From positions 864,001-928,000 of the forward strand of contig CAXXLL010000003.1 in the NCBI GenBank assembly GCA_963662545.2: a DNA stretch of 64,000 nt, given 5' to 3'. The translations under genes were made by a program, and so were the position numbers. Source of the DNA: Gammaproteobacteria bacterium (lineage in GTDB: Bacteria > Pseudomonadota > Gammaproteobacteria > Ga0077536). Within the stretch, counting starts at the first letter, position 1; each line of letters opens with the position of its first letter. Positions 1 to 64,000 of the stretch are shown piece after piece. The notes beneath the pieces are model-generated. The model saw only the letters and a program-made list of their open reading frames with translations, did no database searches and was not told where the DNA came from.

Positions 1-535
1 CGTTTCCGAATTCTGGTCGACTCACGGGCGCTGCGAGCGCCTGTTGATGTCGTTTCACGGCATTCCCCGCGACACTTTTCTCGCCGGCGATCCCTATTAT
101 TGCCAGTGTCAGGCTACCGGCCGCCTGCTGGCCGAACACTTGGAATTCGACTCGACTGCTTGGTCGTTAAGCTTTCAGTCCCGGCTCGGGCCCAAAACCT
201 GGCTGGAACCCTACACGGACGTGACGCTCGTGGATTGGGCGCGCGGCGGTCTCGCCAAGGTCGATGTCATCTGTCCGGGCTTTTCCGTCGACTGCCTCGA
301 AACGCTCGAGGAGATCGCCATGCGCTACGCCGCATTGTTTCAGCAGGCGGGCGGGCAGAAACTTCGATATATCCCTGCCTTGAACGATCGGGCAGAGCAC
401 GTCTCGGCGCTGGCGGGCATCATCTCGGACCATCTGTCCGGCTGGCTCGGCGCGAAGGCGCAAACCGACGGTGAGGAGGAAACCGAACGCCGCGCCGCGG
501 CGGAGCGCGCGCGCGCGGCGGGCGCGACGCGTTGA
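1..535 (+). CDS. hemH: Ferrochelatase, C-terminal part (runs off window start)
   Basis: Frame open from position 2; motifs LMSFHGIP, FQSRLG..WLEPYTD, CPGFSVDCLETLEEI. Confidence 0.95.
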   Translation, partial: VSEFWSTHGRCERLLMSFHGIPRDTFLAGDPYYCQCQATGRLLAEHLEFDSTAWSLSFQSRLGPKTWLEPYTDVTLVDWARGGLAKVDVICPGFSVDCLETLEEIAMRYAALFQQAGGQKLRYIPALNDRAEHVSALAGIISDHLSGWLGAKAQTDGEEETERRAAAERARAAGATR

Positions 536-581
536 CTGGCCCGCGTATTGCACGAAAGCGCCCGAATCCAGGTAGGTGGGA

Positions 582-1001
582 TCAGCCGTCACCGACGATC
601 GTGACGACGACCACGCGCCGATGCGGACGTGTGCGGTGCTCCCACAAGTAAATACCCTGCCAGGTCCCAAGCTCGAGACGGCCCCGGCGTACCGGCAGCG
701 TCAGGTCGCTCTGGGTCAACACGCTGCGTACGTGGGCGGGCATATCATCGGGCCCTTCGGCATCGTGACGGAAAAGCGTATCCCCATCCGGAACCAGTCG
801 CTGCATGAATCGTTCGAGATCATGCAGTACCTCGGAGTCGGCATTTTCACAAAGGATGAGCGAAGCGCTGGTGTGCCGGATCGCGATCGAGCATAACCCG
901 ATCTCGATACGCGAGCCGCTTACGAGCGATTCAAGTTGGCGGGTCAATTCGATAAAACCCCGTCCCGGCGTTTGAATCTCTATTTCATCACTTGCAACCA
1001 T
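582..1001 (-). CDS. yjbQ: YjbQ/UPF0047 family protein (secondary thiamine-phosphate synthase)
   Basis: HTSASL..ENAD, EGPDDMPAH, LGTWQGIYLWEHR motifs. Confidence 0.92.
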   Translation of the reverse strand: MVASDEIEIQTPGRGFIELTRQLESLVSGSRIEIGLCSIAIRHTSASLILCENADSEVLHDLERFMQRLVPDGDTLFRHDAEGPDDMPAHVRSVLTQSDLTLPVRRGRLELGTWQGIYLWEHRTRPHRRVVVVTIVGDG

Positions 1002-1060
1002 GCGTGCCTGCTCCCGGTAGTTTCCTCAATAAACGGGGAAGTCCTTTTTCGACCAGGCGC

Positions 1061-1630
1061 TTACTCGATCCGATCGACCAAGGCATCGACCGGCTTGCGA
1101 TGTTGTTCGCTTATCGTGGCAGGCCATCCGTACCAGAACATACCAACAACGGTCTCGCGTTCTCGCACAATCCCCGCGGCCTCGTAGAACGCATCCAGAA
1201 CGACCACGGCCCCAGTCGTCCATTTTGCGCCAGCGCCTACGGCCCACAGGTAAAGCATCATGTTCTGCGCCGCACAGCAGCAAGCCGCGTAGTCTTCACG
1301 CGCGCGAACGGCATCGTCGCTGTTTACGCAGGTCAAAATTAGCCATCCCGGCATCGCCAGCCAGCGTTTGAGTTTGATTTCGGCGGCGCGTTCGCCGCGG
1401 GATTCGCGCACGAGCTCGGCATTGAGTCTAGCGATTCGAGCGCACGCTTTGTCTCCTAAAAGGTAAAAATGCCAGGGTTCGGTACGATGGTGATTGGGCG
1501 CCCAGCGCGCTGCGTCGATCGCGCGCAGGATCAACGCCTCGGGTACCGGCTCGGGCTTAAACTCGTGCACGGTTCTACGACCGCATAGGACCCGATAAAC
1601 CTCCCCGGCGTCGGCCGCAACATGGTTCAT
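1061..1630 (-). CDS. Nitroreductase family protein (YdjA-like)
   Basis: RRTVHEF, ARWAPNHHRTEPWHF, AAQNMML; start placed at ATG of MNHVAAD inside ORF 1061..1768. Confidence 0.88.
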   Translation of the reverse strand: MNHVAADAGEVYRVLCGRRTVHEFKPEPVPEALILRAIDAARWAPNHHRTEPWHFYLLGDKACARIARLNAELVRESRGERAAEIKLKRWLAMPGWLILTCVNSDDAVRAREDYAACCCAAQNMMLYLWAVGAGAKWTTGAVVVLDAFYEAAGIVRERETVVGMFWYGWPATISEQHRKPVDALVDRIE

Positions 1631-1647
1631 CGAAGAAGAATTTTTTG

Positions 1648-2049
1648 TCACTGCAATTGGTCCTCGATCAGCCGGTCGTCGATGAGCCCGTAAAACATTC
1701 CGGTCGCTGTATTGCTGAACCGCCAGCCGAGGTGCTCCCGGCATTCGCGGCAGCTCGCCATCTGCCACGCATAGCCCGCAAACCAGGTATGTTCCGTAGT
1801 CGGCTCACCGCTTTCCCTGCACCCGGGCGCATCGATAAATGTCCGAAAGGAAAAGGTAAACCCATGTGGATTGATCCCGCTATGGGAAGTCTTGCCGGAA
1901 ATTTCGGTGATGAACTCTTTGCGGGTTACGAGATGGCGGCACGCTGCGCACAACAAGATCGTCCCTCGAGAAGTATCGATCTCCAAGGATGTTGCATCGG
2001 GATCGGCGGAAAAACCGCTGACGCCGCCGCTGTCGAGTAGCCTAAACAT
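1648..2049 (-). CDS. Cereblon-like (CULT/Yippee-type Zn-binding) protein
   Basis: CxxC...NPHG...EHTWFAGYAW..CxxC..HLGWRF..FYGLI; start uncertain (2049 or 2106). Confidence 0.88.
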   Translation of the reverse strand: MFRLLDSGGVSGFSADPDATSLEIDTSRGTILLCAACRHLVTRKEFITEISGKTSHSGINPHGFTFSFRTFIDAPGCRESGEPTTEHTWFAGYAWQMASCRECREHLGWRFSNTATGMFYGLIDDRLIEDQLQ

Positions 2050-2157
2050 AATTTGTTTCCGCAGGTTAAGATCCGCGTCCAGGATGTTATCGACCTCGAT
2101 TCCCACGAATTATAGAGTGCCCGCACGGTACCGGCCCGATTCCCGGGGCAGCACGCC

Positions 2158-4125
2158 GTGAACCTGCCGGCAGCATCGCAGCGCATGCTCCTGACTGCGC
2201 TTGCAGTTCTACTTTCATGCGCAGCTTCGAGCGCACTCGCGGCCGATGAATTCGCTACTCAGCGGGAAAGCTTCGCCAAGGTACTCAAGGCCCAATCCTC
2301 GAACCGGTATACGCTCGCCCGCCAATTGGTCGTGGGCCTCGAGGAATATCCTTTATATCCCTATTTTCGGTACAACGACCTTCGCCGTCGCCTCCACCGT
2401 TTACCCGAAGGCGACGTCGCACAGTTTCTTTCAGCCTACGACAATTCCTACCTCGCCGAGCGCCTGCGTCTCGAATGGTTGAGGCAACTTGCGCGTTCGA
2501 AACGTTGGGCGATGTTTCTGCGTTTTTACCGTCCCCAAACGGGCACAAAGCTGCGTTGCCTGCACCTGAGCGCGCGCATCAAAACGGGCGCGCTGGAGGG
2601 CGTGCTGGCGGATGCTAACGCATTATGGCTGACAGGGAAGTCGCAGCCCGACGAGTGCGATCTTGCGTTCGAGCGCTTGTACGCGAGCGACCTCATGGAC
2701 GATGGCTTATTGTTGCAGCGGATCCGGCTTGCGATGGAGGACGGGAAATCCAGCCTCGCCCGATATCTGGCGTCAAAACTCGTGCATGAGCGCAATCAAC
2801 AGCGGTATGCGCTTTGGTCTACCGCACATCAAAATCCCCTCCGCGTCCTGCGGGACCGGCAGCTCGATGACGTCACCGAAACACGTGAAATCCTGATTTA
2901 CGCGCTGCAACGCCTCGCGCGCAAAAGGGTCGACACCGCGTTGCTCGCCTGGCAGGACGTGTCGAGCAGGTACAGCTTCGGCGAGCGCGAGTCCGGCCTC
3001 GCCGCGAGGACCCTCGCCATCGCCGCCGCACGCCGCAAACACGATGGTCGCATCGAACTCTTGGACGCCGTCCCGCGGCACCAGGTCGATGCCGACGTCG
3101 AGCGCTACAGACTGCGGGAAGGCATCGCCGAGAAGGCGTGGGAATGGCTCGGCCGCTGGACCCAGAGCGAACCGATTTCAGACGTGAACCGCCTGCGCTG
3201 GCGCTACTGGCGCAGCCGCGCGCTGGAAGAACTGGGGCGCACTGAGGAAGCGACGGCGATTCTCAGAGGACTCGCAAAGGAACGCGACTATTATGGCTTT
3301 TTGGCGGCGGACAAACTGGACCTCGACTATTCGCTCAACTTCAACCCGATCTCCGCCTCCGCGAGTGAACAGAGTGAATTGCTCGCGGTGCCGGGCGTCC
3401 GCCGCGCGCTTGAATTATTCCTGTTGAACCGTCGGTTTCAGGCGCGCCGCGAGTGGATCCATGAACTCTCACGCATGGACAAACGGCACCAGGAGGTCGC
3501 TGCAACCTTGGCCGCGGATTGGGGCTGGCACGATCGCGCGATTTTTTCACTTGGCAAAGCGGAGTCCTACGACGACCTTTACGTGAGATTTCCCATTCTT
3601 TACGAAGATATCGCCGCGGATTACGCCGCACGGCGAGGCCTCGCCCTCGCGCGCATTCTGGCGATCATTCGCTCGGAGAGTGCGTTCATGGCCGATGCAC
3701 GTTCCGGCGCCGGTGCGCTGGGTTTGATGCAGATCTTGCCTCGGACGGCACGCGAAACGGCCAAGCGATTAGGCATGCGATTCGAGAGCGCGAAGATCCT
3801 GTACCAGCCAAGAAAAAATATCGCAATAGGGACCGCTTATTTCAAGCAGATGCTGGACCGCTACGACGGCAACTTCGCTATGGCGGCCGCAGCGTATAAT
3901 GCGGGGCCCAATAGGGTCCGGCAGTGGCGGCGCGATAGCTGCATTACGGCGGAGCGTTGGATCGACATGATTCCGTTCACCGAGACACGCCGTTATGTCC
4001 GCCGTGCCCTGTTTTACACTGCCGTCTATGAATGGCGTCTCGAGAAAGAACGGACGAAATTGAAAACCATAATGTTCCCGGTGCCGGCGAAACGGGCGTC
4101 CAGCACTGCCGAGTGTAGGACATGA
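2158..4125 (+). CDS. slt: Soluble lytic murein transglycosylase
   Basis: Signal peptide, YPLYPY, C-terminal SLT domain (IRSESAF, GALGLMQ, AAYNAGP, IPFTETRRYV). Confidence 0.95.
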   Translation: MNLPAASQRMLLTALAVLLSCAASSALAADEFATQRESFAKVLKAQSSNRYTLARQLVVGLEEYPLYPYFRYNDLRRRLHRLPEGDVAQFLSAYDNSYLAERLRLEWLRQLARSKRWAMFLRFYRPQTGTKLRCLHLSARIKTGALEGVLADANALWLTGKSQPDECDLAFERLYASDLMDDGLLLQRIRLAMEDGKSSLARYLASKLVHERNQQRYALWSTAHQNPLRVLRDRQLDDVTETREILIYALQRLARKRVDTALLAWQDVSSRYSFGERESGLAARTLAIAAARRKHDGRIELLDAVPRHQVDADVERYRLREGIAEKAWEWLGRWTQSEPISDVNRLRWRYWRSRALEELGRTEEATAILRGLAKERDYYGFLAADKLDLDYSLNFNPISASASEQSELLAVPGVRRALELFLLNRRFQARREWIHELSRMDKRHQEVAATLAADWGWHDRAIFSLGKAESYDDLYVRFPILYEDIAADYAARRGLALARILAIIRSESAFMADARSGAGALGLMQILPRTARETAKRLGMRFESAKILYQPRKNIAIGTAYFKQMLDRYDGNFAMAAAAYNAGPNRVRQWRRDSCITAERWIDMIPFTETRRYVRRALFYTAVYEWRLEKERTKLKTIMFPVPAKRASSTAECRT

Positions 4126-5090
4126 CCAAACTCATCGCAGGAATACTCGGAGGGAGCGGATTCGTTGGCAGCGTTATCGCGAATCGCCTGATCAACCGCG
4201 GCTATGCGGTGAACATCTACACGCGTAAACGCGATCACGCCCGCCACTTGTGGCTGTTACCCGATACACGGATCATCGAGCTCGACCCGGCAAATCAAGA
4301 ACAACTCAACGCGGCCGTGTCGGGCTGCGCCGTGCTTATCAACATGATTGGCATCCTCAACGAAAAGCGTGACAACGGCGAGGGTTTTCACCGAGCTCAT
4401 ACGGAGATTACGGCGCGGGCGGTAAAAGCCTGTAAGTCGAACAATATTCCCCGCCTGTTGCAAATGAGTGCGATTAACGCGGACAGCTTTGCGTCGAGTT
4501 ACTATTTGCGCAGCAAAGGTGAGGCCGAAAAGCTCGTGCTCTCAGAACAAAACAGCCGGTTCAGCGCAACGATTTTTCGGCCGTCCGTTATATTCGGTCC
4601 CGGTGACAAATTCATTAATCGTTTTGCGCGGCTGCTTAAAATGAGCCCGGGGTTTTTCCCACTCGCTTGCGCTCATGCGCGTTTTCAACCCGTATTCGTC
4701 GGTGACGTCGCCGATGCCTTCCTCGAAGCGCTCGAAGAAAACGCGGCCGCCGGTCAGCGCTTTGATCTGGGCGGCCCGAATGTCATGAGCTTGCAAGAGA
4801 TAGTGAGCTATGTCGCGGCCGTTATCGACCGCCCCACTCTTGTGATACCCCTGGGACGCGGCCTGTCCAGCCTTCAGGCCAACCTGCTCGAATTTTTTCC
4901 CGGCAAGCCGTTTTCTCGGGATAACCTGCGCTCGATGCAGGAAGATTCCGTGTGCAGACCGAACAACGCTCTCGAACAGCTCGGTATTCGACCGACGCCG
5001 ATGGACCAGATCGTTCCGCAGTATCTTGGCGGTGAACGCATTCGTAATCGATATTACGGGTATCGCTCGGAAGCGCGGCGCGATGATTGA
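4122..5090 (+). CDS. NDUFA9-like atypical SDR / NAD-dependent epimerase
   Basis: GGSGFVG Rossmann motif, YLRSKGEAE, RPSVIFG, FQPVFVGDVA. Confidence 0.88.
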   Translation: MTKLIAGILGGSGFVGSVIANRLINRGYAVNIYTRKRDHARHLWLLPDTRIIELDPANQEQLNAAVSGCAVLINMIGILNEKRDNGEGFHRAHTEITARAVKACKSNNIPRLLQMSAINADSFASSYYLRSKGEAEKLVLSEQNSRFSATIFRPSVIFGPGDKFINRFARLLKMSPGFFPLACAHARFQPVFVGDVADAFLEALEENAAAGQRFDLGGPNVMSLQEIVSYVAAVIDRPTLVIPLGRGLSSLQANLLEFFPGKPFSRDNLRSMQEDSVCRPNNALEQLGIRPTPMDQIVPQYLGGERIRNRYYGYRSEARRDD

Positions 5091-5210
5091 AAAACGGCGA
5101 AAAATCCGTCCAGATCCAGTTTCGACCCGGGAGATGATACGAGCTAGACCACTATCGCCGCCGCCCAAGACCGCAGGCGAATCGCCGGCCCCGTAAAAAC
5201 CGAGACTGCG

Positions 5211-6419
5211 ATGGAGGTCTATCAGGTAGGCGGCGCGGTAAGAGACCGCTTGCTCGGCGTCGAGATCAAGGACCGCGACTGGGTCGTTGTCGGCGCATCG
5301 CCCGACGAACTCCTCGACCAGGGCTACAAAAAAGTCGGAGCCGATTTTCCCGTCTTTCTGCATCCGGATACTGCCGAGGAATACGCGCTCGCTCGCACTG
5401 AGCGCAAGTCGGGCGCGGGATACAAGGGATTCGAGACCAAGGCTTCGCGCGAAGTTACGCTCGAGGAAGATCTGGCCCGGCGCGATCTTACCGTCAACGC
5501 CATGGCAATGGCGCCTGACGGCAGCATCATCGATCCGTTTGGAGGACGGCAGGATCTCGAAACAGGCATCTTGCGGCACGTAACCGGGGCGTTCGTCGAA
5601 GATCCGCTGCGGGTATTACGCACGGCACGTTTCGCGGCGCGGTTCAATTTCACCGTTGCGCCCGAAACGCTCGATTTGATGCGCCAGATTGCCCTATCCG
5701 GGGAGTTGTCGACGTTAACGCCGGAACGGGTGTGGAGTGAGTTGCGCCGCGCGCTCAGTGAAAAATCTCCCGCCCGATTCATCGAGGTCCTGAGGGAGTG
5801 CGAAGCAAGCCGGGTGATCTTTCCGGAAATCGATCGCCTTTTCGGTATTCCGCAGCCGGAGAAATATCACCCGGAAATCGACACCGGAGAACACATACTC
5901 CTGGCGTTAAAACAGGCGGCCCGGTGGAATACGAGTGCGATCGTACGCTTTGCGGTCCTGGTACACGACCTCGGAAAAGGGACGACGCCGAATAAAATTC
6001 TACCGTCCCATCACGGCCATGAAGAGCGCGGTGTAGCGCTCATTAACGAATTCAGCGAGCGCTTGCGGGTGCCCCGGGAATATCGCGAACTGGCCGTCCT
6101 CGTATCTAGGTTTCACACCAAGGTTCACCGTGCCCGGGAAATGAAACCGGCCACGATCCTGCGCCTGCTCGAAGGCGCCGATGCTTTTCGCAGAAGAGAA
6201 CGGTTTGCCAGCTTCCTCGAAGCCTGCACGATCGATGCCACGGGCCGCCGCGGACTCGAGGACACTGATTATCCGCAGGCCGATCGTTTACGCCAGGCGC
6301 TTGCAGTAGCGGCGGGAGTCGAGGCGCGCTCGTTGGTCGAGAAGGGTTACGACGGTGAGGAACTCGCTCTAGCGTTACATGAAGCGCGTGTGGAGGCCCT
6401 TACTCGCAGCGATAATTAA
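5211..6419 (+). CDS. cca: Multifunctional CCA-adding enzyme
   Basis: VGGAVRD, DRDWVV, EEDLARRDLT, EDPLRVLR, HD domain (HPEIDTGEH, HDLGK). Confidence 0.97.
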   Translation: MEVYQVGGAVRDRLLGVEIKDRDWVVVGASPDELLDQGYKKVGADFPVFLHPDTAEEYALARTERKSGAGYKGFETKASREVTLEEDLARRDLTVNAMAMAPDGSIIDPFGGRQDLETGILRHVTGAFVEDPLRVLRTARFAARFNFTVAPETLDLMRQIALSGELSTLTPERVWSELRRALSEKSPARFIEVLRECEASRVIFPEIDRLFGIPQPEKYHPEIDTGEHILLALKQAARWNTSAIVRFAVLVHDLGKGTTPNKILPSHHGHEERGVALINEFSERLRVPREYRELAVLVSRFHTKVHRAREMKPATILRLLEGADAFRRRERFASFLEACTIDATGRRGLEDTDYPQADRLRQALAVAAGVEARSLVEKGYDGEELALALHEARVEALTRSDN

Positions 6420-7317
6420 TAGCGAATTCCAGTTCCTCTCCCTCCGGGTGCCCGGGAATTATAACGCCTGACCCCAATAGCTTGGACGATTCACGCTTGA
6501 GCTCGACCCGGCTGCCGTCTTCGTTTACGACGACCGAGCCGTTCGTGCTGTTGTCCGTAATAGTGCATCTGCCGCGGCTGAACTGCGCGCTCAGGTGCTG
6601 CCTCGATACCAGGTCCTTGTCGACGACGAGATCGTTTTGAGGTCCTCGTCCTATGGAGATCACCGGGCGCGCCGTGCTGAGCACAACCGACGCGTCGCCA
6701 TAGCTGAATTCCACGGAGTCGTAGCTCTGTGCATCACGCATCGGCTTTTCGCCGTTGTAGGCTGTAATGGATTCGACGTCCCAGATGATCTCGTAGAGTT
6801 CGACGTGTTCGAGCGATATGAAATCCCAGGTTTCATCGTCAACGTAACGGGCTACCGCGCGGCACAACCGCGGCAACTCGTCGATCAAGGCGCGCGTGGC
6901 AAGTGTCTGCTCTGGTTTAGCCTTACTCGCGGCCCAAGTCGCTATTTTGGTCGTTTGGCTCATCAACAACTGGGAACTCGTTGGTACGGGCCCATAATGA
7001 AGCCCGATCCGCAGACGAATGTTGCGTTCGTCGTCTTGAGCGTACTTTTCATTTAGAGTCGCATGGATATCGGATGCCGCGCTCGCGGCTTCCGTCGGAT
7101 CCGAAAACAGCGCCATGACCTCGTCCCCGACTTCGGCGATGAGGCGGCCGTGATGTTCACTAAGGTGACTTTTTAGCGTGTCCAGGCAATCGGCGACGAT
7201 TTCCCGGGCGCGCGCGTCGCCCAACGCTTCGTACAAAGCGGTGCTGCCGACTACGTCGGCGGACATTATGACTTTCGTGTCGATATCGCGCTCAGGATCA
7301 CACAGTCGGGTACTCAC
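6400..7317 (-). CDS. Adenylate/guanylate cyclase domain plus FHA domain protein
   Basis: ADVVGSTALYE, GDEVM, RIGLHYG; C-terminal IGR...VSRQH...DNSTNGS FHA signature. Confidence 0.88.
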   Translation of the reverse strand: MSTRLCDPERDIDTKVIMSADVVGSTALYEALGDARAREIVADCLDTLKSHLSEHHGRLIAEVGDEVMALFSDPTEAASAASDIHATLNEKYAQDDERNIRLRIGLHYGPVPTSSQLLMSQTTKIATWAASKAKPEQTLATRALIDELPRLCRAVARYVDDETWDFISLEHVELYEIIWDVESITAYNGEKPMRDAQSYDSVEFSYGDASVVLSTARPVISIGRGPQNDLVVDKDLVSRQHLSAQFSRGRCTITDNSTNGSVVVNEDGSRVELKRESSKLLGSGVIIPGHPEGEELEFAINYRCE

Positions 7318-7410
7318 CCCTCGATGCAGGCACCCCTTTTAGCCTGACCGACAATATGACGGCCATGGCACAGGTAAAAATATCATGGACTCCGATTGAC
7401 AACCAGAGAT

Positions 7411-8073
7411 TTAGGATTCGCCACCCCATATCTGTTCAAGCCTGCGATCACGCCCACAGCCGAACCGGTAATGCTTATAACGGATCGGATTAGTTACATA
7501 GAAGTCCTGGTGATAGTCCTCAGCCACGAAGAACTCGGTCGCTACAACGATTTCAGTTCGAATCGGATCCTTGAAAGGTTTGGTCTTTTCAATCTGAGCG
7601 AGCGACGCAAGAGCGGCGTCCCTTTGCGCTTCCCCGTGATAGAAAATCGCGGGCCGATATTGACTTCCTCGATCACAAAACTGGCGATCGGCTTTAGTAG
7701 GGTCGATGTTACGCCAGAAGATCTTGAGCAAGTCTTCGTAGTTGACTCGTTTGGGATCGTAGATGATTCGCACCGCTTCGGCGTGACCGGTGCTACCCGA
7801 TGAAACCTGGTGATAAGTCGGATCGTCGACATGTCCGCCCGTATAGCCCGAAGTGGTCGATATGACCCCGTCTACGACATCGAACGGTGGTTCCATGCAC
7901 CAGAAACATCCTCCGGCAAACGTCGCTACCGCGAGTTCGCCGGGCGGTTCCCCGGCAGCTAGCGTACCCTCTTCGCTGCGTCCGCCCGCAACCGCAATAA
8001 CAACGAGCAAAAGCCCGCCTGCGATGGCGGCAGCCACGAGCGGTTTGCCCGCGAATAATTTCAAAACCTGCAT
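7411..8073 (-). CDS. msrA: Peptide-methionine (S)-S-oxide reductase, exported
   Basis: FAGGCFWC, GYTGG, AEDYHQ; N-terminal hydrophobic segment. Confidence 0.95.
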   Translation of the reverse strand: MQVLKLFAGKPLVAAAIAGGLLLVVIAVAGGRSEEGTLAAGEPPGELAVATFAGGCFWCMEPPFDVVDGVISTTSGYTGGHVDDPTYHQVSSGSTGHAEAVRIIYDPKRVNYEDLLKIFWRNIDPTKADRQFCDRGSQYRPAIFYHGEAQRDAALASLAQIEKTKPFKDPIRTEIVVATEFFVAEDYHQDFYVTNPIRYKHYRFGCGRDRRLEQIWGGES

Positions 8074-8204
8074 GACACCCTACCGTTTACTCTGGTTGCG
8101 TGACTATCGGACCTGTTCCGAATGCTCGAGTTGCATCGACTCGATCCGGGGCGTACAGAATCTTCGGGCCCGCTGAAAATCGATTGATATCGACCGGGCT
8201 CCGA

Positions 8205-9002
8205 TCAGACAAAATACCAAAGCAAGGCCGCGCCGAAGGCCATGCGATAAAGCACGAAGGGAGCCATCCCGACGCGTTCGACGAACGTAAGAAAAGCATG
8301 GATACAGACGAACGCGCTGACGCCCGACAATAAGACGACCGCGGCAAGATCACCCCAAGGCTGGGCGGCCGGCTTGCCTGCGAGTTGGACGATTTCGAGG
8401 CCCGACGCGAGGACGATTACGGGAATGGACAGGAGAAACGAGAAACGCGCCGCGGCCTCGCGGGTCATGCCAAGGGCGAGCGCCGCGGTGATGGTAATCC
8501 CGGATCGCGAGGTGCCGGGTATCAGCGCTATTGCCTGTGCGTACCCGATAATAAGGGCATCGCGCATTTTGAAGGAATCGAGGCCCCGTCTGCGCTCGCC
8601 GAGCCAGTCAGCCAACCACAGAGCGACGCCGAACAGAATCGTGGCCGCTGCGATCAGCTGGACCGAGCGAAGAGTCGTTGCAACGTTAACGTGGGCGAGT
8701 AATCCGACGACGCCGACCGGCAAGGTTCCGATCAAAACACCCCAAGCCAGCTTCGCCTCTCCATCCATTGCCCCCCCGGTCAACGTTCGAGTCCACGCGC
8801 TGCCGAGCATAACAATGTCGCGGCAGAAATAGAGGGTCACCGCGGCGAGACTGCCTAAATGCGCGGCGACGTCAAATGCCAATCCCTGGTCCGGCCAGCC
8901 CGTGAGCCGGGGCAGAATAATGAGGTGACCGGAACTCGAAATCGGCAGGAACTCAGTGACGCCCTGGACGACGGCCAGCACGATCAAGTGAACAGTTGCC
9001 AT
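8205..9002 (-). CDS. uppP: Undecaprenyl-diphosphate phosphatase
   Basis: QGVTEFLPISSSGH, PGTSRSGIT, AARFSFLLSIP. Confidence 0.96.
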   Translation of the reverse strand: MATVHLIVLAVVQGVTEFLPISSSGHLIILPRLTGWPDQGLAFDVAAHLGSLAAVTLYFCRDIVMLGSAWTRTLTGGAMDGEAKLAWGVLIGTLPVGVVGLLAHVNVATTLRSVQLIAAATILFGVALWLADWLGERRRGLDSFKMRDALIIGYAQAIALIPGTSRSGITITAALALGMTREAAARFSFLLSIPVIVLASGLEIVQLAGKPAAQPWGDLAAVVLLSGVSAFVCIHAFLTFVERVGMAPFVLYRMAFGAALLWYFV

Positions 9003-9015
9003 TCCCGTATCGGTC

Positions 9016-10206
9016 TCAGTTTCCGGCGAATCCGCTCAAGCGGTGTCGCTCGTCTGCGGCGAACCCGATGAGGTTTTCGGAGTAATCCGCCGCCAATGCC
9101 ATCGCCTTGCACGTCTGACCCATTGCCGATGGCAAGAGCAGACGCTTGGCTTCTTGTGCAAGCTTTAATTGATCCGCGGCATCTCGTTCCCCGTTCGCCT
9201 CGACGAATTGATCGATGCCACAAGCCAGAAGAAACCGCGTCTGTGTGGTAAAGCCCGCCACCCGTAGGCCGGCATCGACGGCCAATTCAGCCACCAAAGT
9301 AAAATCGATGGCGACCGTGATGTCCTGCGCGCCGGGATAAAGAAACGGATCGTCATGGACGCGATGCTGAAAGTGGCACTTGACCGTTCCGCTTGAGCGT
9401 GAAGGATGAAAGTATTCGTGCCGTGGATATCCATAGTCGATCAAAATAACTACGGCCCGCCTCAGAACGGAACTCAGATCAGCGAACCAGGCCTTAAGCG
9501 CCGGATTGAACTCGGAGACAAAATCATCCGGCAGCAGCACTTCCCCGTTACGCTGTCGCTCGATGCCCGTTACCTCGAGTGCCACTGAATCCAAGACGGT
9601 CCAACAAAAACTCTGCGCGTTTAACCCGACGCCGAGTTCGCGAATGAAGCCGTCTACGACGATGAACCTTTTGACCGGCATCGCGTCCAGTACCTCATTC
9701 GCGATTACGATACCGTCAGTTTCCAATGGCGCGTGTTTATCGCTCCATCTCACCCGTTCAAAGCATGCCGGCACATTGTCCCGGAGCAGCGTTTCCTGGC
9801 GACAGCGCATACGCGGGCTCGGTTCGACGATTACGTATGACGCAGGCAGGGCGTCTTGCTGCTCGAGAATTTGCAGGAGACTGCATGCCAAGCGTCCGCT
9901 GCCGCCGCCGTACTCGACGATGGATCCTCCGATCGCCTCGAGGATCTGGATGCACTGCCGGGCAAGGCAGCGGGCGAAGAGTTCGCCGCTCTCCGGCGCC
10001 GTGATGAAATCTCCGCCGGGGCCGAATATCGACGAGCTTCCCGTGTAGTAACCGAGACTCGGCTCGTACAAGGCCAGCTGCATGTAACGGTCGAATCCGA
10101 TCGCGCCGCCGGCCTTTAGGATCTCTGACCGGATAAGTGACGACAATCGGCGGGATCGTTGCAGCGCGTCCGGATCCGGATCGGGTAAAGGCGAATTTAC
10201 TGCCAT
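9016..10206 (-). CDS. SAM-dependent methyltransferase, MidA/NDUFAF7 family
   Basis: FDRYMQLALY..GYY, GDFITAPE, ANEVLDAMP, IDYG, QDIT. Confidence 0.9.
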   Translation of the reverse strand: MAVNSPLPDPDPDALQRSRRLSSLIRSEILKAGGAIGFDRYMQLALYEPSLGYYTGSSSIFGPGGDFITAPESGELFARCLARQCIQILEAIGGSIVEYGGGSGRLACSLLQILEQQDALPASYVIVEPSPRMRCRQETLLRDNVPACFERVRWSDKHAPLETDGIVIANEVLDAMPVKRFIVVDGFIRELGVGLNAQSFCWTVLDSVALEVTGIERQRNGEVLLPDDFVSEFNPALKAWFADLSSVLRRAVVILIDYGYPRHEYFHPSRSSGTVKCHFQHRVHDDPFLYPGAQDITVAIDFTLVAELAVDAGLRVAGFTTQTRFLLACGIDQFVEANGERDAADQLKLAQEAKRLLLPSAMGQTCKAMALAADYSENLIGFAADERHRLSGFAGN

Positions 10207-10324
10207 CGTCCTTTAGAACTCATTTCGAATCGATAGCCTCGCACCTGCGTATAATTTCAAGATGGAATGTCCTTCGGTCGCCGCGCTCCCCACGAAGCAT
10301 CATAAACATTCGAGGTGAAAGTAC

Positions 10325-10593
10325 CATGAACCTATCTCAAAATTGTCCGCGTGTGCGCCGGGAGCGATTTTCGCGCAGTTCAAGGCGCGAGGAGTGTAGT
10401 TTAGCACCGCTAAATGAGCGACGAGCAACGCCGAAATGCGCGAAAATCGCCTTAGGCCCCGGGTTGCGCCCTGAAAGCGCGCTGGCTTCGTTGCAGCGCT
10501 TGAACATAGAACCACTATGCTCTGCGCACTGCGCCTCGCCATCGCGCTTTCAGGGCACAACGCACATGCGGATAATTTTGAGATAGGTTCATG
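10325..10593. repeat. MITE-like element with ~33-bp terminal inverted repeats
   Basis: CATGAACCTATCTCAAAATTGTCCGCGTGTGCG ... CGCACATGCGGATAATTTTGAGATAGGTTCATG (2 mismatches); internal hairpins. Confidence 0.7.
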
Positions 10594-11328
10594 CCTGTAG
10601 AGGATCGACAGGTCGCGCTCGTGACGGGTGCCGCGAAACGCTTGGGCGCCGTTATGGCTCGCGTTTTACATAGCCGGGGTTACAGAGTCATTATCCATTT
10701 CCACCGATCGTCGAGCGCGGCGCGCGCACTCGTTGACGATCTCAATCAAATACGAGCGGATTCAGCGATCAGCGTGCAGCAGGATCTCACTGCCGAGGAC
10801 GCTGCATTAACCCTGGCTGATTCGATTCGACGAAACTGGTCCCGGCTTGACTTACTGGTCAATAACGCTTCGGTGTTTGACAAGACGCCGCTCAACGAAA
10901 TTGATGTTCCCACCTGGGAGCGCATTCAGGCAATCAATGTGCGCGCACCGTATTTTTTGTCGATTCACGCCGCCGAATGGCTTAGGCGGTCTTCGGGTTC
11001 AATCGTGAATATTGCAGACATTCACGGCGAGCGCCCGCGGCTCGAGTATTCGGCGTACTGTGCATCGAAAGCAGGAATCCTCGCTATTACTCGTTCGCTG
11101 GCAATCGACATGGCGCCGCTGGTTCGGGTGAACTGTGTTTCGCCCGGTGCAATCCTATGGGCAAACAATGAAAGCGAAGCCGTGAAAGAAAATACGATCC
11201 GCTCGACGCCGTTGCAACGACACGGCACGCCGGAGGACATCGCCGAGGCGGTGTGCTATCTCGCACAAGCGAGGTTCGTGACGGGACATACCCTTAACGT
11301 GGACGGTGGTCGTATCGTCCGCATATGA
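10591..11328 (+). CDS. Pteridine reductase (FolM-like SDR)
   Basis: TGAAKRLG, NNAS, YCASKAG, LNVDGGR; near folB. Confidence 0.88.
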   Translation: MPVEDRQVALVTGAAKRLGAVMARVLHSRGYRVIIHFHRSSSAARALVDDLNQIRADSAISVQQDLTAEDAALTLADSIRRNWSRLDLLVNNASVFDKTPLNEIDVPTWERIQAINVRAPYFLSIHAAEWLRRSSGSIVNIADIHGERPRLEYSAYCASKAGILAITRSLAIDMAPLVRVNCVSPGAILWANNESEAVKENTIRSTPLQRHGTPEDIAEAVCYLAQARFVTGHTLNVDGGRIVRI

Positions 11329-11384
11329 ACCTCCGTGCACCGATGCCAACCGTCAGTAATTAGAACCCGTCCAGAAAGAAAGAT

Positions 11385-11475
11385 TCTCGCCAAGACGCAA
11401 AGATCGCAAAGAGATACGTCATTGTTATAAAAATTATACGAACTGCTTTCTTGGCGTCTTTGCGCCTTTGCGAGA
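11385..11475. repeat. REP-like palindrome between convergent genes
   Basis: TCTCGCCAAGACGCAAAGATCGCAAAG ... CTTGGCGTCTTTGCGCCTTTGCGAGA. Confidence 0.5.
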
Positions 11476-11502
11476 GAAATATTGGCGTTTATAGATGAAC
11501 AC

Positions 11503-11931
11503 CTACTCAAGCCCGAAACCCGGTAAAGGTGACCCGAGATACCAGCGCTTTTCGTCCTCGTCGTACCACCAGTGCTGCTCGTCGCGTAAAGTGTGGATTA
11601 CACCGGAATCGAGTTCGTAATATTCGATCATTGCGATGACCCGCGCTTCCTTGCCATTGTCGGCGATTAATTGATCACCCATATTGTAATTAGTCACTCG
11701 ATAGAGGGCGATGCGATCGAGGTCGGGCGAGGCTAGCGATCCGTCGCTGGCGCGAAGGTATTTAGCGGCTTCATCGTAGTATCCCCAGCGAATCATTTTC
11801 CGGTAAATCGATAGGCTGGCGTCGAGTGATATCGAACGTTTTTGAGTCGCTATCGAGGGAAGCGAGGTACACGATACGAGCGCGAAGGCGAGAATTATCA
11901 GAATCAGGTGGCGGAACACTGATTTCAGCAT
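11503..11931 (-). CDS. Hypothetical lipoprotein
   Basis: Hydrophobic leader ending LVSC (lipobox); start at MLKSV. Confidence 0.7.
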   Translation of the reverse strand: MLKSVFRHLILIILAFALVSCTSLPSIATQKRSISLDASLSIYRKMIRWGYYDEAAKYLRASDGSLASPDLDRIALYRVTNYNMGDQLIADNGKEARVIAMIEYYELDSGVIHTLRDEQHWWYDEDEKRWYLGSPLPGFGLE

Positions 11932-12196
11932 GACGGTACTAGTTTCAACATACCAGTAAAACACTATCGAACTTCGCTGCGAGCAATGTAGCGTTTCGGG
12001 GCTGCTCAATCCATCAGCAGGCGGGTAACAACCCGTATTTTTCGCGGGCGTGCTTCCACTATAGGAATGTACCGGCATTCATGAAGTACATAAGCCCTTG
12101 ATGGAAGGAACCCGGTCAAGTCGAGTGACCGCTCGATAGTCGACCTCGACTTCAGCTTGCCGCAGATACCAGCACAAGCACGGCGCAATACGATAT

Positions 12197-12553
12197 TCAA
12201 TCGTGCTCGCCCCGCTCTATGATGACCCCGATGTCCCTAACGTGCCGAACGACACCCTGCTTGTTGATCTGCACCCGTATCCAACCCACATTGAATTCTT
12301 TGAGCACGATCGCGGCGATCTGGCCAGCAAGCGCTTCGATCAAGTGGAAATCACTTCCGGCTGTAAAATCGATCACGCGATCGGCGACGGCCTTGTAGTC
12401 GACAGTATCGACGATGTCGTCGGTTTCGCCCGGGCGAGAAACATCCACGCCCAGATCGATATCGATGAGCAGGGTTTGGCGAATACGGCGTTCCCACTCC
12501 CACACACCGATGACCGTTTCGACCCGCAGATTGTGAAGATAAATGATATCCAT
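12197..12553 (-). CDS. folB: Dihydroneopterin aldolase
   Basis: IGVWEWER, DYKAV, LIEALA, GVIIER; divergent from plsY as usual. Confidence 0.96.
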   Translation of the reverse strand: MDIIYLHNLRVETVIGVWEWERRIRQTLLIDIDLGVDVSRPGETDDIVDTVDYKAVADRVIDFTAGSDFHLIEALAGQIAAIVLKEFNVGWIRVQINKQGVVRHVRDIGVIIERGEHD

Positions 12554-12598
12554 TCTTCGCAGCGCCTCGATTGACGCGCGATGTTAACAAAGTTGCCC

Positions 12599-12992
12599 CT
12601 AGCCGCCTGCCGGACTTAGGAAGAACAGACTCGGCAATTGCTCCTGTATTGCTCTCGGCTCTGGCTTCCTGCTTCGCTCTACCTCCCCCATCTCTGGGGT
12701 CGTACCTCCTGCATCTATGCAGTCGTACGGCGTTGGGATAGCGGTCTGAGAGGCGCCATGGCTTTGTCCGGCGCGTCCCTGCGCTTCTCCCCTGCGGGGC
12801 TGCGCGAAGATTCGTTCCCGACGAATTTTTGTTCAGCGCGTCCCTGCGCTTCTCCCCTGCGGGGCTACGCGAAAATTCGTTCCCGACGAATTTTTCGTTA
12901 AATAGCCCCACTATTCGCCTCAAACCATGATACCTCTCAGCCCGCTCTCCCAACCGCCTCGCTATGATTCCCTAAGTCCGACAGGCTGCTAG
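12599..12992. repeat. MITE-like element bounded by CTAG, with internal ~60-bp tandem duplication
   Basis: CTAGCCGCCTGCCGGACTTAGG ... CCTAAGTCCGACAGGCTGCTAG; duplicated unit at ~12771-12830 and ~12836-12896. Confidence 0.7.
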
Positions 12993-13022
12993 CTTGAACC
13001 ATCGCGTCTCATCAGTTGGAAT

Positions 13023-13622
13023 ATGATCGTGACCGTACTCGTCTTTCTTATCGTCGGCGGCTATCTTCTGGGATCAGTTTCCACCGCGATCGTCGTGTGC
13101 AAGCTGCTGGGCGTGGCCGACCCGCGTGAGGTCGGCTCAGGCAACCCGGGCGCGACCAACGTATTGCGTCACGCCGGCAAACCCGCGGCCGCAGCTACCC
13201 TCCTCGGGGACGTCGGCAAGGGCGTCATCGCCGTCGCCGCGGGACACGCGCTCGGCATCGCCGCGCCGGGATTGACCTTCGTCGCATGCGCCGCGTTTCT
13301 CGGACATTTGTATCCAATCTATTACTCCTTTCGCGGTGGTAAAGGCGTCGCCACGTTCGTCGGCGTAAATCTCGCGCTCAATCCATGGATAGGGCTTTCT
13401 TTCATGGTCGTATGGTTGTCGATGGCCTTACTCATGGGCTATTCGTCGCTGGCCGCGCTAACGGCAGCAGCCGCGACGCCCCTCGTCGCGTTTTACCTCG
13501 GCGAACCGCCGATATCCGTGGGCGTACTCGCCGCCATGTCGTCCCTGGTCTTTTGGCGCCATCGCAGCAACATCAGCAATCTGGTAAAGGGCGGTGAGAA
13601 GAAAATCGGACAGAAAACCTAA
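13023..13622 (+). CDS. plsY: Glycerol-3-phosphate 1-O-acyltransferase
   Basis: YLLGS, GSGNPGATN, GHLYP..FRGGKGVAT, RHRSNI. Confidence 0.96.
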   Translation: MIVTVLVFLIVGGYLLGSVSTAIVVCKLLGVADPREVGSGNPGATNVLRHAGKPAAAATLLGDVGKGVIAVAAGHALGIAAPGLTFVACAAFLGHLYPIYYSFRGGKGVATFVGVNLALNPWIGLSFMVVWLSMALLMGYSSLAALTAAAATPLVAFYLGEPPISVGVLAAMSSLVFWRHRSNISNLVKGGEKKIGQKT

Positions 13623-13787
13623 GGAACCTGTGAATAGGTCATGGTGCGTCTGAATTGTTCATGCCATGGTGCAGATCAAGGCGCGAATCGCAGGCCATAG
13701 CGGGGATTAGGGCCAAGGTTCGTAACGTAAGACTCCGCGATTTCATGGGCAAGGCAGATGGGCCATGACTTATTCAGAAGTTCCCTA
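13620..13787. repeat. MITE-like element between convergent plsY and tsaD
   Basis: TAAGGAACCTGTGAATAGGTCATGG ... CCATGACTTATTCAGAAGTTCCCTA imperfect inverted repeat. Confidence 0.6.
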
Positions 13788-13793
13788 AGCCCT

Positions 13794-14831
13794 TCACGTC
13801 CGGAGCGGCGGTTCCAGTTCGGACATTGGCCATCGCGGGCGCACGCTGAATCCGGATCCGTCCTGCTGACCCGCATTCAACCGACGATAACCCACGTAGG
13901 CGATCATCGCGCCGTTGTCGGTCGCGTATTTCAACGGCGGAAAATGAATCGTCGCGGATAAATCGTCTGCGAGCGCGGTCAAGCGCGCCCGCAGTGCCGC
14001 GTTGGCGCTGACACCGCCCGCGACGACCAGTCGTTTGATTTCGGTTTGCTCGATCGCACGCCGGCACTTAATGGCCAAGGTGTCGACTACGGCATCACTG
14101 AAAGCGCGCGCGATATCGGCACGCGTCTTGTCCTCCGAAGTCGAATCACGGACTGTATTTAGGACGCAAGTTTTCAACCCGCTGAAGCTCAGATCGAGGC
14201 CCGGTCGATCGGTCATCGGTCTTGGGAATTGAAAACGCTCTGGATCGCCCCGCAGCGCCAGCGCTTCGACGGCCGGCCCCCCGGGATAACCGAGACCGAG
14301 CATCTTCGCGACCTTGTCGAACGCTTCGCCGGCAGCGTCGTCCAAGGATTCACCCAGGATTTCGTAGCATCCCAATCCGCCCACCTTTACGAACATCGTG
14401 TGCCCGCCGGAAACGAGTAATGCGAGAAAGGGCGGCTCCGGCCCGTCTTCCACCATCATGGGCGCCAGTAAATGGCCCTCCATGTGGTGTACCCCCAAGG
14501 CTGGCACGTCCAGAGACCAGGCCAGCGATCGGGCAAATCCCGCACCGACCAGCAGCGCCCCGGCCAGTCCGGGACCGGCGGTATAAGCAACGCCGTCGAG
14601 ATCGGCGGGCCTCAGGCTGGCATCAGCCAGGGCCTCTTCGAGTAGCGGCGCCAGCTTGCGTACGTGATCGCGCGAAGCGAGCTCCGGAACGACGCCGCCG
14701 TAGCGCGCATGGATATCGACCTGGCTGTAGATGCGCTCGACGACAATGCCGGAGCCCTTTTGATACACCGCAATGCCCGTTTCATCGCAGCTGGTTTCGA
14801 CGCCTAATACTCGCACGGTCAGATCCGCCAC
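13794..14831 (-). CDS. tsaD: tRNA N6-adenosine threonylcarbamoyltransferase
   Basis: [41 protein letters not shown]. Confidence 0.97.
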
Positions 14832-14926
14832 TCCAAATAGCAGTCATCGACTTCGTTATCAATCGACATTATAATTCGCTGTTACCTTTCTAGAATAGCC
14901 GTAACAATAGAAACCGAGTTCGAAGT

Positions 14927-15142
14927 ATGCCGACCGTTCGTGTTAGAGAAAATGAACCGTTTGACATCGCCATCAGGCGTTTCAAACGGGCCTGCGAAAA
15001 AGCCGGAGTGCTCGCAGAAGTCCACCGTCGTGAATATTACGAGAAGCCAACACAGGTTAGAAAGCGAAAAGCTGCTGCTGCCGTCAAGCGCTGGCAGAAA
15101 AAAGCGGCCCGGTCGATGCTGCGGCGTACACGGCCTTATTGA
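14927..15142 (+). CDS. rpsU: 30S ribosomal protein S21
   Basis: [27 protein letters not shown]. Confidence 0.97.
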
Positions 15143-15609
15143 GTGAACCCCACCATTTGAGCGTGCCGTTCAAAGAGCGTCTGAATCAAGACGTAATAAC
15201 CGCGCTCAAAGCCCGCGAGAAAGTAAAGCTGAAGGCCCTGCGGCTTATTCTCGCCGCGGCCAAGCAGTTCGAAATCGATAACCGCGCCGAACTCGATGAC
15301 GAGGCGGCGGTTGGGTTGTTGACAAAAATGGCGAAGCAGCGCCGTGAATCGATCGCTCAGTTCGAACCAGCTGGGCGTAGCGACCTGGTCGAGATCGAGC
15401 GCTTCGAACTCGATCTCATCAACGGCTATCTGCCTGAACAACTATCGGATGACGAAGTCGACGCCCGTATCGAGGCCGCTATCGCCACTACCGGTGCGAC
15501 CAGCATGCGGGACATGGGTAAGGTCATGGGCCACCTGCAGGCCAAGCTCAAGGGACGCGTGGACATGGCCGAGGTCAGCGCCAGGGTGAAATCCCGCTTG
15601 AGCGCCTGA
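15139..15609 (+). CDS. GatB/YqeY domain protein
   Basis: [24 protein letters not shown]; position between rpsU and dnaG. Confidence 0.92.
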
Positions 15610-15674
15610 ATTTCGTAGCTCCTGGTGCAGCACCGCTTCTGCCAGCGCCCTGCACTGCTTAAAATCCCGGGCTA

Positions 15675-15882
15675 GGAGCCTGTATGGCATAGGGAATCGT
15701 AGCGAGGCGAGAGGGAAATCGAGGCCGGCTTTTCGATCATTTGAGGCGAATAGCGGTGACTATTTAACGAACATGATCGGAAAGATGGACCGATTTCCCG
15801 CCGCCGTACGACTGCATGGATGCAGGAGGTAGAGCAATGCAGGAGCAATTGCCGAGTAGATTCCCTATGCCATACAGGCTCC
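15675..15882. repeat. MITE-like element with perfect 24-bp terminal inverted repeats
   Basis: GGAGCCTGTATGGCATAGGGAATC ... GATTCCCTATGCCATACAGGCTCC. Confidence 0.75.
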
Positions 15883-15903
15883 AAATAGTCGGCGTGAACT
15901 GAT

Positions 15904-17658
15904 ATGGCGGGCCGTATCCCGGAACATTTTATCGACGATCTACTGACCCGAGTCGATGTCGTCGACCTCATTGAATCTCACCTGCCGCTGCGGAAGGCGG
16001 GTCGGGACTTCCAGACATTGTGTCCGTTTCACGACGAGAAAACCCCATCATTCACGATCAGCCGGGAAAAGCAGTTCTATCATTGCTTTGGCTGTGGCGC
16101 CCACGGTTCGGCGATCGGATTTTTGATGAATTATCGAAACCTCGAGTTCGTCGAGGCGGTGGAAGAACTCGCCCAAATCGCCGGGTTAGAGGTGCCACGG
16201 GAAGCCGGCCGCGAACGGGCCGCACCAACGCGCGAGGTCTTTAAATTGCTGGAGGAGGCGCGCGACTACTACGAAATCCAGTTACGCCAACATGCTGATC
16301 GCGACCGTATCGTCGACTATCTGAAAGCACGTGAGATCAGCGGTCAGATCGCCAAGAAATTCCACCTCGGTTTCGCGCCGCCCGGATGGAGCAATCTCCT
16401 CGAGGCGATGTCGGCCCACGGCGCCGGCGAGGAGCAACTCGAACGGGCCGGTCTCGTCATTCGCCGCGAGCACGGTGGCTATTACGACCGCTTCCGCGAA
16501 CGCATCATATTCCCCATTCACGATCGCAGAGGGCGCGTGATCGGTTTTGGCGGGCGGATCATCGACGCGGGCGAGCCAAAATACCTGAACTCCCCGGAAA
16601 CGGAAGTATTTCACAAGGGGCGTGAACTCTACGGCTTGCACGAAGCGCTCGATGCACGCGGGGCGCTGACCGAGCTGATCGTGGTGGAAGGGTACATGGA
16701 TGTCATCGCCTTGCATCAGCACGGCATGAACAACGTCGTCGCAACCCTCGGCACCGCCGTCACTTCGGATCATCTCGACCAGTTGTACCGCCACGTGCCG
16801 GAAATCGTCTTCTGTTTCGACGGCGATGCGGCGGGCGCGCGCGCCGCGTGGAAAGCCCTCGAAATCACGCTGCCCCTGATGGAGGGGAATCGCCAGGTGA
16901 GATTCGCATTCCTGCCCGATGGCCATGACCCGGACTCCGCCGTTCGCGAGCACGGCGCCGACGGCTTGTTCCGCGTTTCGAAGATGTTCGGGCTGTCCGA
17001 ATACCTGTTGGACAAGCTCAAATCGGAAGTGGACCTGGCCAGCGGCGAGGGGCGCGCCCGCCTCGTCGCTCGGGCCAAACCCTATCTACTCAAGATTCCG
17101 GGCGAGGGGCATCGCGGCGCGGGTATTCGACTCCTTCATCAATTGACGCAAATCGACGAACGCATGATTCGACAGGATCTGTTCAAAGGAATGCGTCGGT
17201 TCGATCACACTCCCCCACGAGGCGGCCTGGTCAAGTTCACCACGCGCACGCTGGAGGAACACGTCCTCGCGCTGCTGTTGCAGCGCCCGTCTCTCGCACA
17301 GCTTCTCGATGCCGACACCGCGGAATTTCTCGAACGTGAACTCGATGACAGCACCCTCTTGCTGCAAACGTGGAGAACCGTCGAAACGCTAAGCAATGCC
17401 ACGACTGCGGGCATTCTCGAGCGATGGCGGGGCCGGGAACATGAAGGACAGCTCGCGGAACTTGCGGCGTGCGATCTAAACCTTGTGGACGAGGCGATGG
17501 AAACCGAGCTCAAGGACGCCCTCGTACGCTTGACGGCAAAAGCAGAAGACCGGCGTTTCCGTCGCCTCACCGCGATTCCTCTGCACGAACTGACCGACGA
17601 GCAGAAAGAGATCGTCAGAAGTTATCACCGGGAAGGATCCGGGCGCCCCACCCCCTGA
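15904..17658 (+). CDS. dnaG: DNA primase
   Basis: CPFHDEKTPSF zinc finger, KYLNSPET, VEGYMDV, FDGD Toprim. Confidence 0.98.
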   Translation: MAGRIPEHFIDDLLTRVDVVDLIESHLPLRKAGRDFQTLCPFHDEKTPSFTISREKQFYHCFGCGAHGSAIGFLMNYRNLEFVEAVEELAQIAGLEVPREAGRERAAPTREVFKLLEEARDYYEIQLRQHADRDRIVDYLKAREISGQIAKKFHLGFAPPGWSNLLEAMSAHGAGEEQLERAGLVIRREHGGYYDRFRERIIFPIHDRRGRVIGFGGRIIDAGEPKYLNSPETEVFHKGRELYGLHEALDARGALTELIVVEGYMDVIALHQHGMNNVVATLGTAVTSDHLDQLYRHVPEIVFCFDGDAAGARAAWKALEITLPLMEGNRQVRFAFLPDGHDPDSAVREHGADGLFRVSKMFGLSEYLLDKLKSEVDLASGEGRARLVARAKPYLLKIPGEGHRGAGIRLLHQLTQIDERMIRQDLFKGMRRFDHTPPRGGLVKFTTRTLEEHVLALLLQRPSLAQLLDADTAEFLERELDDSTLLLQTWRTVETLSNATTAGILERWRGREHEGQLAELAACDLNLVDEAMETELKDALVRLTAKAEDRRFRRLTAIPLHELTDEQKEIVRSYHREGSGRPTP

Positions 17659-17905
17659 TAAAGTCGCGGGGATTCAGGCCGCTTCGCTGCCGAGGGGCAT
17701 CCCAAAGGCAAATTCTTGTCTGATACGACGGCCCGATCGCACTTCACGGTGATACCGATGCCTAGGCTCCGCTGGCCATGCTGCCTCATTCCGGCCTATA
17801 ATAATCGGTCGTTCTGTTGCGTTTGCGCAACTAGCGATTTCCCCACTTTATACTAAACTTTCAATGGTCAACATAACTCGTTGACTCTAAAAAGGCTGTT
17901 TTAGA

Positions 17906-19771
17906 TTGACCAAAGAAGCAAAAATTTTGACCAAGGGTAAGCAAGAATCGATGGAAGCATTGGACGAAATCGATAAATCGGGCCAACAATCCCAGCTCAA
18001 ACTGCTCATTTCGAAAGGCAAAGAGCAGGGTTTCCTGACCTATCACGAGGTCAACGACCATTTGCCGAACGATATCGTCGATCCCGAACAGATCGAAGAT
18101 ATCATCAACATGATCAACGACATGGGGATCAAGGTTCACGAGACGCCGCCCGATCTCGATGCCATGCTGTTGAACGACAATGACGTCGATGAGGAAGCCG
18201 CCGAAGAAGCAGCTGCGGCGCTCGCGGCGGTCGATAATGAGTTCGGGCGAACCACTGACCCCGTGCGTATGTACATGCGCGAAATGGGGACCGTGGACCT
18301 GTTGACCCGCGAGGGCGAAATAAAAATCGCCAAGCGAATCGAAGATGGATTGAACCAGGTTCTGTCCGCTCTCACCGATTTCCCGACAGTCTCTGAACGC
18401 TTTCTTGCTGAATACGCGAGGGCCGAGGCCGGTGAGATCAAGATCACCGATATTATGAGCGGTTTCATCGATTACAGCGCTGAAACCGTAATCCCGCAAC
18501 CACGACAACCATCGGATTCGACCGATTCTTCGGACAAAGATGACGATGATGACGGGCCGCCCGCCCTCGATCCGGAGGAAGTCGCTGAACGGTTCGCCCA
18601 ATACGCCAAGATCTTCAAGAAGGTACAGAATTCGACCAAGCGTAACGGCCGCAACCACAAACGGACTGAAACGCTGCGCACGGAGCTTCAGGACAAGTTC
18701 CTCGAGTTCAAACTCGTTCCGAAAATAACCGACAAACTGACGAGACATGTTCGCGGGATCGTCAATGAAATTCGCCGCCAGGAAAAAACCATCCTGGAAA
18801 TCTGCGTCAAGCAGTGCCGCATGCCGCGCAAGGATTTTCTGGGCGTATTTATCGATGCCGAAAGCAATCCCAAATGGCTGCGCTCAGTCGTACGCCAGAA
18901 GAAGCCCTATGCAAGCGCGCTCAAGAAATGGCAGCCGGATATCCAGGCGGCTCAGAAGCGGCTGCTGGAAATCGAAGAAAACAACGCCGTTACGATAGGC
19001 GCGATCAAGGACATCAATCGCCGCATGTCGATCGGCGAGGCGAAAGCGCGGCGCGCCAAAAAGGAAATGGTCGAGGCCAATCTACGCCTGGTGATATCCA
19101 TCGCCAAGAAATACACGAACCGCGGCCTCTTGTTTCTTGATCTGATACAGGAGGGCAATATCGGCCTGATGAAAGCGGTCGACAAGTTCGAATACCGTCG
19201 CGGCTATAAATTTTCGACTTATGCGACCTGGTGGATCAGGCAGGCCATTACGCGTTCGATCGCCGATCAGGCGCGCACGATTCGAATTCCGGTCCACATG
19301 ATCGAGACGATTAACAAGCTCAACCGCATTTCCCGGCAGATCCTTCAAGAGAAAGGTCGTGAGCCGACGCCCGAGGAACTGGCCGATCGCATGGAGATGC
19401 CCGAGGACAAGATCCGAAAGGTACTGAAGATCGCCAAGGAACCGATCTCGATGGAGACGCCCATCGGCGACGACGAAGATTCTCACCTGGGCGATTTCAT
19501 CGAAGACCAGAATATCGACGCCCCGGTCGATTCAGCGACGTTCGAAGGCCTCTGCCGAAGTACGCGCGAGGTCCTCGCGGGCCTGACGCAGCGCGAGGCG
19601 AAAGTGCTGAGAATGCGCTTCGGCATCAATATGAATACGGATCACACGCTCGAGGAAGTCGGCAAGCAGTTCGACGTAACGCGTGAACGGATTCGACAGA
19701 TAGAAGCCAAGGCGCTGCGCAAGTTGCGCCATCCGTCGCGTTCGGAACGGTTGAGAACCTTTCTCGACTGA
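17906..19771 (+). CDS. rpoD: RNA polymerase sigma-70 factor (start may be ATG 17951)
   Basis: [53 protein letters not shown]. Confidence 0.98.
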
Positions 19772-19922
19772 AGAAAGATTACGATATGGACGTTCTGCGG
19801 GAGGCCAAGGCCTCCCGCTTTTCATTTGGGGGATAATGATCCAATCGTGCCGTATTTAGATTTCGGACACCTTATGTTCAAGCCTATCGCTTTCTGCTCT
19901 AAACTCCGCACAATCATTTTTG

Positions 19923-19999
<77 letters not shown>

Positions 20000-20112
20000 C
20001 TCCGCCGTCCACGGGCGTCCGAGAGAGTCCAAAGGCTTCCAAATACTAGCTAAAATACAGCTAGTTAACCTCCAAATAGGTCCGGGGCTGTCCATTGACA
20101 GCCTATCCGCTG

Positions 20113-20173
20113 TGACGGTACCTTTGACGGTAACAGCGAATTTATGCCCCTTTTTTCTCGGGAGTTACCGTCA
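20113..20173. promoter_or_regulatory. Probable integrase arm-type sites
   Basis: TGACGGTA at 20113 and 20125, inverted TACCGTCA at 20166, immediately upstream of integrase. Confidence 0.55.
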
Positions 20174-21441
20174 TGCTGGACAAACTAGCCGACACTACCG
20201 TTAAGAACGCCAAGCCAAAAACCAAACCCTACAAACTGGCCGACGGCGGTGGGATGTACTTACTCATCACGCCGAAGGGCCAGAAGTGGTGGCGGCTGGA
20301 CTACCGACTCAACGGCAAGCGGAAGACTCTCAGTCTGGGTGTCTACCCCAACGTGAAGTTGAAGAAAGCCCGCAAGCGGCGAGAGGCGGCACGCGAAAGC
20401 ATAGACGACGGCCTGGACCCGTCTGACATACGCAAAGGAGAAAAAGCCGCCCGCGAGGGCACGGACACATTCAAAGCCGTAGCCGAAGAATGGTTCGCTA
20501 AGTGGAGAATCGGCAAAGCTCCCCACTACACGGAGAAGGTGCAAGGGCGGCTGAAAAATGACGTGTACCCCTGGCTTGGCGATACCGTCATTAACGACAT
20601 CCAGCCAAAGGACCTGCTGCGCGTCCTGCGCCGGGTGGAAAGCCGAGGGGCAGTCGAGTCAGGCCACCGCATTCGTCAACATTGCAGCGCTGTCTTTCGT
20701 TATGCCGTGGCGTCCGGGTACGCTGATCGCGATCCGATTCAAGACTTGCGCGGCGCTTTGCTACCAACAAAGCCGAAACATTACGCCAGCATTATTGAGC
20801 CGAAGAAAATAGGCGAGCTTCTCCGAGCCATAGACGCTTACGAAGGCCAACTCATTACCCGCTGCGCCCTTGCTCTCACCGCCTTAACTTTCGTCCGTCC
20901 CGGCGAGCTAAGGAAAGCCGAATGGAGCGAAATAGACTTTGAGACTACCCAATGGAGAATACCCGCCGAGAAAATGAAAATGGACAGGCCACACATTGTC
21001 CCCTTGTCTGAGCAAGCCCTAGAAATTCTGAAGGAAATAAAGCCGCTCACGGGTAGCGGACGCTTTCTGTTCCCTAGCATTCGCAGTCTCAAGCGTCCTA
21101 TGTCAGAAAATACCGTAACAGCTGCCCTGCGTGGCATGGGCTATTCGGGCGACGAAATGACAGCGCACGGTTTCCGCAGCATGGCGTCTACCCGCCTGAA
21201 TGAAATGGGTTGGAATACCGACGCGATAGAGCGCCAACTTGCGCACGTCGAAGGCAACACTGTAAAGGCTGCTTATAACTACGCCGAACACTTGGAAGAG
21301 AGGCGGCGAATGATGCAGGCGTGGGCGGACTATTTGGACGGCCTCCGAAGCGAAGCCGAAGTGGTGCCCATCCACGGTAGGTTTGACCCTGATTTCAAGA
21401 ATACATCCATGAAGCGCGCTAATTCACAAGTTAATTTCTGA
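20173..21441 (+). CDS. P4-family tyrosine integrase (island left end)
   Basis: KLADGGGMYL arm-binding domain, RPGELR, HGFRSMAST, QLAH, YNYA; adjacent to tRNA. Confidence 0.95.
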   Translation: MLDKLADTTVKNAKPKTKPYKLADGGGMYLLITPKGQKWWRLDYRLNGKRKTLSLGVYPNVKLKKARKRREAARESIDDGLDPSDIRKGEKAAREGTDTFKAVAEEWFAKWRIGKAPHYTEKVQGRLKNDVYPWLGDTVINDIQPKDLLRVLRRVESRGAVESGHRIRQHCSAVFRYAVASGYADRDPIQDLRGALLPTKPKHYASIIEPKKIGELLRAIDAYEGQLITRCALALTALTFVRPGELRKAEWSEIDFETTQWRIPAEKMKMDRPHIVPLSEQALEILKEIKPLTGSGRFLFPSIRSLKRPMSENTVTAALRGMGYSGDEMTAHGFRSMASTRLNEMGWNTDAIERQLAHVEGNTVKAAYNYAEHLEERRRMMQAWADYLDGLRSEAEVVPIHGRFDPDFKNTSMKRANSQVNF

Positions 21442-21893
21442 ATGCGTCAAGGTCAGTACAACCCAATGAATGAGCGCCCGCCCAGCACGCCATTAGAGCC
21501 TCTATTCAAAGAACTTGAGACCTCAAGTAAATGCACCTCCTTAATCGAGCGCCAAAGAAGAGCACTCGACGAGGTCGCTGACCATCTATCTGTCGGTGTT
21601 CAGCGCTTCCACGGCAGACAATGCCCCAAGTTAGGTATTCCTGATTCGGAGACCCAAGAATACGAAAGAATATTGTGCAGATTGGTCTTGCGCGTCCACC
21701 GCAACTTAGCTACCGAAAGGGCCGCACAGTTTCCGGCTCTGACGAAGTATCTGTGTGAATTTATCGACACGAGGCGAGTAATCGCAGATCGCGAAACTTT
21801 AATGAGAGCGGAGGCGTCACCGGGGCTTGAGGTTGGAATAAAGAAACTCCGCCCTGTCAAAGAATTACAGGTTTGGTTTTTCATTTTTGATCG
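21442..21893 (+). pseudogene. Hypothetical gene truncated by the adjacent IS
   Basis: ORF 21442..22008 reads into the IS end at 21894; no recognisable motifs. Confidence 0.4.
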
Positions 21894-23090
21894 TGTGGGT
21901 GGCGAATTCCTATTCATGCGGCGATGGGAGTCTGAAAAAGTCCATTGCAGTGTGATATCCATGAATAGTTACGGAGATTTGCGCGTCGAGGCTGGGGATC
22001 ACCGCTAGCCATTCCCGGTGTATCTCCGCCTAGCGAATGATGAACCCGCTCGCGGTTGTAGTACTGCCTGAAGTCGACGAGTTTTCGCTCAAGATCCTGA
22101 GTGTTCCAGAAGAAGATGTGGTCAAGGTATTCGCGACGGATCGTCCCGATCAGTCGCTCAACGAAGGGATGCGATTGCGGCGTATACGGGACGGTCTTAA
22201 TCTCGTCGACCCCAAGAATTTGTAAATTGGCTTGCCATCGGTGATACAGGAATAGCGGGTCATTGTCAGAACTGAGATAGTGCGGAACACCCTGGGTAGA
22301 AATGGCTGTATTGAACATGCGGCACAGGGCGAACCCATCGACATCGCCGGCTTGCACACCGAAGCCGATGATGCGACGGGTGAACTGGTCCATCACCACG
22401 AGCACCCAGTGGCTGTTCAGCAGAATAGATTCACACCGAAACAGATCAATGCTCCAGAGGCTGTCCTTGGTGTTTCCGAGGAAGGTCAACCAGGATGGCC
22501 CACCGTCGTTGGGCATTGGGCGGTAGTATTTGGCGAGGACACGCCTTACAAGGTCCTTGTCGATATCGATCCCGAACGTGTTGGCGATCTGCTGGGCGAT
22601 CCGGCGGCAGCCAAAGCGCGGGTTACGTTGTTTCAGTTCAACGATAGCTTGGATGAGTTCCGGTGATGGGCCCTTGGGACCTGGCTTTCCTTTTCTGCCC
22701 GATGAAAACAGGAGTCGATACTTTCGCTTCTTGAGGATGTCGTGAAATTTCAGAAGTGTCGATGGTCTGATAATCACGGCAGCCCGCTGAATACGGCGTG
22801 GACTGAGAAACAATGGCCAGAAGCCGACCAAGAATCGATCAAATACCGAGAGATTGGGTGCGCGTCGCCGAGAACGATTGATGACCAGGAGTTGCTGCTT
22901 CATGAGGAGGCTGTCGGCGACGACGGCCTTCGCACCACCGGGTCCCAGGAGTTTGGCGATGGTAGTAAATAAATGTGCGACGAGTACTAACAGGTCCTTC
23001 ATGGCCAGGGAGGTTAGGAAAGGTTGGCGTCAGGAACAAGACTGTCTCAGTTATCGTTTTCAGGTGAAAATTACGAATTCGCCACAGACA
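21894..23090 (-). mobile_element. IS with rve (DDE) integrase-core transposase, IS3/IS481-like
   Basis: TG..CA ends: TGTGGGTGGCGAATTC / GAATTCGCCACAGACA; no target duplication seen. Confidence 0.8.
21914..23002 (-). CDS. Integrase-core domain transposase
   Basis: WSIDLF, SSDND, VERLIGTIRRE, YYNRERVHHSL. Confidence 0.88.
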   Translation of the reverse strand: MKDLLVLVAHLFTTIAKLLGPGGAKAVVADSLLMKQQLLVINRSRRRAPNLSVFDRFLVGFWPLFLSPRRIQRAAVIIRPSTLLKFHDILKKRKYRLLFSSGRKGKPGPKGPSPELIQAIVELKQRNPRFGCRRIAQQIANTFGIDIDKDLVRRVLAKYYRPMPNDGGPSWLTFLGNTKDSLWSIDLFRCESILLNSHWVLVVMDQFTRRIIGFGVQAGDVDGFALCRMFNTAISTQGVPHYLSSDNDPLFLYHRWQANLQILGVDEIKTVPYTPQSHPFVERLIGTIRREYLDHIFFWNTQDLERKLVDFRQYYNRERVHHSLGGDTPGMASGDPQPRRANLRNYSWISHCNGLFQTPIAA

Positions 23091-23203
23091 GGCTACGCAA
23101 CATTAATAACAGGGGCACCGCGTGGCGATATGAAGATACCCTACTTCGCTTTGGTGATCGCACAAAAAGAATCGACAGTGGAGTAATTAAATCAACTGCA
23201 CCG

Positions 23204-23335
23204 ATGACCGCTATGGCCGAGAGCCGACCTGCTCGGCTAACGTTCTAGTGAAAGCAACTCCATGACCGCTTACGAGCGCATTGCAGACGTAATCTAGAAC
23301 GGTGATGCACTGCCGCGAGGCGGCCGCTAACGACC
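23204..23335 (+). repeat. Triple-palindrome repeat R1 (site C split by IS1182; remainder at 25020-25035)
   Basis: ATGACCGCTATGGCCGAGAGCCGACCT-31nt-ATGACCGCTTACGAGCGCATTGCAGACGT-29nt-GCGGCCGCTAACGACC. Confidence 0.9.
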
Positions 23336-25019
23336 CAGAGTGTGTGAAAACTCGGAATGAAGAGGAATCACGTCGAGAACTCCTCGTCAGACGCAACGCG
23401 GCGCGGTTCGACGGCCGCGCTCGCGGTCCAATGCGATCGGTTAGTTAATGGAACATTCCTTAGAACGGCCCCAGAAGCCGGCAGTGAAGCCGTGGATCAG
23501 GGAGTTTTCGAGGCCACAGAGGGTCTCATGCCGTCATCGCTTCGATGAGCGTAGCGACACCCAGTAGATTCATCACGCGTTTCATGTTGTAAGCGAGCAC
23601 GTGCAGACTCATTTCCGTACCAACGTGTTTCAGCGTGCGCATCTGGAAGTGGGTCGAACCCATCCAGGATTTGATCGTGCCAAACGGATGCTCGACCGTC
23701 TCTCGGCGGACACGCATAGGGTCAGGTTCACGATCCAATCGCGCCTGCACCGCTTCAACAACCGCTTCATGTTCCCAACGGCTGACGCGCCGGTATCGAC
23801 CCGTTGTGCATTTAGATTTGATCGGGCAGCGGGGACACGCCGAACTCCAGTAGCGCTGGATTTGCTTGCCTTTCTCCACTCGGGTAAACCGGTAAATCAG
23901 TCGCTCACCGGCCGGGCATTCATACGCATCCTCTTCGGGTTGGTAAATGAAGTCGCGCTTGCCAAACAAGCCCTTCGCCTGGTTACCCGAGGTCTGCGGT
24001 TTCGGCAGATAGGTCGTGATGCCGGCTTTAGCGCACGCCAAGATCTCTTCGCCACTGAAGTACCCGCGATCCGCAACGACGGTCAACTCCTTCTTATCCA
24101 GCGCCTCTTTGGCTTTCTCCGACATGTTCGACAGTTGCGCCCGGTCATGACCTACGTTCGTCACTTCATGTGCCACAATCAGATGACTCTTCGTGTCGAC
24201 CGCCGTCTGCACGTTGTACCCCACCATGCCGCTGCCACGGCCGCTCGTCGCCATCGAGCGCGCGTCCGGGTCCGTCAGTGAGACCTGATGGTCCGGCGTC
24301 TCCTCGAGCCGTACCTCGAGCTTTTTTAGGCGGCCTATCTCTTCCTTCAGTACCTCGATCTTGTCCTTCAAACGCTGCGACTTGTCACCTGACACCGCAC
24401 GCTCCTGGCGGTCGGCACTTGCAATTTCCGCCAGGTACCGCTCAACGCTCTCGTCAATCTGCTGCAACCGACGTTTCAGCTTCGCCTTCGTGAAGTTCCG
24501 GTCACGGTTGTTTACCGCTTTGAACTTGCTGCCATCTATCGCCACGAAGGCTTCCGAAAACAGCTGCAGCTTACGGCACAGCATCACGAACTCCCGGCAT
24601 ACCAGACGAATGGCGTCACCGTTATCTTTGCGGAAATCGGCAATGGTCTTGAAATCAGGCGCCAGACGACCCGTCAGCCACATCAGTTCCACGTTCCGCT
24701 GCGCCTCCCGTTCCAGGCGACGGCTCGATTGAACCCGGTTCAGGTAACCGTAGATATAGAGCTTCAGCATCGTCGCCGGGTGATACCCCGGTCGACCCGT
24801 CTCATGCGCATCGGTTCTGAAACTCAGACCTGACAGATCCAACTCATCGACGAACACATCGATGACCCGCACCGCACTCTCCTCAGCGACATAATCGTCC
24901 AGACACTCGGGAAACAGCGTTGTTTGGCGGCGGTCCGCGCCTTCAATGAACCCGCTCATCAACGACTCCCCAGGACCGAAAGAGTGATCTTATCTGATGC
25001 AGAGTTTTCACACACTCTG
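23336..25019 (-). mobile_element. IS1182-family element, copy 1
   Basis: TIR CAGAGTGTGTGAAAACTC/GAGTTTTCACACACTCTG, GACC target duplication. Confidence 0.92.
23526..24962 (-). CDS. IS1182-family transposase
   Basis: GRPGYHP..LKLYIYGY, SSRRLE, PDFKTIADFR, IDGSK, ADRGY, VEHPFGTIK. Confidence 0.93.
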   Translation of the reverse strand: MMSGFIEGADRRQTTLFPECLDDYVAEESAVRVIDVFVDELDLSGLSFRTDAHETGRPGYHPATMLKLYIYGYLNRVQSSRRLEREAQRNVELMWLTGRLAPDFKTIADFRKDNGDAIRLVCREFVMLCRKLQLFSEAFVAIDGSKFKAVNNRDRNFTKAKLKRRLQQIDESVERYLAEIASADRQERAVSGDKSQRLKDKIEVLKEEIGRLKKLEVRLEETPDHQVSLTDPDARSMATSGRGSGMVGYNVQTAVDTKSHLIVAHEVTNVGHDRAQLSNMSEKAKEALDKKELTVVADRGYFSGEEILACAKAGITTYLPKPQTSGNQAKGLFGKRDFIYQPEEDAYECPAGERLIYRFTRVEKGKQIQRYWSSACPRCPIKSKCTTGRYRRVSRWEHEAVVEAVQARLDREPDPMRVRRETVEHPFGTIKSWMGSTHFQMRTLKHVGTEMSLHVLAYNMKRVMNLLGVATLIEAMTA

Positions 25020-25248
25020 GACCCATAGCGGTCTTGTTGCACTTCGATGTTTAATCTCCTCACTAGCTCCTCGGTCCGCGAACCCGTCGTCAAAGGTGAC
25101 CGATTGCGATGATGATGGACGTTATACTTTCGATACGCCGACCGTCTGGCTGGCGCCGGACGATGCGGACAGGACGCTCGGGATCATCGATGCCGCTGTG
25201 CCACCTATTTCAGAAAACGCCTAGCAACCAATTTCAGGGGCACCGACG

Positions 25249-25896
25249 ATGCATTCGAACGTTTTTTGTCTCCAATCGATTCTCTGGGCAGTAATACTAC
25301 TGGTCTCGTTGCTCGCCGCCCCGGATCACTCCGCGGTGGCGGAATCGATCATCGAGCCAGAGCCCGATCCGTGGTTCACGTGCCGATTCGAGATCTTCCC
25401 CGACTCGCTGCCGGCCGGCGTGGAGGTCTCCGTGTCCAAAGGCCATGCGAACTGCGACGGTTTCGTTTTCAGTAACTCGTCCGCCACGCCGTTCATCGTC
25501 GCGTGACGCTCGCGGTCGTACACGACGTCGAACGTCGAATTGCCCGGCAATCTCTTCACATCGTGGATGGTAAAGGACGGCAAGCAGTTCGAGCCCGCCC
25601 CGCGAGCGATGGACGATTCACGCGTCCCGCGCCCCGAGGTCGTCGTTTCGGCATTCGGCACCCGGTGGATAGAAGCGGCCTACGTCTCCGCCTACGGGCG
25701 TCATTACGTCGGCAAAATGTCCGACGGCTTCGAGTTCGTCGACGTTCGCGAGGACGATCGGCCTGTGGACGTCGCCATCCCCGAGCCGACCGCATTCGCG
25801 TTCACCGCGTTTTACGGGGCGACCCCGGTGACCATCAGGGGGCGCGCCGTCTACGCACTGAATCCGGATTACGATCCGAACGCCGGCAAGGAGTGA
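25249..25896 (+). pseudogene. Exported hypothetical protein with one in-frame TGA (25504-25506)
   Basis: ORFs 25249..25506 and 25540..25896 share a frame, separated only by TGA; signal-peptide-like N terminus. Confidence 0.55.
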
Positions 25897-25900
25897 ACCA

Positions 25901-26025
25901 TGGGGAAACGACACTTGAAATTGGATCTAATTGGAACGCCGATCCCTTTTCAGAGTGCTTAACTACTATGCTGGTGGGGAACTTTTTACTTCCGTCGTCG
26001 TATTTTTGAGTTTTCACACAGCCTC
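25901..26025. mobile_element. Truncated diverged MITE-A variant ending at GGCC of R2 site A
   Basis: AAATTGGATCTAATT...GAGTTTTCACACAGCCTC followed by GGCC. Confidence 0.75.
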
Positions 26026-26145
26026 GGCCGTGAGCCGTCGCTGTTCACCGTCACGCCGCTGAACGCTATTGGACGACCGCTTAGAGCGCATTGCAGACGT
26101 AATCCTTGGCAGTGTTGTGCTGCCGCGACAAGGCGGCTAACGACC
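26026..26145 (+). repeat. Triple-palindrome repeat R2 (remainder at 26306-26321)
   Basis: GGCCGTGAGCCGTCGC..GACCGCTTAGAGCGCATTGCAGACGT..GGCGGCTAACGACC. Confidence 0.88.
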
Positions 26146-26305
26146 CAGACTGTGTGAAAACTATTTTCATTTTTCAAAAGTGGGGGAACTACCCTCGAAA
26201 TTGGATCTAATTGAAATGCCGATCCCTATTCGAGGGGCATAACAACTATGCTGGTGGGGAATATTTTTATTTCGTCGTCGTATTTTTGAGTTTTCACACA
26301 CTCTG
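26146..26305. mobile_element. MITE-A (160 bp) sharing IS1182 TIRs, copy 1
   Basis: CAGACTGTGTGAAAACT...AGTTTTCACACACTCTG with GACC duplication; near-identical copies elsewhere. Confidence 0.9.
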
Positions 26306-26396
26306 GACCCATAGGCGACATTGGGCAGGCTGTAATGGTTGCCCTATAGTTGCGCGTATATGCTGCTCCCATCAATTCACCATAAAGGGGAGCATC

Positions 26397-26861
26397 ATGG
26401 AAGCATTCAATTGGGAAGCTGTAATTGCGATTTCAGAATCATTAGGTTTAGTGGTTGTCATCGGCTCGCTAATCTATGTTGGTTTTCAAGTTCGTCAAAA
26501 CACGGCGATGATGAGGGTAAACGCCTCTCAAGCATGGACGGATTTCAACTTTCAATTATCAGGCCCAATTGCGGTGGATCGCGAGGTTGCGGAATGCTGG
26601 ACCCGTGGCGGTTCGAACTTTGACGATCTGGATGAAGTCGATCGAAATCGGATGGTTTTTTTTGAATGGCGCGCTATCGAGGCATGGCACCATATGTACG
26701 AGACGCACGAACAAGGGATGCTACCCACGTCCCAATGGCATAAGCTCATTTGGATATTGGAAAACCTTGGGGAACGAGAATCAATACGAGCATCTTGGAA
26801 GCAATTCCGGGGCGCTTACGACGAAAACTTCCAAGACTTTGTGACCAGTCATTTTGGATAG
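26397..26861 (+). CDS. Small membrane-anchored protein, 'MNW' paralogue 1
   Basis: NWEAVIAISESLGLVVVIGSLIYVGFQVRQN; RBS GGGGAG upstream. Confidence 0.85.
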   Translation: MEAFNWEAVIAISESLGLVVVIGSLIYVGFQVRQNTAMMRVNASQAWTDFNFQLSGPIAVDREVAECWTRGGSNFDDLDEVDRNRMVFFEWRAIEAWHHMYETHEQGMLPTSQWHKLIWILENLGERESIRASWKQFRGAYDENFQDFVTSHFG

Positions 26862-26917
26862 TGTGGCGACGTATATCGGTGCCCCTTGACGGCGGGTTCT
26901 TTTTTGGCTGCTTGTCA

Positions 26918-27040
26918 ATATTCGGAGTTGGCCGAGAGCCACCCCTAAACATGGTTGCGTCGCCGAACGCTACGGGACGGCCGCTTACGAGCGCATTGCA
27001 GACGTAATCCACCGCTGTGCTGAGGGGGCCGCTGACGACC
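26918..27040 (+). repeat. Triple-palindrome repeat R3 (internal deletion in linker 2, site C truncated)
   Basis: TGGCCGAGAGCC..CGGCCGCTTACGAGCGCATTGCAGACGTAATC..GGCCGCTGACGACC. Confidence 0.85.
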
Positions 27041-27055
27041 TTTTCTAGCAATTAT

Positions 27056-27562
27056 TCACCATGTGCCGAGGGTCCATTTCCCTGTTTCCTGATCCATTAC
27101 CACAACGGGTATCGGTTCAAGTTCTCTCATTTCATTAATGAACTCCGGTACGAAATATTGCGCCGCAGCTTGCCACCATTCGACGAAACCAGGAAGACCA
27201 ATGGCCACCGCCAAGAACTGGCGCTCTGCAAGCCAAACGCTTTCTTCTACGAGCCCACTTTTGCGTTGTAAATACACGTCTTGAAAATGTGATACGTAAT
27301 TCAACATCGAAGAGGTGAAACGTTGAGCATCATTTTCATCCATCGAATCGCCACGAATACCGGCGATAAAAATGGCTGTAACCTCTTTGCTTTCAACCAG
27401 CTTGTTAGAAAAATCCGAGCGTCTCGTGACAAGATCGTGGTAACTCTGTTGCCGAGAGGATTTGCTGCTCTGGCGAATTTGTACCGCAAGATACGCAAGA
27501 GTTAAAACAACCGCGGCCGCGCCTACGAGTTCACCAATGGCGCCCAATGCATCCCAGTTCAT
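27056..27562 (-). CDS. Small membrane-anchored protein, 'MNW' paralogue 2
   Basis: MNWDALGAIGELVGAAAVVLTLAYLAVQIRQ..G...W..PG..WW..F..EF. Confidence 0.88.
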   Translation of the reverse strand: MNWDALGAIGELVGAAAVVLTLAYLAVQIRQSSKSSRQQSYHDLVTRRSDFSNKLVESKEVTAIFIAGIRGDSMDENDAQRFTSSMLNYVSHFQDVYLQRKSGLVEESVWLAERQFLAVAIGLPGFVEWWQAAAQYFVPEFINEMRELEPIPVVVMDQETGKWTLGTW

Positions 27563-27622
27563 AGTCTTCGCCCCCTGCTTTATGAGCCTACCGGGAGGAT
27601 AACCGCCTCGAGGGGCTTCGGC

Positions 27623-27755
27623 ATATCTACTTCCGACCGAGAGAGGAACTCAGCGTTCGTAGCCGATATAAATTTGGCTCGACGACCGCTTACGAGCGCA
27701 TTGCAGACGTAACCTAGAGCGGTGCTGCACTGCGGCGAGGGGGCCGCTGCCGACC
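27623..27755 (+). repeat. Triple-palindrome repeat R4 (remainder at 27916-27931)
   Basis: Degenerate site A, 31-nt linker, ACGACCGCTTACGAGCGCATTGCAGACGT, GGCCGCTGCCGACC. Confidence 0.85.
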
Positions 27756-27915
27756 CAGACTGTGTGAAAACTATTTTCATTTTTCAAAAGTGGGGGAACT
27801 ACCCTCGAAATTGGATCTAATTGAAATGCCGATCCCTATTCGAGGGGCATAACAACTATGCTGGTGGGGAATATTTTTATTTCGTCGTCGTATTTTTGAG
27901 TTTTCACACACTCTG
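27756..27915. mobile_element. MITE-A copy 2
   Basis: Matches 26146-26305; GACC duplication. Confidence 0.9.
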
Positions 27916-27999
27916 GACCCGTTGCAGACATTATCGAAATTAGCCGGTTCGTGAATCCACCTATATTCTTCCCGTTCAGTCCACATCGGGGAGAAAACC

Positions 28000-28524
28000 A
28001 TGGAGGCAATGAATTGGGACGCCCTCGGCGCTATCGCCGAAACGATTGGAGTACTCGCTGTCATCGCGACACTGGGGTACCTCTCAATACAAATTCGCCA
28101 GAGCAATCGCCAAGAAGCGGTGCAAGCGGTTAAGGAAGCAGTCAATGAATTTGTTAATGCCTTTGCTGCCGCAACGTCTGACGAATCCAAGGCTGAGAAT
28201 TTTCGAGCTGGATTAAACCAATTTGACGCGTTGACACGCAACGAAAAAGCCGTTTTCCATTCGAAAATGCAGCTATTGTCAAGTGGCTATTACCAGGTAT
28301 GGACTATGTATAAGAGCGGAATGTTGGCGGACGAAGATCTGTTCGTGAAAAGTGAAAACTTACTTTTATCGTTTTTGCTGTCACCGGGAGGGCGTCAATG
28401 GTGGGAGGCTTACAAACATCTCCCGCCCGAATCTTTTAAGGACCATATGGACAGCCGAATGAAGGAGGAACACCTGAATATAACGCCAGCTAACGAGGAT
28501 TTGGACTGGTGTAAAAATGATTAA
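28000..28524 (+). CDS. Small membrane-anchored protein, 'MNW' paralogue 3
   Basis: MNWDALGAIAETIGVLAVIATLGYLSIQIRQ..SPGGRQWW. Confidence 0.88.
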   Translation: MEAMNWDALGAIAETIGVLAVIATLGYLSIQIRQSNRQEAVQAVKEAVNEFVNAFAAATSDESKAENFRAGLNQFDALTRNEKAVFHSKMQLLSSGYYQVWTMYKSGMLADEDLFVKSENLLLSFLLSPGGRQWWEAYKHLPPESFKDHMDSRMKEEHLNITPANEDLDWCKND

Positions 28525-28570
28525 CGTAGCTGGTATCTGGTGTTTACTGATGCGCTCGTGGGCTCGTGAT

Positions 28571-28715
28571 CTATCCGTTCGTGGCCGCGGGCCGAAGTCC
28601 TCTCTTAATACCAATCTGGAGGCTGCGGGACGACCGCTTACGAGCGCAGTGCTGCCGTAATCTAGAGCAGTGCTGCGCTGCCGCGATAAGGCGGCTGACG
28701 ACCCACTTCGGTCAT
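28571..28715 (+). repeat. Triple-palindrome repeat R5 (intact, 145 bp)
   Basis: TGGCCGCGGGCCGAAGT..GACCGCTTACGAGCGCAGTGCTGCCGT..GGCGGCTGACGACCCACTTCGGTCAT. Confidence 0.9.
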
Positions 28716-28744
28716 CCGCCCGATCTTCACCAAAGAGCCACAAC

Positions 28745-28822
28745 GAGGCCGGATACACGACCGCAAACTATTCCAACCGTCTACAGCGCTTCTTCGTCTC
28801 TACTTGCGGGAGGAGTCCATAC
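28745..28822 (+). mobile_element. Remnant right end of an IS110/IS1111-type element
   Basis: GAGGCCGGATACACG...GGGAGGAGTCCATA, matching the end of the IS110 remnant at 63670-63737. Confidence 0.55.
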
Positions 28823-30844
28823 ACGCCTGGTTAGGTGGCCGTTTCGCTTCTCTCAAAATCCAAAGTTTCATAGGTTTTTGTACTCGCCAACGCCAACGGT
28901 TTCGACATAACTCCGAAACTCCTCGGAGAAGTTATGGCGTCGAAGCTTCCCAACCTTTTGATTGACGGATAGGTACCGTCGGAAATTCCGCTGAAGCGAG
29001 CGATACCACGCCGAAACGCCGATTGACGGCCGTTGGGTGACTCGCAGATACTCGATGGGTTTGCGAGAGATAGCGTTTTGTGTTTCCCATACTCGCACAG
29101 AGATGTCACGTAACCAGGGTCGGCGGTCGTTCGATTCAGCAATTGATGCGAGGGCCGTGTCGAACACCTTAGGGAACACTATATTGGGGGAGAAGTAATG
29201 ACAAAAATCTGCGCTGTATCAACCGCTTTGCTTACCGGGATGCTTTTAATCGGCTGTGATAACCCGGTAACCGTAAGTGAAACACAGACCATTCAAACAG
29301 ATCCAGCAACATCACCGGCATTGAACAATGCGGACGTTGGCGTTGCTTACTACGGAATGCAACAGGACCTACAACGATTCTCGTCCCTGACTCAGGTTAA
29401 CGATCAGAACGTAAATAGATTGACTCCGGCGTGGGTTCTTTCACTCGGCGATATTCGGGGACAGCAAACCCAACCTATTGTGATTGACGGGATCATGTAT
29501 GTCACAACGCATAACGCCACCTTTGCGATTGATGCGATAACAGGCCGACAGTTATGGAGGACCACGATCGAATATCCCCCCGACACCGTAACCTGTTGCG
29601 GCATCACCAATCGAGGCGCCACCTGGCACGCTGGGATTTTATATCGAGCCACACTTGATAATCGCATCCAGGCCATCAACCCTGAGAACGGCCAATTAAT
29701 TTGGGAAACGCTTGCCGCAGATATAAAAGAAGGTTATTCGATGACGAGCGCGCCACTGGTGGCCAATGACGTTTTGATCACCGGGATTGCTGGAGGGGAG
29801 TTTGGAGTTCGCGGCTTTCTCGATGGCCGGGCTTTGGCAACAGGCGAACATTTATGGCGATTCCATACCCTCCCCGAACCCGGGCAGCCTGGCGGCGATA
29901 CCTGGAACGGGGATGACTGGCGCAGAGGTGGCGGGCCGACCTGGCTGATTGGATCATACGATAGTGAACTGGATATGGTGTATTGGGGCATCGGTAATGC
30001 GGCGCCCTGGAATTCACAAATGCGCCCCGGAGATAATTTATATACCAATAGCATTGTCGCGATCAGGCCAAAAACCGGTGAATTAGTCTGGCATTTTCAA
30101 TTCACACCCAATGACCCGTTTGATTATGATGGCGTCAACGATCCGATACTCGCCGATATAAACATTCACGGTTTAGATCGCAAGGTCTTGATCCAGGCAA
30201 ATCGCAATGGCTACTTCTATGTGATCGACAGAACCAACGGTGAATTTCTCAAGGCGAATCAATTCGTCGATAAGGTGACGTGGGCGAAGGGCATCGATAT
30301 AGAAACAGGTCGGCCGATACGACCCGAAGCTGTGTCAAAAATGCTGGAAACCAATGAAACGATAGAGATCTGGCCGTCTGCTTTCGGTGGGAAAAACCTG
30401 GCTCCCATGTCTTATAGCCCACTAACAGGATTGGCCTATGCCAATACCTTCAACATAGGCTGGAACTACACGCCCATAGAACAGGAATATAAACCCGGCG
30501 TGTTCTACACCGGCATAAAATTTGAATGGCTTTTACAGAATGAATTTAGAGGCTATTTGAAAGCAATCGAACCGCTCACCGGCAAAACGGTTTGGCAGTT
30601 TCCATCAGAAGTTCCCATGAATGGCGGGACGCTGGTTACTGCAGGCAATTTGGTTTTTTCAGGGGCACAAACTGGAGAACTCTATGCCTTCAATGCCAAA
30701 ACAGGAAACAAACTTTGGGAATACAGAACCGGTTCCGGTATCGTCGCGCCGCCAGTTACCTATCAACTGAATAGCAAACAATATGTCGCCGTTGCCAGTG
30801 GCCTCGGCGGTGTCTATCGTATTTTTGTTGATGATGCGAAATTA

Positions 30845-32229
30845 GGGTCTACGCGGAAACGTGTGGGTTGATATTGGCATTTCTGGGTAGTGGCGGAAGA
30901 AATGCCGCAATGATTTTCAGTTTGAGGAATTCCTCATCACGATAGCCATAGGCGCGTCGTTGCAGGACCCGGATTTTGTTGTTGACCCCTTCGACCAATC
31001 CAAGACTGACTTTATTCTTAGCATCACAATAGGAAGCAATGCCATCCCAATGGGATTCAATCAGCTCAGCAAACTTGCGATACGGCGCCAATCGCTGCCA
31101 TTTCAGACTGTCCTTCCAGCGCTCGAAAAAGGCACGCGCGCCGCGCTCGGTACGGTAGTCCCAGAGTTGGCCGAAGGTTTCCTTGAGGACGTAGGCGGTG
31201 TTCAGACGCCGGTTGGCCTGGAGCAGTTTTTTCAGGGCTCGTCTGCCATCCAGATTCAGGTTCTCGCGTCGCGAGAGCAAGGTATATCGCTGGCCTTTGA
31301 TGTAACTCCTGTCCTTGCCGCGGAGACGTTTGTATTCACGGCGCCGGACTTCATCGAGAGCCTTTGAGAGGTGGCGCATGATATGGAACTTGTCATAGAT
31401 GATCCGCGCCTGCGGTGCGTTGTTCATGACCGAGTTACGGAACGGCTTCCACATGTCCATCGCCGCCAGTTCGATGCGAGCGCTCTTGTTCTCGCCCAAT
31501 GCCTGGAAAAACAGGTCGATGTCAGCCTCTTTGCGACCTTCACCACCGACCCAGATAGGACGCCCCCGATCCAGGTCACTGACGATGACCCGGTAGTTAT
31601 GTCCTTTGCGGATGGAGATCTCATCAATACCGATGGCCCGGGGTGCTGGCATGCCCGCCAGCTCAACCTGCTTTTGCATGTACAGCTTATCGAGGTCTTT
31701 CACCGTGCTGTGGTGCAGGCGTTCCCTCTCGGCGACAGCCTGGTTCGGCATGTCCCGGCACAGCTTGCCCACCTGCATGGCAAAGCGCTGCGTATAGCGA
31801 GGGTTCTTTGCCAGCCAGTCAAGATGTTCTACCTGCACGCCGCCGCACCTCCGGCAACTGACACGCCAGCGTTCGAACTCCAGGTAGATTCGCCATCCGG
31901 CAACTGACAGGTCTCGTACTCGCAGCACCTTCTTGTCGTAACGCCCGCGGCACCGGTGAGCACAGTGAGAACAGATCGCTGTTTTTTTCGCCTCTTGAGT
32001 TGGATCACACGGGCATACCGATCACCAAACATGCCCACCAATTTCGATGCGGCGGTAAAACCAGGGAACGCAAACAGCGCTCGGATCGACTTGGGATTCT
32101 TCATGGCCTTAGCCTACCCACAAAATGAAACCACTTTCACCCCATACGAAATCTCTGAATGTCTACATGATTTCAATGGTTTACACTTGGTCTAATTCAG
32201 AATTTACCCACATGAATCCGCGTAGACCC
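30845..32229 (-). mobile_element. ISL3-family element
   Basis: TIR GGGTCTACGCGGA / TCCGCGTAGACCC, 8-bp duplication CGAAATTA. Confidence 0.92.
30849..32104 (-). CDS. ISL3 transposase in two overlapping frames (probable frameshift at A7C near 31985)
   Basis: GIDE, MDMWKPF, DKFH, EGVNNKIRVLQRRAYG; upstream ORF 31829..32104 supplies the N terminus. Confidence 0.85.
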
Positions 32230-33011
32230 CGAAATTAAAAAACATCAACCCGGGTGGATCCATCTGGGTTTTTGCTTTAGGCAGCGGTGAAAATAACAGC
32301 ACGCTTTCAGCAGACACCATTCCGCCACCCGTGATACCGAAAACACAACTCGTTCGGGATGATAAAACGACCTGGTCCGACACGATAAAACAAGGGGCCG
32401 CGCTCTACCAACAGGCCTGCTCGCATTGTCACGGGGTGGAGATGCGAACCTCTGGATCCACCTACGACCTGAGAGTGTTCCCTAAAGATGACAAACAACG
32501 GTTTATTGACGCCGTGACCAGAGGTAAAGGTGAAATGCCCGCCTGGGGAAATAAATTGTCAGAGCGGGAAATATCGACGATATATGAGTACGTGGTGCAC
32601 TAAGAAGTCTGTCGGCGGACGATAACCTTGAGCGAAAAACGGCGGTCACCTGTAGACCGGCATGTATATTCGACCCAGTTTCGTCAATGCAGTTATTGGG
32701 ACGCGCGATTTATCACGTCTTAGCGATGTACGAGAGCGGCATGTTGACCGATGAAGAGCTGTTTTCCAAAAGTGAAAGTTTATTTTTGTCCTTCTTGCTT
32801 GCACCGAGAGGAAAGCGGTGGTGGTAAGCCTACAAGCATTTGCCGCCCGAGGCACTCAAGACCCATGTCGATGGGCGCCGCAGTGAAGGACATTTGAACA
32901 TAACGCCGGCGAACGAAGATTTAAATTGGTACAAACTCGATTAGGGGGCGCCATCACCCCATCGACCTCGACGTACGAAACGCAAGATTGCTATTGATTC
33001 CGCGCTCGCGA

Positions 33012-33069
33012 ACGTCGCTTCCTGGCCGACCGCTATTGAGGGTACTGCAGACGTAATGCGTAGCAGTGC
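33012..33069 (+). repeat. Degenerate repeat R6 (site A fused to site B, truncated in linker 2)
   Basis: ACGTCGCTTCCTGGCCGACCGCTATTGAGGGTACTGCAGACGTAATGCGTAGCAGTGCTGC. Confidence 0.75.
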
Positions 33070-33296
33070 TGCGCGGCGGCGACCGCGTCCCGAGCGTAGA
33101 CGTTGGCGATGCCGGTGCCGACCCGAATACGCGTGGTTCGCGCAAGCAGGTAGGCGCAGGCAGCGAACGGTTCGCGGCCGCCGACCTCCGGCACCCATAA
33201 AGTGTCGTAACCGAGACCTTCGACCCGGCGGCCGTAATCATCGAGTTCATCAACGGGCATCCCGTCGGTGAACAGCAACACACTGTGCTTCGGCAT
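33070..33296 (-). pseudogene. N-terminal fragment of LLM-class flavin/F420 oxidoreductase
   Basis: VEGLGYDTLWVPE..GREPF..TTRIRVGTGIANVYARD, then runs into R6. Confidence 0.82.
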
Positions 33297-33307
33297 GGCA
33301 TTTCTCC

Positions 33308-33856
33308 TCAGGCGTTGTTTCGGGCGGCGCGGTCAGCATCCGTGTTGATTGATTGGTTAGGCGTCTTCCCTAACTTTGCCATCTGTCCATCGACAACCAT
33401 TGCGAATTCGGGGGATACGTGTTCGATCAGGCTCTTCGCTCGGTGCCAGTCGTCAACCGCACTAGGGTTATTTTTGAAATAGCCGACAAGATAATCGACG
33501 TCTACTGACGTAGATTGTAAGGTCGCTGACGCGTGGCTACCCATGTACGCAAATGCGCAGGCGATATAAAGTTCTTCAAAGGCGGCGGAAATCTGGACCT
33601 TTTCGACCTCCGTAAGGGTTTCACCGGTATTTGCCTTGATAATGGCCTCAACTATCTCTGGACTGTTGATCAATATTCCGCGCCAGCGAGCATACGCTTC
33701 CGTTACGTAACCCGTCGCCTGCATCTGAGCGAATTTTGCACTCTGCTCTGCAGCTATGCGAGCTTGTCGAGTCTGAATCGCCAAATAGATAAGTGTGACG
33801 ATTATCGCCAACGCGCCGATAAATTCGGCGATTCCACTGATTGCGTCCCAGTTCAT
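33308..33856 (-). CDS. Small membrane-anchored protein, 'MNW' paralogue 4
   Basis: MNWDAISGIAEFIGALAIIVTLIYLAIQTRQ. Confidence 0.86.
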   Translation of the reverse strand: MNWDAISGIAEFIGALAIIVTLIYLAIQTRQARIAAEQSAKFAQMQATGYVTEAYARWRGILINSPEIVEAIIKANTGETLTEVEKVQISAAFEELYIACAFAYMGSHASATLQSTSVDVDYLVGYFKNNPSAVDDWHRAKSLIEHVSPEFAMVVDGQMAKLGKTPNQSINTDADRAARNNA

Positions 33857-33920
33857 ATCGGCCGCCTCTAGAAAGTTCCGGAGATAATGGGCTTAGGACT
33901 GTTTAAAACACAACAAGCTG

Positions 33921-34064
33921 ACGTCCGATGTTGGCCGACAGCCCTCGTCGTCATGGTCGCGTGATCGAACGCTGTTGAAAGACCGCTTACGAGCGCATTG
34001 CAGACGTAACGTATAGCAGTGCTGCACTGCCGCGAGGAGGCCGCTGAAGACCCTAAGCAGTCAT
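33921..34064 (+). repeat. Triple-palindrome repeat R7 (intact)
   Basis: ACGTCCGATGTTGGCCGACAGCCCTCGT..GACCGCTTACGAGCGCATTGCAGACGT..GGCCGCTGAAGACCCTAAGCAGTCAT. Confidence 0.9.
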
Positions 34065-34088
34065 CAGGGAGCGAAAATAAGTGCGTCC

Positions 34089-35428
34089 CTGAGGGATCCC
34101 CACAAATTCGACTAGCAAAATTCAAGTTGCACAATGGCGCGTGCCTGTAGATCCCGGAGCGCCTGTAATAAAGTTGAGCGCTGGATTTGAAGTTGCTTGG
34201 CAATGAGGCGAGCACCAACGAATACCACGGATAGGACGGGCTTACGTCTTTCGGTATTGGCCTGTAAACCTTTCACTAAACCTGTTTGGTAACCGACCAA
34301 GCCGACCAACCATTGGGCCAGTGTGGCCAATGCGCACAGCAAGAGTAAGTTCGCCACTCTCTCGGGATCACGTCCCATGTTTTCTCTAAGTGCAAAGCCG
34401 TAACGGGGCGACTTCATGTCGCGGAAGCTCTCTTCAATCTGCATGCGGCGACGATACACGGCAACTACCCGATGCGCACTACGAAGGTTGTCCGGCAGAT
34501 TGCTGGCCAATAACCACGGCTCACGCGCCGCTGCCGACGGTTTCTCGGTATTGCGAGCCCGCGCCGGTTTGCCGTAAGCCGTATAGCAGACACGCCCGCG
34601 TTTCTTACCTTTGTAAACGAATAAATGGGTGTCCAGCGGATTACTTTTCGTGATCAAAAAACGACCCAGTGACTTCGGACGAGCATTGGCTTGGCCGTAG
34701 AGCACTTTGTTCGAATGCCATGCCGCCTCATCCATACCTCGCACGAGGTGACGATGACGGATGCGACCCACGTAATACCATCCCATTGAGGCCACAAGAC
34801 TCAACCAGGGCGTCCGAAATCCTGCATCACTGACCAAGATCGGACAACAGCCCGCAGGCAGAATGGCCTTCAGTCGCTTCAGAAAGCGTTTCTCCGCTTT
34901 GACACTCGCGTAATGGTGTTCGACTTCTTCATACACGGGGATGGCTCGACCACCGACCGCTAAGGCCGCCCGCAATACATAGAGCTCTTGACGTTGATCC
35001 AGATTAGACCAATCCACCAACACCACCGGATGCGCACAGTCCGATACCAATAACCGAGCTATCCATTGATACCACTGCAAACGCTCACCACCGAGCTGAC
35101 GATTACCCAGCAAGCGATCGACGCGCTTAATCGCGTGTTTCTCGCTCGTGCCACTGTCTATGCTCCGACCGATATGCGTCAGCCACAAACGTCGGCCCCG
35201 AAGTAAACCGCCGACCGCCGCCCAAACCGAGAGTCGACGACCCAAATGCACACCGTATAGCGCTTCGCTGCTCATTTCATGTAACAATTTCAATACCTGC
35301 ATGGCTCACCTCGTCGTTCACAGATTGTCTTGCAACAACTGAGATCAACTCGAGCCATGCAGGTTCCACGAACCCACAAATCAATCTATCGCTTTGTATT
35401 TCGTTGGGGTTTTATGGGGATTCCTCAG
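34089..35428 (-). mobile_element. IS4-family (IS10-like) element A
   Basis: TIR CTGAGGGATCCCCA / TGGGGATTCCTCAG, 9-bp duplication AGTGCGTCC. Confidence 0.92.
34112..35302 (-). CDS. IS4-family transposase
   Basis: KHAIKRVDRLLGN, VDWS, SDAGF, YRRRMQIEESFRDMK (YREK). Confidence 0.93.
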   Translation of the reverse strand: MQVLKLLHEMSSEALYGVHLGRRLSVWAAVGGLLRGRRLWLTHIGRSIDSGTSEKHAIKRVDRLLGNRQLGGERLQWYQWIARLLVSDCAHPVVLVDWSNLDQRQELYVLRAALAVGGRAIPVYEEVEHHYASVKAEKRFLKRLKAILPAGCCPILVSDAGFRTPWLSLVASMGWYYVGRIRHRHLVRGMDEAAWHSNKVLYGQANARPKSLGRFLITKSNPLDTHLFVYKGKKRGRVCYTAYGKPARARNTEKPSAAAREPWLLASNLPDNLRSAHRVVAVYRRRMQIEESFRDMKSPRYGFALRENMGRDPERVANLLLLCALATLAQWLVGLVGYQTGLVKGLQANTERRKPVLSVVFVGARLIAKQLQIQRSTLLQALRDLQARAIVQLEFC

Positions 35429-35461
35429 AGTGCGTCCCCTTTTCCGTATTGCCTTTCGGGT

Positions 35462-36364
35462 CTACGAACTCTTTCCGACCTTTTCGAGGAATTCGAAGAT
35501 TAGATTTTCCGGTGCTTTGATGACGTGTTCGGTTGCCGGAAATTTCTTGTTCTGGACGTCATTGATGAATTCCGTGAAGCCGGCGATGCGTTCGCGCTGC
35601 ATCTCTTGCTTCATCTTATACATGTTTCGGTACTGCTTTGAGTGGCGCGGATAAGGCGGCGGGTTGTTGCCAAGAATGTCCTCCGCAAACAGGAACTGGA
35701 TGTCACCGCCGCCGCCTCCGCCGATGGATGATGTCATCAGCGTTGTGCGACTGCTGATCTCGGCGAGCAGTTCTTCGGGGACGACTTCGACCTCGACGGC
35801 GTAGGCGCCCGCGCGCTCAAGCGTCTTGATTTCCTCGTAGATCCACATCGCTTCGTCGAGCGTTTTGCCGACGGCGCGCAGCCCGCCCGTCCATGTACTT
35901 TTGCGCGGGACGAGGCCGGCGTGGCCCTGTACGGGAATGCCGGCTTCGGCAGCGGCTTCGATGAATCGCGGGCTCCATTGGCACATGATGGCATCGGCAC
36001 CAAGCTTCATCGCGTCATAGCCGAGCCGCACGGCTTCCTCTGGACTGGCCGCTGCAACCAAGGGCACGGAAAATGCCATGAAAGTATTGGGTGCGGCCTT
36101 GCGAATGGCGGCTGCTGGTTCGGGCTGGGCGGGATCGAAACGCACCTTCATGGTGTCGATGCCGGCTTCTTCGGCGGCAGCGGCTTCTTCTGGTGAGAAC
36201 GGAAGCGTTTCGACGAGGACGCGCTTGCCCTTCTGATCGCGCAGACCTTTGACGGTATAATTGCGCGTGCCATAGGTGCCGCCGAGCGTCATGACGCGTG
36301 TCAGCCCGCGATTGCCTGCGTCTCTTGGCGGGATGCCGCCGTCACTCGTTGCGTGGTTTGCCAT
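35462..36364 (-). CDS. PanB-like hydroxymethyltransferase family protein (divergent N terminus)
   Basis: GIPVQGHAGLVP..GGLRAVGKT..AGA..EVVP, SIGGG, DILG. Confidence 0.8.
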   Translation of the reverse strand: MANHATSDGGIPPRDAGNRGLTRVMTLGGTYGTRNYTVKGLRDQKGKRVLVETLPFSPEEAAAAEEAGIDTMKVRFDPAQPEPAAAIRKAAPNTFMAFSVPLVAAASPEEAVRLGYDAMKLGADAIMCQWSPRFIEAAAEAGIPVQGHAGLVPRKSTWTGGLRAVGKTLDEAMWIYEEIKTLERAGAYAVEVEVVPEELLAEISSRTTLMTSSIGGGGGGDIQFLFAEDILGNNPPPYPRHSKQYRNMYKMKQEMQRERIAGFTEFINDVQNKKFPATEHVIKAPENLIFEFLEKVGKSS

Positions 36365-36743
36365 TTGTCTAATCTCGCTTTGCGATCCGAATTGGTTTAA
36401 CCAAACTTTATCAGGTCAAGGGGTCAGATCCCTCGTTGTTTTCGATCCTCTTTGATAGCTCTCGCAAGTTCGCGTTTTACTGTTTCGGTTTCTTCTGTGA
36501 CGACGGCCAATTTTTCGACCGATGCCTTAACTAAGGTTTCTTTCAGCGATCCGCGATCATCACGATTCAAGTGTTAAGCGCACACCATACGGTGGTGGCG
36601 CATTGGCTTAGGCTTCGTGGGCAGTCTGAAAAGGAGTTTGGGGGACAGTTTACCTATTGTGTTTACGTGTAGTTCGACCTATCACGTCTCGAACTGGGTT
36701 TAGTAAACTGTCCCCGGAATTGGACCTAGAGGGTCCTCAACTA

Positions 36744-37766
36744 TCACCGGTCACGGAAGGCCGGTATGACTTCCGTGGCGAAACGCTCAATCGCTCGGTT
36801 ACACGTGGGGACATCCATCCCAGGGAGCTGCATGTTCATGACAAAATCCGTACAGATGTACTCATTGCAAAATTTGTCGAGCTTCTCTGCAACCTGATCC
36901 GCCGTCCCAACGAAGAACACATCCGTGAGAGCGGACTCGCGTATATCGCGTGGCTCCTTCACCGGGAGCGGTTGGTCGTCGCCTTCAGCATCGTTCGCGC
37001 CTTCAAGAATGTCCTGGTAGAACTCGAGCAGATGAAACAAGTGATCCTGACATTCTTCCCAGGCCTGATCTTCACTGTCGGCAATGTGACCCATGCGCAA
37101 TTGCGCAATTTTAAAGTCGTCCGGGTTGTACCCTTCTTCCTTTAAGGTTTCACGGTACAGCGGCGCTGGATCAGGGCCGAATGTTGCCATGAAATGGTGA
37201 CCGGCCTTTGCGGCGCGGCGGATACCCTTGGGGCCGCGAGCGCCTACCCAGATTGGCGGGTGCGGCTGTTGTACCGGTTTCGGCGACAGGTGCAAATCTT
37301 CAATTTGCGTGAATTCACCTTTAAACGACACGCGGTCCTCTGTATGAAGACGTTTGTAGATGTCGAGCGCCTCGTAAAGGCGGCGCGCGCGGGTAGAGCG
37401 GTCCAGACAAAAAGATTTGAACTCGTGGTACGAGTAGCCCTGGCCAACCCCGAAATCAAAACGGCCGTTAGAGATGATATCCACGTTGGCGACGTCTTCT
37501 GCCACGCGCACCGGATGGTTATAAGGCAGCAACAGGATGAACGTCGCAATGCGGATACGCGTGGTCTGCGCCGCAATCGCGGCGGCAGTCGGCAGTATCG
37601 ACGGGTTGTAGCCGTCTTCCGTAAAGTGATGCTCGGTCAACCACACATGGTCGTAACCCAGTTCCTCCGATCGCTTAATTTGTGCAAGGATATCCCGATA
37701 CAAATCAGCATACGGCCGGCGCCACCGTAGTGGATTACGAAAGTCTTCCATTAGTCCAAAACGCAT
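36744..37766 (-). CDS. LLM-class flavin-dependent oxidoreductase
   Basis: WLTEHHF, HPVRVAED, SNGRFDFGVGQGY, PKPVQQPHPPIW. Confidence 0.92.
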   Translation of the reverse strand: MRFGLMEDFRNPLRWRRPYADLYRDILAQIKRSEELGYDHVWLTEHHFTEDGYNPSILPTAAAIAAQTTRIRIATFILLLPYNHPVRVAEDVANVDIISNGRFDFGVGQGYSYHEFKSFCLDRSTRARRLYEALDIYKRLHTEDRVSFKGEFTQIEDLHLSPKPVQQPHPPIWVGARGPKGIRRAAKAGHHFMATFGPDPAPLYRETLKEEGYNPDDFKIAQLRMGHIADSEDQAWEECQDHLFHLLEFYQDILEGANDAEGDDQPLPVKEPRDIRESALTDVFFVGTADQVAEKLDKFCNEYICTDFVMNMQLPGMDVPTCNRAIERFATEVIPAFRDR

Positions 37767-37871
37767 TGATTCATCCCTCGTAGTTCAAAAGTTGTATTTC
37801 AGATGGCTCAGAAGCGGCAGGTCCAATTCCGTTGTTGGCCATCTCATTGTGCAAACCGCCGTATGCAACGC

Positions 37872-39726
37872 TTACTTGACGATTAGTCCGGCAAGATCTC
37901 CCTTTTCGCGCCAAGCCGCAAGCATATTGAAGAAGGGCACTGGACCTTCGGGATATTGATTGTCGATAAATGCTTGCCCGGTGTTTTTACCCTCTACGTT
38001 GTAATAGCTAGGGGTGCAGGCCTCCTGGTACTTACGCATGGGGCCGGGACTGGACACCAAATCCACATACTCGGCCTCGGCCTCCGGCGTCGCCTCGATC
38101 GACTTTGCATCGCGCCGGATTACTGCGGCGACGAGATGGGCAATGTGTTCCGCTTGTCCGCCTGCGGTGTAGGTGTAGTTAAATGCGAGTCCCGTTTGCG
38201 TGAGCCCCATGTGAAAGCAGTTTGGAAGCCCGGGCGTGCGGCCGGCGAACGTAGCCGTGGCTCAGAAAGCCGTGGAAAGTTCTCATGCCCTCCGACCAAT
38301 AGTCGCTCAGCGTCTTACCGTCGCGTCCATACACCTCGCACTCGGAGCGCCGGGTGTAGGAGGTACCCACCTCAAAACCCGTTGCGAAGATCAGACAGTC
38401 GACTTCGTGCTCGACACCATCAACTACTACTGAATTCTCTGTGACGCGCTCGATGCCCTTCCCCTTGGTATCAACCAGTTCTACATTCGGCCGGTTGAAT
38501 GCCTGCAGATATTCATCGTGAAAGTTGGGACGCTTGCACCATTGGCCATACCACGGCTTGAGCGCCTCCGCGGTTCCAGTGTCTTCGACTATCCGGGAAA
38601 CGCGATCTCGGATCTCGTTTCCTTTCTGGTAGTCGGCGATCTCGCGGATGAGTGCCTTCCTTTCATCCGACATGTTCGACTCACCGCCGGTGTCGAGGAT
38701 CTTGTAAGTAAGTTTGAAAAAGTCCGTCCACTTGTCGTTGACCAGATTCTTATCAACTGGGAGACCCGCCATGATCGAGCAGAAGTTTTTATCCCGTTCG
38801 GCTTGCCAGTCTGGTCTGAGTGACTTTGCCCATTCTTCATCGGTCGGTCTGTTATTGCGCTCATCTACGGAAGCCGGCGTGCGCTGAAACAGGTAGAGGT
38901 GCTTTGCGCAGGCACCGACAGGCGGCACCACCTGGATCCCCGTCGCCCCCGTGCCAATAACGCCAACGCGTTTGTCAGCGAGCTTGTTCAATCTGCCTGT
39001 GCTGTCTCCACCTGTGTACGCATAGTCCCACCGGCTCGTGTGAAAGGTGTGTCCCTTGAAATCGGTGATTCCCGGGATCGCGGGAAGCTTCGGCCGGTGC
39101 AGCGGCCCGCTCGACATGATGACAAAACTTGCTTTGAAAATGTCGCCGCGATCGGTCTTTACCGTCCAGCGTCCTTCTTCCTTGGACCAGCGCGCCTCTT
39201 GCATCTGCGTCTGGAAACAGGCCCGGTCGTAGAGCTTGAAATGCCTGCCGATCCGCTGCATATGCTCGAATATCTCGGGCTGGTGGGCGTACCTCTCTTT
39301 GGGGATGTACCCGGTTTCTTCCAGGAGCGGCATATAGATATAGGCCTCCGTGTCGCACTGGGCACCGGGATAACGATTCCAATACCAGACCCCACCGAAG
39401 TCGCCGGCTTTTTCGATGATGCGAACATCGGTGACGCCCGCCTTTTGCAGCCGAACCGCGGCTAAGAGGCCCCCAATACCGCCACCGAGGATCACCACGT
39501 CGAGCTCCTCGTGGAGCGCATCACGACTGAAGCCCGGTTCTATATGGGGATCGTCTTCGTAGTGTGCGAAGTCGCCGATTACCTCCACATACTGATCGTT
39601 GCCTTCCTTGCGCATGCGCTTATCACGTTCTTCCGCGTATTTCTGCCGCACGTCTGCAGGATCGAAGCCCAAGAGTTCGGGATCCAGAACATCGGAATTG
39701 TGATCCGCGGGTTTAGCTTTGGTCAT
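37872..39726 (-). pseudogene. Baeyer-Villiger monooxygenase, frameshifted near 38240
   Basis: GGGIGG, GGVWYWNRYPG, FKGHTFHTSRW, GTGATG, ATGF; C terminus (PNCFHMG..CTPSYYNVEG) in another frame. Confidence 0.88.
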
Positions 39727-40247
39727 CGTATCGATCTCCGATTATGTGAATGCGCAATAACTGAAGCTGGAATTCAGTACTCTTCCGCCTGAACCGCCGC
39801 CTGCCTTATCCGGCGGTCGTAGGCCGCTGTGTCGGTCCAGTACGCGATGAACAGCGTTCGTATACGATTGCGCATCAACGAAGACACCGCGATTCAACTC
39901 TACCGGGTCATCGTCCAGCGTGAACAGAGGGCGATAGGTCTCGAGCGCCGCCGCCGCTTGGTCCCCGTCCTGCGCCTACGCGCCAATCTGGGCGAATTGC
40001 ACCGCGGTAACACCGTGGGGCCAGTCGAGATTCCACAATTCGACTGCTTGATCGTGATCTGCATTGGGTTCCTGTGTCATGGTTATATCCTCGTCGACCT
40101 TAGCCACCAGTCGAGCGCCGCAACGCGGGGCAACCAATCGGAAGAAGATTATAGGGTGGTCTGACCCCATTTCCCGATCATAATTTCTCCGACACGCCGA
40201 CTGCAGCGTATACCAGCGCATCACTTGGCACAGAAATAGTTCGACGT

Positions 40248-40543
40248 TCGTCTGCTTTTGGCCGAGGCTGTGTCAAAAGTCGAAAAATGGAGCCCGCTGC
40301 GAAAATTTTCCCCACTTAGGTTGTTATGCACGATTGATTAAGGGAACACACCGCCTAAGGTAGGCAAATCGAGCTAAACTTCTCCCACTTTCAAAATTCA
40401 AAAATACTTTTGACACAGCCTCGGCCGTAAGCCGACCTGCTCCGCTAACCTTCCGCTAAACGCTACTCGACGACCGCTTACGAGCGGATTGCAGACGTAA
40501 TCCTTAGAAGTGCTGCACTGCCGCGAGGCGGCGGCTTCCGACC
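40248..40543 (+). repeat. Triple-palindrome repeat R8 (site A split by MITE-B, site C by MITE-A; remainder 40704-40719)
   Basis: Rebuilt site A TCGTCTGCTTT-TGGCCG-TAAGCCGACCT; conserved site B and linker 2. Confidence 0.88.
40264..40422. mobile_element. MITE-B (159 bp) copy 1
   Basis: TIR GAGGCTGTGTCAAAAGT / ACTTTTGACACAGCCTC, GGCC duplication. Confidence 0.88.
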
Positions 40544-40703
40544 CAGAGTGTGTGAAAACTATTTTCATTTTTCAAAAGTGGGGGAACTACCCTCGAAATT
40601 GGATCTAATTGAAATGCCGATCCCTATTCGAGGGGCATAACAACTATGCTGGTGGGGAATATTTTTATTTCGTCGTCGTATTTTTGAGTTTTCACACAGT
40701 CTG
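40544..40703. mobile_element. MITE-A copy 3
   Basis: Same 160-bp sequence; GACC duplication. Confidence 0.9.
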
Positions 40704-41217
40704 GACCCAAAGGCGACATGCATCAGCAAGGTCAAGCGCTGTGTTGAACGAAAATAAACCTGGCCCCTTTCCCGTTCCGCGGTATCGCCCGGAAACGAGG
40801 TGAGAGGATATTTCCACATGCCCGGTGGCTAAAGCGGGCATCCAGTCTCGCCCGTCTATTGGGGTGGTCATGAAGCCTGGGCGAAAGGCAAACGGTTGCC
40901 CTTCCTGCCAGGCGAGGCCGTGTATGAGCTGGAGGCCAATCCGGCGTCCGAGCGGTGACTGGAAATGATGACCTGAATTAGGCGATCAAACTTTTCAACG
41001 ATCGAAAAATAAATTCGACTCAAAATCAACTAATGACCTTTTGTCACTACAAAATCACCGACCGTCAATAACTTGAACCTCGAACTGCTAGTGAAGACAT
41101 GAAGTTGTGACAATTATTTGCATCTGGAGAAGCTATATTGTTGATGGGTTCTGTGAATTTAGATGCAAGCTATCCTTGTGCAAACGGGCCGAGTACGGTA
41201 ACCGGCTGGAGAAGACC

Positions 41218-41916
41218 ATGAGAACGTGTATCAAATGCAAAATGATGGTCAACCGTGCGATCGCCGCCATGGCCGTTATAACTGTCGTATTGGCCTTACC
41301 ACAAGCCAACGCCGCAGACATTGGCGCTTTTGATTCTGGCTGGTACGACGACTTCAATGGCCAACACATCCCTACCAGCCAGAACTACGTTGCAAGCAAA
41401 AGCCTTGCCCAAGAATTGAGAAACTTCTTTGTATTCGATTTGTCCGCCGTGAGCGGAACAGTTACGGGTGCCACCTTGAATTTGCGACGCTACAACTCCA
41501 CTACTAGCAACGATACCTACTCGAGCTGGGACGTGACGACGCCTTTGGCGACCCTGCTTGCCGGCGGAACTGGCCTTTTCTCTATCTTCAACGACCTTGG
41601 CTCGGGCACCTTTTACGGGTCTTCTCCGGTGCCGAACACTGGAAGCAGCGGGGACATCCTCTCCTTTCCCTTGAATACCACCGCCGTGACGGCCATCAAC
41701 TCTGCACTGGGCGGCACTTTCGTGATCGGGGGCAGTACCACCGGCAACCTCCCCCTAACGCAGCTGTTTGGCGGCAGCAACTTTCCCGGACCCAATGAGC
41801 GGTTCCTTACCTTGACCGGAAGTGTCGTTGTTATTCCCGTTCCCTTGTCGCTGGTATTACTCGGCTCGGGGTTTGGTGGCCTTCTATTGGTCGGGCGAGG
41901 ACGTCGGAACAATTAA
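41218..41916 (+). CDS. Exported protein with PEP-CTERM/VPLPA-like C-terminal sorting signal
   Basis: Signal peptide (..QANA), Ser/Thr/Gly-rich body, IPVP + TM helix + RGRR; start uncertain. Confidence 0.82.
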   Translation: MRTCIKCKMMVNRAIAAMAVITVVLALPQANAADIGAFDSGWYDDFNGQHIPTSQNYVASKSLAQELRNFFVFDLSAVSGTVTGATLNLRRYNSTTSNDTYSSWDVTTPLATLLAGGTGLFSIFNDLGSGTFYGSSPVPNTGSSGDILSFPLNTTAVTAINSALGGTFVIGGSTTGNLPLTQLFGGSNFPGPNERFLTLTGSVVVIPVPLSLVLLGSGFGGLLLVGRGRRNN

Positions 41917-42035
41917 TCGATAATCACTCTGGACCCTTAATCTGGAATCGGCTATTGGCGCCGTAGAGCTAAATAGAACAGGCAAAATGCTGGTGACAAG
42001 GAACCTGCTTCGGCGGGTTTCTTTTTGACATCGTC

Positions 42036-42168
42036 ATTACCGCTATTGGCCGACTGCCGCCCCGCAACATGTTCACGCTACCAAACGCTACTGGACGACC
42101 GCTATGGAGGGTACTGCAGACGTAATCTAGGGCGGTGCTGCACTGCCGCGACAAGTCGGCTGACGACC
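42036..42168 (+). repeat. Triple-palindrome repeat R9 (remainder 43854-43869)
   Basis: ATTACCGCTATTGGCCGACTGCCGCCCC..GACCGCTATGGAGGGTACTGCAGACGT..GTCGGCTGACGACC. Confidence 0.9.
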
Positions 42169-43853
42169 CAGAGTGTGTGAAAACTCGGAATGAAGAGGAA
42201 TCACGTCGAGAACTCCTCGTCAGACGCAACGCGGCGCGGTTACGACGGCCGCGCTCGCGGTCCAATGCGATCGGTTAGTTAATGGAACATTCCTTAGAAC
42301 GGCCCCAGAAGCCGGCAGTGAAGCCGTGGATCAGGGAGTTTTCGAGGCCACAGAGGGTCTCATGCCGTCATCGCTTCGATGAGCGTAGCGACACCCAGTA
42401 GATTCATCACGCGTTTCATGTTGTAAGCGAGCACGTGCAGACTCATTTCCGTACCAACGTGTTTCAGCGTGCGCATCTGGAAGTGGGTCGAACCCATCCA
42501 GGATTTGATCGTGCCAAATGGATGCTCGACCGTCTCTCGGCGGACACGCATAGGGTCAGGTTCACGATCCAATCGCGCCTGCACCGCTTCAACAACCGCT
42601 TCATGTTCCCAACGGCTGACGCGCCGGTATCGACCCGTTGTGCATTTAGATTTGATCGGGCAGCGGGGACACGCCGAACTCCAGTAGCGCCGGATCTGCT
42701 TGCCTTTCTCCACTCGGGTGAACCGGTAAATCAGTCGCTCACCGGCCGGGCATTCATACGCATCCTCTTCGGGTTGGTAAATGAAGTCGCGCTTGCCAAA
42801 CAAGCCCTTCGCCTGGTTACCCGAGGTCTGCGGTTTCGGCAGATAGGTCGTGATGCCGGCTTTAGCGCACGCCAAGATCTCTTCGCCACTGAAGTACCCG
42901 CGATCCGCAACGACGGTCAACTCCTTCTTATCCAGCGCCTCTTTGGCTTTCTCCGACATGTTCGACAGTTGCGCCCGGTCATGACCTACGTTCGTCACTT
43001 CATGTGCCACAATCAGATGACTCTTCGTGTCGACCGCCGTCTGCACGTTGTACCCCACCATGCCGCTGCCACGGCCGCTCGTCGCCATCGAGCGCGCGTC
43101 CGGGTCCGTCAGTGAGACCTGATGGTCCGGCGTCTCCTCGAGCCGTACCTCGAGCTTTTTTAGGCGGCCTATCTCTTCCTTCAGTACCTCGATCTTGTCC
43201 TTCAAACGCTGCGACTTGTCACCTGACACCGCACGCTCCTGGCGGTCGGCACTTGCAATTTCCGCCAGGTACCGCTCAACGCTCTCGTCAATCTGCTGCA
43301 ACCGACGTTTCAGCTTCGCCTTCGTGAAGTTCCGGTCACGGTTGTTTACCGCTTTGAACTTGCTGCCATCTATCGCCACGAAGGCTTCCGAAAACAGCTG
43401 CAGCTTACGGCACAGCATCACGAACTCCCGGCATACCAGACGAATGGCGTCACCGTTATCTTTGCGGAAATCGGCAATGGTCTTGAAATCAGGCGCCAGA
43501 CGACCCGTCAGCCACATCAGTTCCACGTTCCGCTGCGCCTCCCGTTCCAGGCGACGGCTCGATTGAACCCGGTTCAGGTAACCGTAGATATAGAGCTTCA
43601 GCATCGTCGCCGGGTGATACCCCGGTCGACCCGTCTCATGCGCATCGGTTCTGAAACTCAGACCTGACAGATCCAACTCATCGACGAACACATCGATGAC
43701 CCGCACCGCACTCTCCTCAGCGACATAATCGTCCAGACACTCGGGAAACAGCGTTGTTTGGCGGCGGTCCGCGCCTTCAATGAACCCGCTCATCAACGAC
43801 TCCCCAGGACCGAAAGAGTGATCTTATCTGATGCAGAGTTTTCACACACTCTG
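42169..43853 (-). mobile_element. IS1182-family element, copy 2 (transposase 42360..43796)
   Basis: Same TIRs, GACC duplication, 478-aa ORF differing from copy 1 by one residue. Confidence 0.93.
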
Positions 43854-43869
43854 GACCCACAGCGGACAT

Positions 43870-43934
43870 GGCTATCGGAGCGGCAGTGAAGGGAATGCCA
43901 CTGTCAAGCGTCCGCCTCCAACGACCCGTTATGC
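43870..43934 (-). other. Truncated integron attC site (R'' and L'' half)
   Basis: Minus strand GCATAAC-GGGTCG-TTGGAGGCGGACGC just after the cupin stop; complements the cassette start GTTATGC. Confidence 0.65.
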
Positions 43935-43938
43935 TGCA

Positions 43939-44382
43939 TTATGAATGCACAGTGACCCCATTTCTGTTCATTACTTCTACGATCTTTTCTATGTTCGGCG
44001 GACCTGGCGGAACTTCATTGTCGAGCGCCGTGAACATTTGAGCAGCTATGCTCCCGGAGCCTGTTATTTCCAGCATTTCGCCGCCATCGGGGCCGTATTT
44101 GAACGCATGTATCGTTCCACCCGGCACAAAAACAAGTGTGCCTGGTGTGCACAGTTCGGTCCTTCCATCACAGGTGATTTCAACGCTTCCTTTAATCACG
44201 AAAAATGATTCATCCCAGTCGTGGCTATGAGGCGGAGGTCCCATGCCTTTGTCTCCGGACTGATACGTAAATTCCTGTCCCTGTGTTTCTTGTTTTGAAG
44301 CGAGCACGGTTACGTCAGTGCCTACGACGTTCAACGCGGATTTATAAGTCTCCGGTTTGATAATAAGCGGGGCTCTACTCAT
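43939..44382 (-). CDS. Cupin domain protein (integron cassette)
   Basis: PPPHSHDWDESF..VPGGTIHAF. Confidence 0.88.
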   Translation of the reverse strand: MSRAPLIIKPETYKSALNVVGTDVTVLASKQETQGQEFTYQSGDKGMGPPPHSHDWDESFFVIKGSVEITCDGRTELCTPGTLVFVPGGTIHAFKYGPDGGEMLEITGSGSIAAQMFTALDNEVPPGPPNIEKIVEVMNRNGVTVHS

Positions 44383-44420
44383 GGGATTACTCCTCCGACG
44401 GTGTAGATGGGCCGGTTGCG

Positions 44421-44474
44421 GCATAACGCTAGGATAACCTGCTGTAACACGTCAGGATGATCCGTTTGTTAGGT
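44421..44474 (-). other. Integron attC site
   Basis: Minus strand ACCTAAC...GGATCATCCTG...CAGGTTATCC...GTTATGC: RYYYAAC/GTTRRRY ends, paired L boxes with an extra base. Confidence 0.75.
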
Positions 44475-44498
44475 GGATGATGCATTTCAAATGTGAAC

Positions 44499-44930
44499 TC
44501 AGACCCCTTCGGCTAGCTGCCGCTCGTAACAAGCAGCATCGTAGTAGCCACGAGACTGTGCGATCAGGCCTGATTCGCCCATCTCCCAAACCTCGACTCC
44601 GCTCACGCGAACGGAATTTCCCGTGCCGCCCGGTCCTGTGTTGGTCCCAGTGAGCGTCCATACAAAGAACGCAGCATTACCTGCGACGAGAAGCTGATCA
44701 AGACTGATTTGTAAGTCGGGAAAAGCTTCCATGTAGCTACTTGCTACAGCTGCTAGCGCCGTGCGTCCAATGGCGGGTGGTCCGTCGTTTATCGATTGTC
44801 GTCCGACTTCCTCGTAGCACGAGGCCATTCCCTCCGGATCGTGCGAAGACCACGCACTCGCACACCGAATCGCGAGATCCCATAGTGCTTGGGATGGGGC
44901 CGTCGAACCTGGCGTCGAGGCTAATTGCAT
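44499..44930 (-). CDS. SnoaL-like/ester cyclase family protein (integron cassette)
   Basis: AWSSHD..AFPDL..WTLTGTNTGPGGTG..YYD; upstream core site GTTAGGC at 44999-44993. Confidence 0.85.
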   Translation of the reverse strand: MQLASTPGSTAPSQALWDLAIRCASAWSSHDPEGMASCYEEVGRQSINDGPPAIGRTALAAVASSYMEAFPDLQISLDQLLVAGNAAFFVWTLTGTNTGPGGTGNSVRVSGVEVWEMGESGLIAQSRGYYDAACYERQLAEGV

Positions 44931-45086
44931 TACCGTTTCCTCCGGTTTTTTGCTTTAACGAAAATGTGTCCTTATTTGGGAACTGTATAGAGGCCTAACA
45001 TTAAATGGTCGCTACAATGACGCGATTAATCGAATCATTGTGACGCATAATAATCGGTGCAGACATAGCTGTGGTTACGGTAGCCG

Positions 45087-45231
45087 GGGATGGCTCTTGG
45101 CCGACTGCAGCCGTGCTCCCTCCACTCGGTTCTTGAAGCAACTGGACGACCGCTATGAAGGGGAATGCAGACGTAATCTAGAACGGTGCCGCACTGCCGC
45201 GATCAGACCGCTGACGACCCGAAGGAGACAT
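45087..45231 (+). repeat. Triple-palindrome repeat R10 (intact, 145 bp)
   Basis: TGGCCGACTGCAGCCGT-31nt-ACGACCGCTATGAAGGGGAATGCAGACGT-29nt-CAGACCGCTGACGACCCGAAGGAGACAT. Confidence 0.9.
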
Positions 45232-45308
45232 CGGCTAGGCCGTAATGGCCACCAAATTGATGCCCCTATATGCTGCTCCCATTAATCATCAGATGGGGGG
45301 AAAGCATC

Positions 45309-45812
45309 ATGGAGCTAATTAATTGGGAGGCCGTATCGGCATTGTCTGAAGCATTCGGAGTAATCGCAGTCGTCGCATCAATGATATTTGTCGGCTTTCA
45401 AATACGACAGAATGCACAAGCAACACGTGCGGCAACCATGGCCTCCGTAATGGACCAGTGGGCGCATAATTATCAGAGTCTTAGTGAAAACGAAAATCTT
45501 GCGGAGGTTGTTTGGACCGGTTCCCAAGACCCGAACGCTGTAAGCGGCGTTGACCGATGGCGGCTGTCATTAGCTTGCAGCGGATTCTTCCAGTATTGGC
45601 ATAATGCCTATTATCAATGGACGATTGGCGCTTACGAATCGAAGGCATGGTATGCGCAGACGAATTTCATGATCAATATGCTGTCACTACCCGGGGCACG
45701 CGCGGTATGGGAAGAAAGGAAACTGGCGCTACCGGAGGACTTTCAAAAGTACGTCGAAACAGAAATCCTTACAAAATCACCCGACCCGAGTTACAAGTTA
45801 GCCGGTACTTAA
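45309..45812 (+). CDS. Small membrane-anchored protein, 'MNW' paralogue 5
   Basis: NWEAVSALSEAFGVIAVVASMIFVGFQIRQN..LPGARAVW..EDFQKYV. Confidence 0.88.
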   Translation: MELINWEAVSALSEAFGVIAVVASMIFVGFQIRQNAQATRAATMASVMDQWAHNYQSLSENENLAEVVWTGSQDPNAVSGVDRWRLSLACSGFFQYWHNAYYQWTIGAYESKAWYAQTNFMINMLSLPGARAVWEERKLALPEDFQKYVETEILTKSPDPSYKLAGT

Positions 45813-45863
45813 TCTGGCATCGCGTTGGGTCCCGCTCCGTGGGTTGCTGTATGCCGAGGCTAG

Positions 45864-45996
45864 AAGCCCACGCCTGGCCGCGAGCCGAACTGCTCGGCTA
45901 ACGTTCTGTTGAACTCAACTCCACGACCGCTTTGGAGCGCATTGCAGACCGAACCTAGAGCAGTGCTGCACTGCGGCGAGGCGACGGCTAACGACC
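45864..45996 (+). repeat. Triple-palindrome repeat R11 (remainder 47682-47697)
   Basis: TGGCCGCGAGCCGAACT..GACCGCTTTGGAGCGCATTGCAGAC..GACGGCTAACGACC. Confidence 0.9.
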
Positions 45997-47681
45997 CAGA
46001 GTGTGTGAAAACTCGGAATGAAGAGGAATCACGTCGAGAACTCCTCGTCAGACGCAACGCGGCGCGGTTACGACGGCCGCGCTCGCGGTCCAATGCGATC
46101 GGTTAGTTAATGGAACATTCCTTAGAACGGCCCCAGAAGCCGGCAGTGAAGCCGTGGATCAGGGAGTTTTCGAGGCCACAGAGGGTCTCATGCCGTCATC
46201 GCTTCGATGAGCGTAGCGACACCCAGTAGATTCATCACGCGTTTCATGTTGTAAGCGAGCACGTGCAGACTCATTTCCGTACCAACGTGTTTCAGCGTGC
46301 GCATCTGGAAGTGGGTCGAACCCATCCAGGATTTGATCGTGCCAAATGGATGCTCGACCGTCTCTCGGCGGACACGCATAGGGTCAGGTTCACGATCCAA
46401 TCGCGCCTGCACCGCTTCAACAACCGCTTCATGTTCCCAACGGCTGACGCGCCGGTATCGACCCGTTGTGCATTTAGATTTGATCGGGCAGCGGGGACAC
46501 GCCGAACTCCAGTAGCGCCGGATCTGCTTGCCTTTCTCCACTCGGGTGAACCGGTAAATCAGTCGCTCACCGGCCGGGCATTCATACGCATCCTCTTCGG
46601 GTTGGTAAATGAAGTCGCGCTTGCCAAACAAGCCCTTCGCCTGGTTACCCGAGGTCTGCGGTTTCGGCAGATAGGTCGTGATGCCGGCTTTAGCGCACGC
46701 CAAGATCTCTTCGCCACTGAAGTACCCGCGATCCGCAACGACGGTCAACTCCTTCTTATCCAGCGCCTCTTTGGCTTTCTCCGACATGTTCGACAGTTGC
46801 GCCCGGTCATGACCTACGTTCGTCACTTCATGTGCCACAATCAGATGACTCTTCGTGTCGACCGCCGTCTGCACGTTGTACCCCACCATGCCGCTGCCAC
46901 GGCCGCTCGTCGCCATCGAGCGCGCGTCCGGGTCCGTCAGTGAGACCTGATGGTCCGGCGTCTCCTCGAGCCGTACCTCGAGCTTTTTTAGGCGGCCTAT
47001 CTCTTCCTTCAGTACCTCGATCTTGTCCTTCAAACGCTGCGACTTGTCACCTGACACCGCACGCTCCTGGCGGTCGGCACTTGCAATTTCCGCCAGGTAC
47101 CGCTCAACGCTCTCGTCAATCTGCTGCAACCGACGTTTCAGCTTCGCCTTCGTGAAGTTCCGGTCACGGTTGTTTACCGCTTTGAACTTGCTGCCATCTA
47201 TCGCCACGAAGGCTTCCGAAAACAGCTGCAGCTTACGGCACAGCATCACGAACTCCCGGCATACCAGACGAATGGCGTCACCGTTATCTTTGCGGAAATC
47301 GGCAATGGTCTTGAAATCAGGCGCCAGACGACCCGTCAGCCACATCAGTTCCACGTTCCGCTGCGCCTCCCGTTCCAGGCGACGGCTCGATTGAACCCGG
47401 TTCAGGTAACCGTAGATATAGAGCTTCAGCATCGTCGCCGGGTGATACCCCGGTCGACCCGTCTCATGCGCATCGGTTCTGAAACTCAGACCTGACAGAT
47501 CCAACTCATCGACGAACACATCGATGACCCGCACCGCACTCTCCTCAGCGACATAATCGTCCAGACACTCGGGAAACAGCGTTGTTTGGCGGCGGTCCGC
47601 GCCTTCAATGAACCCGCTCATCAACGACTCCCCAGGACCGAAAGAGTGATCTTATCTGATGCAGAGTTTTCACACACTCTG
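45997..47681 (-). mobile_element. IS1182-family element, copy 3 (transposase 46188..47624)
   Basis: Same TIRs, GACC duplication, ORF identical to copy 2. Confidence 0.93.
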
Positions 47682-47734
47682 GACCCTAAGCAGACCTTGT
47701 AGGTTCTTGTACTCTGACCTCAAACCATTAGCAG

Positions 47735-48442
47735 CTATTCAGCGCGCTGCTTATCCCAGCCGTTCCAGAACGTCACATCGCGCGCCGGGAAGCGTTTCGC
47801 GGGTCTTAAATCGCCACCCTTGAGCCAGGCGACCGGTAGCAGTACCGCCTGCGTGTAATGCGCAGGAACGCCGAGAAGTTCCTGGATCTCTTTTTCATAC
47901 ATCAGAGTGAATGTCGTCCAGGCCGACGCAACTCCGCGCGCGCGGAGCGCCAGCATCAACGACCAGGCCGCCGGTAGAATGGACCCCCACATGGAGCCTT
48001 GGGTAAAGACATCTTCGTGGTCGAAGCGGTTTTCCAGGAAAAGCATGATGTGTACGGGGACGCGGTGCAGATTTTCTATTAAATGGACCGCCGATTTGAC
48101 GATTAGAGGCATTCTTTGCTGACGCGGGTCGTCGTCAGGGTACTGTTTATCGACGGCCACGCCGGTGCGCGTTACTCCGGTTTCACCGGCCAGGTAACGC
48201 TCCGCCCCCTGGCGATACAGGTCAGCTATACCCGAGCGTAAATGTTCATCCGTGACTACGACGAAGCGCCAGGTCTGAGAATTCGCTCCGGTCGGTGCCT
48301 GGAGCGCCACTTCGATCGCTTCTTCGATCAGTGATTCCGGAACGGATCGCTCGAGGTCGAGGCGCAGACGGACCGTGCGCGTGGTCTTCATAACATGATC
48401 GACGCTTGCGAGGTCGATTTTCTTGGGGGCTTGCTCCGCCAT
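47735..48442 (-). CDS. Nitroreductase family protein
   Basis: TTRTVRLRLD, QAPTGANSQTWRF, SILPAAWSLMLALRARG..WTT. Confidence 0.9.
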   Translation of the reverse strand: MAEQAPKKIDLASVDHVMKTTRTVRLRLDLERSVPESLIEEAIEVALQAPTGANSQTWRFVVVTDEHLRSGIADLYRQGAERYLAGETGVTRTGVAVDKQYPDDDPRQQRMPLIVKSAVHLIENLHRVPVHIMLFLENRFDHEDVFTQGSMWGSILPAAWSLMLALRARGVASAWTTFTLMYEKEIQELLGVPAHYTQAVLLPVAWLKGGDLRPAKRFPARDVTFWNGWDKQRAE

Positions 48443-48581
48443 ATCTGCTCTCCAAGTTCGTTGTGCGAACGGGGACGGATAGCCGTCTCCGACATATTAC
48501 ACAGGCGTTGCTCCGACGCCGCTGTGATTCGATATCATTGCGCCGCTCTTTGTCTGCCAAGTGGCGCAGCGCGTCCAATTG

Positions 48582-49448
48582 TTAGTCGTTCAGTTCAACC
48601 GTGTCGCCCTGTTTGATTTCACCGGGCACGCGCACATGGGCGCCAACGCCAAGGCATTGGTCGCCTTCCTTCACCACAGTGCGCAATATCGATTTGTCAT
48701 ATTCGATATCGGCTTGTGGTCTTACGGTCATACCGCAACGCACCGTCGGCATGGTGATCTCGAGGGTTGCCGAGCCGATCGCCAGAGTCTTGCCGACCCA
48801 GTCGTTTTCGACCAGGCCCGTTACCGCCGGGTCGGTCTCGATGTAGAAGTTCGGACGAAAACGCCGGATATCCCAGTTCGCGCCGGGATTTTTCCTGCGC
48901 ATGTAGTCCATCGACGCCGTGGTGATCATATGGATCTCCTCATTGTCGAAAAAAGTGCCGGGGACCGCGACATGATCCATCAGCACCTCTGGGAACAGAG
49001 ACATCTCCGGTACCGGTTCGCCCGGCTCGCGCGCGAAAAGCTCCGTCATTTCCTCAAGGAATACTTGTTCGTCCGGTTTGTGGCGCTTGTAGAATTCGAG
49101 ATTGCTAGCTGGTTCGATTGCGCGCAACGTCGCATCACGCTCGATCAATTCGCTCAGTTTAGCGTTGACCCGCGCATCGTCGCTGCCGATCGTTTGCCCG
49201 TCGGGGAACGTGATAACGACCGGTGTGATCGCATCATCGCTCGGCTCGGCGCGATACCGCGCCGAGCACAGCATGAGCTGCGGATAACGCTTGCCCCATG
49301 TAATCTCCGCCCGTCCCTCGTCGCGCATCGCCCAGCACCGGTCACCCGCGACGCCGGTTTGAGTGACCTTGCAGCGCTCGATTGTGTCGCCCTGCATCGA
49401 TTTCACCGGAAAACGCCAAATCTCCTTTATCACTCCAACGCGCGCCAT
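48582..49448 (-). CDS. MOSC domain protein
   Basis: IWRFPVKSMQG, GDRCWA, RRFRPN, RCGMT. Confidence 0.92.
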   Translation of the reverse strand: MARVGVIKEIWRFPVKSMQGDTIERCKVTQTGVAGDRCWAMRDEGRAEITWGKRYPQLMLCSARYRAEPSDDAITPVVITFPDGQTIGSDDARVNAKLSELIERDATLRAIEPASNLEFYKRHKPDEQVFLEEMTELFAREPGEPVPEMSLFPEVLMDHVAVPGTFFDNEEIHMITTASMDYMRRKNPGANWDIRRFRPNFYIETDPAVTGLVENDWVGKTLAIGSATLEITMPTVRCGMTVRPQADIEYDKSILRTVVKEGDQCLGVGAHVRVPGEIKQGDTVELND

Positions 49449-49565
49449 ATTCGACTCCTCGCCACTATTGCTGTATGCCCACTGTCAAGAGTAACTCCGT
49501 TAGACACCCGCGCGCACTTCAAATCGATGCCCGTCGAATAATCGAGCTCAGAGCAACAACTCATA

Positions 49566-49873
49566 AGGTCTGTTATTGGCCGAGGCTGTGTCAAAAGTAT
49601 TTTCGAATTTTGAAAGTGGGAGAAGTTTAACCCGATTCGCCTACCTTAGGCGGTGCGTTCCCTTAATCAATCGTGCATAACAACCTAAGTGGGGAAAATT
49701 TTCGCGGCGGGCTCCATTTTTCGACTTTTGACACAGCCTCGGCCGGAAGCCGAAGTCACCTCCAGCGATGTTTTCTAAACAAGCTGAATGGCCGCTTACG
49801 AGCGCATTGCAGACCTGACCCCAAGCAGTGCTGCACTGCCGCGAGGAGGCGGCTGACGACCCATTTCAGCCAC
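49566..49873 (+). repeat. Triple-palindrome repeat R12 (site A split by MITE-B)
   Basis: Rebuilt AGGTCTGTTAT-TGGCCG-GAAGCCGAAGT; GGCCGCTTACGAGCGCATTGCAGAC; GGCGGCTGACGACCCATTTCAGCCAC. Confidence 0.88.
49582..49740. mobile_element. MITE-B copy 2 (inverted relative to copy 1)
   Basis: Reverse complement of 40264-40422 with a few substitutions; GGCC duplication. Confidence 0.88.
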
Positions 49874-49979
49874 CCAAGCGAAATTTTCTCGACTTGCTGG
49901 CTGAGTTGACCGAGAGTCTCCCAGAGCGCCCGCGAAGAACATTGTACAATCCACTTCGACGCACAAGGGAGGAATCACC

Positions 49980-50357
49980 ATGTCAGAACGACACACCGAA
50001 CTTTACGCAATCACATTGAAATTCCTCGACGCATTCAATCGTAACGATCTCGATGACGTCATGTCATTTTTCTCCAATGAAGCCGTTTATGAAGAGCTGC
50101 ATGGCAAGATTAACGACGGCAAGGACGCGATTCGCGAAGCCTTTGTTCCCCAATTCGAAGGAAAGTTCGGCAAAATGGAGTTTATAGAAGACGACACTTT
50201 TATTGACGCTGACGCCGGCAAGATCATGAGCGGTTGGGATCTGCATATGGAAAAAGACGGCGGGCCAGTGGTGGTGAAAGGGCTTGATCTGCTTTACTTC
50301 GAGGGCGATAAAATTGTACGCAAGCAGACGTTTGTGAAGCAGAAAGATCCGTTGTAA
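49980..50357 (+). CDS. NTF2/SnoaL-like protein
   Basis: FLDAFNRNDLDDVMSFF..GKDAIR..GLDLL..KI..K. Confidence 0.87.
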   Translation: MSERHTELYAITLKFLDAFNRNDLDDVMSFFSNEAVYEELHGKINDGKDAIREAFVPQFEGKFGKMEFIEDDTFIDADAGKIMSGWDLHMEKDGGPVVVKGLDLLYFEGDKIVRKQTFVKQKDPL

Positions 50358-50472
50358 GAGAGACGCTCTGTAAGCCGGGGCCGAATCGACTCGATAAATA
50401 AATGGGGCCAAGCAAACACGACCGTGAACGCCGTGAATTTTTACTCTGGCCCCGAGGGATGAGGAGAGCGAG

Positions 50473-50967
50473 ATGACACTGCCTGATTCTGCAATCCTGC
50501 TCCGGCGTGGAGAGGGCGACTATGTGACCATCGGGACCGGCACTCGCTGTACCTTTAAGCTCAGGGGGGAAAACACGGACGGGCATTTCGGTCTGTTCGA
50601 GTATGTGATGGAGCCTGGGACTGAAGGACCGCGGCGCCATATCCATCGTCAGATGGCGGAAATCTTCTACGTGGTCGAAGGAGAGCTCGAATTCATCGTT
50701 GGAGACGAGAAGATCACGGCCCGGGCCGGTACGACCGCCCTCGTCCCCAAGGAGGTTGTGCATGCCTTTTCCAACCCGGGCCCGCAGCGCTCGGTGTTGC
50801 TGGTTATGTTTTGCCCGGCAGACTCGCGTGAGAAATACTTCGAGGGGCTGGCTGAACTCCTCAAAGACGGGCAAGCGTCGGATCAAGAAGCCTTACTGGA
50901 GTTGATGCGGCAACATGACACCGAGCCGGTGGCGGAACCGCTCTATGGAGAAATAGATGCGCCGTAA
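50473..50967 (+). CDS. Cupin domain protein
   Basis: HIHRQMAEIFYVVEG..VPKEVVHAFSN. Confidence 0.9.
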   Translation: MTLPDSAILLRRGEGDYVTIGTGTRCTFKLRGENTDGHFGLFEYVMEPGTEGPRRHIHRQMAEIFYVVEGELEFIVGDEKITARAGTTALVPKEVVHAFSNPGPQRSVLLVMFCPADSREKYFEGLAELLKDGQASDQEALLELMRQHDTEPVAEPLYGEIDAP

Positions 50968-51019
50968 AGGAAGCTAGTGTGCTGTCCCGCAAGAAACTTA
51001 CGCTCAAATAAATCTGTCC

Positions 51020-52372
51020 CTGAAGGCTCCCCACGAATTGAAGGAGAATTCACATAAAAAATAGCCATTTAGAAAAATAAATAGCGAACAATAGGGAACA
51101 TGCATGACGTTCGGTGATCAATAACGGTGACGAAACCAAATTGGTCACGGGAGAACGCCATGCATGCACTGAGATTGTTGCACAAAATAATGGGGCAAGC
51201 CTGTCCGCAGATACACGCGGTAAGGCTAACGGCATTGATGGCGAGCGTTGAGGCCCTTTTGGTCGGCCGTCAGATGAGCTTAGCCGGTCTTGGTCGCGCC
51301 TTGCTGTCGGGGGCGCGAGTCAAACACAACATCAAGCGAGTCGACCGGTTAATTGGCAACCGTCATCTGTGGGGAGAACGAACGGAACTCTATGGGGCGA
51401 TGGCGGGGCTGGTGCTTGGACAAGGACCACGTCCGGTAATTATTCTGGACTGGTCGGATATGCGCGAAGATCGGTCATGGCAGTTGTTGCGTGCGGCGGT
51501 TCCGGTGGGAGGCCGTTCACTGACGCTCTACGAAGAAGTACATCCCTTGTCGGCGTATGACAACCGGGGTGTCAGGAAACGGTTTCTGGAGCGTCTTCGA
51601 GAGATCTTACCACCGGGGTGTCGCCCGCTCTTAGTCACGGATGCCGGCTTCCGGACGACTTGGTTTAGACAGGTCGAAGCAATGGGTTGGGACTGGGTCG
51701 GTCGGGTCCGCGGGCGCACCCATTTCCGGCTGGACAACCAGGCAAGCTGGCAACCGTGCCGGACGTTGCATGCGATGGCCAACTCACGTGTGCGGCATAT
51801 CGGGACAGTCGAACTAACGGTATCGAATCCATTGGCCTGTGACCTGTACCTGGTGAAGAAGAAAAAGCGTGGCCGTCAACAACTGACCTGCCGCGGCACG
51901 CGTGCCCGTGGTGGCCGCAGCCTTAGCTGTGAACGACGCCAGCGCGAACCCTGGATATTGGTCACCTCACTGGGGTCGCGCGCGGCCCAGCAGGTGATGC
52001 GGTGTTATCAGTTGCGCATGCAGATTGAGGAGAGTTTCCGGGATATGAAAAATGCCCGTTTGGGACTGCACTTCCGCAGCGCGCGTTCCAACAGCGCCGA
52101 GCGGCTCTCGATCCTCGTCCTGATTGGTACGTTGGCAACATTAGTCGCTTGGTTAGTCGGCCAAGCGATGCAGCGTTTCGGGCTGCAGCGCCATTACCAG
52201 GCCAATACAACCCGGCATCGGCCGGTACTCTCCACCGTCTTTCTGGGCTTGCAAAGTTTTTGCAGGCAACCCGTAAAGCTTATGCTGGCAGACATCAAGC
52301 AATCGATTATCGCCTTACACCAAAATACCGCAAACCCGTTGCGTTATGCGTAAGTTCGTGGGGATCCTTCAG
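51020..52372 (+). mobile_element. IS4-family (IS10-like) element B
   Basis: TIR CTGAAGGCTCCCCACGAA / TTCGTGGGGATCCTTCAG, 9-bp duplication AATCTGTCC. Confidence 0.92.
51160..52353 (+). CDS. IS4-family transposase
   Basis: KHNIKRVDRL, LDWS, TDAGF, YQLRMQIEESFRDMK. Confidence 0.93.
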   Translation: MHALRLLHKIMGQACPQIHAVRLTALMASVEALLVGRQMSLAGLGRALLSGARVKHNIKRVDRLIGNRHLWGERTELYGAMAGLVLGQGPRPVIILDWSDMREDRSWQLLRAAVPVGGRSLTLYEEVHPLSAYDNRGVRKRFLERLREILPPGCRPLLVTDAGFRTTWFRQVEAMGWDWVGRVRGRTHFRLDNQASWQPCRTLHAMANSRVRHIGTVELTVSNPLACDLYLVKKKKRGRQQLTCRGTRARGGRSLSCERRQREPWILVTSLGSRAAQQVMRCYQLRMQIEESFRDMKNARLGLHFRSARSNSAERLSILVLIGTLATLVAWLVGQAMQRFGLQRHYQANTTRHRPVLSTVFLGLQSFCRQPVKLMLADIKQSIIALHQNTANPLRYA

Positions 52373-52385
52373 AATCTGTCCCCTT

Positions 52386-52507
52386 TGGCAGAGAGCCGAA
52401 GTTGCCGCCGCCGCTCACTGTTACGTAAGTCGAGTGACCGCTTACAAGCGCATTGCAGACGTAATCTAGGGCGGTGCTGCACTGCCGCGATTAGGCCGCT
52501 GACGACC
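52386..52507 (+). repeat. Triple-palindrome repeat R13 (left arm of site A absent; remainder 54193-54208)
   Basis: TGGCAGAGAGCCGAAGT..TGACCGCTTACAAGCGCATTGCAGACGT..GGCCGCTGACGACC. Confidence 0.88.
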
Positions 52508-54192
52508 CAGAGTGTGTGAAAACTCGGAATGAAGAGGAATCACGTCGAGAACTCCTCGTCAGACGCAACGCGGCGCGGTTACGACGGCCGCGCTCGCGGT
52601 CCAATGCGATCGGTTAGTTAATGGAACATTCCTTAGAACGGCCCCAGAAGCCGGCAGTGAAGCCGTGGATCAGGGAGTTTTCGAGGCCACAGAGGGTCTC
52701 ATGCCGTCATCGCTTCGATGAGCGTAGCGACACCCAGTAGATTCATCACGCGTTTCATGTTGTAAGCGAGCACGTGCAGACTCATTTCCGTACCAACGTG
52801 TTTCAGCGTGCGCATCTGGAAGTGGGTCGAACCCATCCAGGATTTGATCGTGCCAAATGGATGCTCGACCGTCTCTCGGCGGACACGCATAGGGTCAGGT
52901 TCACGATCCAATCGCGCCTGCACCGCTTCAACAACCGCTTCATGTTCCCAACGGCTGACGCGCCGGTATCGACCCGTTGTGCATTTAGATTTGATCGGGC
53001 AGCGGGGACACGCCGAACTCCAGTAGCGCCGGATCTGCTTGCCTTTCTCCACTCGGGTGAACCGGTAAATCAGTCGCTCACCGGCCGGGCATTCATACGC
53101 ATCCTCTTCGGGTTGGTAAATGAAGTCGCGCTTGCCAAACAAGCCCTTCGCCTGGTTACCCGAGGTCTGCGGTTTCGGCAGATAGGTCGTGATGCCGGCT
53201 TTAGCGCACGCCAAGATCTCTTCGCCACTGAAGTACCCGCGATCCGCAACGACGGTCAACTCCTTCTTATCCAGCGCCTCTTTGGCTTTCTCCGACATGT
53301 TCGACAGTTGCGCCCGGTCATGACCTACGTTCGTCACTTCATGTGCCACAATCAGATGACTCTTCGTGTCGACCGCCGTCTGCACGTTGTACCCCACCAT
53401 GCCGCTGCCACGGCCGCTCGTCGCCATCGAGCGCGCGTCCGGGTCCGTCAGTGAGACCTGATGGTCCGGCGTCTCCTCGAGCCGTACCTCGAGCTTTTTT
53501 AGGCGGCCTATCTCTTCCTTCAGTACCTCGATCTTGTCCTTCAAACGCTGCGACTTGTCACCTGACACCGCACGCTCCTGGCGGTCGGCACTTGCAATTT
53601 CCGCCAGGTACCGCTCAACGCTCTCGTCAATCTGCTGCAACCGACGTTTCAGCTTCGCCTTCGTGAAGTTCCGGTCACGGTTGTTTACCGCTTTGAACTT
53701 GCTGCCATCTATCGCCACGAAGGCTTCCGAAAACAGCTGCAGCTTACGGCACAGCATCACGAACTCCCGGCATACCAGACGAATGGCGTCACCGTTATCT
53801 TTGCGGAAATCGGCAATGGTCTTGAAATCAGGCGCCAGACGACCCGTCAGCCACATCAGTTCCACGTTCCGCTGCGCCTCCCGTTCCAGGCGACGGCTCG
53901 ATTGAACCCGGTTCAGGTAACCGTAGATATAGAGCTTCAGCATCGTCGCCGGGTGATACCCCGGTCGACCCGTCTCATGCGCATCGGTTCTGAAACTCAG
54001 ACCTGACAGATCCAACTCATCGACGAACACATCGATGACCCGCACCGCACTCTCCTCAGCGACATAATCGTCCAGACACTCGGGAAACAGCGTTGTTTGG
54101 CGGCGGTCCGCGCCTTCAATGAACCCGCTCATCAACGACTCCCCAGGACCGAAAGAGTGATCTTATCTGATGCAGAGTTTTCACACACTCTG
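52508..54192 (-). mobile_element. IS1182-family element, copy 4 (transposase 52699..54135)
   Basis: Same TIRs, GACC duplication, ORF identical to copy 2. Confidence 0.93.
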
Positions 54193-54330
54193 GACCCACA
54201 GCGGACATTAACGATATTGGATATATCGCTATATGGGGATCAGGTCCCGTATGCGTCTTTATAAGTCCGTAGGCTGGCAAAAGCACTCCATAATTGTTGG
54301 AGTGTAAGACTTGATCCCAATCTAACTTCT

Positions 54331-54945
54331 CTACAGCAAAAACGGAATAATCATCGCTGCCACGATTATCATGAATGGCAGTCCGATCCATATGATTTTG
54401 GCGAACACTCCCGCATTTGATGGTTTTGGCCAATCCTTATCCATAAATCCAAAGTAAACCCCATACCCCTCACGCCACTCTAAACTCCATAGAAGGCCAG
54501 CGCATACGTATAGAACCCCTGACGCAAAAATGTTCGGGAGCCAAGTAAAAGGGTACTCGCCATCGCGAAGTACCAAATACCCATCGTACGACCAACTTGC
54601 AGAAAACATCCAGACACAAATTGCGACGTACAGGACTTCCCAGTTCCTATGATGACGAAACGTCCGGTATACGATTCCAACAGTCCACGGTGCCGTCGTA
54701 TACGCCAGGATGGACATAAAAGCTGCATCGATGTAATCCCAAGTGGGATCGCCCGTGTACGGCGCAATCACCGTCAATGAAACTGAAGAAATCAGAAAGG
54801 TGACGAGCTTCCAGCGCTGGAACAGCATAAGCCAGTATTCGTGGTCGAAGAGCTCGATATCTCTTCGCCGGGTGTACATAAGAGCGCCAGCCGCCACGCA
54901 CGCAGTCAACCAGGCCCCCATGTAGATCTTGAATGCCAGTTCCAT
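54331..54945 (-). CDS. Hypothetical polytopic membrane protein
   Basis: Several hydrophobic segments; APYTGDPTWDY, SASWSYDGY; start at MELAF. Confidence 0.78.
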   Translation of the reverse strand: MELAFKIYMGAWLTACVAAGALMYTRRRDIELFDHEYWLMLFQRWKLVTFLISSVSLTVIAPYTGDPTWDYIDAAFMSILAYTTAPWTVGIVYRTFRHHRNWEVLYVAICVWMFSASWSYDGYLVLRDGEYPFTWLPNIFASGVLYVCAGLLWSLEWREGYGVYFGFMDKDWPKPSNAGVFAKIIWIGLPFMIIVAAMIIPFLL

Positions 54946-55159
54946 CCTTGAGATCAGCCTAAAGGTTACGGTGTCATTTGAAAACGGTTCCGATACCAAA
55001 GGTTCGGAAAAGCCTCGTGATTTGACGGAATGTGAGAACAAACCTCAAATTCTCTGAGAAACTTGTTGGGGTGACTCGTAATATGAATCTGTTGAATGAG
55101 TTTGATCAAAGCCCGTCGCCGGCAATTGATGAACAGATTTGCGGATTTCCTAGCAGTAC

Positions 55160-55292
55160 ATGGCGGCTTTTAGCCGAGAGCCGTCCTGCTCAGCTAACGT
55201 ACCACCGAACGCTACGGGACGACCGCTTACGAGCACATTGCAGACGTAATCCTTACCTGTGTTGCACTGCCGCGATGAGTCGGCTCACGACC
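55160..55292 (+). repeat. Triple-palindrome repeat R14 (remainder 55453-55468)
   Basis: ATGGCGGCTTT-TAGCCG-AGAGCCGTCCT..GACCGCTTACGAGCACATTGCAGACGT..GTCGGCTCACGACC. Confidence 0.9.
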
Positions 55293-55452
55293 CAGACTGT
55301 GTGAAAACTATTTTCATTTTTCAAAAGTGGGGGAACTACCCTCGAAATTGGATCTAATTGAAATGCCGATCCCTATTCGAGGGGCATAACAACTATGCTG
55401 GTGGGGAATATTTTTATTTCGTCGTCGTATTTTTGAGTTTTCACACAGTCTG
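55293..55452. mobile_element. MITE-A copy 4
   Basis: Same 160-bp sequence; GACC duplication. Confidence 0.9.
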
Positions 55453-55641
55453 GACCCGAAGGAGACACTGGCGAAAATCGAATAACCCATCCTGACAGTT
55501 TCGAGTAGGGGAAAGTTAGCTGCGAGCGTAATGTGGCAATGCAAGACTCCCCCCATTTATTAATTTCGATCGGGTGAGTTCCACAGAAGGGTAGACCGCC
55601 GGAAAAGGGTTAAGTCACTGTTTCAGAGACGATTAGCGCTT

Positions 55642-55870
55642 TGTCAAGATTCTTTACACTCCGAATTTTCCGGCCCGATTTTCGCTAAGGCTTTGTAGTT
55701 ATTAGGGTCCCTACCCTGATTCCCCGCTAATCTCGGTGATTTGGCCCCGAAATAGGCTGAAAAGTGTCAAGAAATTTTACAAATCCCGGTAGTTTTTCCA
55801 CACCGTACTGGGGACGTATGTCGCAATGCTTTGTAATTGATGCATATTATTTATCTGGCACAAAACATGC
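55642..55870 (+). promoter_or_regulatory. Sigma-54 promoter with two TGT-N11-ACA enhancer boxes
   Basis: TGTCAAGATTCTTTACA (55642), TGTCAAGAAATTTTACA (55765), TGGCACAAAACATGC (55856). Confidence 0.72.
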
Positions 55871-55930
55871 GTGAATTCTCTGCTGGACTGAGCGTATGTC
55901 ACTTACGCGCAGTAGGCGGAGGGGAATGCC

Positions 55931-56650
55931 ATGACCGACAAGGACGCAGGGAACAAACCCGGCCACGATAGAACCAGCGAGATAACACTAGAGACTGGTG
56001 GCGACCCTGCTGGTGAACGCCAGAAAACCTTCAGCCGACGAGCGCTGCTCGAAGCCGGTTGGAGCGTGCCGCTGATTGCGGCGGTGCAGTTTCCGAGCGA
56101 TGCGTTCGCGGTGTCGGTACCGACCCATGCCGACTCCCCGGACCACAGCGATACTTTCCCGCACGAGGATAGCGCGAACCCGCATCAAGACACCAATCAC
56201 AGCGACGGTTTTGCTCATAACGACAGCGGCGACCCGCACCAAGATTCACACCAGGATGGAGCGGTGGTTCACGTCGACGATGTGGTGCCGCACAATGATT
56301 TTTTCAGTCCGCACGATGATGATTCGGCATTTGGTACGCACGACGACGAGGGCGGACACTTCGATATTCAACACAGCGATAGCCCGACCCACATTGATTC
56401 TTTCAGTCCGCACGATGACGATTCGGGATTTGGTACGCACGACGACGGGGGCAGACACTTCGATAAAACCCACGGAGATATCCCACCGCCTCACATTGAT
56501 CGTTTAACCCTAGATGATGATGAGCACGACGACACGCCTCCCACACACGATGACAATCCCCACGCCGATGTAGCTCAGCATGACGATATAGCAGCGCCCC
56601 ACTACGACAACGGACCGCACGACGACACGGACCATGGGGATGGGCCGTAG
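55931..56650 (+). CDS. His/Asp-rich repeat protein with RR-type leader
   Basis: SRRALLEAGWSVPLIAAV leader followed by >20 H-x-D triplets; RBS GGAGGGG. Confidence 0.82.
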   Translation: MTDKDAGNKPGHDRTSEITLETGGDPAGERQKTFSRRALLEAGWSVPLIAAVQFPSDAFAVSVPTHADSPDHSDTFPHEDSANPHQDTNHSDGFAHNDSGDPHQDSHQDGAVVHVDDVVPHNDFFSPHDDDSAFGTHDDEGGHFDIQHSDSPTHIDSFSPHDDDSGFGTHDDGGRHFDKTHGDIPPPHIDRLTLDDDEHDDTPPTHDDNPHADVAQHDDIAAPHYDNGPHDDTDHGDGP

Positions 56651-56764
56651 GGGCCCGCCGCATGCCGAGACCACCACATTCGCACTAATGGGCTTAGCAC
56701 TTACAGCATTGGGCTTCCGAAGCCGATAAGCACCATAACGCTACCAATTCATCTATCAGATTAC

Positions 56765-56795
56765 GAAGCCCCGCCTCAGTGCGGGGTTTTTATTT
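56765..56795 (+). terminator. Rho-independent terminator
   Basis: GCCCCGC-CTCAGT-GCGGGGT followed by T-rich tract. Confidence 0.75.
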
Positions 56796-57181
56796 GCGAT
56801 TCGCATGTCGGCTAATGTTAAGGGTTGTCAGATGCCTGCCGTAGACAGTGGACGGACTGGGTCGAGAGGGTGGGGGCAGGCGTCTGACAAGCCTCAAGGG
56901 AGGAAACCGCGGGAGAAGAACGCCGGCGCGTTGGTCGGCACGGTGCTATGGGGATTTGAGGGTGGCGTTGTTCGGATTGATATGATCGGTAGCCAACGGC
57001 AAGCGGTGTGTCGGGCAAGAACGGGTCAGCGTGCAATGAGGTGGGTGGGTGACCGGACGTTGAGGAGCGGGATCGGTACCGCTATGTGGTTTCGTCACGG
57101 CGCCAAGCAAGACGGTAACGTTGCCGGTGGTAAAGCGGCGATTTGTGGGCTGGTGGGCTGGCGAGTTCGAACGGTCGAGGG

Positions 57182-58375
57182 TCAAGGTGGGTCGCCTCCG
57201 CGGTGCGGTGGTGCACAGGGCGCGTGACCGGGCTCGAAGGTGTCGATGATGTGCATCGCACCTCCACAGGACGGACAGCGTAGCCAGTCGGGTGTCGCCT
57301 CATCAGTGTTGTCGTTGTCGTTGACATCTTGGGGTGTCTCGATGCCGAGCAGAGCGCGGACCTTTGCGAGGTTCTCGGTGCGCCCGCCGTTTGCGAACAA
57401 CCCGTAATGGCGAATGCGATGGAAGCCGTGGGGTAGGACGTGGATGAGGAAGCGGCGGATGAACTCGCCGGTCTCGAGCGACAGGGTCTTGTAGCGGTTC
57501 TCCTGCTGGGCGCGATAGTCCTTCCACTTGAAGCTCACGCGTTGTTGGTCGAAGGTGATGAGACGCGAGTTAGCGATGGCGACGCGGTGGGTATATCGGG
57601 CGAGGTATTCGAGCACCGCGGCGGGTCCGGCGAAGGGCGGGCGGGCATCAACGACCCACTCGCGTTTACGCAACGCAGTGAGGAACTCGGCGAAGGCGTG
57701 CGGGTCTTCGAGTCCCTGGTATTGGCCGAAGAAGGCCAACTGTCCGCCCGCGTGGAGTTCACCCAGTTGGCCGAGGAACAGGCGTCGGAACAACCGCGAG
57801 AGCACCCGCACCGGTAAGAAGAAGTTGGGCCGACAGGCGAGCCAACGCACGCCGTCGAGCGAGAGCCCGCCGCCAGGCACGATGCAGTGCAGATGGGGAT
57901 GATGGGTCATGGCCGAGCCCCAGGTATGCAGCACGGCGGTGAGCCCCAGGCGTGCCCCGAGGTGTTTGGGATCGGCCCCGATGGTGAGCAAGGTCTCGGC
58001 GGCGGCTTTGAACAAGAGGTTGTAGATAACGGCCTTGTTCTGATAGGCGAGGTTGCCGATCTCTGCCGGCACCGTGAACACGACGTGGAAGTACGCGACC
58101 GGTAGCAGCTCGGCTTCGCGCGCGGCAAGCCATTGCCTGGCCACTGCGCCCTGGCACTTCGGGCAGTGCCTGTTACGGCAGGAGTTGTAGGCGATCTCGA
58201 TGTGGTCACAGGCGTCGCAGTGCACAACGTGGCCGCCGAGCGCTGCGCTACGACAGCGCTCGATGGCCGACATGACCTTCAGCTGCCCGAGACTGAGGTG
58301 TCCGGCGTGCGCATGACGCCAAGCCGGACCGTAGGCGCGGAAGATATCCGCGACCTCGAGCGGTTGCCGAGACAC
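57182..58375 (-). CDS. IS91-family rolling-circle (HUH/Y2) transposase
   Basis: Zn-binding YNSCRNRHCPKCQ, HUH motif HPHLH, YLARY, RIRHYG. Confidence 0.95.
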   Translation of the reverse strand: MSRQPLEVADIFRAYGPAWRHAHAGHLSLGQLKVMSAIERCRSAALGGHVVHCDACDHIEIAYNSCRNRHCPKCQGAVARQWLAAREAELLPVAYFHVVFTVPAEIGNLAYQNKAVIYNLLFKAAAETLLTIGADPKHLGARLGLTAVLHTWGSAMTHHPHLHCIVPGGGLSLDGVRWLACRPNFFLPVRVLSRLFRRLFLGQLGELHAGGQLAFFGQYQGLEDPHAFAEFLTALRKREWVVDARPPFAGPAAVLEYLARYTHRVAIANSRLITFDQQRVSFKWKDYRAQQENRYKTLSLETGEFIRRFLIHVLPHGFHRIRHYGLFANGGRTENLAKVRALLGIETPQDVNDNDNTDEATPDWLRCPSCGGAMHIIDTFEPGHAPCAPPHRGGDPP

Positions 58376-58388
58376 CTCACCCGCCGGG

Positions 58389-59279
58389 TCAGGCGGGCGG
58401 TCTCAACTCCAGGGTGAGATGTTCCAGTGGGCTCACGACCTCACGAAGCGTGCGCGTGGCGACCTGGGAGTACAGCGCGGTGGTCTCGAGCTTCTGGTGT
58501 CCGAGCAGCACCTGGATCACACGGATGTCGACCCCCTGCTCAAGTAAATGAGTTGCGAATGAATGGCGCAGCGTATGCAGCGACACGCGCTTATCGATGG
58601 TCGCTAGGTCCACCGCCGCATGACAGGCCCGGTTGAGCTGGCGGGTGGTCAGAGGGTTGACGGGGTTCTGCCCCGGGAACAGCCAGCCGTGGGGCCACAT
58701 CTTGCCCTGCGATGCAGCGCTGCGGTACCAGGTGCGCAACACCTTGAGCAAGGTCGGTGAGAGCATAGCGTAGCGGTCCTTGCGTCCCTTACCCTGCTCG
58801 ACGCGCAGGAGCTTGCGCTCACGGTCAATATCGGTGACTTTCAGCATGACTCCCTCGCCGGCGCGAAGGCCGGCGCCATAGGCGAGCGACAACGCCGCCT
58901 GGTACTTGATGCCGGGCGCGGCTTGTAACAGGCGCGCAACTTCCTCACCGCTCAAGACCACCGGGAGCTTACGTTCCACGTGCACGGTACTCATCCGTTT
59001 CATCGCATCGGGCCGCTCGAGGGAGATCTCAAAGAAAAAGTGCAAACCGGTGATGGTGGCGTTGATGGTCGTGCGAGACACGCCGGTGGAGACCATGTGA
59101 AGTTGATAACGCCGCAGGTCTTCGCTACCGGCGGTGTCGGGAGAACGGGCGAGAAAGCGGGTGAAATTCTTGACCGCACGGATATAGGCTGTCTGTGTTT
59201 TCTCAGAGAGCTTACGAAGGCGCATGTCGTCGTGCATGCGTTGACGCAACGGGCTGATAGAATGCTTGTTCTGGGTCAT
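58389..59279 (-). CDS. Tyrosine recombinase (N-terminal SAM-like domain; XerD/IntI-related)
   Basis: Catalytic set GLR, GKGRKDR, HTLRH, LLGH, TALY; no obvious IntI-specific insertion. Confidence 0.93.
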   Translation of the reverse strand: MTQNKHSISPLRQRMHDDMRLRKLSEKTQTAYIRAVKNFTRFLARSPDTAGSEDLRRYQLHMVSTGVSRTTINATITGLHFFFEISLERPDAMKRMSTVHVERKLPVVLSGEEVARLLQAAPGIKYQAALSLAYGAGLRAGEGVMLKVTDIDRERKLLRVEQGKGRKDRYAMLSPTLLKVLRTWYRSAASQGKMWPHGWLFPGQNPVNPLTTRQLNRACHAAVDLATIDKRVSLHTLRHSFATHLLEQGVDIRVIQVLLGHQKLETTALYSQVATRTLREVVSPLEHLTLELRPPA

Positions 59280-59449
59280 GGGTCTGTTCCTTGTGTTGAG
59301 TTGCATGTCGCAAACCAACATCAACACGGGACAGACCCTTCCCGTCAATCCATCGCTAACGCCTGGTGAAACCTCCCCCTACCGCGCGAGCGGTTTAGTC
59401 CCTTGGCCGTAAGCCGTCATGGTCAAGTGTGGGATTCGCATCGTCGGTG

Positions 59450-59476
59450 ATGGCTGCTTTCGGGTAAAGCGGACGT
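59450..59476 (+). repeat. Single palindromic site 29 nt beyond the split site
   Basis: ATGGCTGCTTTCGGGTAAAGCGGACGT; same arm pattern and spacing as the triple repeats. Confidence 0.7.
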
Positions 59477-59935
59477 GGGCTATATCGACGCTTCTTATTC
59501 CTCTTTCACACCCTCCGGCCATAGCGCCTTACCCAATATGGTCATCGTTACAGCATTCCCAATGAGAACAAACATGAACATTGTTGTCGATTCTAACGGC
59601 GCTGCTTCGGCTCCTCTCACACATATCCAGTAGCCGAGTGTTACTCCGTACAGGTTGCCGACACCTACGCAAACGCGTAGATAGGCTTTTTAGCGTTTGT
59701 CCATAACGGCCCCTTTTGGGAGAGACTATAGACACGGCTCAGATATGGGCGGCACGGTATTGGAGGACATGGCGGAGAAAGTTTAAGGGGATGGCCAAAA
59801 AAGGCTGTCACAGTGACAGGCTTTCCGAGTTTGGCATTTCGCATACCCAAGCCTCCCGCTGAATGCAAATAGCCAAGGTGCCGGAGAAGCCACAGCCAAA
59901 ACTGTGTAGTATTAATACACGATTCGGCATTAACT

Positions 59936-60265
59936 CTATCGCAGCGTTTGACGGTATATGTATAGCGGCCCCGAGCTTCTTATGAAGCCTATCCCGCATT
60001 CATAATCACCTTGGCGTAAGTTCGGATCTCCGTGCTTTGCCGCCCTCTGGTATACCCACTCCCGGCATTCCTCGAGGCTTCCTAAATCGGGCTGCCTTTC
60101 ATAATCGGTCAGGTTTGCGGCATCGGGATAGTAAGTCGCGTCAATGTCTTCCCACGGCGCTGCGGCTTCCGACCAGAACACATTGGCAATATCATTTCCG
60201 GGGCTTCCGAATAAGGCCCATCCCGCCACCCATCCCGCCAATACGGCAAGCACAATCCAGTGCAT
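59936..60265 (-). CDS. Hypothetical membrane-anchored protein
   Basis: N-terminal TM; APWE..YYPD..SLEECR..DYECG. Confidence 0.65.
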   Translation of the reverse strand: MHWIVLAVLAGWVAGWALFGSPGNDIANVFWSEAAAPWEDIDATYYPDAANLTDYERQPDLGSLEECREWVYQRAAKHGDPNLRQGDYECGIGFIRSSGPLYIYRQTLR

Positions 60266-60354
60266 TTAATCTTCCCGTCTGGACCGATTATAGGCCGCCA
60301 GTAAGCGCCGTCAGCGGTGAATTGCAAAGTCGGCATTGCACCGGGCGTCAGCAG

Positions 60355-60696
60355 TTACCGGCGCATACGTTCCGCACCAAACACCCGATTGTAGATTTCA
60401 CTTGTCGGCGCCCTCCGTGTCCCCGAGTTATAGTGACCGTGGCGGCTGTTGAGATATCCAACGTATGCGAGGCAGGCCAGCGATTCCAGGGCACACCGGG
60501 AGGCGTGTATACAGTCGTCGCAGGGTGCCGGCGGTACTTTCTTGATGGCGTAAGCGAGCGCCGGCAACAGATCGTCGTATGTTTCTACAGAAAGCTCGCC
60601 GTCGTCCATGTCGCGCATATTACGCGCTTCTGATCTTGGGTAGCCGCCTGTAGTGCGTTCTAAGCGACGTTCTCTCCTCGTCCCATACCGTGGCAT
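60355..60696 (-). CDS. Hypothetical Cys-containing protein
   Basis: RBS GAGGGG; PCDDC...RC....LAC. Confidence 0.45.
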   Translation of the reverse strand: MPRYGTRRERRLERTTGGYPRSEARNMRDMDDGELSVETYDDLLPALAYAIKKVPPAPCDDCIHASRCALESLACLAYVGYLNSRHGHYNSGTRRAPTSEIYNRVFGAERMRR

Positions 60697-60786
60697 CCCC
60701 TCGTTCTGGCCCTGGGGGACACTGATGCTGATTGCGTTGCTGTGTCCCGGAGCCGGTGACCACAGCGCTGTGAAGCATTAGGCAGT

Positions 60787-60931
60787 ACGTCTCTTCTTTG
60801 CCGAAAGCCGAAGTCCTTCTTCAACACGATGCTGACGGCTACTCGACGATCGCTTACGAGAGCATTGCAAACGTAACGTTTAGCACTGCTGCACCGCGGC
60901 GAGGGGGCCGCTGCCGACCTACAGCGGACGT
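60787..60931 (+). repeat. Triple-palindrome repeat R15 (intact, 145 bp)
   Basis: ACGTCTCTTCTTTGCCGAAAGCCGAAGT-31nt-ACGATCGCTTACGAGAGCATTGCAAACGT-29nt-GGGGCCGCTGCCGACCTACAGCGGACGT. Confidence 0.9.
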
Positions 60932-60947
60932 CCCCAAGTTTGAATCG

Positions 60948-61100
60948 CTATTCCAACTCCTCCAACAACGCCTTCGCGTCTTGTAAATCTTTGGTGTCAA
61001 AACCTTCAGTGAACCAGTTGTAAATCTCGGAGAGTAACTGGTGAGCTTCGACTTGCTTGTCCTGCTGTTGCCACAGCCGGGCGAGGCTGGTGGCGGCGCT
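60948..61100 (-). pseudogene. C-terminal fragment of a cyclase/ATPase-TPR protein
   Basis: Manual translation: AATSLARLWQQQ..EAHQLLSEIYNWFTEGFDTKDLQDAKALLEELE*. Confidence 0.75.
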
Positions 61101-61337
61101 GACGTTGCCGTGGTGGTGGTTGCTCGAGCAGGGGCTCGCGGGCGAGCAGGTCGCCCATTTCCAACTGGCCGGCAGTCTGCTGGTTCCGGACTTCGATCAC
61201 CTGCTGAGCGTTAAGAATTGTAGAGTATCTTTCCGGACGGGTCTGAAGAAAAATTTACAGAAGCGACCCGCCGATTGTACGCAGGGCATGACACCGTGTC
61301 CTGATTTGATCAGCTCGATAGCGCCGGGGAGGCTAAT

Positions 61338-62069
61338 ATGAATCGTGGTATTGGGTACGCCTGCAATGAGCAAAGTCGCGACTGTTATGACACCGCTGGA
61401 ATGAGCAGGATTCGAATCTGGATCCTGTTCCTCGCTGCCAGTTGCTGCGTTTGTGCAGCGCCGGCCAGGGATGCACCCGCGCCGAGTGAACGCGAGCCGC
61501 GCAGTACGATCTATCTGGTGAACCACGGCTGGCACACCGGGATTGTGCTGCGGCGCGCCGACATCCCTGACAGTGTCTGGCCAGCACCTGGGGATTTTCC
61601 CGATGCACAATATCTGGAGGCAGGCTGGGGAGACATGGATTTCTACCAGACACCAGATCACCACATGGGGCTCATCCTCAAGGCGGCTCTGTTGCCTACC
61701 GCCAGCGTCCTGCACATTGTCGGTTTCAGTGGCCCTGTGCCAGCCTATTTTCCCTTTAGCGAGATCATTAGGATCGAGTTGTCCTCTGTCGGTTTTGAAC
61801 ATCTCTTACGGACTATTGCGGCAAGTTTCGCCAGGGACGCAGCCGGTAACGCCACGTCACTGGGTCCCGGCCTCTACGGAAACAGCCACTTCTACCTGTC
61901 CAGGGAGAACTATCATCTGTTCAACACATGCAACGTCTGGACCGCTCGGGCGCTGCGCGCCGCCGGTCTTCCTATCACGCCGGCACGTGCCATTACCGTG
62001 GAAAGTCTCATGTCCCAGGCGCGCAAGTTTGGAATGGTGGTGCAATCGGGGCCGGAACCCTCGGAGTGA
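61338..62069 (+). CDS. DUF2459-like exported protein (start probably 61401)
   Basis: NHGWHTGI, GWGD..FY, YHLFNTCNVWTA. Confidence 0.8.
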   Translation: MNRGIGYACNEQSRDCYDTAGMSRIRIWILFLAASCCVCAAPARDAPAPSEREPRSTIYLVNHGWHTGIVLRRADIPDSVWPAPGDFPDAQYLEAGWGDMDFYQTPDHHMGLILKAALLPTASVLHIVGFSGPVPAYFPFSEIIRIELSSVGFEHLLRTIAASFARDAAGNATSLGPGLYGNSHFYLSRENYHLFNTCNVWTARALRAAGLPITPARAITVESLMSQARKFGMVVQSGPEPSE

Positions 62070-62482
62070 CGCCTCAGGGGATTCATAACCGGCCGAACAT
62101 CAACATAAGGCCACAGGCCGCGGCCATTGGAGAAAGATATGAAACAGTTCAGGAAAATCCTGCTGGTACTGGCCCCCGGCAGCCAGGCTGGTACGCCTGC
62201 ACGGGGCCAACTTGCACGTGTTGACGGTACTCGAGGACCTGCTACTGGAGTTGAAAATACTCTTGTCCGCACCGCATCCCGAGGCTGTTGATCGGCAATA
62301 CGGCCGAGAGGATTCTCGATGGCGTCGAGTGCGATGTACTCGCCATAAAGCCCGAGGGATTCGTCACCCCGGTCACACTCACCAATTCGGAGGAGCGTCT
62401 GCGCCATGGGTAACGGCAGATTGGAATCGAGGATGGCCAACGGGTATTCCGTCAACCTTGCTTTGACGAAGTACCAGACGGC

Positions 62483-63310
62483 ATGAAAAACCGAATGATC
62501 ATAAACATCCTGCTCCTGCTACTTGGGCTCGCCCTGTTGAATGGTTGTATGTATCTGCAACAACCCTCGATGATCTTTTTCCCTTACGCAACGTTTGGCC
62601 AAACACCGGCGGAGTGGGGATTTGCGTATGAGGATGTCTTGCTGGATACCGAGGATGGCGTGCGCTTGCATGGCTGGTACATCTCACGTCATGGATCGAA
62701 GCAGACCCTGCTCTTTTTTCACGGTAATGCGGGCAATATCTCCCATCGCGGGGCCTCCGTGGAGATCTTTCACCGGCTTGGCCTGAATGTTTTTATCTTC
62801 GACTACCGGGGTTACGGCAAGAGCCAGGGCAAACCTGATGAGAATGGACTTTATAAAGACGCCAGGGCGGCCTGGCGCTATCTGACCAATGAGCGAGGGT
62901 TCGATCAGAAAGATATCATCCTGTTCGGTCGCTCGCTTGGCGGCGCCGTGGCGGCAGAGCTGGCTGCGGAGATTCAGCCGGGAGGGCTAATCCTCGAGTC
63001 CACATTCAGCTCCGCTAGGGATGTGGCCAACGCGGTTTTTCCTGTTCTTTCCCGATTAATTTTTCTGCGTTACGATTTCAATACTGCGGCCCATGTCAGG
63101 CGAGTGGCGTGTCCGGTGCTGGTGCTGCACAGCCCCGACGATGAGATCATTCCGTTCCGTCTTGGAGAGAAGGTATTTCAGGCGGCCGATGAGCCAAAAT
63201 CCTTCGTGAAGATGAGGGGCGATCACAATAGCGGGGTTCTTATGAGCCAGCCGGACTACGAGCGGGCGCTTGGCGCGTTTGTCTCTCCTGCGAATAGAGG
63301 AAAGATCTGA
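62483..63310 (+). CDS. Alpha/beta hydrolase (YfhR/BEM46-like)
   Basis: FFHGNAGNI, DYRGYG, GRSLG, DEIIP, DHN. Confidence 0.9.
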   Translation: MKNRMIINILLLLLGLALLNGCMYLQQPSMIFFPYATFGQTPAEWGFAYEDVLLDTEDGVRLHGWYISRHGSKQTLLFFHGNAGNISHRGASVEIFHRLGLNVFIFDYRGYGKSQGKPDENGLYKDARAAWRYLTNERGFDQKDIILFGRSLGGAVAAELAAEIQPGGLILESTFSSARDVANAVFPVLSRLIFLRYDFNTAAHVRRVACPVLVLHSPDDEIIPFRLGEKVFQAADEPKSFVKMRGDHNSGVLMSQPDYERALGAFVSPANRGKI

Positions 63311-63380
63311 CTCAGCAGCCATTCAATAACTTCGCAGACGCCCAAAGACCGATGCCTTGATGCGCTCACCGGTAGAGCTG

Positions 63381-63737
63381 GCTACGGCCGCGCCGCCGTC
63401 GCCTTGGCGAACAAGAATGCGCGTACCGCTTGGGCGTTGCTCACACAAGGCACCGAGTACGACAAAACACTGAGTCGGAGTCTGCAACCTGCATAGTTGT
63501 TACGGCCCCCGTTCGTTCAAAATAAGGAGTTCAGCAAGCAGACCACCATCAGATTAAGAGATCTGCCCTGATCGAACCTGCTCTCCTTTGAGGCCATCGA
63601 GTCCATCGACCCATAGAGGAATCAGGGTGCGCATACATTGTGGGCTGGGAGATAGCGTCTCCATCAAAAAGCCGTATATACGTACGCGTCTTAAGTCTGA
63701 TATCAGCGCTGCTCGCTTAACGGGAGGAGTCCATATA
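63381..63737 (+). mobile_element. IS110/IS1111-type remnant: transposase C terminus plus right non-coding end
   Basis: Manual translation AVALANKNARTAWALL..Y (stop 63494-63496); end motif GGGAGGAGTCCATAT. Confidence 0.75.
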
Positions 63738-64000
63738 CATAAGAGATATTCGGAGTAGTCATTCATTAGAGCCGATTATGGTTGCTACATAAGGAGTGAA
63801 TTAATGAACCATTGGCTAATCGCGTGTGTGCTGCTGTGCTCTTGGATCAGCGTCCCGGCTGAGGAAACGAACGAACCTGTGCTCGATGCACCCGAGAATG
63901 CCTACTGGCACGCCGGTTCGCAGTCGTGGTTCGTCTCCAGCCTAAATAGGTGATCCAAATCTTGCGACACTCGGGCAGTTTCCCGGGAATGGACTTGCCG

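Follow-up and report, generated by a model that had tools for sequence, protein, structure and literature searches.

Integrons are the textbook case of gene capture by site-specific recombination, which proceeds via a folded single-strand attC site and the integrase IntI. Composite sites of the res/cer/IRS kind (the three-subsite res of the Tn3 family, cer and psi of the Xer system and the IRS of Tn4430 TnpI) span ~115-250 bp and combine a crossover site with accessory sites for protein binding. In the pdif modules of Acinetobacter plasmids, gene modules lie between 28-bp dyads and the recombinase is encoded elsewhere, and REP/BIME repeats with RAYT are composite palindromic units in intergenic DNA that are preferred targets of IS elements.

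A repeat unit of ~145 bp separates ~100 accessory gene segments, kept in arrays, in the genome of a marine gammaproteobacterium. These arrays resemble sedentary chromosomal integrons and CALINs in that they are long and co-oriented, consist mostly of single-gene cassettes ending in a lineage-specific repeat of ~100-150 bp, share cassettes between arrays, lack an adjacent integrase, have sites that are targeted by IS elements and carry accessory enzymes and small unknown proteins. As in res/cer/IRS sites, one motif recurs as several imperfect dyads within ~120-145 bp, and direct repeats would give deletion circles; however, a replicon or transposon has a single such site, beside its recombinase, whereas more than 100 cargo-delimiting copies are present here. 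The pdif sites are dif-like and alternate in orientation, whereas the units are co-oriented, triple-site and unrelated to the dif site of the genome. REP/BIME elements are dispersed in core intergenic regions, whereas the units bound exchangeable segments within 13 arrays of fixed polarity, to which they are confined. With a probability of about 0.5, these arrays represent a lineage-specific, attC-independent gene-cassette system driven by site-specific recombination, with the 145-bp unit as the recombination site.

The unit contains three related 28-bp imperfect dyad sites, A, B and C, whose centres are ~59 bp (A-B) and ~58 bp (B-C) apart. This layout, as proposed in the initial annotation, is retained across an alignment of 52 unique copies without an IS or MITE end, which were filtered from 77 full-length copies. 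In our reading of the sequence, each site appears to comprise a 9-bp arm (ATGTCCGCT-like), 3 nt, a 5-bp core, 2-3 nt and a second 9-bp arm (AGCGGnCAT-like). The cores are GGCCG in site A, GAGnG in site B and GACCC in site C. The sites had been likened to 11-6-11 palindromes, the geometry of tyrosine-recombinase core sites such as dif, but the breakpoints and target duplications map a 5-bp centre inside a 10-bp spacer rather than a clean 11-6-11. A conserved 15-bp palindrome (GCAGTGC-T-GCACTGC), absent from that description, is located between sites B and C. In the 52-copy alignment, ~31 nt at site B and 18 nt at the palindrome form nearly identical blocks in most copies.

In the window (the whole stretch of 64,000 nucleotides that was analysed), repeat finding and an nhmmer profile built from the repeat copies reveal exactly 15 units between 23,203 and 60,932, all on the + strand and with E-values of 1e-17 to 1e-31, which agrees with the 15 same-orientation copies first counted. 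No profile match is present in positions 1-23,200, consistent with the reported absence of copies from the core region (1-20,000), or in positions 60,933-64,000. The array had been drawn as ending at 60,931, but it continues with two further units at window-equivalent positions 65,881 and 66,665 (C3:929881 and 930665) and a terminal site A at 69,152 (C3:933152). The upstream edge and the units, with unit coordinates accurate to a few bases, are as follows.

19923-19999, + strand: tRNA-Met, upstream edge of the array
20173-21441, + strand: P4-type integrase, upstream edge of the array
21442 onward: small ORF, split by an IS481-family IS and ending 17 bp before R1
21891-23092: IS481-family IS that interrupts this ORF upstream of R1
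23203-23336, + strand: R1, with A, B, palindrome and the left half and core of C; IS1182 in the C core
near 25022: right arm of C of R1, after the IS1182 copy
26024-26146, + strand: R2, MITE end abutting the A core and MITE in the C core
26918-27041, + strand: R3, 10-nt deletion in the palindrome region
27623-27756, + strand: R4, MITE at the C core
28571-28717, + strand: R5, intact, with A, B, palindrome and complete C
32987-33091, + strand: R6, degenerate, covering profile positions 13-117
33921-34066, + strand: R7, intact
40421-40544, + strand: R8, MITEs at the A core (target duplication GGCCG) and the C core
42036-42169, + strand: R9, IS1182 at the C core
45087-45233, + strand: R10, intact; end of a cupin/SnoaL cassette also found in the array at C3:356-359 kb
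45864-45997, + strand: R11, IS1182 at the C core
49739-49875, + strand: R12, MITE at the A core, C intact; end of a nitroreductase/MOSC cassette also found in the array at C2:1620-1624 kb
52375-52508, + strand: R13, IS1182 at the C core
55160-55293, + strand: R14, MITE at the C core
60787-60932, + strand: R15, intact

Units R5, R10 and R15 (28571, 45087 and 60787) have the intact sequence first described. Across the 5.58-Mb genome, the profile yields 116 matches at E<1e-5, 110 of which fall in 13 clusters (neighbouring copies with gaps <20 kb) and six of which are solitary; 11 of the 13 clusters are uniform in strand. Such arrays are also present in both same-genus genomes, one of which contains 14 copies, all on one strand, across 44 kb. 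These two assemblies are incomplete: marker genes indicate 89 and 95% completeness, and the assembly lengths are 4.8 and 3.0 Mb versus 5.6 Mb. A search of 38 other relatives gave a sole match of 22 nt. The scan for clustering suggested in the initial annotation finds co-oriented arrays in three genomes.

A comparison of the arrays reveals that whole cassettes recur from array to array beside different neighbours and are delimited at the 5-bp cores of sites C and A, as in a site-specific cassette system. The cassette at C2:442897-445137 corresponds to C2:682789-685027 with 95.7% identity over 2236/2241 nt, C3:356452-359328 matches window positions 43855-45220, and C2:1620420-1622634 matches window positions 47687-49862. 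The left boundaries of the shared cassettes lie just after the C core. The right boundaries vary, falling after site B, inside the palindrome or before site C, as homologous exchange within conserved blocks would give, and this is counted against the site-specific reading. The suggestion of a cassette platform is sustained by the shared whole cassettes with core boundaries and by the co-oriented arrays in three genomes. At site A, the breakpoints fall directly after the core, and the downstream DNA is unrelated: over the 2.4 kb that end in ...GTCCGCAGTTGGCCG, the sequences at C2:1116046 and C3:933152 share 99.6% identity, and beyond this point they diverge. In the second case, the cargo is joined to a different element in G000, and a same-genus genome has both cargos in reverse order. 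The cleanest multi-cassette transfer is an 8.3-kb block shared at 99.8% identity; identical IS1182 copies are present at both of its ends, and the block is thus explained by recombination between IS copies. No excised circle and no empty/occupied pair within one array was seen, and contig-only public runs gave no informative joints.

These boundaries bear on a different reading, in which the unit is a REP/BIME-like selfish or host-recruited structured repeat of accessory regions and the shuffling results from RecA-dependent exchange between unit blocks and identical IS copies. The near-identical blocks at site B and the palindrome, whose ends coincide with the apparent right boundaries, the IS1182-bracketed 8.3-kb block and the failure to find a dedicated recombinase are consistent with this explanation, as is the insertion of IS elements into the units; the targeting of palindromic repeats by IS elements has a precedent in REP. 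However, the concentration of 110 of the 116 copies in 13 clusters of fixed polarity differs from the dispersal of REP elements, and none of the five Y1 (RAYT-type) genes that were examined has a site within 1.5 kb. Additionally, the left boundaries and the two site-A breakpoints map to the 5-bp core, where the partners share ~16-20 nt, which is short for RecA exchange. We regard the REP/BIME-like reading as unlikely.

The 5-bp cores are insertion hot spots for unrelated transposable elements, among them IS1182 copies, an IS91-type element and several families of MITEs. An IS or MITE terminus lies against the C core in ~44 of the 107 units with a complete 3' end and at the A core in 11 of 81 units, and the flanking duplications are GACCC and GGCCG. 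The elements in the window are as follows.

23335-25021, - strand: IS1182-family IS of 1687 bp with a 478-aa DDE transposase, one of four copies in the window
42168-43854, 45996-47682 and 52507-54193: the other IS1182 copies
56816-59401, - strand: IS91-family element inserted into a site A
57182-58375: Y2 transposase of this element
58389-59348: Xer/IntI-like tyrosine recombinase in the same element
56805-56815: left arm of the split site A
59402 onward: CTTG-GCCG with the right arm of this site A

All four IS1182 copies in the window are inserted inside a site C core with GACCC on each side, and four independent insertions of the IS91 type into site A are observed. The 5-bp duplications raise the question of whether a cassette may itself be a non-autonomous transposon with 9-bp terminal inverted repeats (AGCGGnCAT/ATGnCCGCT), a 5-bp target duplication and, subterminally at one end, the binding sites A and B, the arrays growing as the transposase prefers the junction beside an existing end. 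The arms that flank a cassette are indeed inverted repeats, the shared core has the 5-bp length of such a duplication, and several subterminal sites at one end recall the ends of the Tn7 or Mu type, which carry multiple subterminal sites. We nevertheless consider this quite improbable: the arrays have no associated transposase, adjacent cassettes have one core in common rather than two each, and at C2:486.6 kb a solitary site stands without a cassette. Autonomous copies of the resident IS91-type element are the only places where its terminal motifs occur, which also opposes the transposon reading and led to the rejection of IS91/ISCR one-ended transposition products.

The assertion that the unit is not attC is borne out. 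In the alignments of 15 and 52 copies, the units lack the RYYYAAC...GTTRRRY ends, whereas the true attC sites of this genome have CCTAAC...GTTAGG ends and adjoin a true IntI. In single-strand folding, the attC sites of the genome give z-scores of -7.7 and -8.7, versus -2.0 to +1.2 for three units on both strands. A profile of the genome's 10 attC sites finds ~55 sites genome-wide, none of which overlaps a unit; together with the absence of end boxes and of single-strand folding, this supports the assertion, and a CALIN was rejected on the same profile. Unlike integrons and CALINs, the arrays consist of units with three duplex-type dyads, and genuine integrons are carried separately in the genome. 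The cargo lies in either orientation, as first noted, and without bias (genome-wide, 14 of 31 cassettes of single-gene size have their longest ORF on the unit strand and 17 have it on the opposite strand). A complete integron was dismissed because no IntI lies beside the arrays, and the recombinases inside the arrays leave the IntI-specific segment (profile positions 179-237) unmatched. Rfam at the gathering threshold matches only the tRNA-Met in the window and does not match the unit.

In another reading, the units are unusual attC sites on which either of the integron integrases acts. In its favour, two IntI genes exceed the curated cut-off (C2:996723 and C3:1527239), the latter has only one attC nearby, and one cassette contains an attC remnant:

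44424-44475, + strand: short canonical site of the attC type (TAACGC...GTTAGG), flanked by the cupin and SnoaL genes

The closest unit lies 112 kb from the first IntI gene and 65 kb from the second, and the missing end boxes, the absence of a single-strand hairpin and the unbiased cargo render this explanation exceedingly improbable.

No recombinase is consistently present beside the arrays, and none was found at the array starts that were examined in the two same-genus genomes. Three paralogs of a small FimB/E-like protein (a catalytic-domain-only, tyrosine-type invertase) are present, two of which are located directly upstream of, and co-oriented with, the arrays at C3:354.9 kb and C3:1449.9 kb; downstream of the third (C2:486760-487386) lie a terminator and the solitary site mentioned above. 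This protein is only a candidate for the enzyme of the system, and neither it nor the IS91-linked recombinase was found in the two incomplete same-genus assemblies. XerC and XerD are the only tyrosine recombinases that the three genomes have in common at an identity of at least 70%, which, together with the 28-bp dyad of each site, would fit hijacked Xer sites as in pdif modules and IMEX, recombined by the host XerC/XerD. However, the single canonical dif of the genome (C2:2180004), which differs from the gammaproteobacterial consensus by 2 mismatches, shares neither its XerC arm nor its XerD arm with sites A-C. Recognition of the dif type is unlikely because this single site is unrelated to the units, and pdif modules alternate whereas the units do not; the Xer explanation is thus very improbable. 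A resolvase res site was also considered and rejected, as the only serine recombinase gene of the genome, its one resolvase-domain match, is broken by a stop codon.

In the proposed site-specific cassette system, which would run alongside the ordinary integrons of the genome, a cassette would consist of the right half of site C, the cargo (a single gene or a few, oriented either way and driven by their own promoters) and its own unit up to the C core. Cassettes may be excised as circles via recombination between like sites of neighbouring units, and the circles may be reinserted into a corresponding site of any array. A res/cer-like nucleoprotein unit with crossover and accessory sites could assemble on the palindrome and the three homologous duplex-type sites, such that a duplex unit rather than a folded single strand would be recombined, by an enzyme acting in trans that may be the small FimB/E-like recombinase. 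More tentatively, the arrays may constitute a second, integron-independent capture system, in which a 145-bp double-strand unit offers three alternative crossover sites with their own 5-bp cores and an accessory palindrome to a trans-acting FimB/E-like recombinase; ~100 cassettes would be held in about a dozen arrays per genome, exchange cargo with co-resident integrons and be parasitised by core-homing IS1182, IS91-type and MITE elements.

If the cassette reading is true, cassette arrays would have evolved more than once, here with an unrelated composite duplex site in the same genome as integrons, and a new pair of recombination site and enzyme would be available for study and tool building. 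Surveys based on attC would then overlook a portion of the marine bacterial mobile gene pool. Additionally, the insertion of three unrelated classes of transposable elements at the same 5-bp cores provides a concrete starting point for studying the recognition of active recombination sites by mobile elements.

The genome assembly (5.58 Mb, 58% G+C) comprises three contigs, C2 and C3 among them, and the window corresponds to C3:864001-928000. A repeat search of the window locates the conserved core of the 145-bp repeat unit in 15 copies on the + strand, from 23,258 to 60,903. An nhmmer profile made from these copies and then run across the genome recovers the same 15, with E values from 1e-17 to 1e-31, and finds none in window positions 1-23,200 or 60,933-64,000. 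The initial annotation, which had reported 15 same-strand copies (R1-R15) and none in the core region, is therefore correct in both respects, and the sequences of the three copies that it named as intact match their description. The array in the window, a co-oriented row of units, extends past the window end with two more units and then a terminal site A at C3:933152.

The anatomy of the unit was derived from an alignment of 52 unique copies without an IS or MITE end in the filter, drawn from 77 full-length copies (74 unique). Each unit consists of site A, approximately 30 variable nt that form a few subfamilies, site B, the conserved palindrome GCAGTGC-T-GCACTGC and site C, which upholds the three-site layout proposed earlier and adds the palindrome to it. 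Sites A, B and C are versions of one 28-bp motif. In each, a 9-bp arm resembling ATGTCCGCT is separated by 3 nt from a 5-bp core, and a further 2-3 nt lead to the inverted arm, AGCGGnCAT. Site A has the core GGCCG, site B GAGnG and site C GACCC, and the site centres lie approximately 59 and 58 bp apart; breakpoints and target duplications narrow the centre to 5 bp. Two other short element families start with site A and continue differently, which indicates that the motif is common to more than one repeat family. The first is approximately 150 bp long and present in 6 copies, and the second is a two-site unit ending in GCGGACGTGGGYTATATCGACGCTTC.

Short elements starting with site A
C2:246886-247080, site-A element
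C2:1116031-1116175, site-A element
C2:1218038, site-A element
C2:1609073, site-A element
C3:1279407, site-A element
Window 59402-59500, site-A element
C3:933152 onward, site-A element

Across the genome, the profile gives 116 matches at E<1e-5, of which 110 fall into 13 clusters (gaps under 20 kb joined) and 6 are solitary. Eleven of the 13 clusters are of one strand throughout, and the biggest holds 32 copies across 93 kb. BLAST with one unit copy finds matches in 4 of the 41 genomes, one of them the window's own; two genomes of the same genus again carry the units in co-oriented arrays, and the fourth has a 22-nt match only. Exact-pattern scans of two large contig collections yield 5 genome loci and 20 metagenome loci, and the profile confirms a full unit in 3 of each; the remaining loci are site B alone, at about the estimated chance rate. 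These counts indicate that the unit is confined to a single lineage of genus level and occurs in clusters, unlike the dispersed copies of a REP or MITE. Array polarity shows no relation to the sign of the GC skew and thus gives no sign of a strand-specific single-strand mechanism.

The earlier claim that the repeat is not attC holds. Two integron integrases (IntI) in the genome score above the curated cut-off, and one has a textbook array of 10 attC sites of approximately 115 bp each with CCTAAC...GTTAGG ends. A profile of those 10 detects approximately 55 attC sites in several arrays, including integrons at C2:982-996 kb and C3:1917-1950 kb, the largest array having approximately 28 sites; none overlaps a unit. 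The presence of two IntI enzymes raises the possibility that they act on the units, to which we give almost no chance: single-stranded folding gives z values of -7.7 and -8.7 for attC of this genome, whereas three units, folded on both strands, do no better than shuffles (z -2.0 to +1.2). Additionally, integron cassette genes are typically co-oriented, whereas in 31 single-gene-sized cassettes (cargo between units) the longest ORF lies on the strand of the unit in 14 and on the opposite strand in 17.

A short attC-type site is present at window 44424-44475, between the cupin and SnoaL genes inside one cassette, and attC clusters adjoin two 145-bp arrays, at C2:433-437 kb and C3:2543 kb; cargo therefore seems to pass between the two systems. 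An Rfam search of the whole window returns tRNA-Met alone and no match to the unit.

A hijacking of the Xer system was considered because XerC and XerD are the only tyrosine recombinases common to all three unit-bearing genomes at >=70% identity. However, a fuzzy search with the gammaproteobacterial dif consensus finds a single dif in the genome, at C2:2180004 near the sign change of the C2 GC skew, and it has nothing in common with sites A-C, which makes this explanation very improbable.

The arrays were cut at the C cores, and the resulting 97 inter-unit segments were compared all against all. Several non-IS segments recur in another array beside different neighbours: C2:442897-445137 and C2:682789-685027 are 95.7% identical across 2236 of 2241 nt, the cupin/SnoaL segment (window 43855-45220) matches C3:356452-359328, and the nitroreductase/MOSC segment (window 47687-49862) matches C2:1620420-1622634. 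Two more are common to the end of C2 and the start of C3. The final kilobases of C2 repeat cassettes and an IS91-type element from the beginning of C3, which points either to a genuine duplication or to contigs joined in assembly across repeats. Public runs, of which X15-X20 hold 0.91-0.97 of the sampled words, consist of short contigs that break at the repeats; their joints, such as 43869 to 45910 and the IS itself, carry no information on circles or deletions.

At the left junction of recurring cassettes, identity begins directly past the upstream site C core, and the right junction varies within the cassette's own unit, falling after site B, inside the palindrome or approximately 20 nt before the C core. 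Two processes could account for the variable right boundaries: crossover, for which each of the three cognate cores could serve, and homologous exchange in the near-identical B and palindrome blocks. The latter belongs to a broader alternative, a structured repeat acted upon by homologous or IS-mediated recombination, and one 8.3-kb multi-cassette block (C2:2578406-2586680 versus window 45923-54197, 99.8% identity) needs no special enzyme, since identical IS1182 copies bracket it. This alternative is nevertheless considered unlikely in view of the breakpoints at site A, where the partners share under 20 nt, which favours a site-specific step. Up to ...GTCCGCAGTTGGCCG, C2:1116046 and C3:933152 share 2.4 kb at 99.6% identity; from there on, directly past the site A core, their sequences are unrelated. 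A cargo segment at C2:247 kb connects via site A to a different 150-bp element also starting with site A; in one of the same-genus genomes this locus lacks the insert, and both cargo segments stand in reversed order in one array.

The commonest array cargo, in either orientation, is a family of approximately 170-aa proteins with an N-terminal membrane helix (18 members, five in the window), which has no Pfam match and is placed near DUF4760/DUF6082 clusters by a protein atlas.

Members of the 170-aa family in the window
26211-26861, family member
27056-27562, family member
28000-28524, family member
33308-33856, family member
45270-45812, family member

Tandem repeats occur at window 56291-56484 (99-bp unit x2, 85% identity, inside ORF 55931-56650) and, in the core region, at 12763-12892 (65-bp unit x2).

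The cores are also targets of mobile elements. An IS1182-family element of 1687 bp (4 copies in the window, approximately 14 in the genome) occupies the C core in either orientation, with GACCC on its flanks, and it and at least 3 MITE families home to the C and A cores with related ends (..TGTGTGAAAAC, ..TGTCCGAAAAC, ..TGTTGAAAAAG). Among 107 units whose 3' end is complete, a terminus pattern places an IS or MITE end against the C core in approximately 44 (36 by pattern, 5 with a related end by eye and 3 from another element), and a MITE end lies at the A core, with GGCCG duplicated, in 11 of 81. That the cassettes are themselves tandem end-targeting non-autonomous transposons appears quite improbable.

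Elements at the cores in the window
23335-25021, IS1182-family IS
42168-43854, IS1182-family IS
45996-47682, IS1182-family IS
52507-54193, IS1182-family IS
Near 26147-26317, MITE
Near 27757-27927, MITE
Near 40545-40715, MITE
Near 55294-55464, MITE

An IS91-family element, which carries an Xer/IntI-like tyrosine recombinase without the IntI-specific segment, has inserted independently at least 4 times into site A, beside a CTTG-like tetranucleotide; CTTG and GTTC are known IS91 targets. Its terminus, a conserved hairpin ACCGCG..AGCGGT plus TTTAGTCC, is kept in homologs from three other genera, and at C2:627.5 kb two types of the element form a head-to-tail tandem.

IS91-family element
Window 56816-59401, IS91-family element
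C3:6584-9421, IS91-family element
C2:613-629 kb, IS91-family element

Dead IS91-type genes (Y2 remnants, e.g. C3:2046940, 2759395 and 2213858-2214059) contain a small inserted element beginning ACAAATTTATCTGGAATAAATTTGG. An IS481-family IS at window 21891-23092 (362-aa transposase, ends TGTGGGTGGCGAATTC) splits a small ORF that follows the P4-type integrase ahead of R1, and none of its 4 near-identical genome copies is more than 16 kb away from a 145-bp array.

No recombinase was found consistently beside the arrays. The IS91-linked recombinase, encoded at window 58389-59348, was at first read as an integrase next to a primary site, a reading that was dropped: the adjoining site A is explained by insertion of the element into it. 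Moreover, searches of the two same-genus genomes did not recover this recombinase, and in another genus an element of the same type adjoins an ordinary attC array. The P4-type integrase adjoining tRNA-Met stands at the head of only two arrays, the window's and the one at C2:72.8 kb, and the small ORF downstream of it is unique. The genome has one serine recombinase gene, which is broken. The Y2 transposase, present in 16 of 41 genomes and as fragments only in the two same-genus genomes, does not correlate with the repeat, and neither Y1 nor Y2 HUH transposases have a telling distribution. Recurrent protein families near the arrays are all IS transposases, metabolic enzymes or a DUF4760-like membrane protein.

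The best lead is a small FimB/E-like "tyrosine-type DNA invertase", a candidate array enzyme with three paralogs that have the gene alone in common and not the flanks; C2:486760-487386 and C3:1447215-1447751 are copies of it. Two of the three sit immediately upstream of arrays that run in the same orientation (one IS-disrupted). After the third come a terminator and a solitary site, the 24-nt lead-in of which also precedes the first cassette of the C3:1449 kb array. By rough estimate, the odds that two of three genes would by chance stand no more than 2.5 kb upstream of any of the 11 array starts are approximately 2 in 100,000; the tie is an association, not proof. No copy of the invertase was found in either same-genus genome, which is weak evidence because both assemblies are incomplete.

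We favour, with a probability of about 0.5, a site-specific cassette system that is integron-like in its working but built differently. The unit would be a composite duplex site in which accessory sites accompany at least one crossover core, a combination that it would share with res, cer and the Tn4430 IRS; the recombinase would act in trans, and the cassettes would carry their own promoters. The part of the literature consulted describes no repeat or system of this sort. The system belongs to a known kind, that of gene-cassette arrays bounded by recombination sites, but it may prove categorically new should a dedicated enzyme and a duplex mechanism with triple sites be confirmed.

Follow-up and report, generated by a model that had tools for sequence, protein, structure and literature searches.

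In a 64,000-nucleotide stretch of the genome of a Gammaproteobacteria bacterium (GCA_963662545.2, CAXXLL010000003.1:864001-928000; hereafter the window), copies of an insertion sequence (IS) and of a MITE are found again and again at the same four bases of a repeat of about 128 nt. The question is what directs these elements to this single position: its sequence, a structure or a protein at the repeat, or the passive spread of copies. The initial annotation of the window had assigned the IS to the IS1182 family and had noted ends shared between IS and MITE, duplication of GACC, and a fixed position of insertion. All these points were confirmed in the window and were extended to the whole genome.

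Repeat units and their occupants

The repeat includes three subsites, A, B, and C, with one half-site consensus common to all three, and the centres are separated by about 59 and 57 bp. The centre is GGCC in A, the 5-nt sequence GAGCG in B, and GACC in C. By a search with the repeat-core profile, 15 copies were detected between positions 23264 and 60919 of the window (C3:887264-924919), and more than 100 in this genome. The repeat is genus-specific and was found in both congeners searched. It lies between the gene modules of arrays carried on islands. The island bearing this array is headed by a tRNA gene (19923-19996, plus strand) and a gene for P4-type tyrosine integrase (20173-21441, plus strand).

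All repeat units lie on the plus strand, and the coordinates of the first (23215-23335) run from the GGCC of subsite A to the GACC of subsite C. The IS occupies subsite C of the units at 23215-23335, 42048-42168, 45876-45996, and 52387-52507, and the 160-bp MITE-A occupies that of the units at 26026-26145, 27635-27755, 40423-40543, and 55172-55292. The four MITE-A copies, all on the plus strand, extend over 26146-26305, 27756-27915, 40544-40703, and 55293-55452, respectively. In each of the eight cases the element lies immediately 3' of the same GACC, which is doubled, while an empty subsite C has a single GACC. Subsite C is empty in the units at 26930-27040 (a shortened core without right arm after it), 28583-28703, 33932-34052, 45099-45219 (the reference empty site), 49741-49861, and 60799-60919. 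The count of eight occupied repeats among 15 thus stands as first annotated, one of the 15 (33027-33083) being a partial core that covers model positions 1-57 and lacks subsite C.

Subsite A is occupied as well in three repeats of the window. MITE-C, 159 bp long with the ends GAGGCTGTGTCAAAAGT, is inserted at 40264-40422 inside the GGCC centre of A of the unit 40423-40543, and a second 159-bp copy, inverted relative to the first, is located at 49582-49740 in the GGCC centre of A of the unit 49741-49861. A remnant of MITE-B with the end ...GTTTTCACACAGCCTC (about 25896-26025) has lost its left end and abuts the GGCC of subsite A in the unit at 26026-26145.

Characterization of the IS1182-family element and MITE-A

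IS1182 elements are about 1.3-2 kb long, and carry one transposase gene and short terminal inverted repeats. The autonomous IS of the window is 1,684 or 1,685 bp long, with a single ORF for a transposase of 478 amino acid residues. Residues 10-465, near the full length, match NCBIfam NF033551 (IS1182) with 465.9 bits against a cut-off of 270, and the Pfam domains DUF772, DDE_Tnp_1, and DDE_Tnp_1_6 were detected. The inverted ends are 17-20 nt long, CAGAGTGTGTGAAAACTC and its complement matching at 18 of 20 nt. The DDE transposase above the curated cut-off, the size, the ends, and the 4-bp duplication together place the element in the IS1182 family. Membership in the IS1111-attC group was considered and rejected, because it requires a DEDD transposase of IS110/IS1111 type.

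All four copies in the window are on the minus strand. The first (23336-25019, 1,684 bp; ORF 23526-24962, minus strand) is bordered by GACC at 23332-23335 and 25020-25023, and the second (42169-43853; transposase ORF 42360-43796) by GACC on both sides; the third (45997-47681) and fourth (52508-54192) are, like the second, 1,685 bp long. The identity among IS copies is 99.2-100%, and this near-identity indicates that the IS is a recently active IS1182-family insertion sequence. Among contigs of four public runs compared with 39800-44200, no evidence of clean excision or of an empty site was found. A joint skipping 42164-43854 was detected in two runs, but its short side is only 30 letters long, and it was not counted as excision because the paralogous empty site at C3:356379 could yield it.

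MITE-A carries no ORF, and its copies are 98-100% identical. All eight elements begin with CAGA(G/C)TGTGTGAAAACT and finish with its reverse complement. The small size, the lack of ORF, the ends and the duplication shared with an IS of the same genome, and the high copy number identify MITE-A as a MITE. MITE-A has only the terminal 17 nt (17-18) in common with the IS, and it is probably moved by the IS transposase. Sister elements, MITE-B, -C, -D, and -E and a second IS, occupy the same centres in this genome, the sister MITE lineages with GAGGC tips being located in the GGCC centre of subsite A. Both congeners also contain MITE relatives at such sites, with ends differing from those of this genome.

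Genome-wide distribution of insertions

All copies found in the genome are located at the subsite-C position of a repeat or of a variant repeat. They comprise 14 full IS copies, one IS deleted to 865 bp, and about 17 MITE-A copies, of which 15 are intact (at least 98% identity), one is damaged, and one is rearranged. Borders of GACC/GACC or GGTC/GGTC were observed for all 14 full IS and all 15 intact MITE-A. The genome contains 54,924 GACC/GGTC sites in total, and the chance that about 29 independent insertions fall on about 110 of them is near 1e-78. Subsite B was uninterrupted in 105 of 105 near-full repeat cores genome-wide, so that its sparing, first noted in the window, is general; in three split cores the central region is broken by unrelated IS elements, again with B spared. 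A single orientation for each element holds for all eight insertions in the window, in which the duplication reads GACC relative to the repeat, but not throughout the genome, where the prevailing orientation is found in 12 of 14 IS and 16 of 17 MITE-A.

The target is a 24-bp sequence of two-fold symmetry, 5'-GNCNGCTNNN-GACC-NNNAGCNGNC-3'. GACC-centred sites with the six key arm bases are occupied in 23 of 51 cases inside profile-detected repeats and in 3 of 27 outside (Fisher p = 0.0025), the three outside belonging to variant repeats. From this difference, sequence may not fully explain the choice, and context, accessibility, or selection also matters. The half-sites themselves were considered as scars or tips of IS, and this was rejected by eye, as the IS ends CAGAGTGTGT... 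mismatch the half-site nnnAGCnGnC at positions 6, 8, and 10.

Composite transposon carrying gene modules

The third and fourth IS copies form the left and right arms of an 8.2-kb unit (45997-54192), in which they enclose 4.8 kb of cargo with genes for nitroreductase, MOSC, SnoaL, and cupin proteins, an IS4-like transposase, two repeat units, and one MITE-C; its outer left junction is at the repeat unit 45876-45996. A second copy was found in another array at C2:2578480-2586675. The sequence 45923-54197 of the window is 99.8% identical to C2:2578406-2586680 over 8,277 bp, the outer flanks are unlike, and GACC duplications are present at both copies. At the empty site C3:13498, the sequence to the left of the IS at C2:2578480 runs exactly into that to the right of the IS at C2:2584991-2586675, so that the two loci show the site before and after insertion. 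The unit, with two IS around a cargo and a second locus with its own duplication and different flanks, was therefore classified as a composite transposon. Since it is present in two arrays, the IS also mobilizes gene modules, and any freezing of the arrays, as proposed in the initial annotation, would not be its only effect.

The presence of this unit also bears on the argument of the initial annotation that the copies did not arise by segmental duplication. The argument holds for most copies, of which the left cores are about 75-85% identical and the right flanks unrelated. It does not fully hold for the IS pair 45997/52508 of the composite, nor for one MITE pair, C2:2588136 and C3:11969, of which the flanks are identical on both sides.

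The same target in relatives of the IS

We then compared 38 distinct insertion sites of relatives in other Proteobacteria, of which the transposases are 61-77% identical in amino acid sequence. The duplication was GGCC at 27 sites, GGTC at four, GACC at three, and another sequence at four. In the pooled arms (n = 76), C was found at position 6 in 64, G at position 8 in 67, and C at position 10 in 61. Complementary pairs averaged 4.24 of 10 at these sites and 2.62 at 972 control sites (Mann-Whitney p = 3e-9). In Pseudomonas, Halomonas, and other genomes, the relatives likewise enter this 24-bp consensus, at sites that stand alone or in pairs and where the ~128-nt repeat is lacking. No link was found among the relatives between the end-tip sequence and the duplicated tetranucleotide, CAGAC tips occurring with both GGCC and GACC. 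As the relatives share the half-site consensus, the specificity is a property of the IS clade as a whole and not of this array, and a local adaptation is not supported.

Nature of the repeat

An integron attC consists of R''/R' core sites (RYYYAAC ... GTTRRRY) in a conserved single-strand hairpin, and the attC array lies beside intI. The repeat lacks attC boxes and shows no consistent fold, and it was rejected as an attC. It is also unlike the real attC of the same genome, which belong to a true integron with IntI at C2:996723 (462 bits) and are about 115 nt long, with CCTAAC...GTTAGG; no IS or MITE was detected within them. The insertions point to a three-subsite repeat distinct from the integron attC of this genome. 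By single-strand DNA folding of three empty repeats on both strands, no shared hairpin was found (z = +0.75 to -2.05), and the only Rfam match at gathering scores in the window was the tRNA. A micro-ORF across subsite C was likewise rejected, as the variable positions, inspected by eye, are not third-codon positions.

Partner changes of paralogous modules fall on or close to the centre of A or C, and most such pairs involve an IS. One speculative and rather doubtful reading is that the repeat might be the recombination site of an undescribed, non-integron module system: res-like, with three dimer-binding subsites, with crossover at the A and C centres, and carried on tRNA-integrated islands. 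The IS1182 clade across Proteobacteria might then be specialized on such crossover subsites, with sister lineages split by the centre, GACC or GGCC. If so, such arrays would be traceable throughout a genome by their IS and MITE insertions, as a marker already in place.

Model of insertion and its alternatives

The best explanation is probably a sequence-specific 24-bp target, the preference for which would be inherited by the whole IS clade, together with transport of modules by composites. On this model, the transposase would cut the central GACC, between GNCNGCTNNN and NNNAGCNGNC, with a 4-bp stagger, both half-sites being most likely read by a symmetric transposase assembly. Subsite C would supply the best target copies in this genome more than 100 times. 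Sister MITEs with GAGGC tips would use the GGCC centre of subsite A, and subsite B would escape cutting because its centre is 5 nt long (GAGCG), in spite of its good arms. IS copies in pairs would behave as composite transposons, by which gene modules reach subsite C in other arrays.

The strong orientation bias (16 of 17 for MITE-A) is not explained by near-identical ends and a near-symmetric target. This bias at the asymmetric centre of C, when MITE-C is found in both orientations at the symmetric GGCC, would be accounted for if a protein bound to the repeat, such as the recombinase of the array or an accessory factor, attracts the transposase or sets its orientation, so that the IS recognizes a recombination complex and not the bare sequence. 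The more frequent occupancy of sites inside repeats, compared with outside sites of equal quality, also fits such a protein, as do the partner switches of modules at or near the A and C centres, which crossover sites would give. However, relatives use the consensus where the repeat is lacking, no recombinase was linked to the repeat by any test made, and the gap in occupancy is explained equally well by purifying selection against insertions outside arrays; we therefore consider recruitment by a protein unlikely. Recognition of a hairpin or cruciform, as proposed for IS1272, is very unlikely. The target is indeed an imperfect palindrome, and IS1272/TnSha1 is described, in the parts of the reports drawn on here, as inserting into hairpins of unrelated sequence (PMC5678879, PMC4923244), but the arms show no covariation (184 positions identical between arms against 199 expected, 38 sites, p = 0.96), three arm positions are conserved in sequence in 80-88% of arms, the folds of empty repeats are unremarkable, and the duplication is clean, without the deletion made by IS1272. 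As the arms do not covary and the folds are unremarkable, the suggestion of the annotation that the insertions independently mark a recognised structure is not supported.

The composite and the flank-identical MITE pair would fit a passive spread by segmental duplication, gene conversion, or repeat recombination, and the arrays, which house ISL3, IS4-like, IS5-like, and IS91-type elements too, could be a safe haven in which widely inserted copies survive. As a general explanation, such passive spread or selective survival is extremely improbable. The remaining copies have unlike left cores and unrelated right flanks, all copies agree to the nucleotide in position and in duplication, and relatives elsewhere use the same target; a safe haven does not account for a position fixed among 54,924 tetranucleotides. 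Passive spread is thus already largely refuted.

With sequence-specific insertion as the preferred model, the IS1182 family, loosely known to 'target palindromes', gains a symmetric target that is defined over 24 bp, cut at a fixed point, and conserved in a clade spanning several proteobacterial classes. Such a target allows a direct test of how a DDE transposase selects its site. The choice is unusually strict for the IS1182 family. The IS reshapes cassette-like arrays, about a third of the repeats being occupied, and the composite transfers modules between arrays, to the same site in each. The presence of a jumping element and its MITEs at one four-base spot singles out the repeat as a special site in the DNA.

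Comparison with known systems

In our literature search on the IS1182 family, its targets, and its MITEs, no description was found of the 24-bp target or of an IS1182 element in attC-like sites; the MITEPye1 sites of Table S7 in PMC11578231 may bear on target choice. Nor did a search for cassette systems that resemble integrons and have imperfect palindromes yield any relevant work. IS1397 and ISKpn1, DDE elements of the IS3 family, target REP/BIME, an abundant intergenic palindrome. Like these, the present IS is a DDE element specialized on a palindrome, whereas the family and the repeat differ. The earlier reading of the IS as a parasite that enters a recurrent palindrome site-specifically, much as other IS target attC or REP, is supported.

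Within the IS1182 family, the available parts of the reports describe ISPse1 of Paracoccus (1,653 bp, 16-bp ends, 4-bp repeat; PMC3281130) and the pair MITEPye1/ISPye18, in which IS and MITE are common only in the inverted ends (PMC11578231). The present elements agree with these in family, size, end length, 4-bp duplication, and a MITE sharing only the ends. For both, the same parts report no fixed target, whereas here a 24-bp symmetric consensus is shared by at least five MITE lineages. IS1272 of staphylococci, according to the sections consulted, enters hairpins of any sequence without duplication, with loss of part of the target (PMC5678879, PMC4923244), and Siguier et al. 2015 is cited there for palindrome targeting by some IS1182 members. 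On this basis, IS1272/TnSha1 and the present IS share the family, inverted-repeat targets, and an IS-bounded unit with cargo; in contrast to IS1272, the half-sites here are sequence-specific, GACC is cleanly duplicated, and nothing is deleted. Parallels in behaviour, again as described in portions of the respective papers, are the IS1111-attC group, in which a DEDD transposase is guided by RNA (PMC11187229), and the group IIC-attC introns, which retrohome at attC (PMC3001079). Both resemble the present system in the use of one position, mostly in one orientation, in a cassette-separating repeat, whereas here the transposase is of DDE type and the target is not attC.

IS and MITE-A copies

The genome (5.58 Mb, G+C 58%) consists of three contigs, including C2 and C3, the latter carrying the window. 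Direct-repeat search and direct reading confirmed the four IS copies (1,684/1,685 bp; window 23336, 42169, 45997 and 52508) and four copies of the 160-bp MITE-A (26146, 27756, 40544 and 55293) claimed in the initial annotation. CAGA(G/C)TGTGTGAAAACT forms the start of all eight elements and its reverse complement their end, and GACC is present on both sides of each. The IS carries a single ORF of 478 aa on the minus strand, the product of which scored 465.9 bits against the NCBIfam IS1182 model (cut-off 270) and matched Pfam DUF772, DDE_Tnp_1 and DDE_Tnp_1_6, indicating that the first assignment to the IS1182 family was correct. The sequence common to MITE-A and the IS is limited to the terminal 17-18 nt, indicating that MITE-A has borrowed the ends and is not an internal deletion product. 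A genuine deletion derivative of the IS, 865 bp long, was found at C3:2544727-2545591. The MITE-A ends have either C or G at position 5 (CAGAC or CAGAG), each end varying regardless of the other, in copies otherwise at least 98.75% identical (26146-26305, 27756-27915, 40544-40703 and 55293-55452), unlike the IS ends, which are always CAGAG.

Target site within the 128-nt repeat

Each IS or MITE-A insertion is located at the end of a repeat of ~128 nt, the unit separating gene modules in the arrays. A profile built on 13 window copies and run over the genome gave 115 matches, 15 of them within the window; the repeat counts below rest on the 105 near-full-length matches, the 10 partial ones being left out. 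The repeat is composed of three like sites in one direction, with a centre spacing of ~59 and ~57 bp: subsite A (arm-GGCC-arm), subsite B (arm-GAGCG-arm) and subsite C (arm-GACC-arm), the arm consensus being nnnAGCnGnC from the centre outward. Subsite C reads GNCNGCTNNN-GACC-NNNAGCNGNC, with one GACC in empty copies and two in occupied copies, indicating genuine duplication of this tetranucleotide; not being self-complementary, GACC cannot belong to the inverted ends. The claim that subsite B is never hit was extended to the whole genome, as this subsite is uninterrupted in 105/105 near-full cores, with arms matching the consensus. A simple reason is its GAGCG centre, which is one base longer and lacks GRCC.

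Three repeat cores are broken centrally by unrelated IS elements with duplications of their own. At C2:710905-712093, the repeat is split at CTAG within its central GTAATCTAG motif by an IS with ends TGTGCTGTCCC..., and the same split was observed in a genome of the same genus (locus L106, G001:C14, ~10142-12543). In addition to subsite C, the repeat therefore has another, unrelated hot spot of insertion at this CTAG.

Genome-wide occupancy and orientation

By BLAST, we detected 14 full IS copies (99.2-100% identical) and 15 intact MITE-A copies (at least 98% identity), plus a MITE-A copy damaged at its far end and another that is rearranged. Every matched copy is located at the GACC of subsite C: 13 of the 14 full IS copies and the deleted copy lie within profile-detected repeats, and a variant repeat with the same subsite holds the remaining full IS (C3:1263907) and a small number of MITE variants. 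As the genome contains 54,924 GACC/GGTC sites, the chance of ~29 independent events all falling on ~110 sites is near 1e-78. Among the 105 near-full repeats, subsite C is occupied by the IS in 14, by a MITE in 16 and by a lone end in 2. Inspection by eye added ends of a second lineage (CAGGCTGTCCGAAAACT) in 4/105, ends of a more distant lineage (TATTSTGTTGAAAAAGTC) in 5/105 and unrelated adjoining sequence in 3/105, leaving at most 61 empty sites. Where all six key arm bases are present, 23/51 sites inside detected repeats were occupied versus 3/27 outside (p = 0.0025), a difference that may reflect context, recruitment or selection. Three repeats (C2:1635250, C3:15198 and C3:2555745) are cut 3 bases ahead of GACC and continue into a common sequence, GTAGAGTAAGGATG..., probably the end of another element using subsite C.

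Since the centre of subsite C is asymmetric, the duplication, when read along the element, reveals its orientation. For the IS it is GACC in 12/14 copies (binomial p = 0.013; some copies are not independent), and MITE-A is forward in 16/17 (p = 2.7e-4) when the damaged copy is scored forward and the rearranged copy reverse.

End-motif scans identified further MITE families of ~150-165 bp. MITE-D (CAGGCTGTCCGAAAACT) and a second IS (C2:681307; 73% identical) are located at the GACC of subsite C, and MITE-B (GAGGCTGTGTGAAAACT) and MITE-C (GAGGCTGTGTCAAAAGT) carry GGCC flanks and reside in subsite A or similar sites. A MITE-B remnant adjoins subsite A at window ~26025, and two MITE-C copies are inserted in subsite A in opposite orientations (40264-40422 and 49582-49740); as judged from the end types, MITE-C takes both orientations roughly equally at the symmetric GGCC. 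Another family of ~160 bp, with ends TATTSTGTTGAAAAAGTC, uses the GACC of subsite C or the GGCC of similar sites (C2:76112, 76737 and 445065; C3:2556024 and 2557911), and no autonomous partner was identified for this family.

Composite transposon and segmental duplication

Segmental duplication was considered as a rival origin of the copies. We compared the flanks of all 105 sites and found both flanks identical in only two pairs, one being a MITE pair (C2:2588136 and C3:11969) and the other lying, as an internal repeat, within a larger duplicated unit. This unit, at window 45923-54197 and C2:2578406-2586680 (99.8% over 8,277 bp), comprises IS copy 3 (45997) and IS copy 4 (52508) with 4.8 kb of cargo between them. 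Its outer flanks are unlike at the two places, GACC lies outside at both, and C3:13498 represents the matching empty site, where the left and right flanks of the C2 unit are joined at a single GACC. These observations altogether indicate that IS copies 3 and 4 act as a composite transposon (window 45997-54192), which inserted into another array at subsite C. Its movement between arrays counts against the view of the IS solely as a freezer of the array. Stretches at the end of C2 (C2:2573000-2591134) recur almost unchanged, in inverted orientation, at the start of C3 (C3:1-18000), among them a MITE whose flanks are identical in both, and the two regions differ by the 8.2-kb composite transposon; either a genuine inverted duplication or the separate assembly of two population variants could account for this.

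Nature of the repeat

Two integron integrases scored above the curated cut-off in the genome. One (C2:996723; 462 bits on TIGR02249) heads a classical chromosomal integron outside the window (C2:985245-997664), with at least nine upstream attC sites of ~115 nt bearing CCTAAC...GTTAGG boxes and no IS or MITE copies in that array; no repeats were found within 24 kb of the other (C3:1527239). The 128-nt repeat lacks these boxes, and its identification as attC was rejected. Its folding is no better than that of shuffled sequence, and no Rfam family matched it.

The repeat arrays are unidirectional. In the window, the array lies downstream of a P4-type integrase gene (20173-21441) and of a tRNA gene, and an array elsewhere follows a frameshifted integrase (C2:72831-74040) 85% identical to the P4-type one. 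Paralogous gene modules are attached to differing repeat cores, one module lying behind unlike cores in two species, and module homology ends at, or a few bases from, the centre of C or A. Such partner switching would fit a crossover site at these centres; recombination between IS copies is an alternative, and most within-genome module pairs do include an IS.

A 2.8-kb element (window 56803-59640) encodes an IS91-family Y2 transposase (57182-58375) and a 319-aa XerC/IntI-like tyrosine recombinase (58389-59348), the recombinase preceding the transposase. Immediately ahead of the recombinase gene (~59390-59480) are palindromic sites resembling A and C. The element recurs at C3:6584-9421 (98.9% identical) and, interrupted, at C2:623594-627154, and diverged pairs are present in other arrays. 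The array region also contains a 239-aa ORF without Pfam match, rich in His-Asp motifs (55931-56650), with an internal 99-bp tandem duplication (85% identical; 56291-56484), and four further transposases (30849-31928, 34112-35302, 51127-52353 and 21914-23002): one of the ISL3 family (100% identical copy at C2:1612000-1613282), two of IS4-like DDE_Tnp_1 type and one of rve type.

Target sites of relatives in other genomes

When a single genome of each species was scanned, 581 stretches encoding relatives of the IS transposase were obtained, of which the best 80 were analysed (61-77% identity; Gamma-, Beta- and Alphaproteobacteria and a few other MAGs). The both-ends pattern recovered 49 elements; after removal of 5 short of flank and 6 with unlike end tetranucleotides, 38 distinct sites remained from these best 80. 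The duplication was GGCC at 27, GACC at 3, GGTC at 4 and other at 4. Of the 76 pooled arms, 64 have C as their sixth base, 67 have G as the eighth and 61 have C as the tenth. The palindrome enrichment that the initial annotation had suggested looking for at homologues was indeed present, with a mean of 4.24 pairs of 10 versus 2.62 at 972 control GGCC/GACC/GGTC sites from the relatives' own loci (p = 3e-9). No covariation was detected between the two arms of these sites (184 matches versus 199 expected, p = 0.96), indicating that the symmetry is a consensus read twice and not a required hairpin.

The strict 24-mer target occurs 5 and 6 times in two Pseudomonas genomes versus 0 for the reversed control, clustering near IS copies as single sites, as pairs at 34-bp spacing or behind every tandem copy of a small gene; it was not found in three other genomes searched. 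In one Pseudomonas locus (L110, G033:C1:46500-50500), three tandem units of ~412 bp encode a small protein, and a strict copy of the 24-bp target lies right behind the stop codon of each. Arrays of this 128-nt repeat are also present in two further genomes of the window's genus, with MITE relatives at such sites; BLAST did not find the repeat in 28 more distant genomes searched.

Comparison with known systems

Site-specific insertion of the IS and MITEs at subsite C is real and well supported. The literature searched held no description of the 24-bp target, nor of any IS1182 element that specialises in the repeats of cassette arrays. IS1182-family elements of similar size with 4-bp duplications (PMC3281130) and MITEs with IS1182-like ends (PMC11578231) are known, and parasites of cassette recombination sites are described in other families, namely IS1111-attC elements (PMC11187229) and group IIC-attC introns (PMC3001079). 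PMC5678879 and PMC4923244, citing Siguier et al. 2015, give palindromes as the target of some IS1182 members. According to the same two papers, IS1272 enters hairpins without duplication and with deletion; the IS described here differs in that it duplicates GACC.

Follow-up and report, generated by a model that had tools for sequence, protein, structure and literature searches.

IS91-family elements are thought to choose a target of four bases only, and for the recombinase gene present in some of them our literature searches turned up no described role. What such a recombinase might do is the question raised by the locus analysed here, in a window of 64,000 nucleotides (the whole stretch of DNA that was analysed) from a gammaproteobacterial genome with large repeat arrays, where an element of this kind lies inside a palindromic site. 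An earlier note on this DNA had proposed that the two proteins of the element recognise such sites, insert the element and mobilise the site-flanked cargo of the arrays.

A two-gene element inside a 28-bp dyad site

The window carries on its minus strand, at 56816-59403, an intact 2,588-bp IS91-family element, in which a tyrosine recombinase gene is placed upstream of an HUH/Y2 transposase gene. The junctions, read directly from the window, fall between 56815 and 56816 on the left and between 59403 and 59404 on the right, and these limits agree with those of related elements and with unoccupied sites of the same genome. A second genomic copy (C3:~6.8-9.4 kb) is 100% identical across exactly 2,588 nt and has the same limits, and an interrupted third copy is also present; three related elements in the genome, 67-70% identical, show junctions of the same kind. 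As far as the sequence can tell, the window element is an intact, recently active insertion sequence of an IS91-family subgroup with an Xer/IntI-like recombinase gene, the recent activity being indicated by the different left flanks of the identical copies and by three 100% identical copies at three different sites within one Massilia genome. The element inserts in a single orientation, head-to-tail tandem insertions of such elements occur, and no non-autonomous derivative was found apart from one degenerate solo transposase-side end near C2:484.7 kb. In public sequencing runs, 20 of the 23 listed rows contain the stretch or part of it, and none of the listed holders is an RNA run; contigs from four runs of four studies, which are short, break at element ends and drop rare forms, gave no whole-element or end-to-end joint, a result that speaks neither for nor against excision or circles. 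In a check of the window against known RNA families, one tRNA was the only match.

Deletion of 56816-59403 rebuilds a 28-bp dyad site in which a 6-bp spacer separates 11-bp arms (11-6-11), with complementary bases at 9 of the 11 arm positions. The left arm (56805-56815, plus strand) fits the arm consensus of unoccupied sites and of 45 insertions elsewhere, while the spacer (59404-59409) and the right arm (59410-59420), both on the plus strand, are also the first bases of a repeat family of ~125 nt, as seen from the junction and the repeat copies. The dinucleotide TG is common to the first two bases of the element and to the spacer. The joined flanks have the same length as unoccupied sites, and no target-site duplication is formed. 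The earlier description of a two-gene element placed precisely inside one dyad site, with two shared nucleotides, is borne out, as is that of another site 29 nt further on: this second dyad (59450-59476, plus strand) is of the 11-5-11 form (27 nt, 5-nt spacer), belongs to the same ~125-nt repeat family and is kept in all repeat copies compared. Unoccupied sites with the geometry of the interrupted one occur in the source genome and in a congener, and this geometry, though geometry only, is that of Xer/dif-type sites, with two 11-bp arms around a 6-bp spacer. The exact site pattern given in the earlier note has no match elsewhere in the window with up to 3 mismatches, the array sites forming a looser family, and the left arms are weak at some sites. 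In the search of congeners for the orthologous empty locus, the right flank had no match and the left flank matched a short repeat only, so that the site found there is an analogous unoccupied one.

Two proteins with complete catalytic motifs

The recombinase gene (58389-59279, minus strand) encodes 296 aa from an ATG at 59279, and the frame stays open up to a TTG at 59348. It lies directly upstream of the transposase gene (57182-58375, minus strand; 397 aa, GTG start), separated from it by a 13-nt gap. The same recombinase-then-transposase layout is found in two further element types of the source genome, at 80 genome loci and in three plasmid relatives with 36-50% recombinase identity, and in all lineages that were examined the element comes with an intact recombinase of its own.

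The transposase matches NF033538 with 429.5 bits (cut-off 125) and contains an N-terminal zinc-binding Zn_Tnp_IS91 domain (PF14319) and a Y2_Tnp domain (PF04986); no solved structure related to it by sequence was found. A REP/RAYT system, wherein an IS200/IS605-like Y1 HUH gene is flanked by its own REP repeats, was rejected, as the HUH protein belongs to the Y2 type found in IS91 and the element moves as one piece between defined ends.

That both proteins retain their catalytic motifs, as previously claimed, was upheld: the zinc cysteines, the HUH motif and YxxxY are all visible in the transposase translation, and R139, K164, H235-x-x-R238, H261 and Y270 of the recombinase are invariant in the alignment of its relatives and align to those of IntI4 and XerA. 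By a crude motif check, 44 of 53 elements carry the motifs of the recombinase and 50 of 53 those of the transposase. The complete set of catalytic residues argues for a recombinase that catalyses something. Its best solved match is IntI4, in an alignment split into two stretches. However, it is not an IntI-type integrase, as its score against TIGR02249 (186.6 bits) stays below the cut-off of 265 and the IntI-specific insertion is short by about 36 residues (34 here versus 70 in IntI4). According to a preprint, the closest homologues of integron integrases are IS91-borne recombinases, which lack the insertion of these integrases (10.1101/542381).

A target rule shared across relatives

The survey drew on 80 loci fetched from among at least 426 relatives; 47 of them had both ends and enough flank, and these gave 45 distinct insertions in many genera. 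For plasmid relatives of the Bradyrhizobium and Mesorhizobium types the element ends were not confidently fixed, and the Clostridium copies were located in a plasmid record. Nine target positions are conserved. Counted from the recombinase-side junction, they are -17 G (40/45), -15 C (40/45), -13 G (33/45), -6 G (35/45) and -4 C (45/45), and from the transposase-side junction, +4 G (35/45), +5 C (38/45), +7 G (41/45) and +9 C (39/45). At least seven of the nine are kept at 38 of the 45 targets, compared with 0.64% of 20,000 random positions, and the remaining seven targets keep 5-6. The best arm offset yields an 11-6-11 site when two variable bases at the element end are counted as element. 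The check that the earlier note had proposed, whether the joined flanks of homologues rebuild such a palindrome, comes out in its favour. Beyond the short site the flanks of the 45 insertions have nothing in common; the nine flank matches obtained join loci of the same or near-identical genomes. Target choice is a property of the whole element lineage and not of the source genome. A chance palindrome at one insertion, in favour of which the weak left arms at some sites speak and nothing more, is refuted by the 45-site survey and has practically no probability left, with unoccupied sites, related elements and all these insertions sharing the target.

The two-nucleotide homology at the crossover also extends to the relatives. 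In 45/45 insertions C stands both as the last-but-one base of the element and at target position -4, and the last base of the element equals position -3 in 33/45, where 15 are expected and none of 20,000 permutations reaches 33. When the four nucleotides before the element are compared with its recombinase-side end, agreement is strong for the last two and weak for the first two; the base next to the two strong ones agrees in 26/45 (16.4 expected).

The arms read as conserved base by base, without partner-specific covariation: 5.16 pairs are complementary versus 4.91 for shuffled partners (maximum 5.49 in 2,000 shuffles). The suggestion that the target sites are read as single-stranded DNA hairpins is therefore not favoured.

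Element ends of the IS91 type

Both ends of the element are predicted to carry subterminal palindromes of the IS91 type. At the transposase-side, ori-like end (56816-56895, minus strand), a long imperfect hairpin (about 56820-56840 with 56875-56895) comes after conserved terminal bases, and its consensus from 23 elements has 19 pairs, 6 of them with compensatory changes. At the recombinase-side, ter-like end (59381-59403, minus strand), a 5-bp hairpin (59381-59385 with 59390-59394), which is kept in 23/23 elements and is invariant and hence without covariation, precedes a conserved block ending in GTCC and then two variable bases (59402-59403). Even copies with 99.8-99.9% identity to one another differ in these two outermost bases. 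With the shared TG counted as element, the 3′ end of the window element reads GTCC and then CTTG. No target-like dyad was found at the joined ends of the 45 elements or inside them, where the best internal scores are scattered between 4.9 and 16.1, compared with a target median of 17.6, and classical recombination between two look-alike sites is thus unsupported.

These ends bring in a purely IS91-style explanation, wherein the HUH transposase alone cuts 3′ of ~nTYG where arm and spacer meet and also joins the single strand there, while the recombinase has an accessory part, for example in binding and targeting the site, in resolving tandem products or in excision. The published IS91 target tetranucleotides are CTTG, GTTC and GTCC, with T at position 2 (PMC13181058), so that the CTTG of the window's ter-like end equals one of the targets given there. 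The classical hairpin ends, the lack of target duplication, the likeness of the four nucleotides before the element to its ter-like end and the absence of a target-like dyad within the element all agree with this explanation, and in 14/45 insertions (6.4 expected, p about 0.001) the far arm begins with two bases similar to the variable ones at the element end, exactly as the IS91-type rule predicts. The tetranucleotide rule fits the junctions almost equally well. However, it does not account for specific bases being conserved in both 11-bp arms, over 26 nt, IS91 copies its ter tetranucleotide faithfully whereas the outermost bases here differ among near-identical copies, and the recombinase has kept all of its catalytic residues. 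We consider the transposase acting alone to be possible but rather unlikely.

The arrays and their sites

Dyad sites are unusually common in the source genome, since they bound the repeats of large cassette-like arrays: each array repeat lies between two inverted sites of the type targeted by the element. The ~125-nt repeat to the right of the window element has nine genomic copies, of which three are occupied by elements of this kind. It was rejected as a part of the element, as six of the nine copies have no element and two elements adjoin the other repeat family instead. The array repeats were also considered as classical attC sites and an integron platform was sought beside them; both were rejected, as the repeat ends vary at the expected AAC, the true attC sites of the genome form a different family, no array-adjacent integrase with an attI site was found, and the two IntI genes (C2:996.7 kb and C3:1527 kb) lie at a distance from every repeat cluster. 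When three array repeats were folded, each on both strands, z-scores ranged from -2.0 to +0.7, with no strong single hairpin.

The earlier note saw in the recombinase/transposase pair a candidate engine of the arrays, which would insert itself and also mobilise site-flanked cassettes. Three observations are in line with this: all six copies or remnants of the element in the source genome lie inside or beside arrays, the repeats are bounded by inverted sites of the element's type, and certain cassettes are met again in other arrays beside other neighbours, with the left break at a site. The right-hand breaks of these re-used cassettes, however, fall inside the repeat and not at a site, the cassettes lack the end sequences of the element, and the flanks of the 45 insertions share no sequence beyond the short site. 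Array repeats of ~130 nt also occur in two congeners (9 and 5 BLAST matches) in which no such recombinase was found (E<=1e-70) and only transposase fragments were seen, one of them at a contig end; these assemblies are 89% and 95% complete, and the absence of an intact element from them rests on incomplete assemblies, where repeated elements often go unassembled. In five other element-bearing genomes the site pattern is at control level, with 59 forward matches versus 54 for the reversed pattern. In the flanks of the other loci a strict pattern gave 8 matches in 684 kb, and a 2-mismatch pattern, with 522 matches, was too loose. An unrelated IS1182-family element and its miniature derivatives target the same spacers, which likewise does not support the engine claim. 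We therefore regard a role of the pair in building or shuffling arrays as improbable; the element is most likely a guest that exploits the array sites. Its landing in arrays would follow from the abundance of sites there.

Another recombinase could instead act on the sites, namely host XerC/XerD or a ~200-aa type, with the element exploiting it as Xer-hijacking elements do. The dif-like 11-6-11 geometry would fit, and the source genome has genes for two Xer-like proteins, while the ~200-aa recombinase is present in three copies, two of them just upstream of arrays. A search of 40 relatives, among them the two congeners with the repeats, did not find the latter enzyme, however, and it was rejected as the array-linked enzyme on this account. 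The element has its own intact recombinase, and the target arms appear unlike the AT-rich inner arms of dif. An outside recombinase is thus very improbable.

Discussion

Based on these findings, we propose, with a probability of roughly 0.6, that the window carries an IS91-type element with a lineage-wide 28-bp dyad target, living as a guest in the arrays, wherein the two enzymes would divide the work. The HUH transposase would act on the two hairpin-bearing ends and, in the manner of IS91, produce a copy in single-stranded form. The recombinase would recognise the dyad site in its duplex form and make, or at least direct, the joining at the arm/spacer boundary through the 2-nt homology. The recombinase probably does the joining, to which the tyrosine-recombinase core-site geometry, the break at the arm/spacer boundary, the sequence-conserved arms and the variable outermost bases all point. 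Counted against this proposal are the ordinary IS91-like ori and ter hairpin ends, the missing target-like dyad, the CTTG reading of the 3′ end with TG as element, and the seven targets that keep only 5-6 of the nine positions.

A further reading, which we hold to be doubtful, is that the recombinase is a free-living cousin of the integron integrase that would integrate the single-stranded DNA circle produced by the HUH transposase into the duplex 28-bp site through two nucleotides, replication resolving the product, and that could shuffle cassettes in trans. If true, the element would be a living model for the origin of integron recombination, and its enzyme could shuffle hundreds of site-bounded cassette-like units in the genus.

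The 28-bp dyad target and the two-base crossover at 45 insertions give the recombinase a testable job, link a rolling-circle transposase with the closest known relatives of integron integrases, and provide a simple rule for annotating such elements and their empty sites. If the recombinase does join, the element would be a small, self-contained, site-specific integration system. The findings also set right the attractive notion that the large repeat arrays of this genome are accounted for by the element.

Comparison with known systems

The element resembles IS91, IS801 and IS1294 in its transposase family, its Zn and Y2 domains, its end hairpins, the absence of duplication and a likeness between its own ter end and a short stretch where it inserts (PMC13181058). 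However, it differs from them in the conserved 28-bp dyad target, the operon-like recombinase gene and the outermost bases that vary between near-identical copies. The IS91-family subgroup with a 'phage integrase' ORF has the same two-gene layout. Members with such an upstream ORF are presumably listed in ISfinder under names such as ISSod25, ISShvi3 and ISWz1. ISShvi3 is reported to adjoin an attC site in a Shewanella integron (PMC9229058). Full-text literature searches yielded no account of a dyad target, or of a rule for the crossover, in the recombinase-bearing subgroup.

With the integron integrases, the element shares IntI4 as the best solved relative of its recombinase, a very short crossover homology, the lack of duplication and possibly a single-stranded partner. 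Unlike them, its recombinase has no IntI insertion and scores below the model cut-off, the target arms are conserved in sequence, and there is no attI/promoter platform; the real integron of this genome has classical attC sites, unlike the array repeats.

Mobile elements integrate at dif through Xer recombinases, and Acinetobacter plasmids carry arrays of dif modules. The 28-bp 11-6-11 geometry, the integration at the spacer edge, the head-to-tail tandems and the modules between inverse sites are alike in these systems and here, whereas the present element brings its own recombinase and an HUH transposase, and its target arms are GC-rich and appear unlike dif.

Finally, as a site-specific guest of abundant palindromic repeats, the element resembles the IS1111-attC group, the group IIC-attC introns and ISPpu9, a REP-targeting IS110 element; IS1111 elements and introns are placed in attC sites (PMC9229058), and ISPpu9 targets REP sequences. 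Those guests employ different enzymes, while the element reported here combines an HUH transposase with a tyrosine recombinase.

A two-gene IS91-family element inserts into a 28-bp recombinase-type site

The element at 56816-59403 carries both of its genes on the minus strand, a tyrosine recombinase of 296 aa, whose ATG at 59279 is preceded by a ribosome-binding-like AAGGAA, and, starting 13 nt past the recombinase stop, an IS91-family transposase of 397 aa. The transposase scores 429.5 bits against the NCBIfam IS91 model (cut-off, 125) and contains the Pfam domains Zn_Tnp_IS91 and Y2_Tnp; the recombinase, with Pfam SAM-like and catalytic integrase domains, lies under all curated NCBIfam cut-offs, and it scores highest against the archaeal XerA and integron-integrase models. 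These domain matches, and the invariance of the six catalytic residues in an alignment of the source genome's three recombinase types, show that the catalytic motifs claimed for both proteins in the earlier note were correctly read, and both junctions are seen in the sequence 56500-59800 as written there.

Copies and empty sites define the boundaries. In the source genome assembly (5.58 Mb in three contigs; the window is C3:864001-928000), a second copy, near C3:6.8-9.4 kb, matches the first at 100% identity across exactly 2,588 nt, and its left flank is unlike that in the window, yet ends in a similar 11-bp arm. A third copy, on contig C2, is 99.3-99.7% identical and broken up by about 1.4 kb; its recombinase end adjoins the first bases of a ~130-nt array repeat, and its other end lies head to tail with the recombinase end of another element that is 67-70% related. 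Two more related elements in this genome have the same junction type at their ends. The ~125-nt repeat starting at 59403/59404 occurs in nine copies: three hold such elements, one borders another small element and five are free. Four of the free copies read left arm, spacer TGGCCG and right arm as an unbroken 11-6-11 site. Moreover, in a same-genus genome, a cassette end resembling window 56668-56797 is followed at equal distance by an intact 11-6-11 site. Therefore, the rebuilt 28-bp site is real, and bases are neither duplicated nor lost upon insertion.

Other related sequences occur in the source genome. The head-to-tail pair (C2:623520-629826) has zero target bases between its members, and the partner's transposase gene is broken; another copy at C2:613-615 kb has a recombinase gene with three in-frame TGA codons. 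More distant IS91/ISCR-like transposase genes or fragments lie at C3:2499320-2499988, C3:2047016-2047729, C3:2759468-2760058, C2:665945-666226 and C2:668973-669284, two of them within the largest array.

The target rule extends beyond the source genome

A survey queried with the alignment of the three recombinase types yielded 594 candidate stretches and 426 confirmed relatives, and 80 loci were fetched, from Variovorax, Massilia, Methylobacter, Thauera, Acidithiobacillus, Caballeronia, Noviherbaspirillum and many uncultured Proteobacteria and other phyla. Among these relatives, conservation is strong at both ends of the element. A recombinase-side end followed by 25 nt or more of flank was present in 68 of the 80 loci, a transposase-side end with 20 nt or more in 51, and both in 47, or 45 distinct loci after removal of two exact duplicates; the target analysis covers these 45, the remaining 33 loci being mostly short contigs. 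Joined, the 45 pairs of flanks form a dyad, G-n-C-n-G-C-T in one flank and its complement in the other, with one invariant C in the spacer (45/45), while the flanks of different loci are unrelated outside this short site. At the nine best positions, 38 sites match at least seven, five match six and two match five, whereas only 0.64% of 20,000 positions drawn at random from these loci reach 7/9. The last element base, which adjoins the invariant C, equals the neighbouring spacer base in 33/45 sites (15 expected; 0 of 20,000 permutations). Thus, the earlier observation that joined flanks rebuild a palindrome is confirmed and extended beyond the source genome, its crossover at a shared TG holds in this generalized form, and the element is an IS91-family member with a 28-bp recombinase-type site as target.

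More distant recombinase-plus-IS91 pairs are found on many plasmids (359 matching records; examined recombinases 36-50% identical). AT-rich inverted motifs that differ markedly from the GC-rich dyad flank the copies on a Mesorhizobium plasmid (L154, L165, L166), on a Bradyrhizobium plasmid (L153, L159-L161) the repeated unit is 4.0 kb and runs 1.4 kb past the transposase-side end, and a Clostridium plasmid (L155) carries a further such pair. The target may differ between lineages.

The transposase may copy the element and the recombinase join it

Two readings fit the junction data. In one, the transposase would produce a single-stranded copy of the element, and the recombinase would recognize the site and probably join the copy there; in the other, the transposase alone would join, by an IS91-type rule at the element end. 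The target has exactly the geometry of a tyrosine-recombinase core site, with the break at the arm/spacer edge. Its arms are conserved base by base across the 45 sites and show no partner-specific covariation, which suggests recognition by a protein dimer on duplex DNA rather than as a hairpin, so that the possibility of hairpin recognition raised earlier is disfavoured for the target. Homology is confined to the two bases beside the break, which resembles integron and CTX-phage integration. Furthermore, the two outermost element bases vary among three copies that are 99.8-99.9% identical, which is unexpected for a faithfully copied IS91 end. All these features point to the recombinase. However, if the shared two bases are counted as element, the window copy terminates in CTTG behind the conserved GTCC, and the four bases ahead of the element resemble the four at the ter (recombinase-side) end above chance, as the IS91 rule would predict.

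Both element ends look like those of IS91. A long imperfect hairpin reaches to within five bases of the transposase-side tip, with compensatory changes in 6 of 19 pairs (23 elements), and at the recombinase-side end an invariant 5-bp hairpin lies seven bases away from a conserved block that is followed by two variable bases. Such features are those given for IS91 oriIS and terIS in PMC13181058, which treats IS91 targets and ends. No target-like dyad was found at the joined ends or within any of the 45 elements. From established mechanisms, the two chemistries would not be mixable at a single joint, since each leaves activated ends and the two differ in polarity; each enzyme would then have to finish its own reaction. 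Taking the evidence on both sides together, we favour a division of labour in which the transposase copies and the recombinase recognizes the site and probably joins, while for the joining step itself the recombinase and the IS91-style rule stand at roughly even odds.

The repeat array and its relation to the element

The window array comprises 15 copies of the ~130-nt repeat in a single orientation (23209-60920), spaced 0.7-6.5 kb apart, and a profile search of the source genome found 119 matches in at least ten co-oriented clusters, one about 136 kb long. Each repeat starts with spacer and inner arm and ends with inner arm and spacer in inverse orientation, and the outer arms are part of the DNA between repeats; two 28-bp dyad sites in opposite orientation thus delimit each repeat. 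The intervening DNA holds various accessory genes as well as numerous insertion sequences, and no recombinase gene accompanies the arrays of this genome consistently. The array units are not classical integron cassettes, nor are the repeats classical attC sites. The genome's true integron (C2:985242-997664; IntI at C2:996.7 kb, above the model cut-off) carries some ten ordinary attC sites of ~110 nt, unlike the repeats. A second IntI gene (C3:1527239-1528180) has no adjoining array and one 114-nt palindrome nearby.

Just upstream of the window array lie genes for a tRNA (19923-19996), a P4-type integrase (20173-21441) and an IS481-family transposase (21914-23002), and the whole region may be, or have begun as, a tRNA-linked island. 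A ~200-aa tyrosine recombinase with the catalytic domain only occurs in three copies, 86-97% identical (C3:1447161-1447748; C3:352207-354605, interrupted; C2:486760-487341), two of them 0.3-2.2 kb upstream of an array's first repeat, and was not found among 40 relatives. Positions 55931-56797 encode a His/Asp-rich repetitive ORF of 239 aa, then, in another frame, a short hydrophobic tail, which by eye resembles a C-terminal sorting signal, and a strong terminator-like hairpin; this ~120-nt cassette end is itself repeated, with four further occurrences in the genome and others in both congeners.

Every element copy in the source genome lies in or beside a repeat cluster, as expected if clusters supply targets. 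The earlier proposal that the element is the engine of the array is not supported, the tests being negative or neutral. First, among 40 relatives the repeat was detected solely in the two congeners (9 and 5 matches), apart from one 22-nt match in another genus (E 3.3e-4). In these two incomplete assemblies no recombinase of this type was detected at E<=1e-70, so that absence is not proven; the IS91 transposase sequences that they contain are all short fragments, one truncated at a contig end, with zero nucleotide similarity to the window element. In three further genera of the family the element is present and the repeat absent. Second, at up to one mismatch, the site pattern occurs 4, 16, 9, 25 and 5 times per strand in five element-bearing genomes, against 3, 16, 17, 15 and 3 for the reversed pattern; in the source genome, 96 matches on both strands compare with about 17 expected from Markov simulation. 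Third, a 1.7-kb IS1182-family element, with four window copies about 99-100% identical (23324-25031, 42168-43854, 45996-47682, 52507-54193), and its ~190-nt miniatures with the same ends (near 26132-26317, 27742-27927, 40530-40715, 55279-55464) occupy the inverse spacer at the downstream sites of the repeats, with duplication of 4 bp; they represent a second, unrelated element homing to the same sites. Finally, units made up of a cassette and a repeat are found again in other arrays, 98-99.8% identical and next to other neighbours (43854-45220 at C3:356447-359328; 47664-49862 at C2:1620420-1622634; 45923-54197 at C2:2578406-2586680); their left breaks fall at a site or an insertion-sequence end and their right breaks inside a repeat, and ordinary homologous exchange between repeats would also explain this.

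Comparison with known systems

The target rule and the possible HUH-plus-recombinase mechanism merit a bench test; the more dramatic reading has low odds. In the literature searched, we found no description of a dyad target for the recombinase-bearing IS91 subgroup, though one may exist in ISfinder or TnPedia. Of such gene pairs, 245 IS91-XerD couples have been counted in 15 phyla (PMC9208149), and ISShvi3 has been seen adjacent to an attC site (PMC9229058). Among proteins of solved structure, Vibrio IntI4 is the best match to the recombinase, in a split alignment wherein 34 residues stand where IntI4 has 70, and the integron-specific insertion is therefore missing. According to a preprint, the recombinases in IS91 and IS3 elements are the closest IntI homologues and lack the IntI insertion (10.1101/542381); its published version retains only the integron-like subgroup (PMC8138268).
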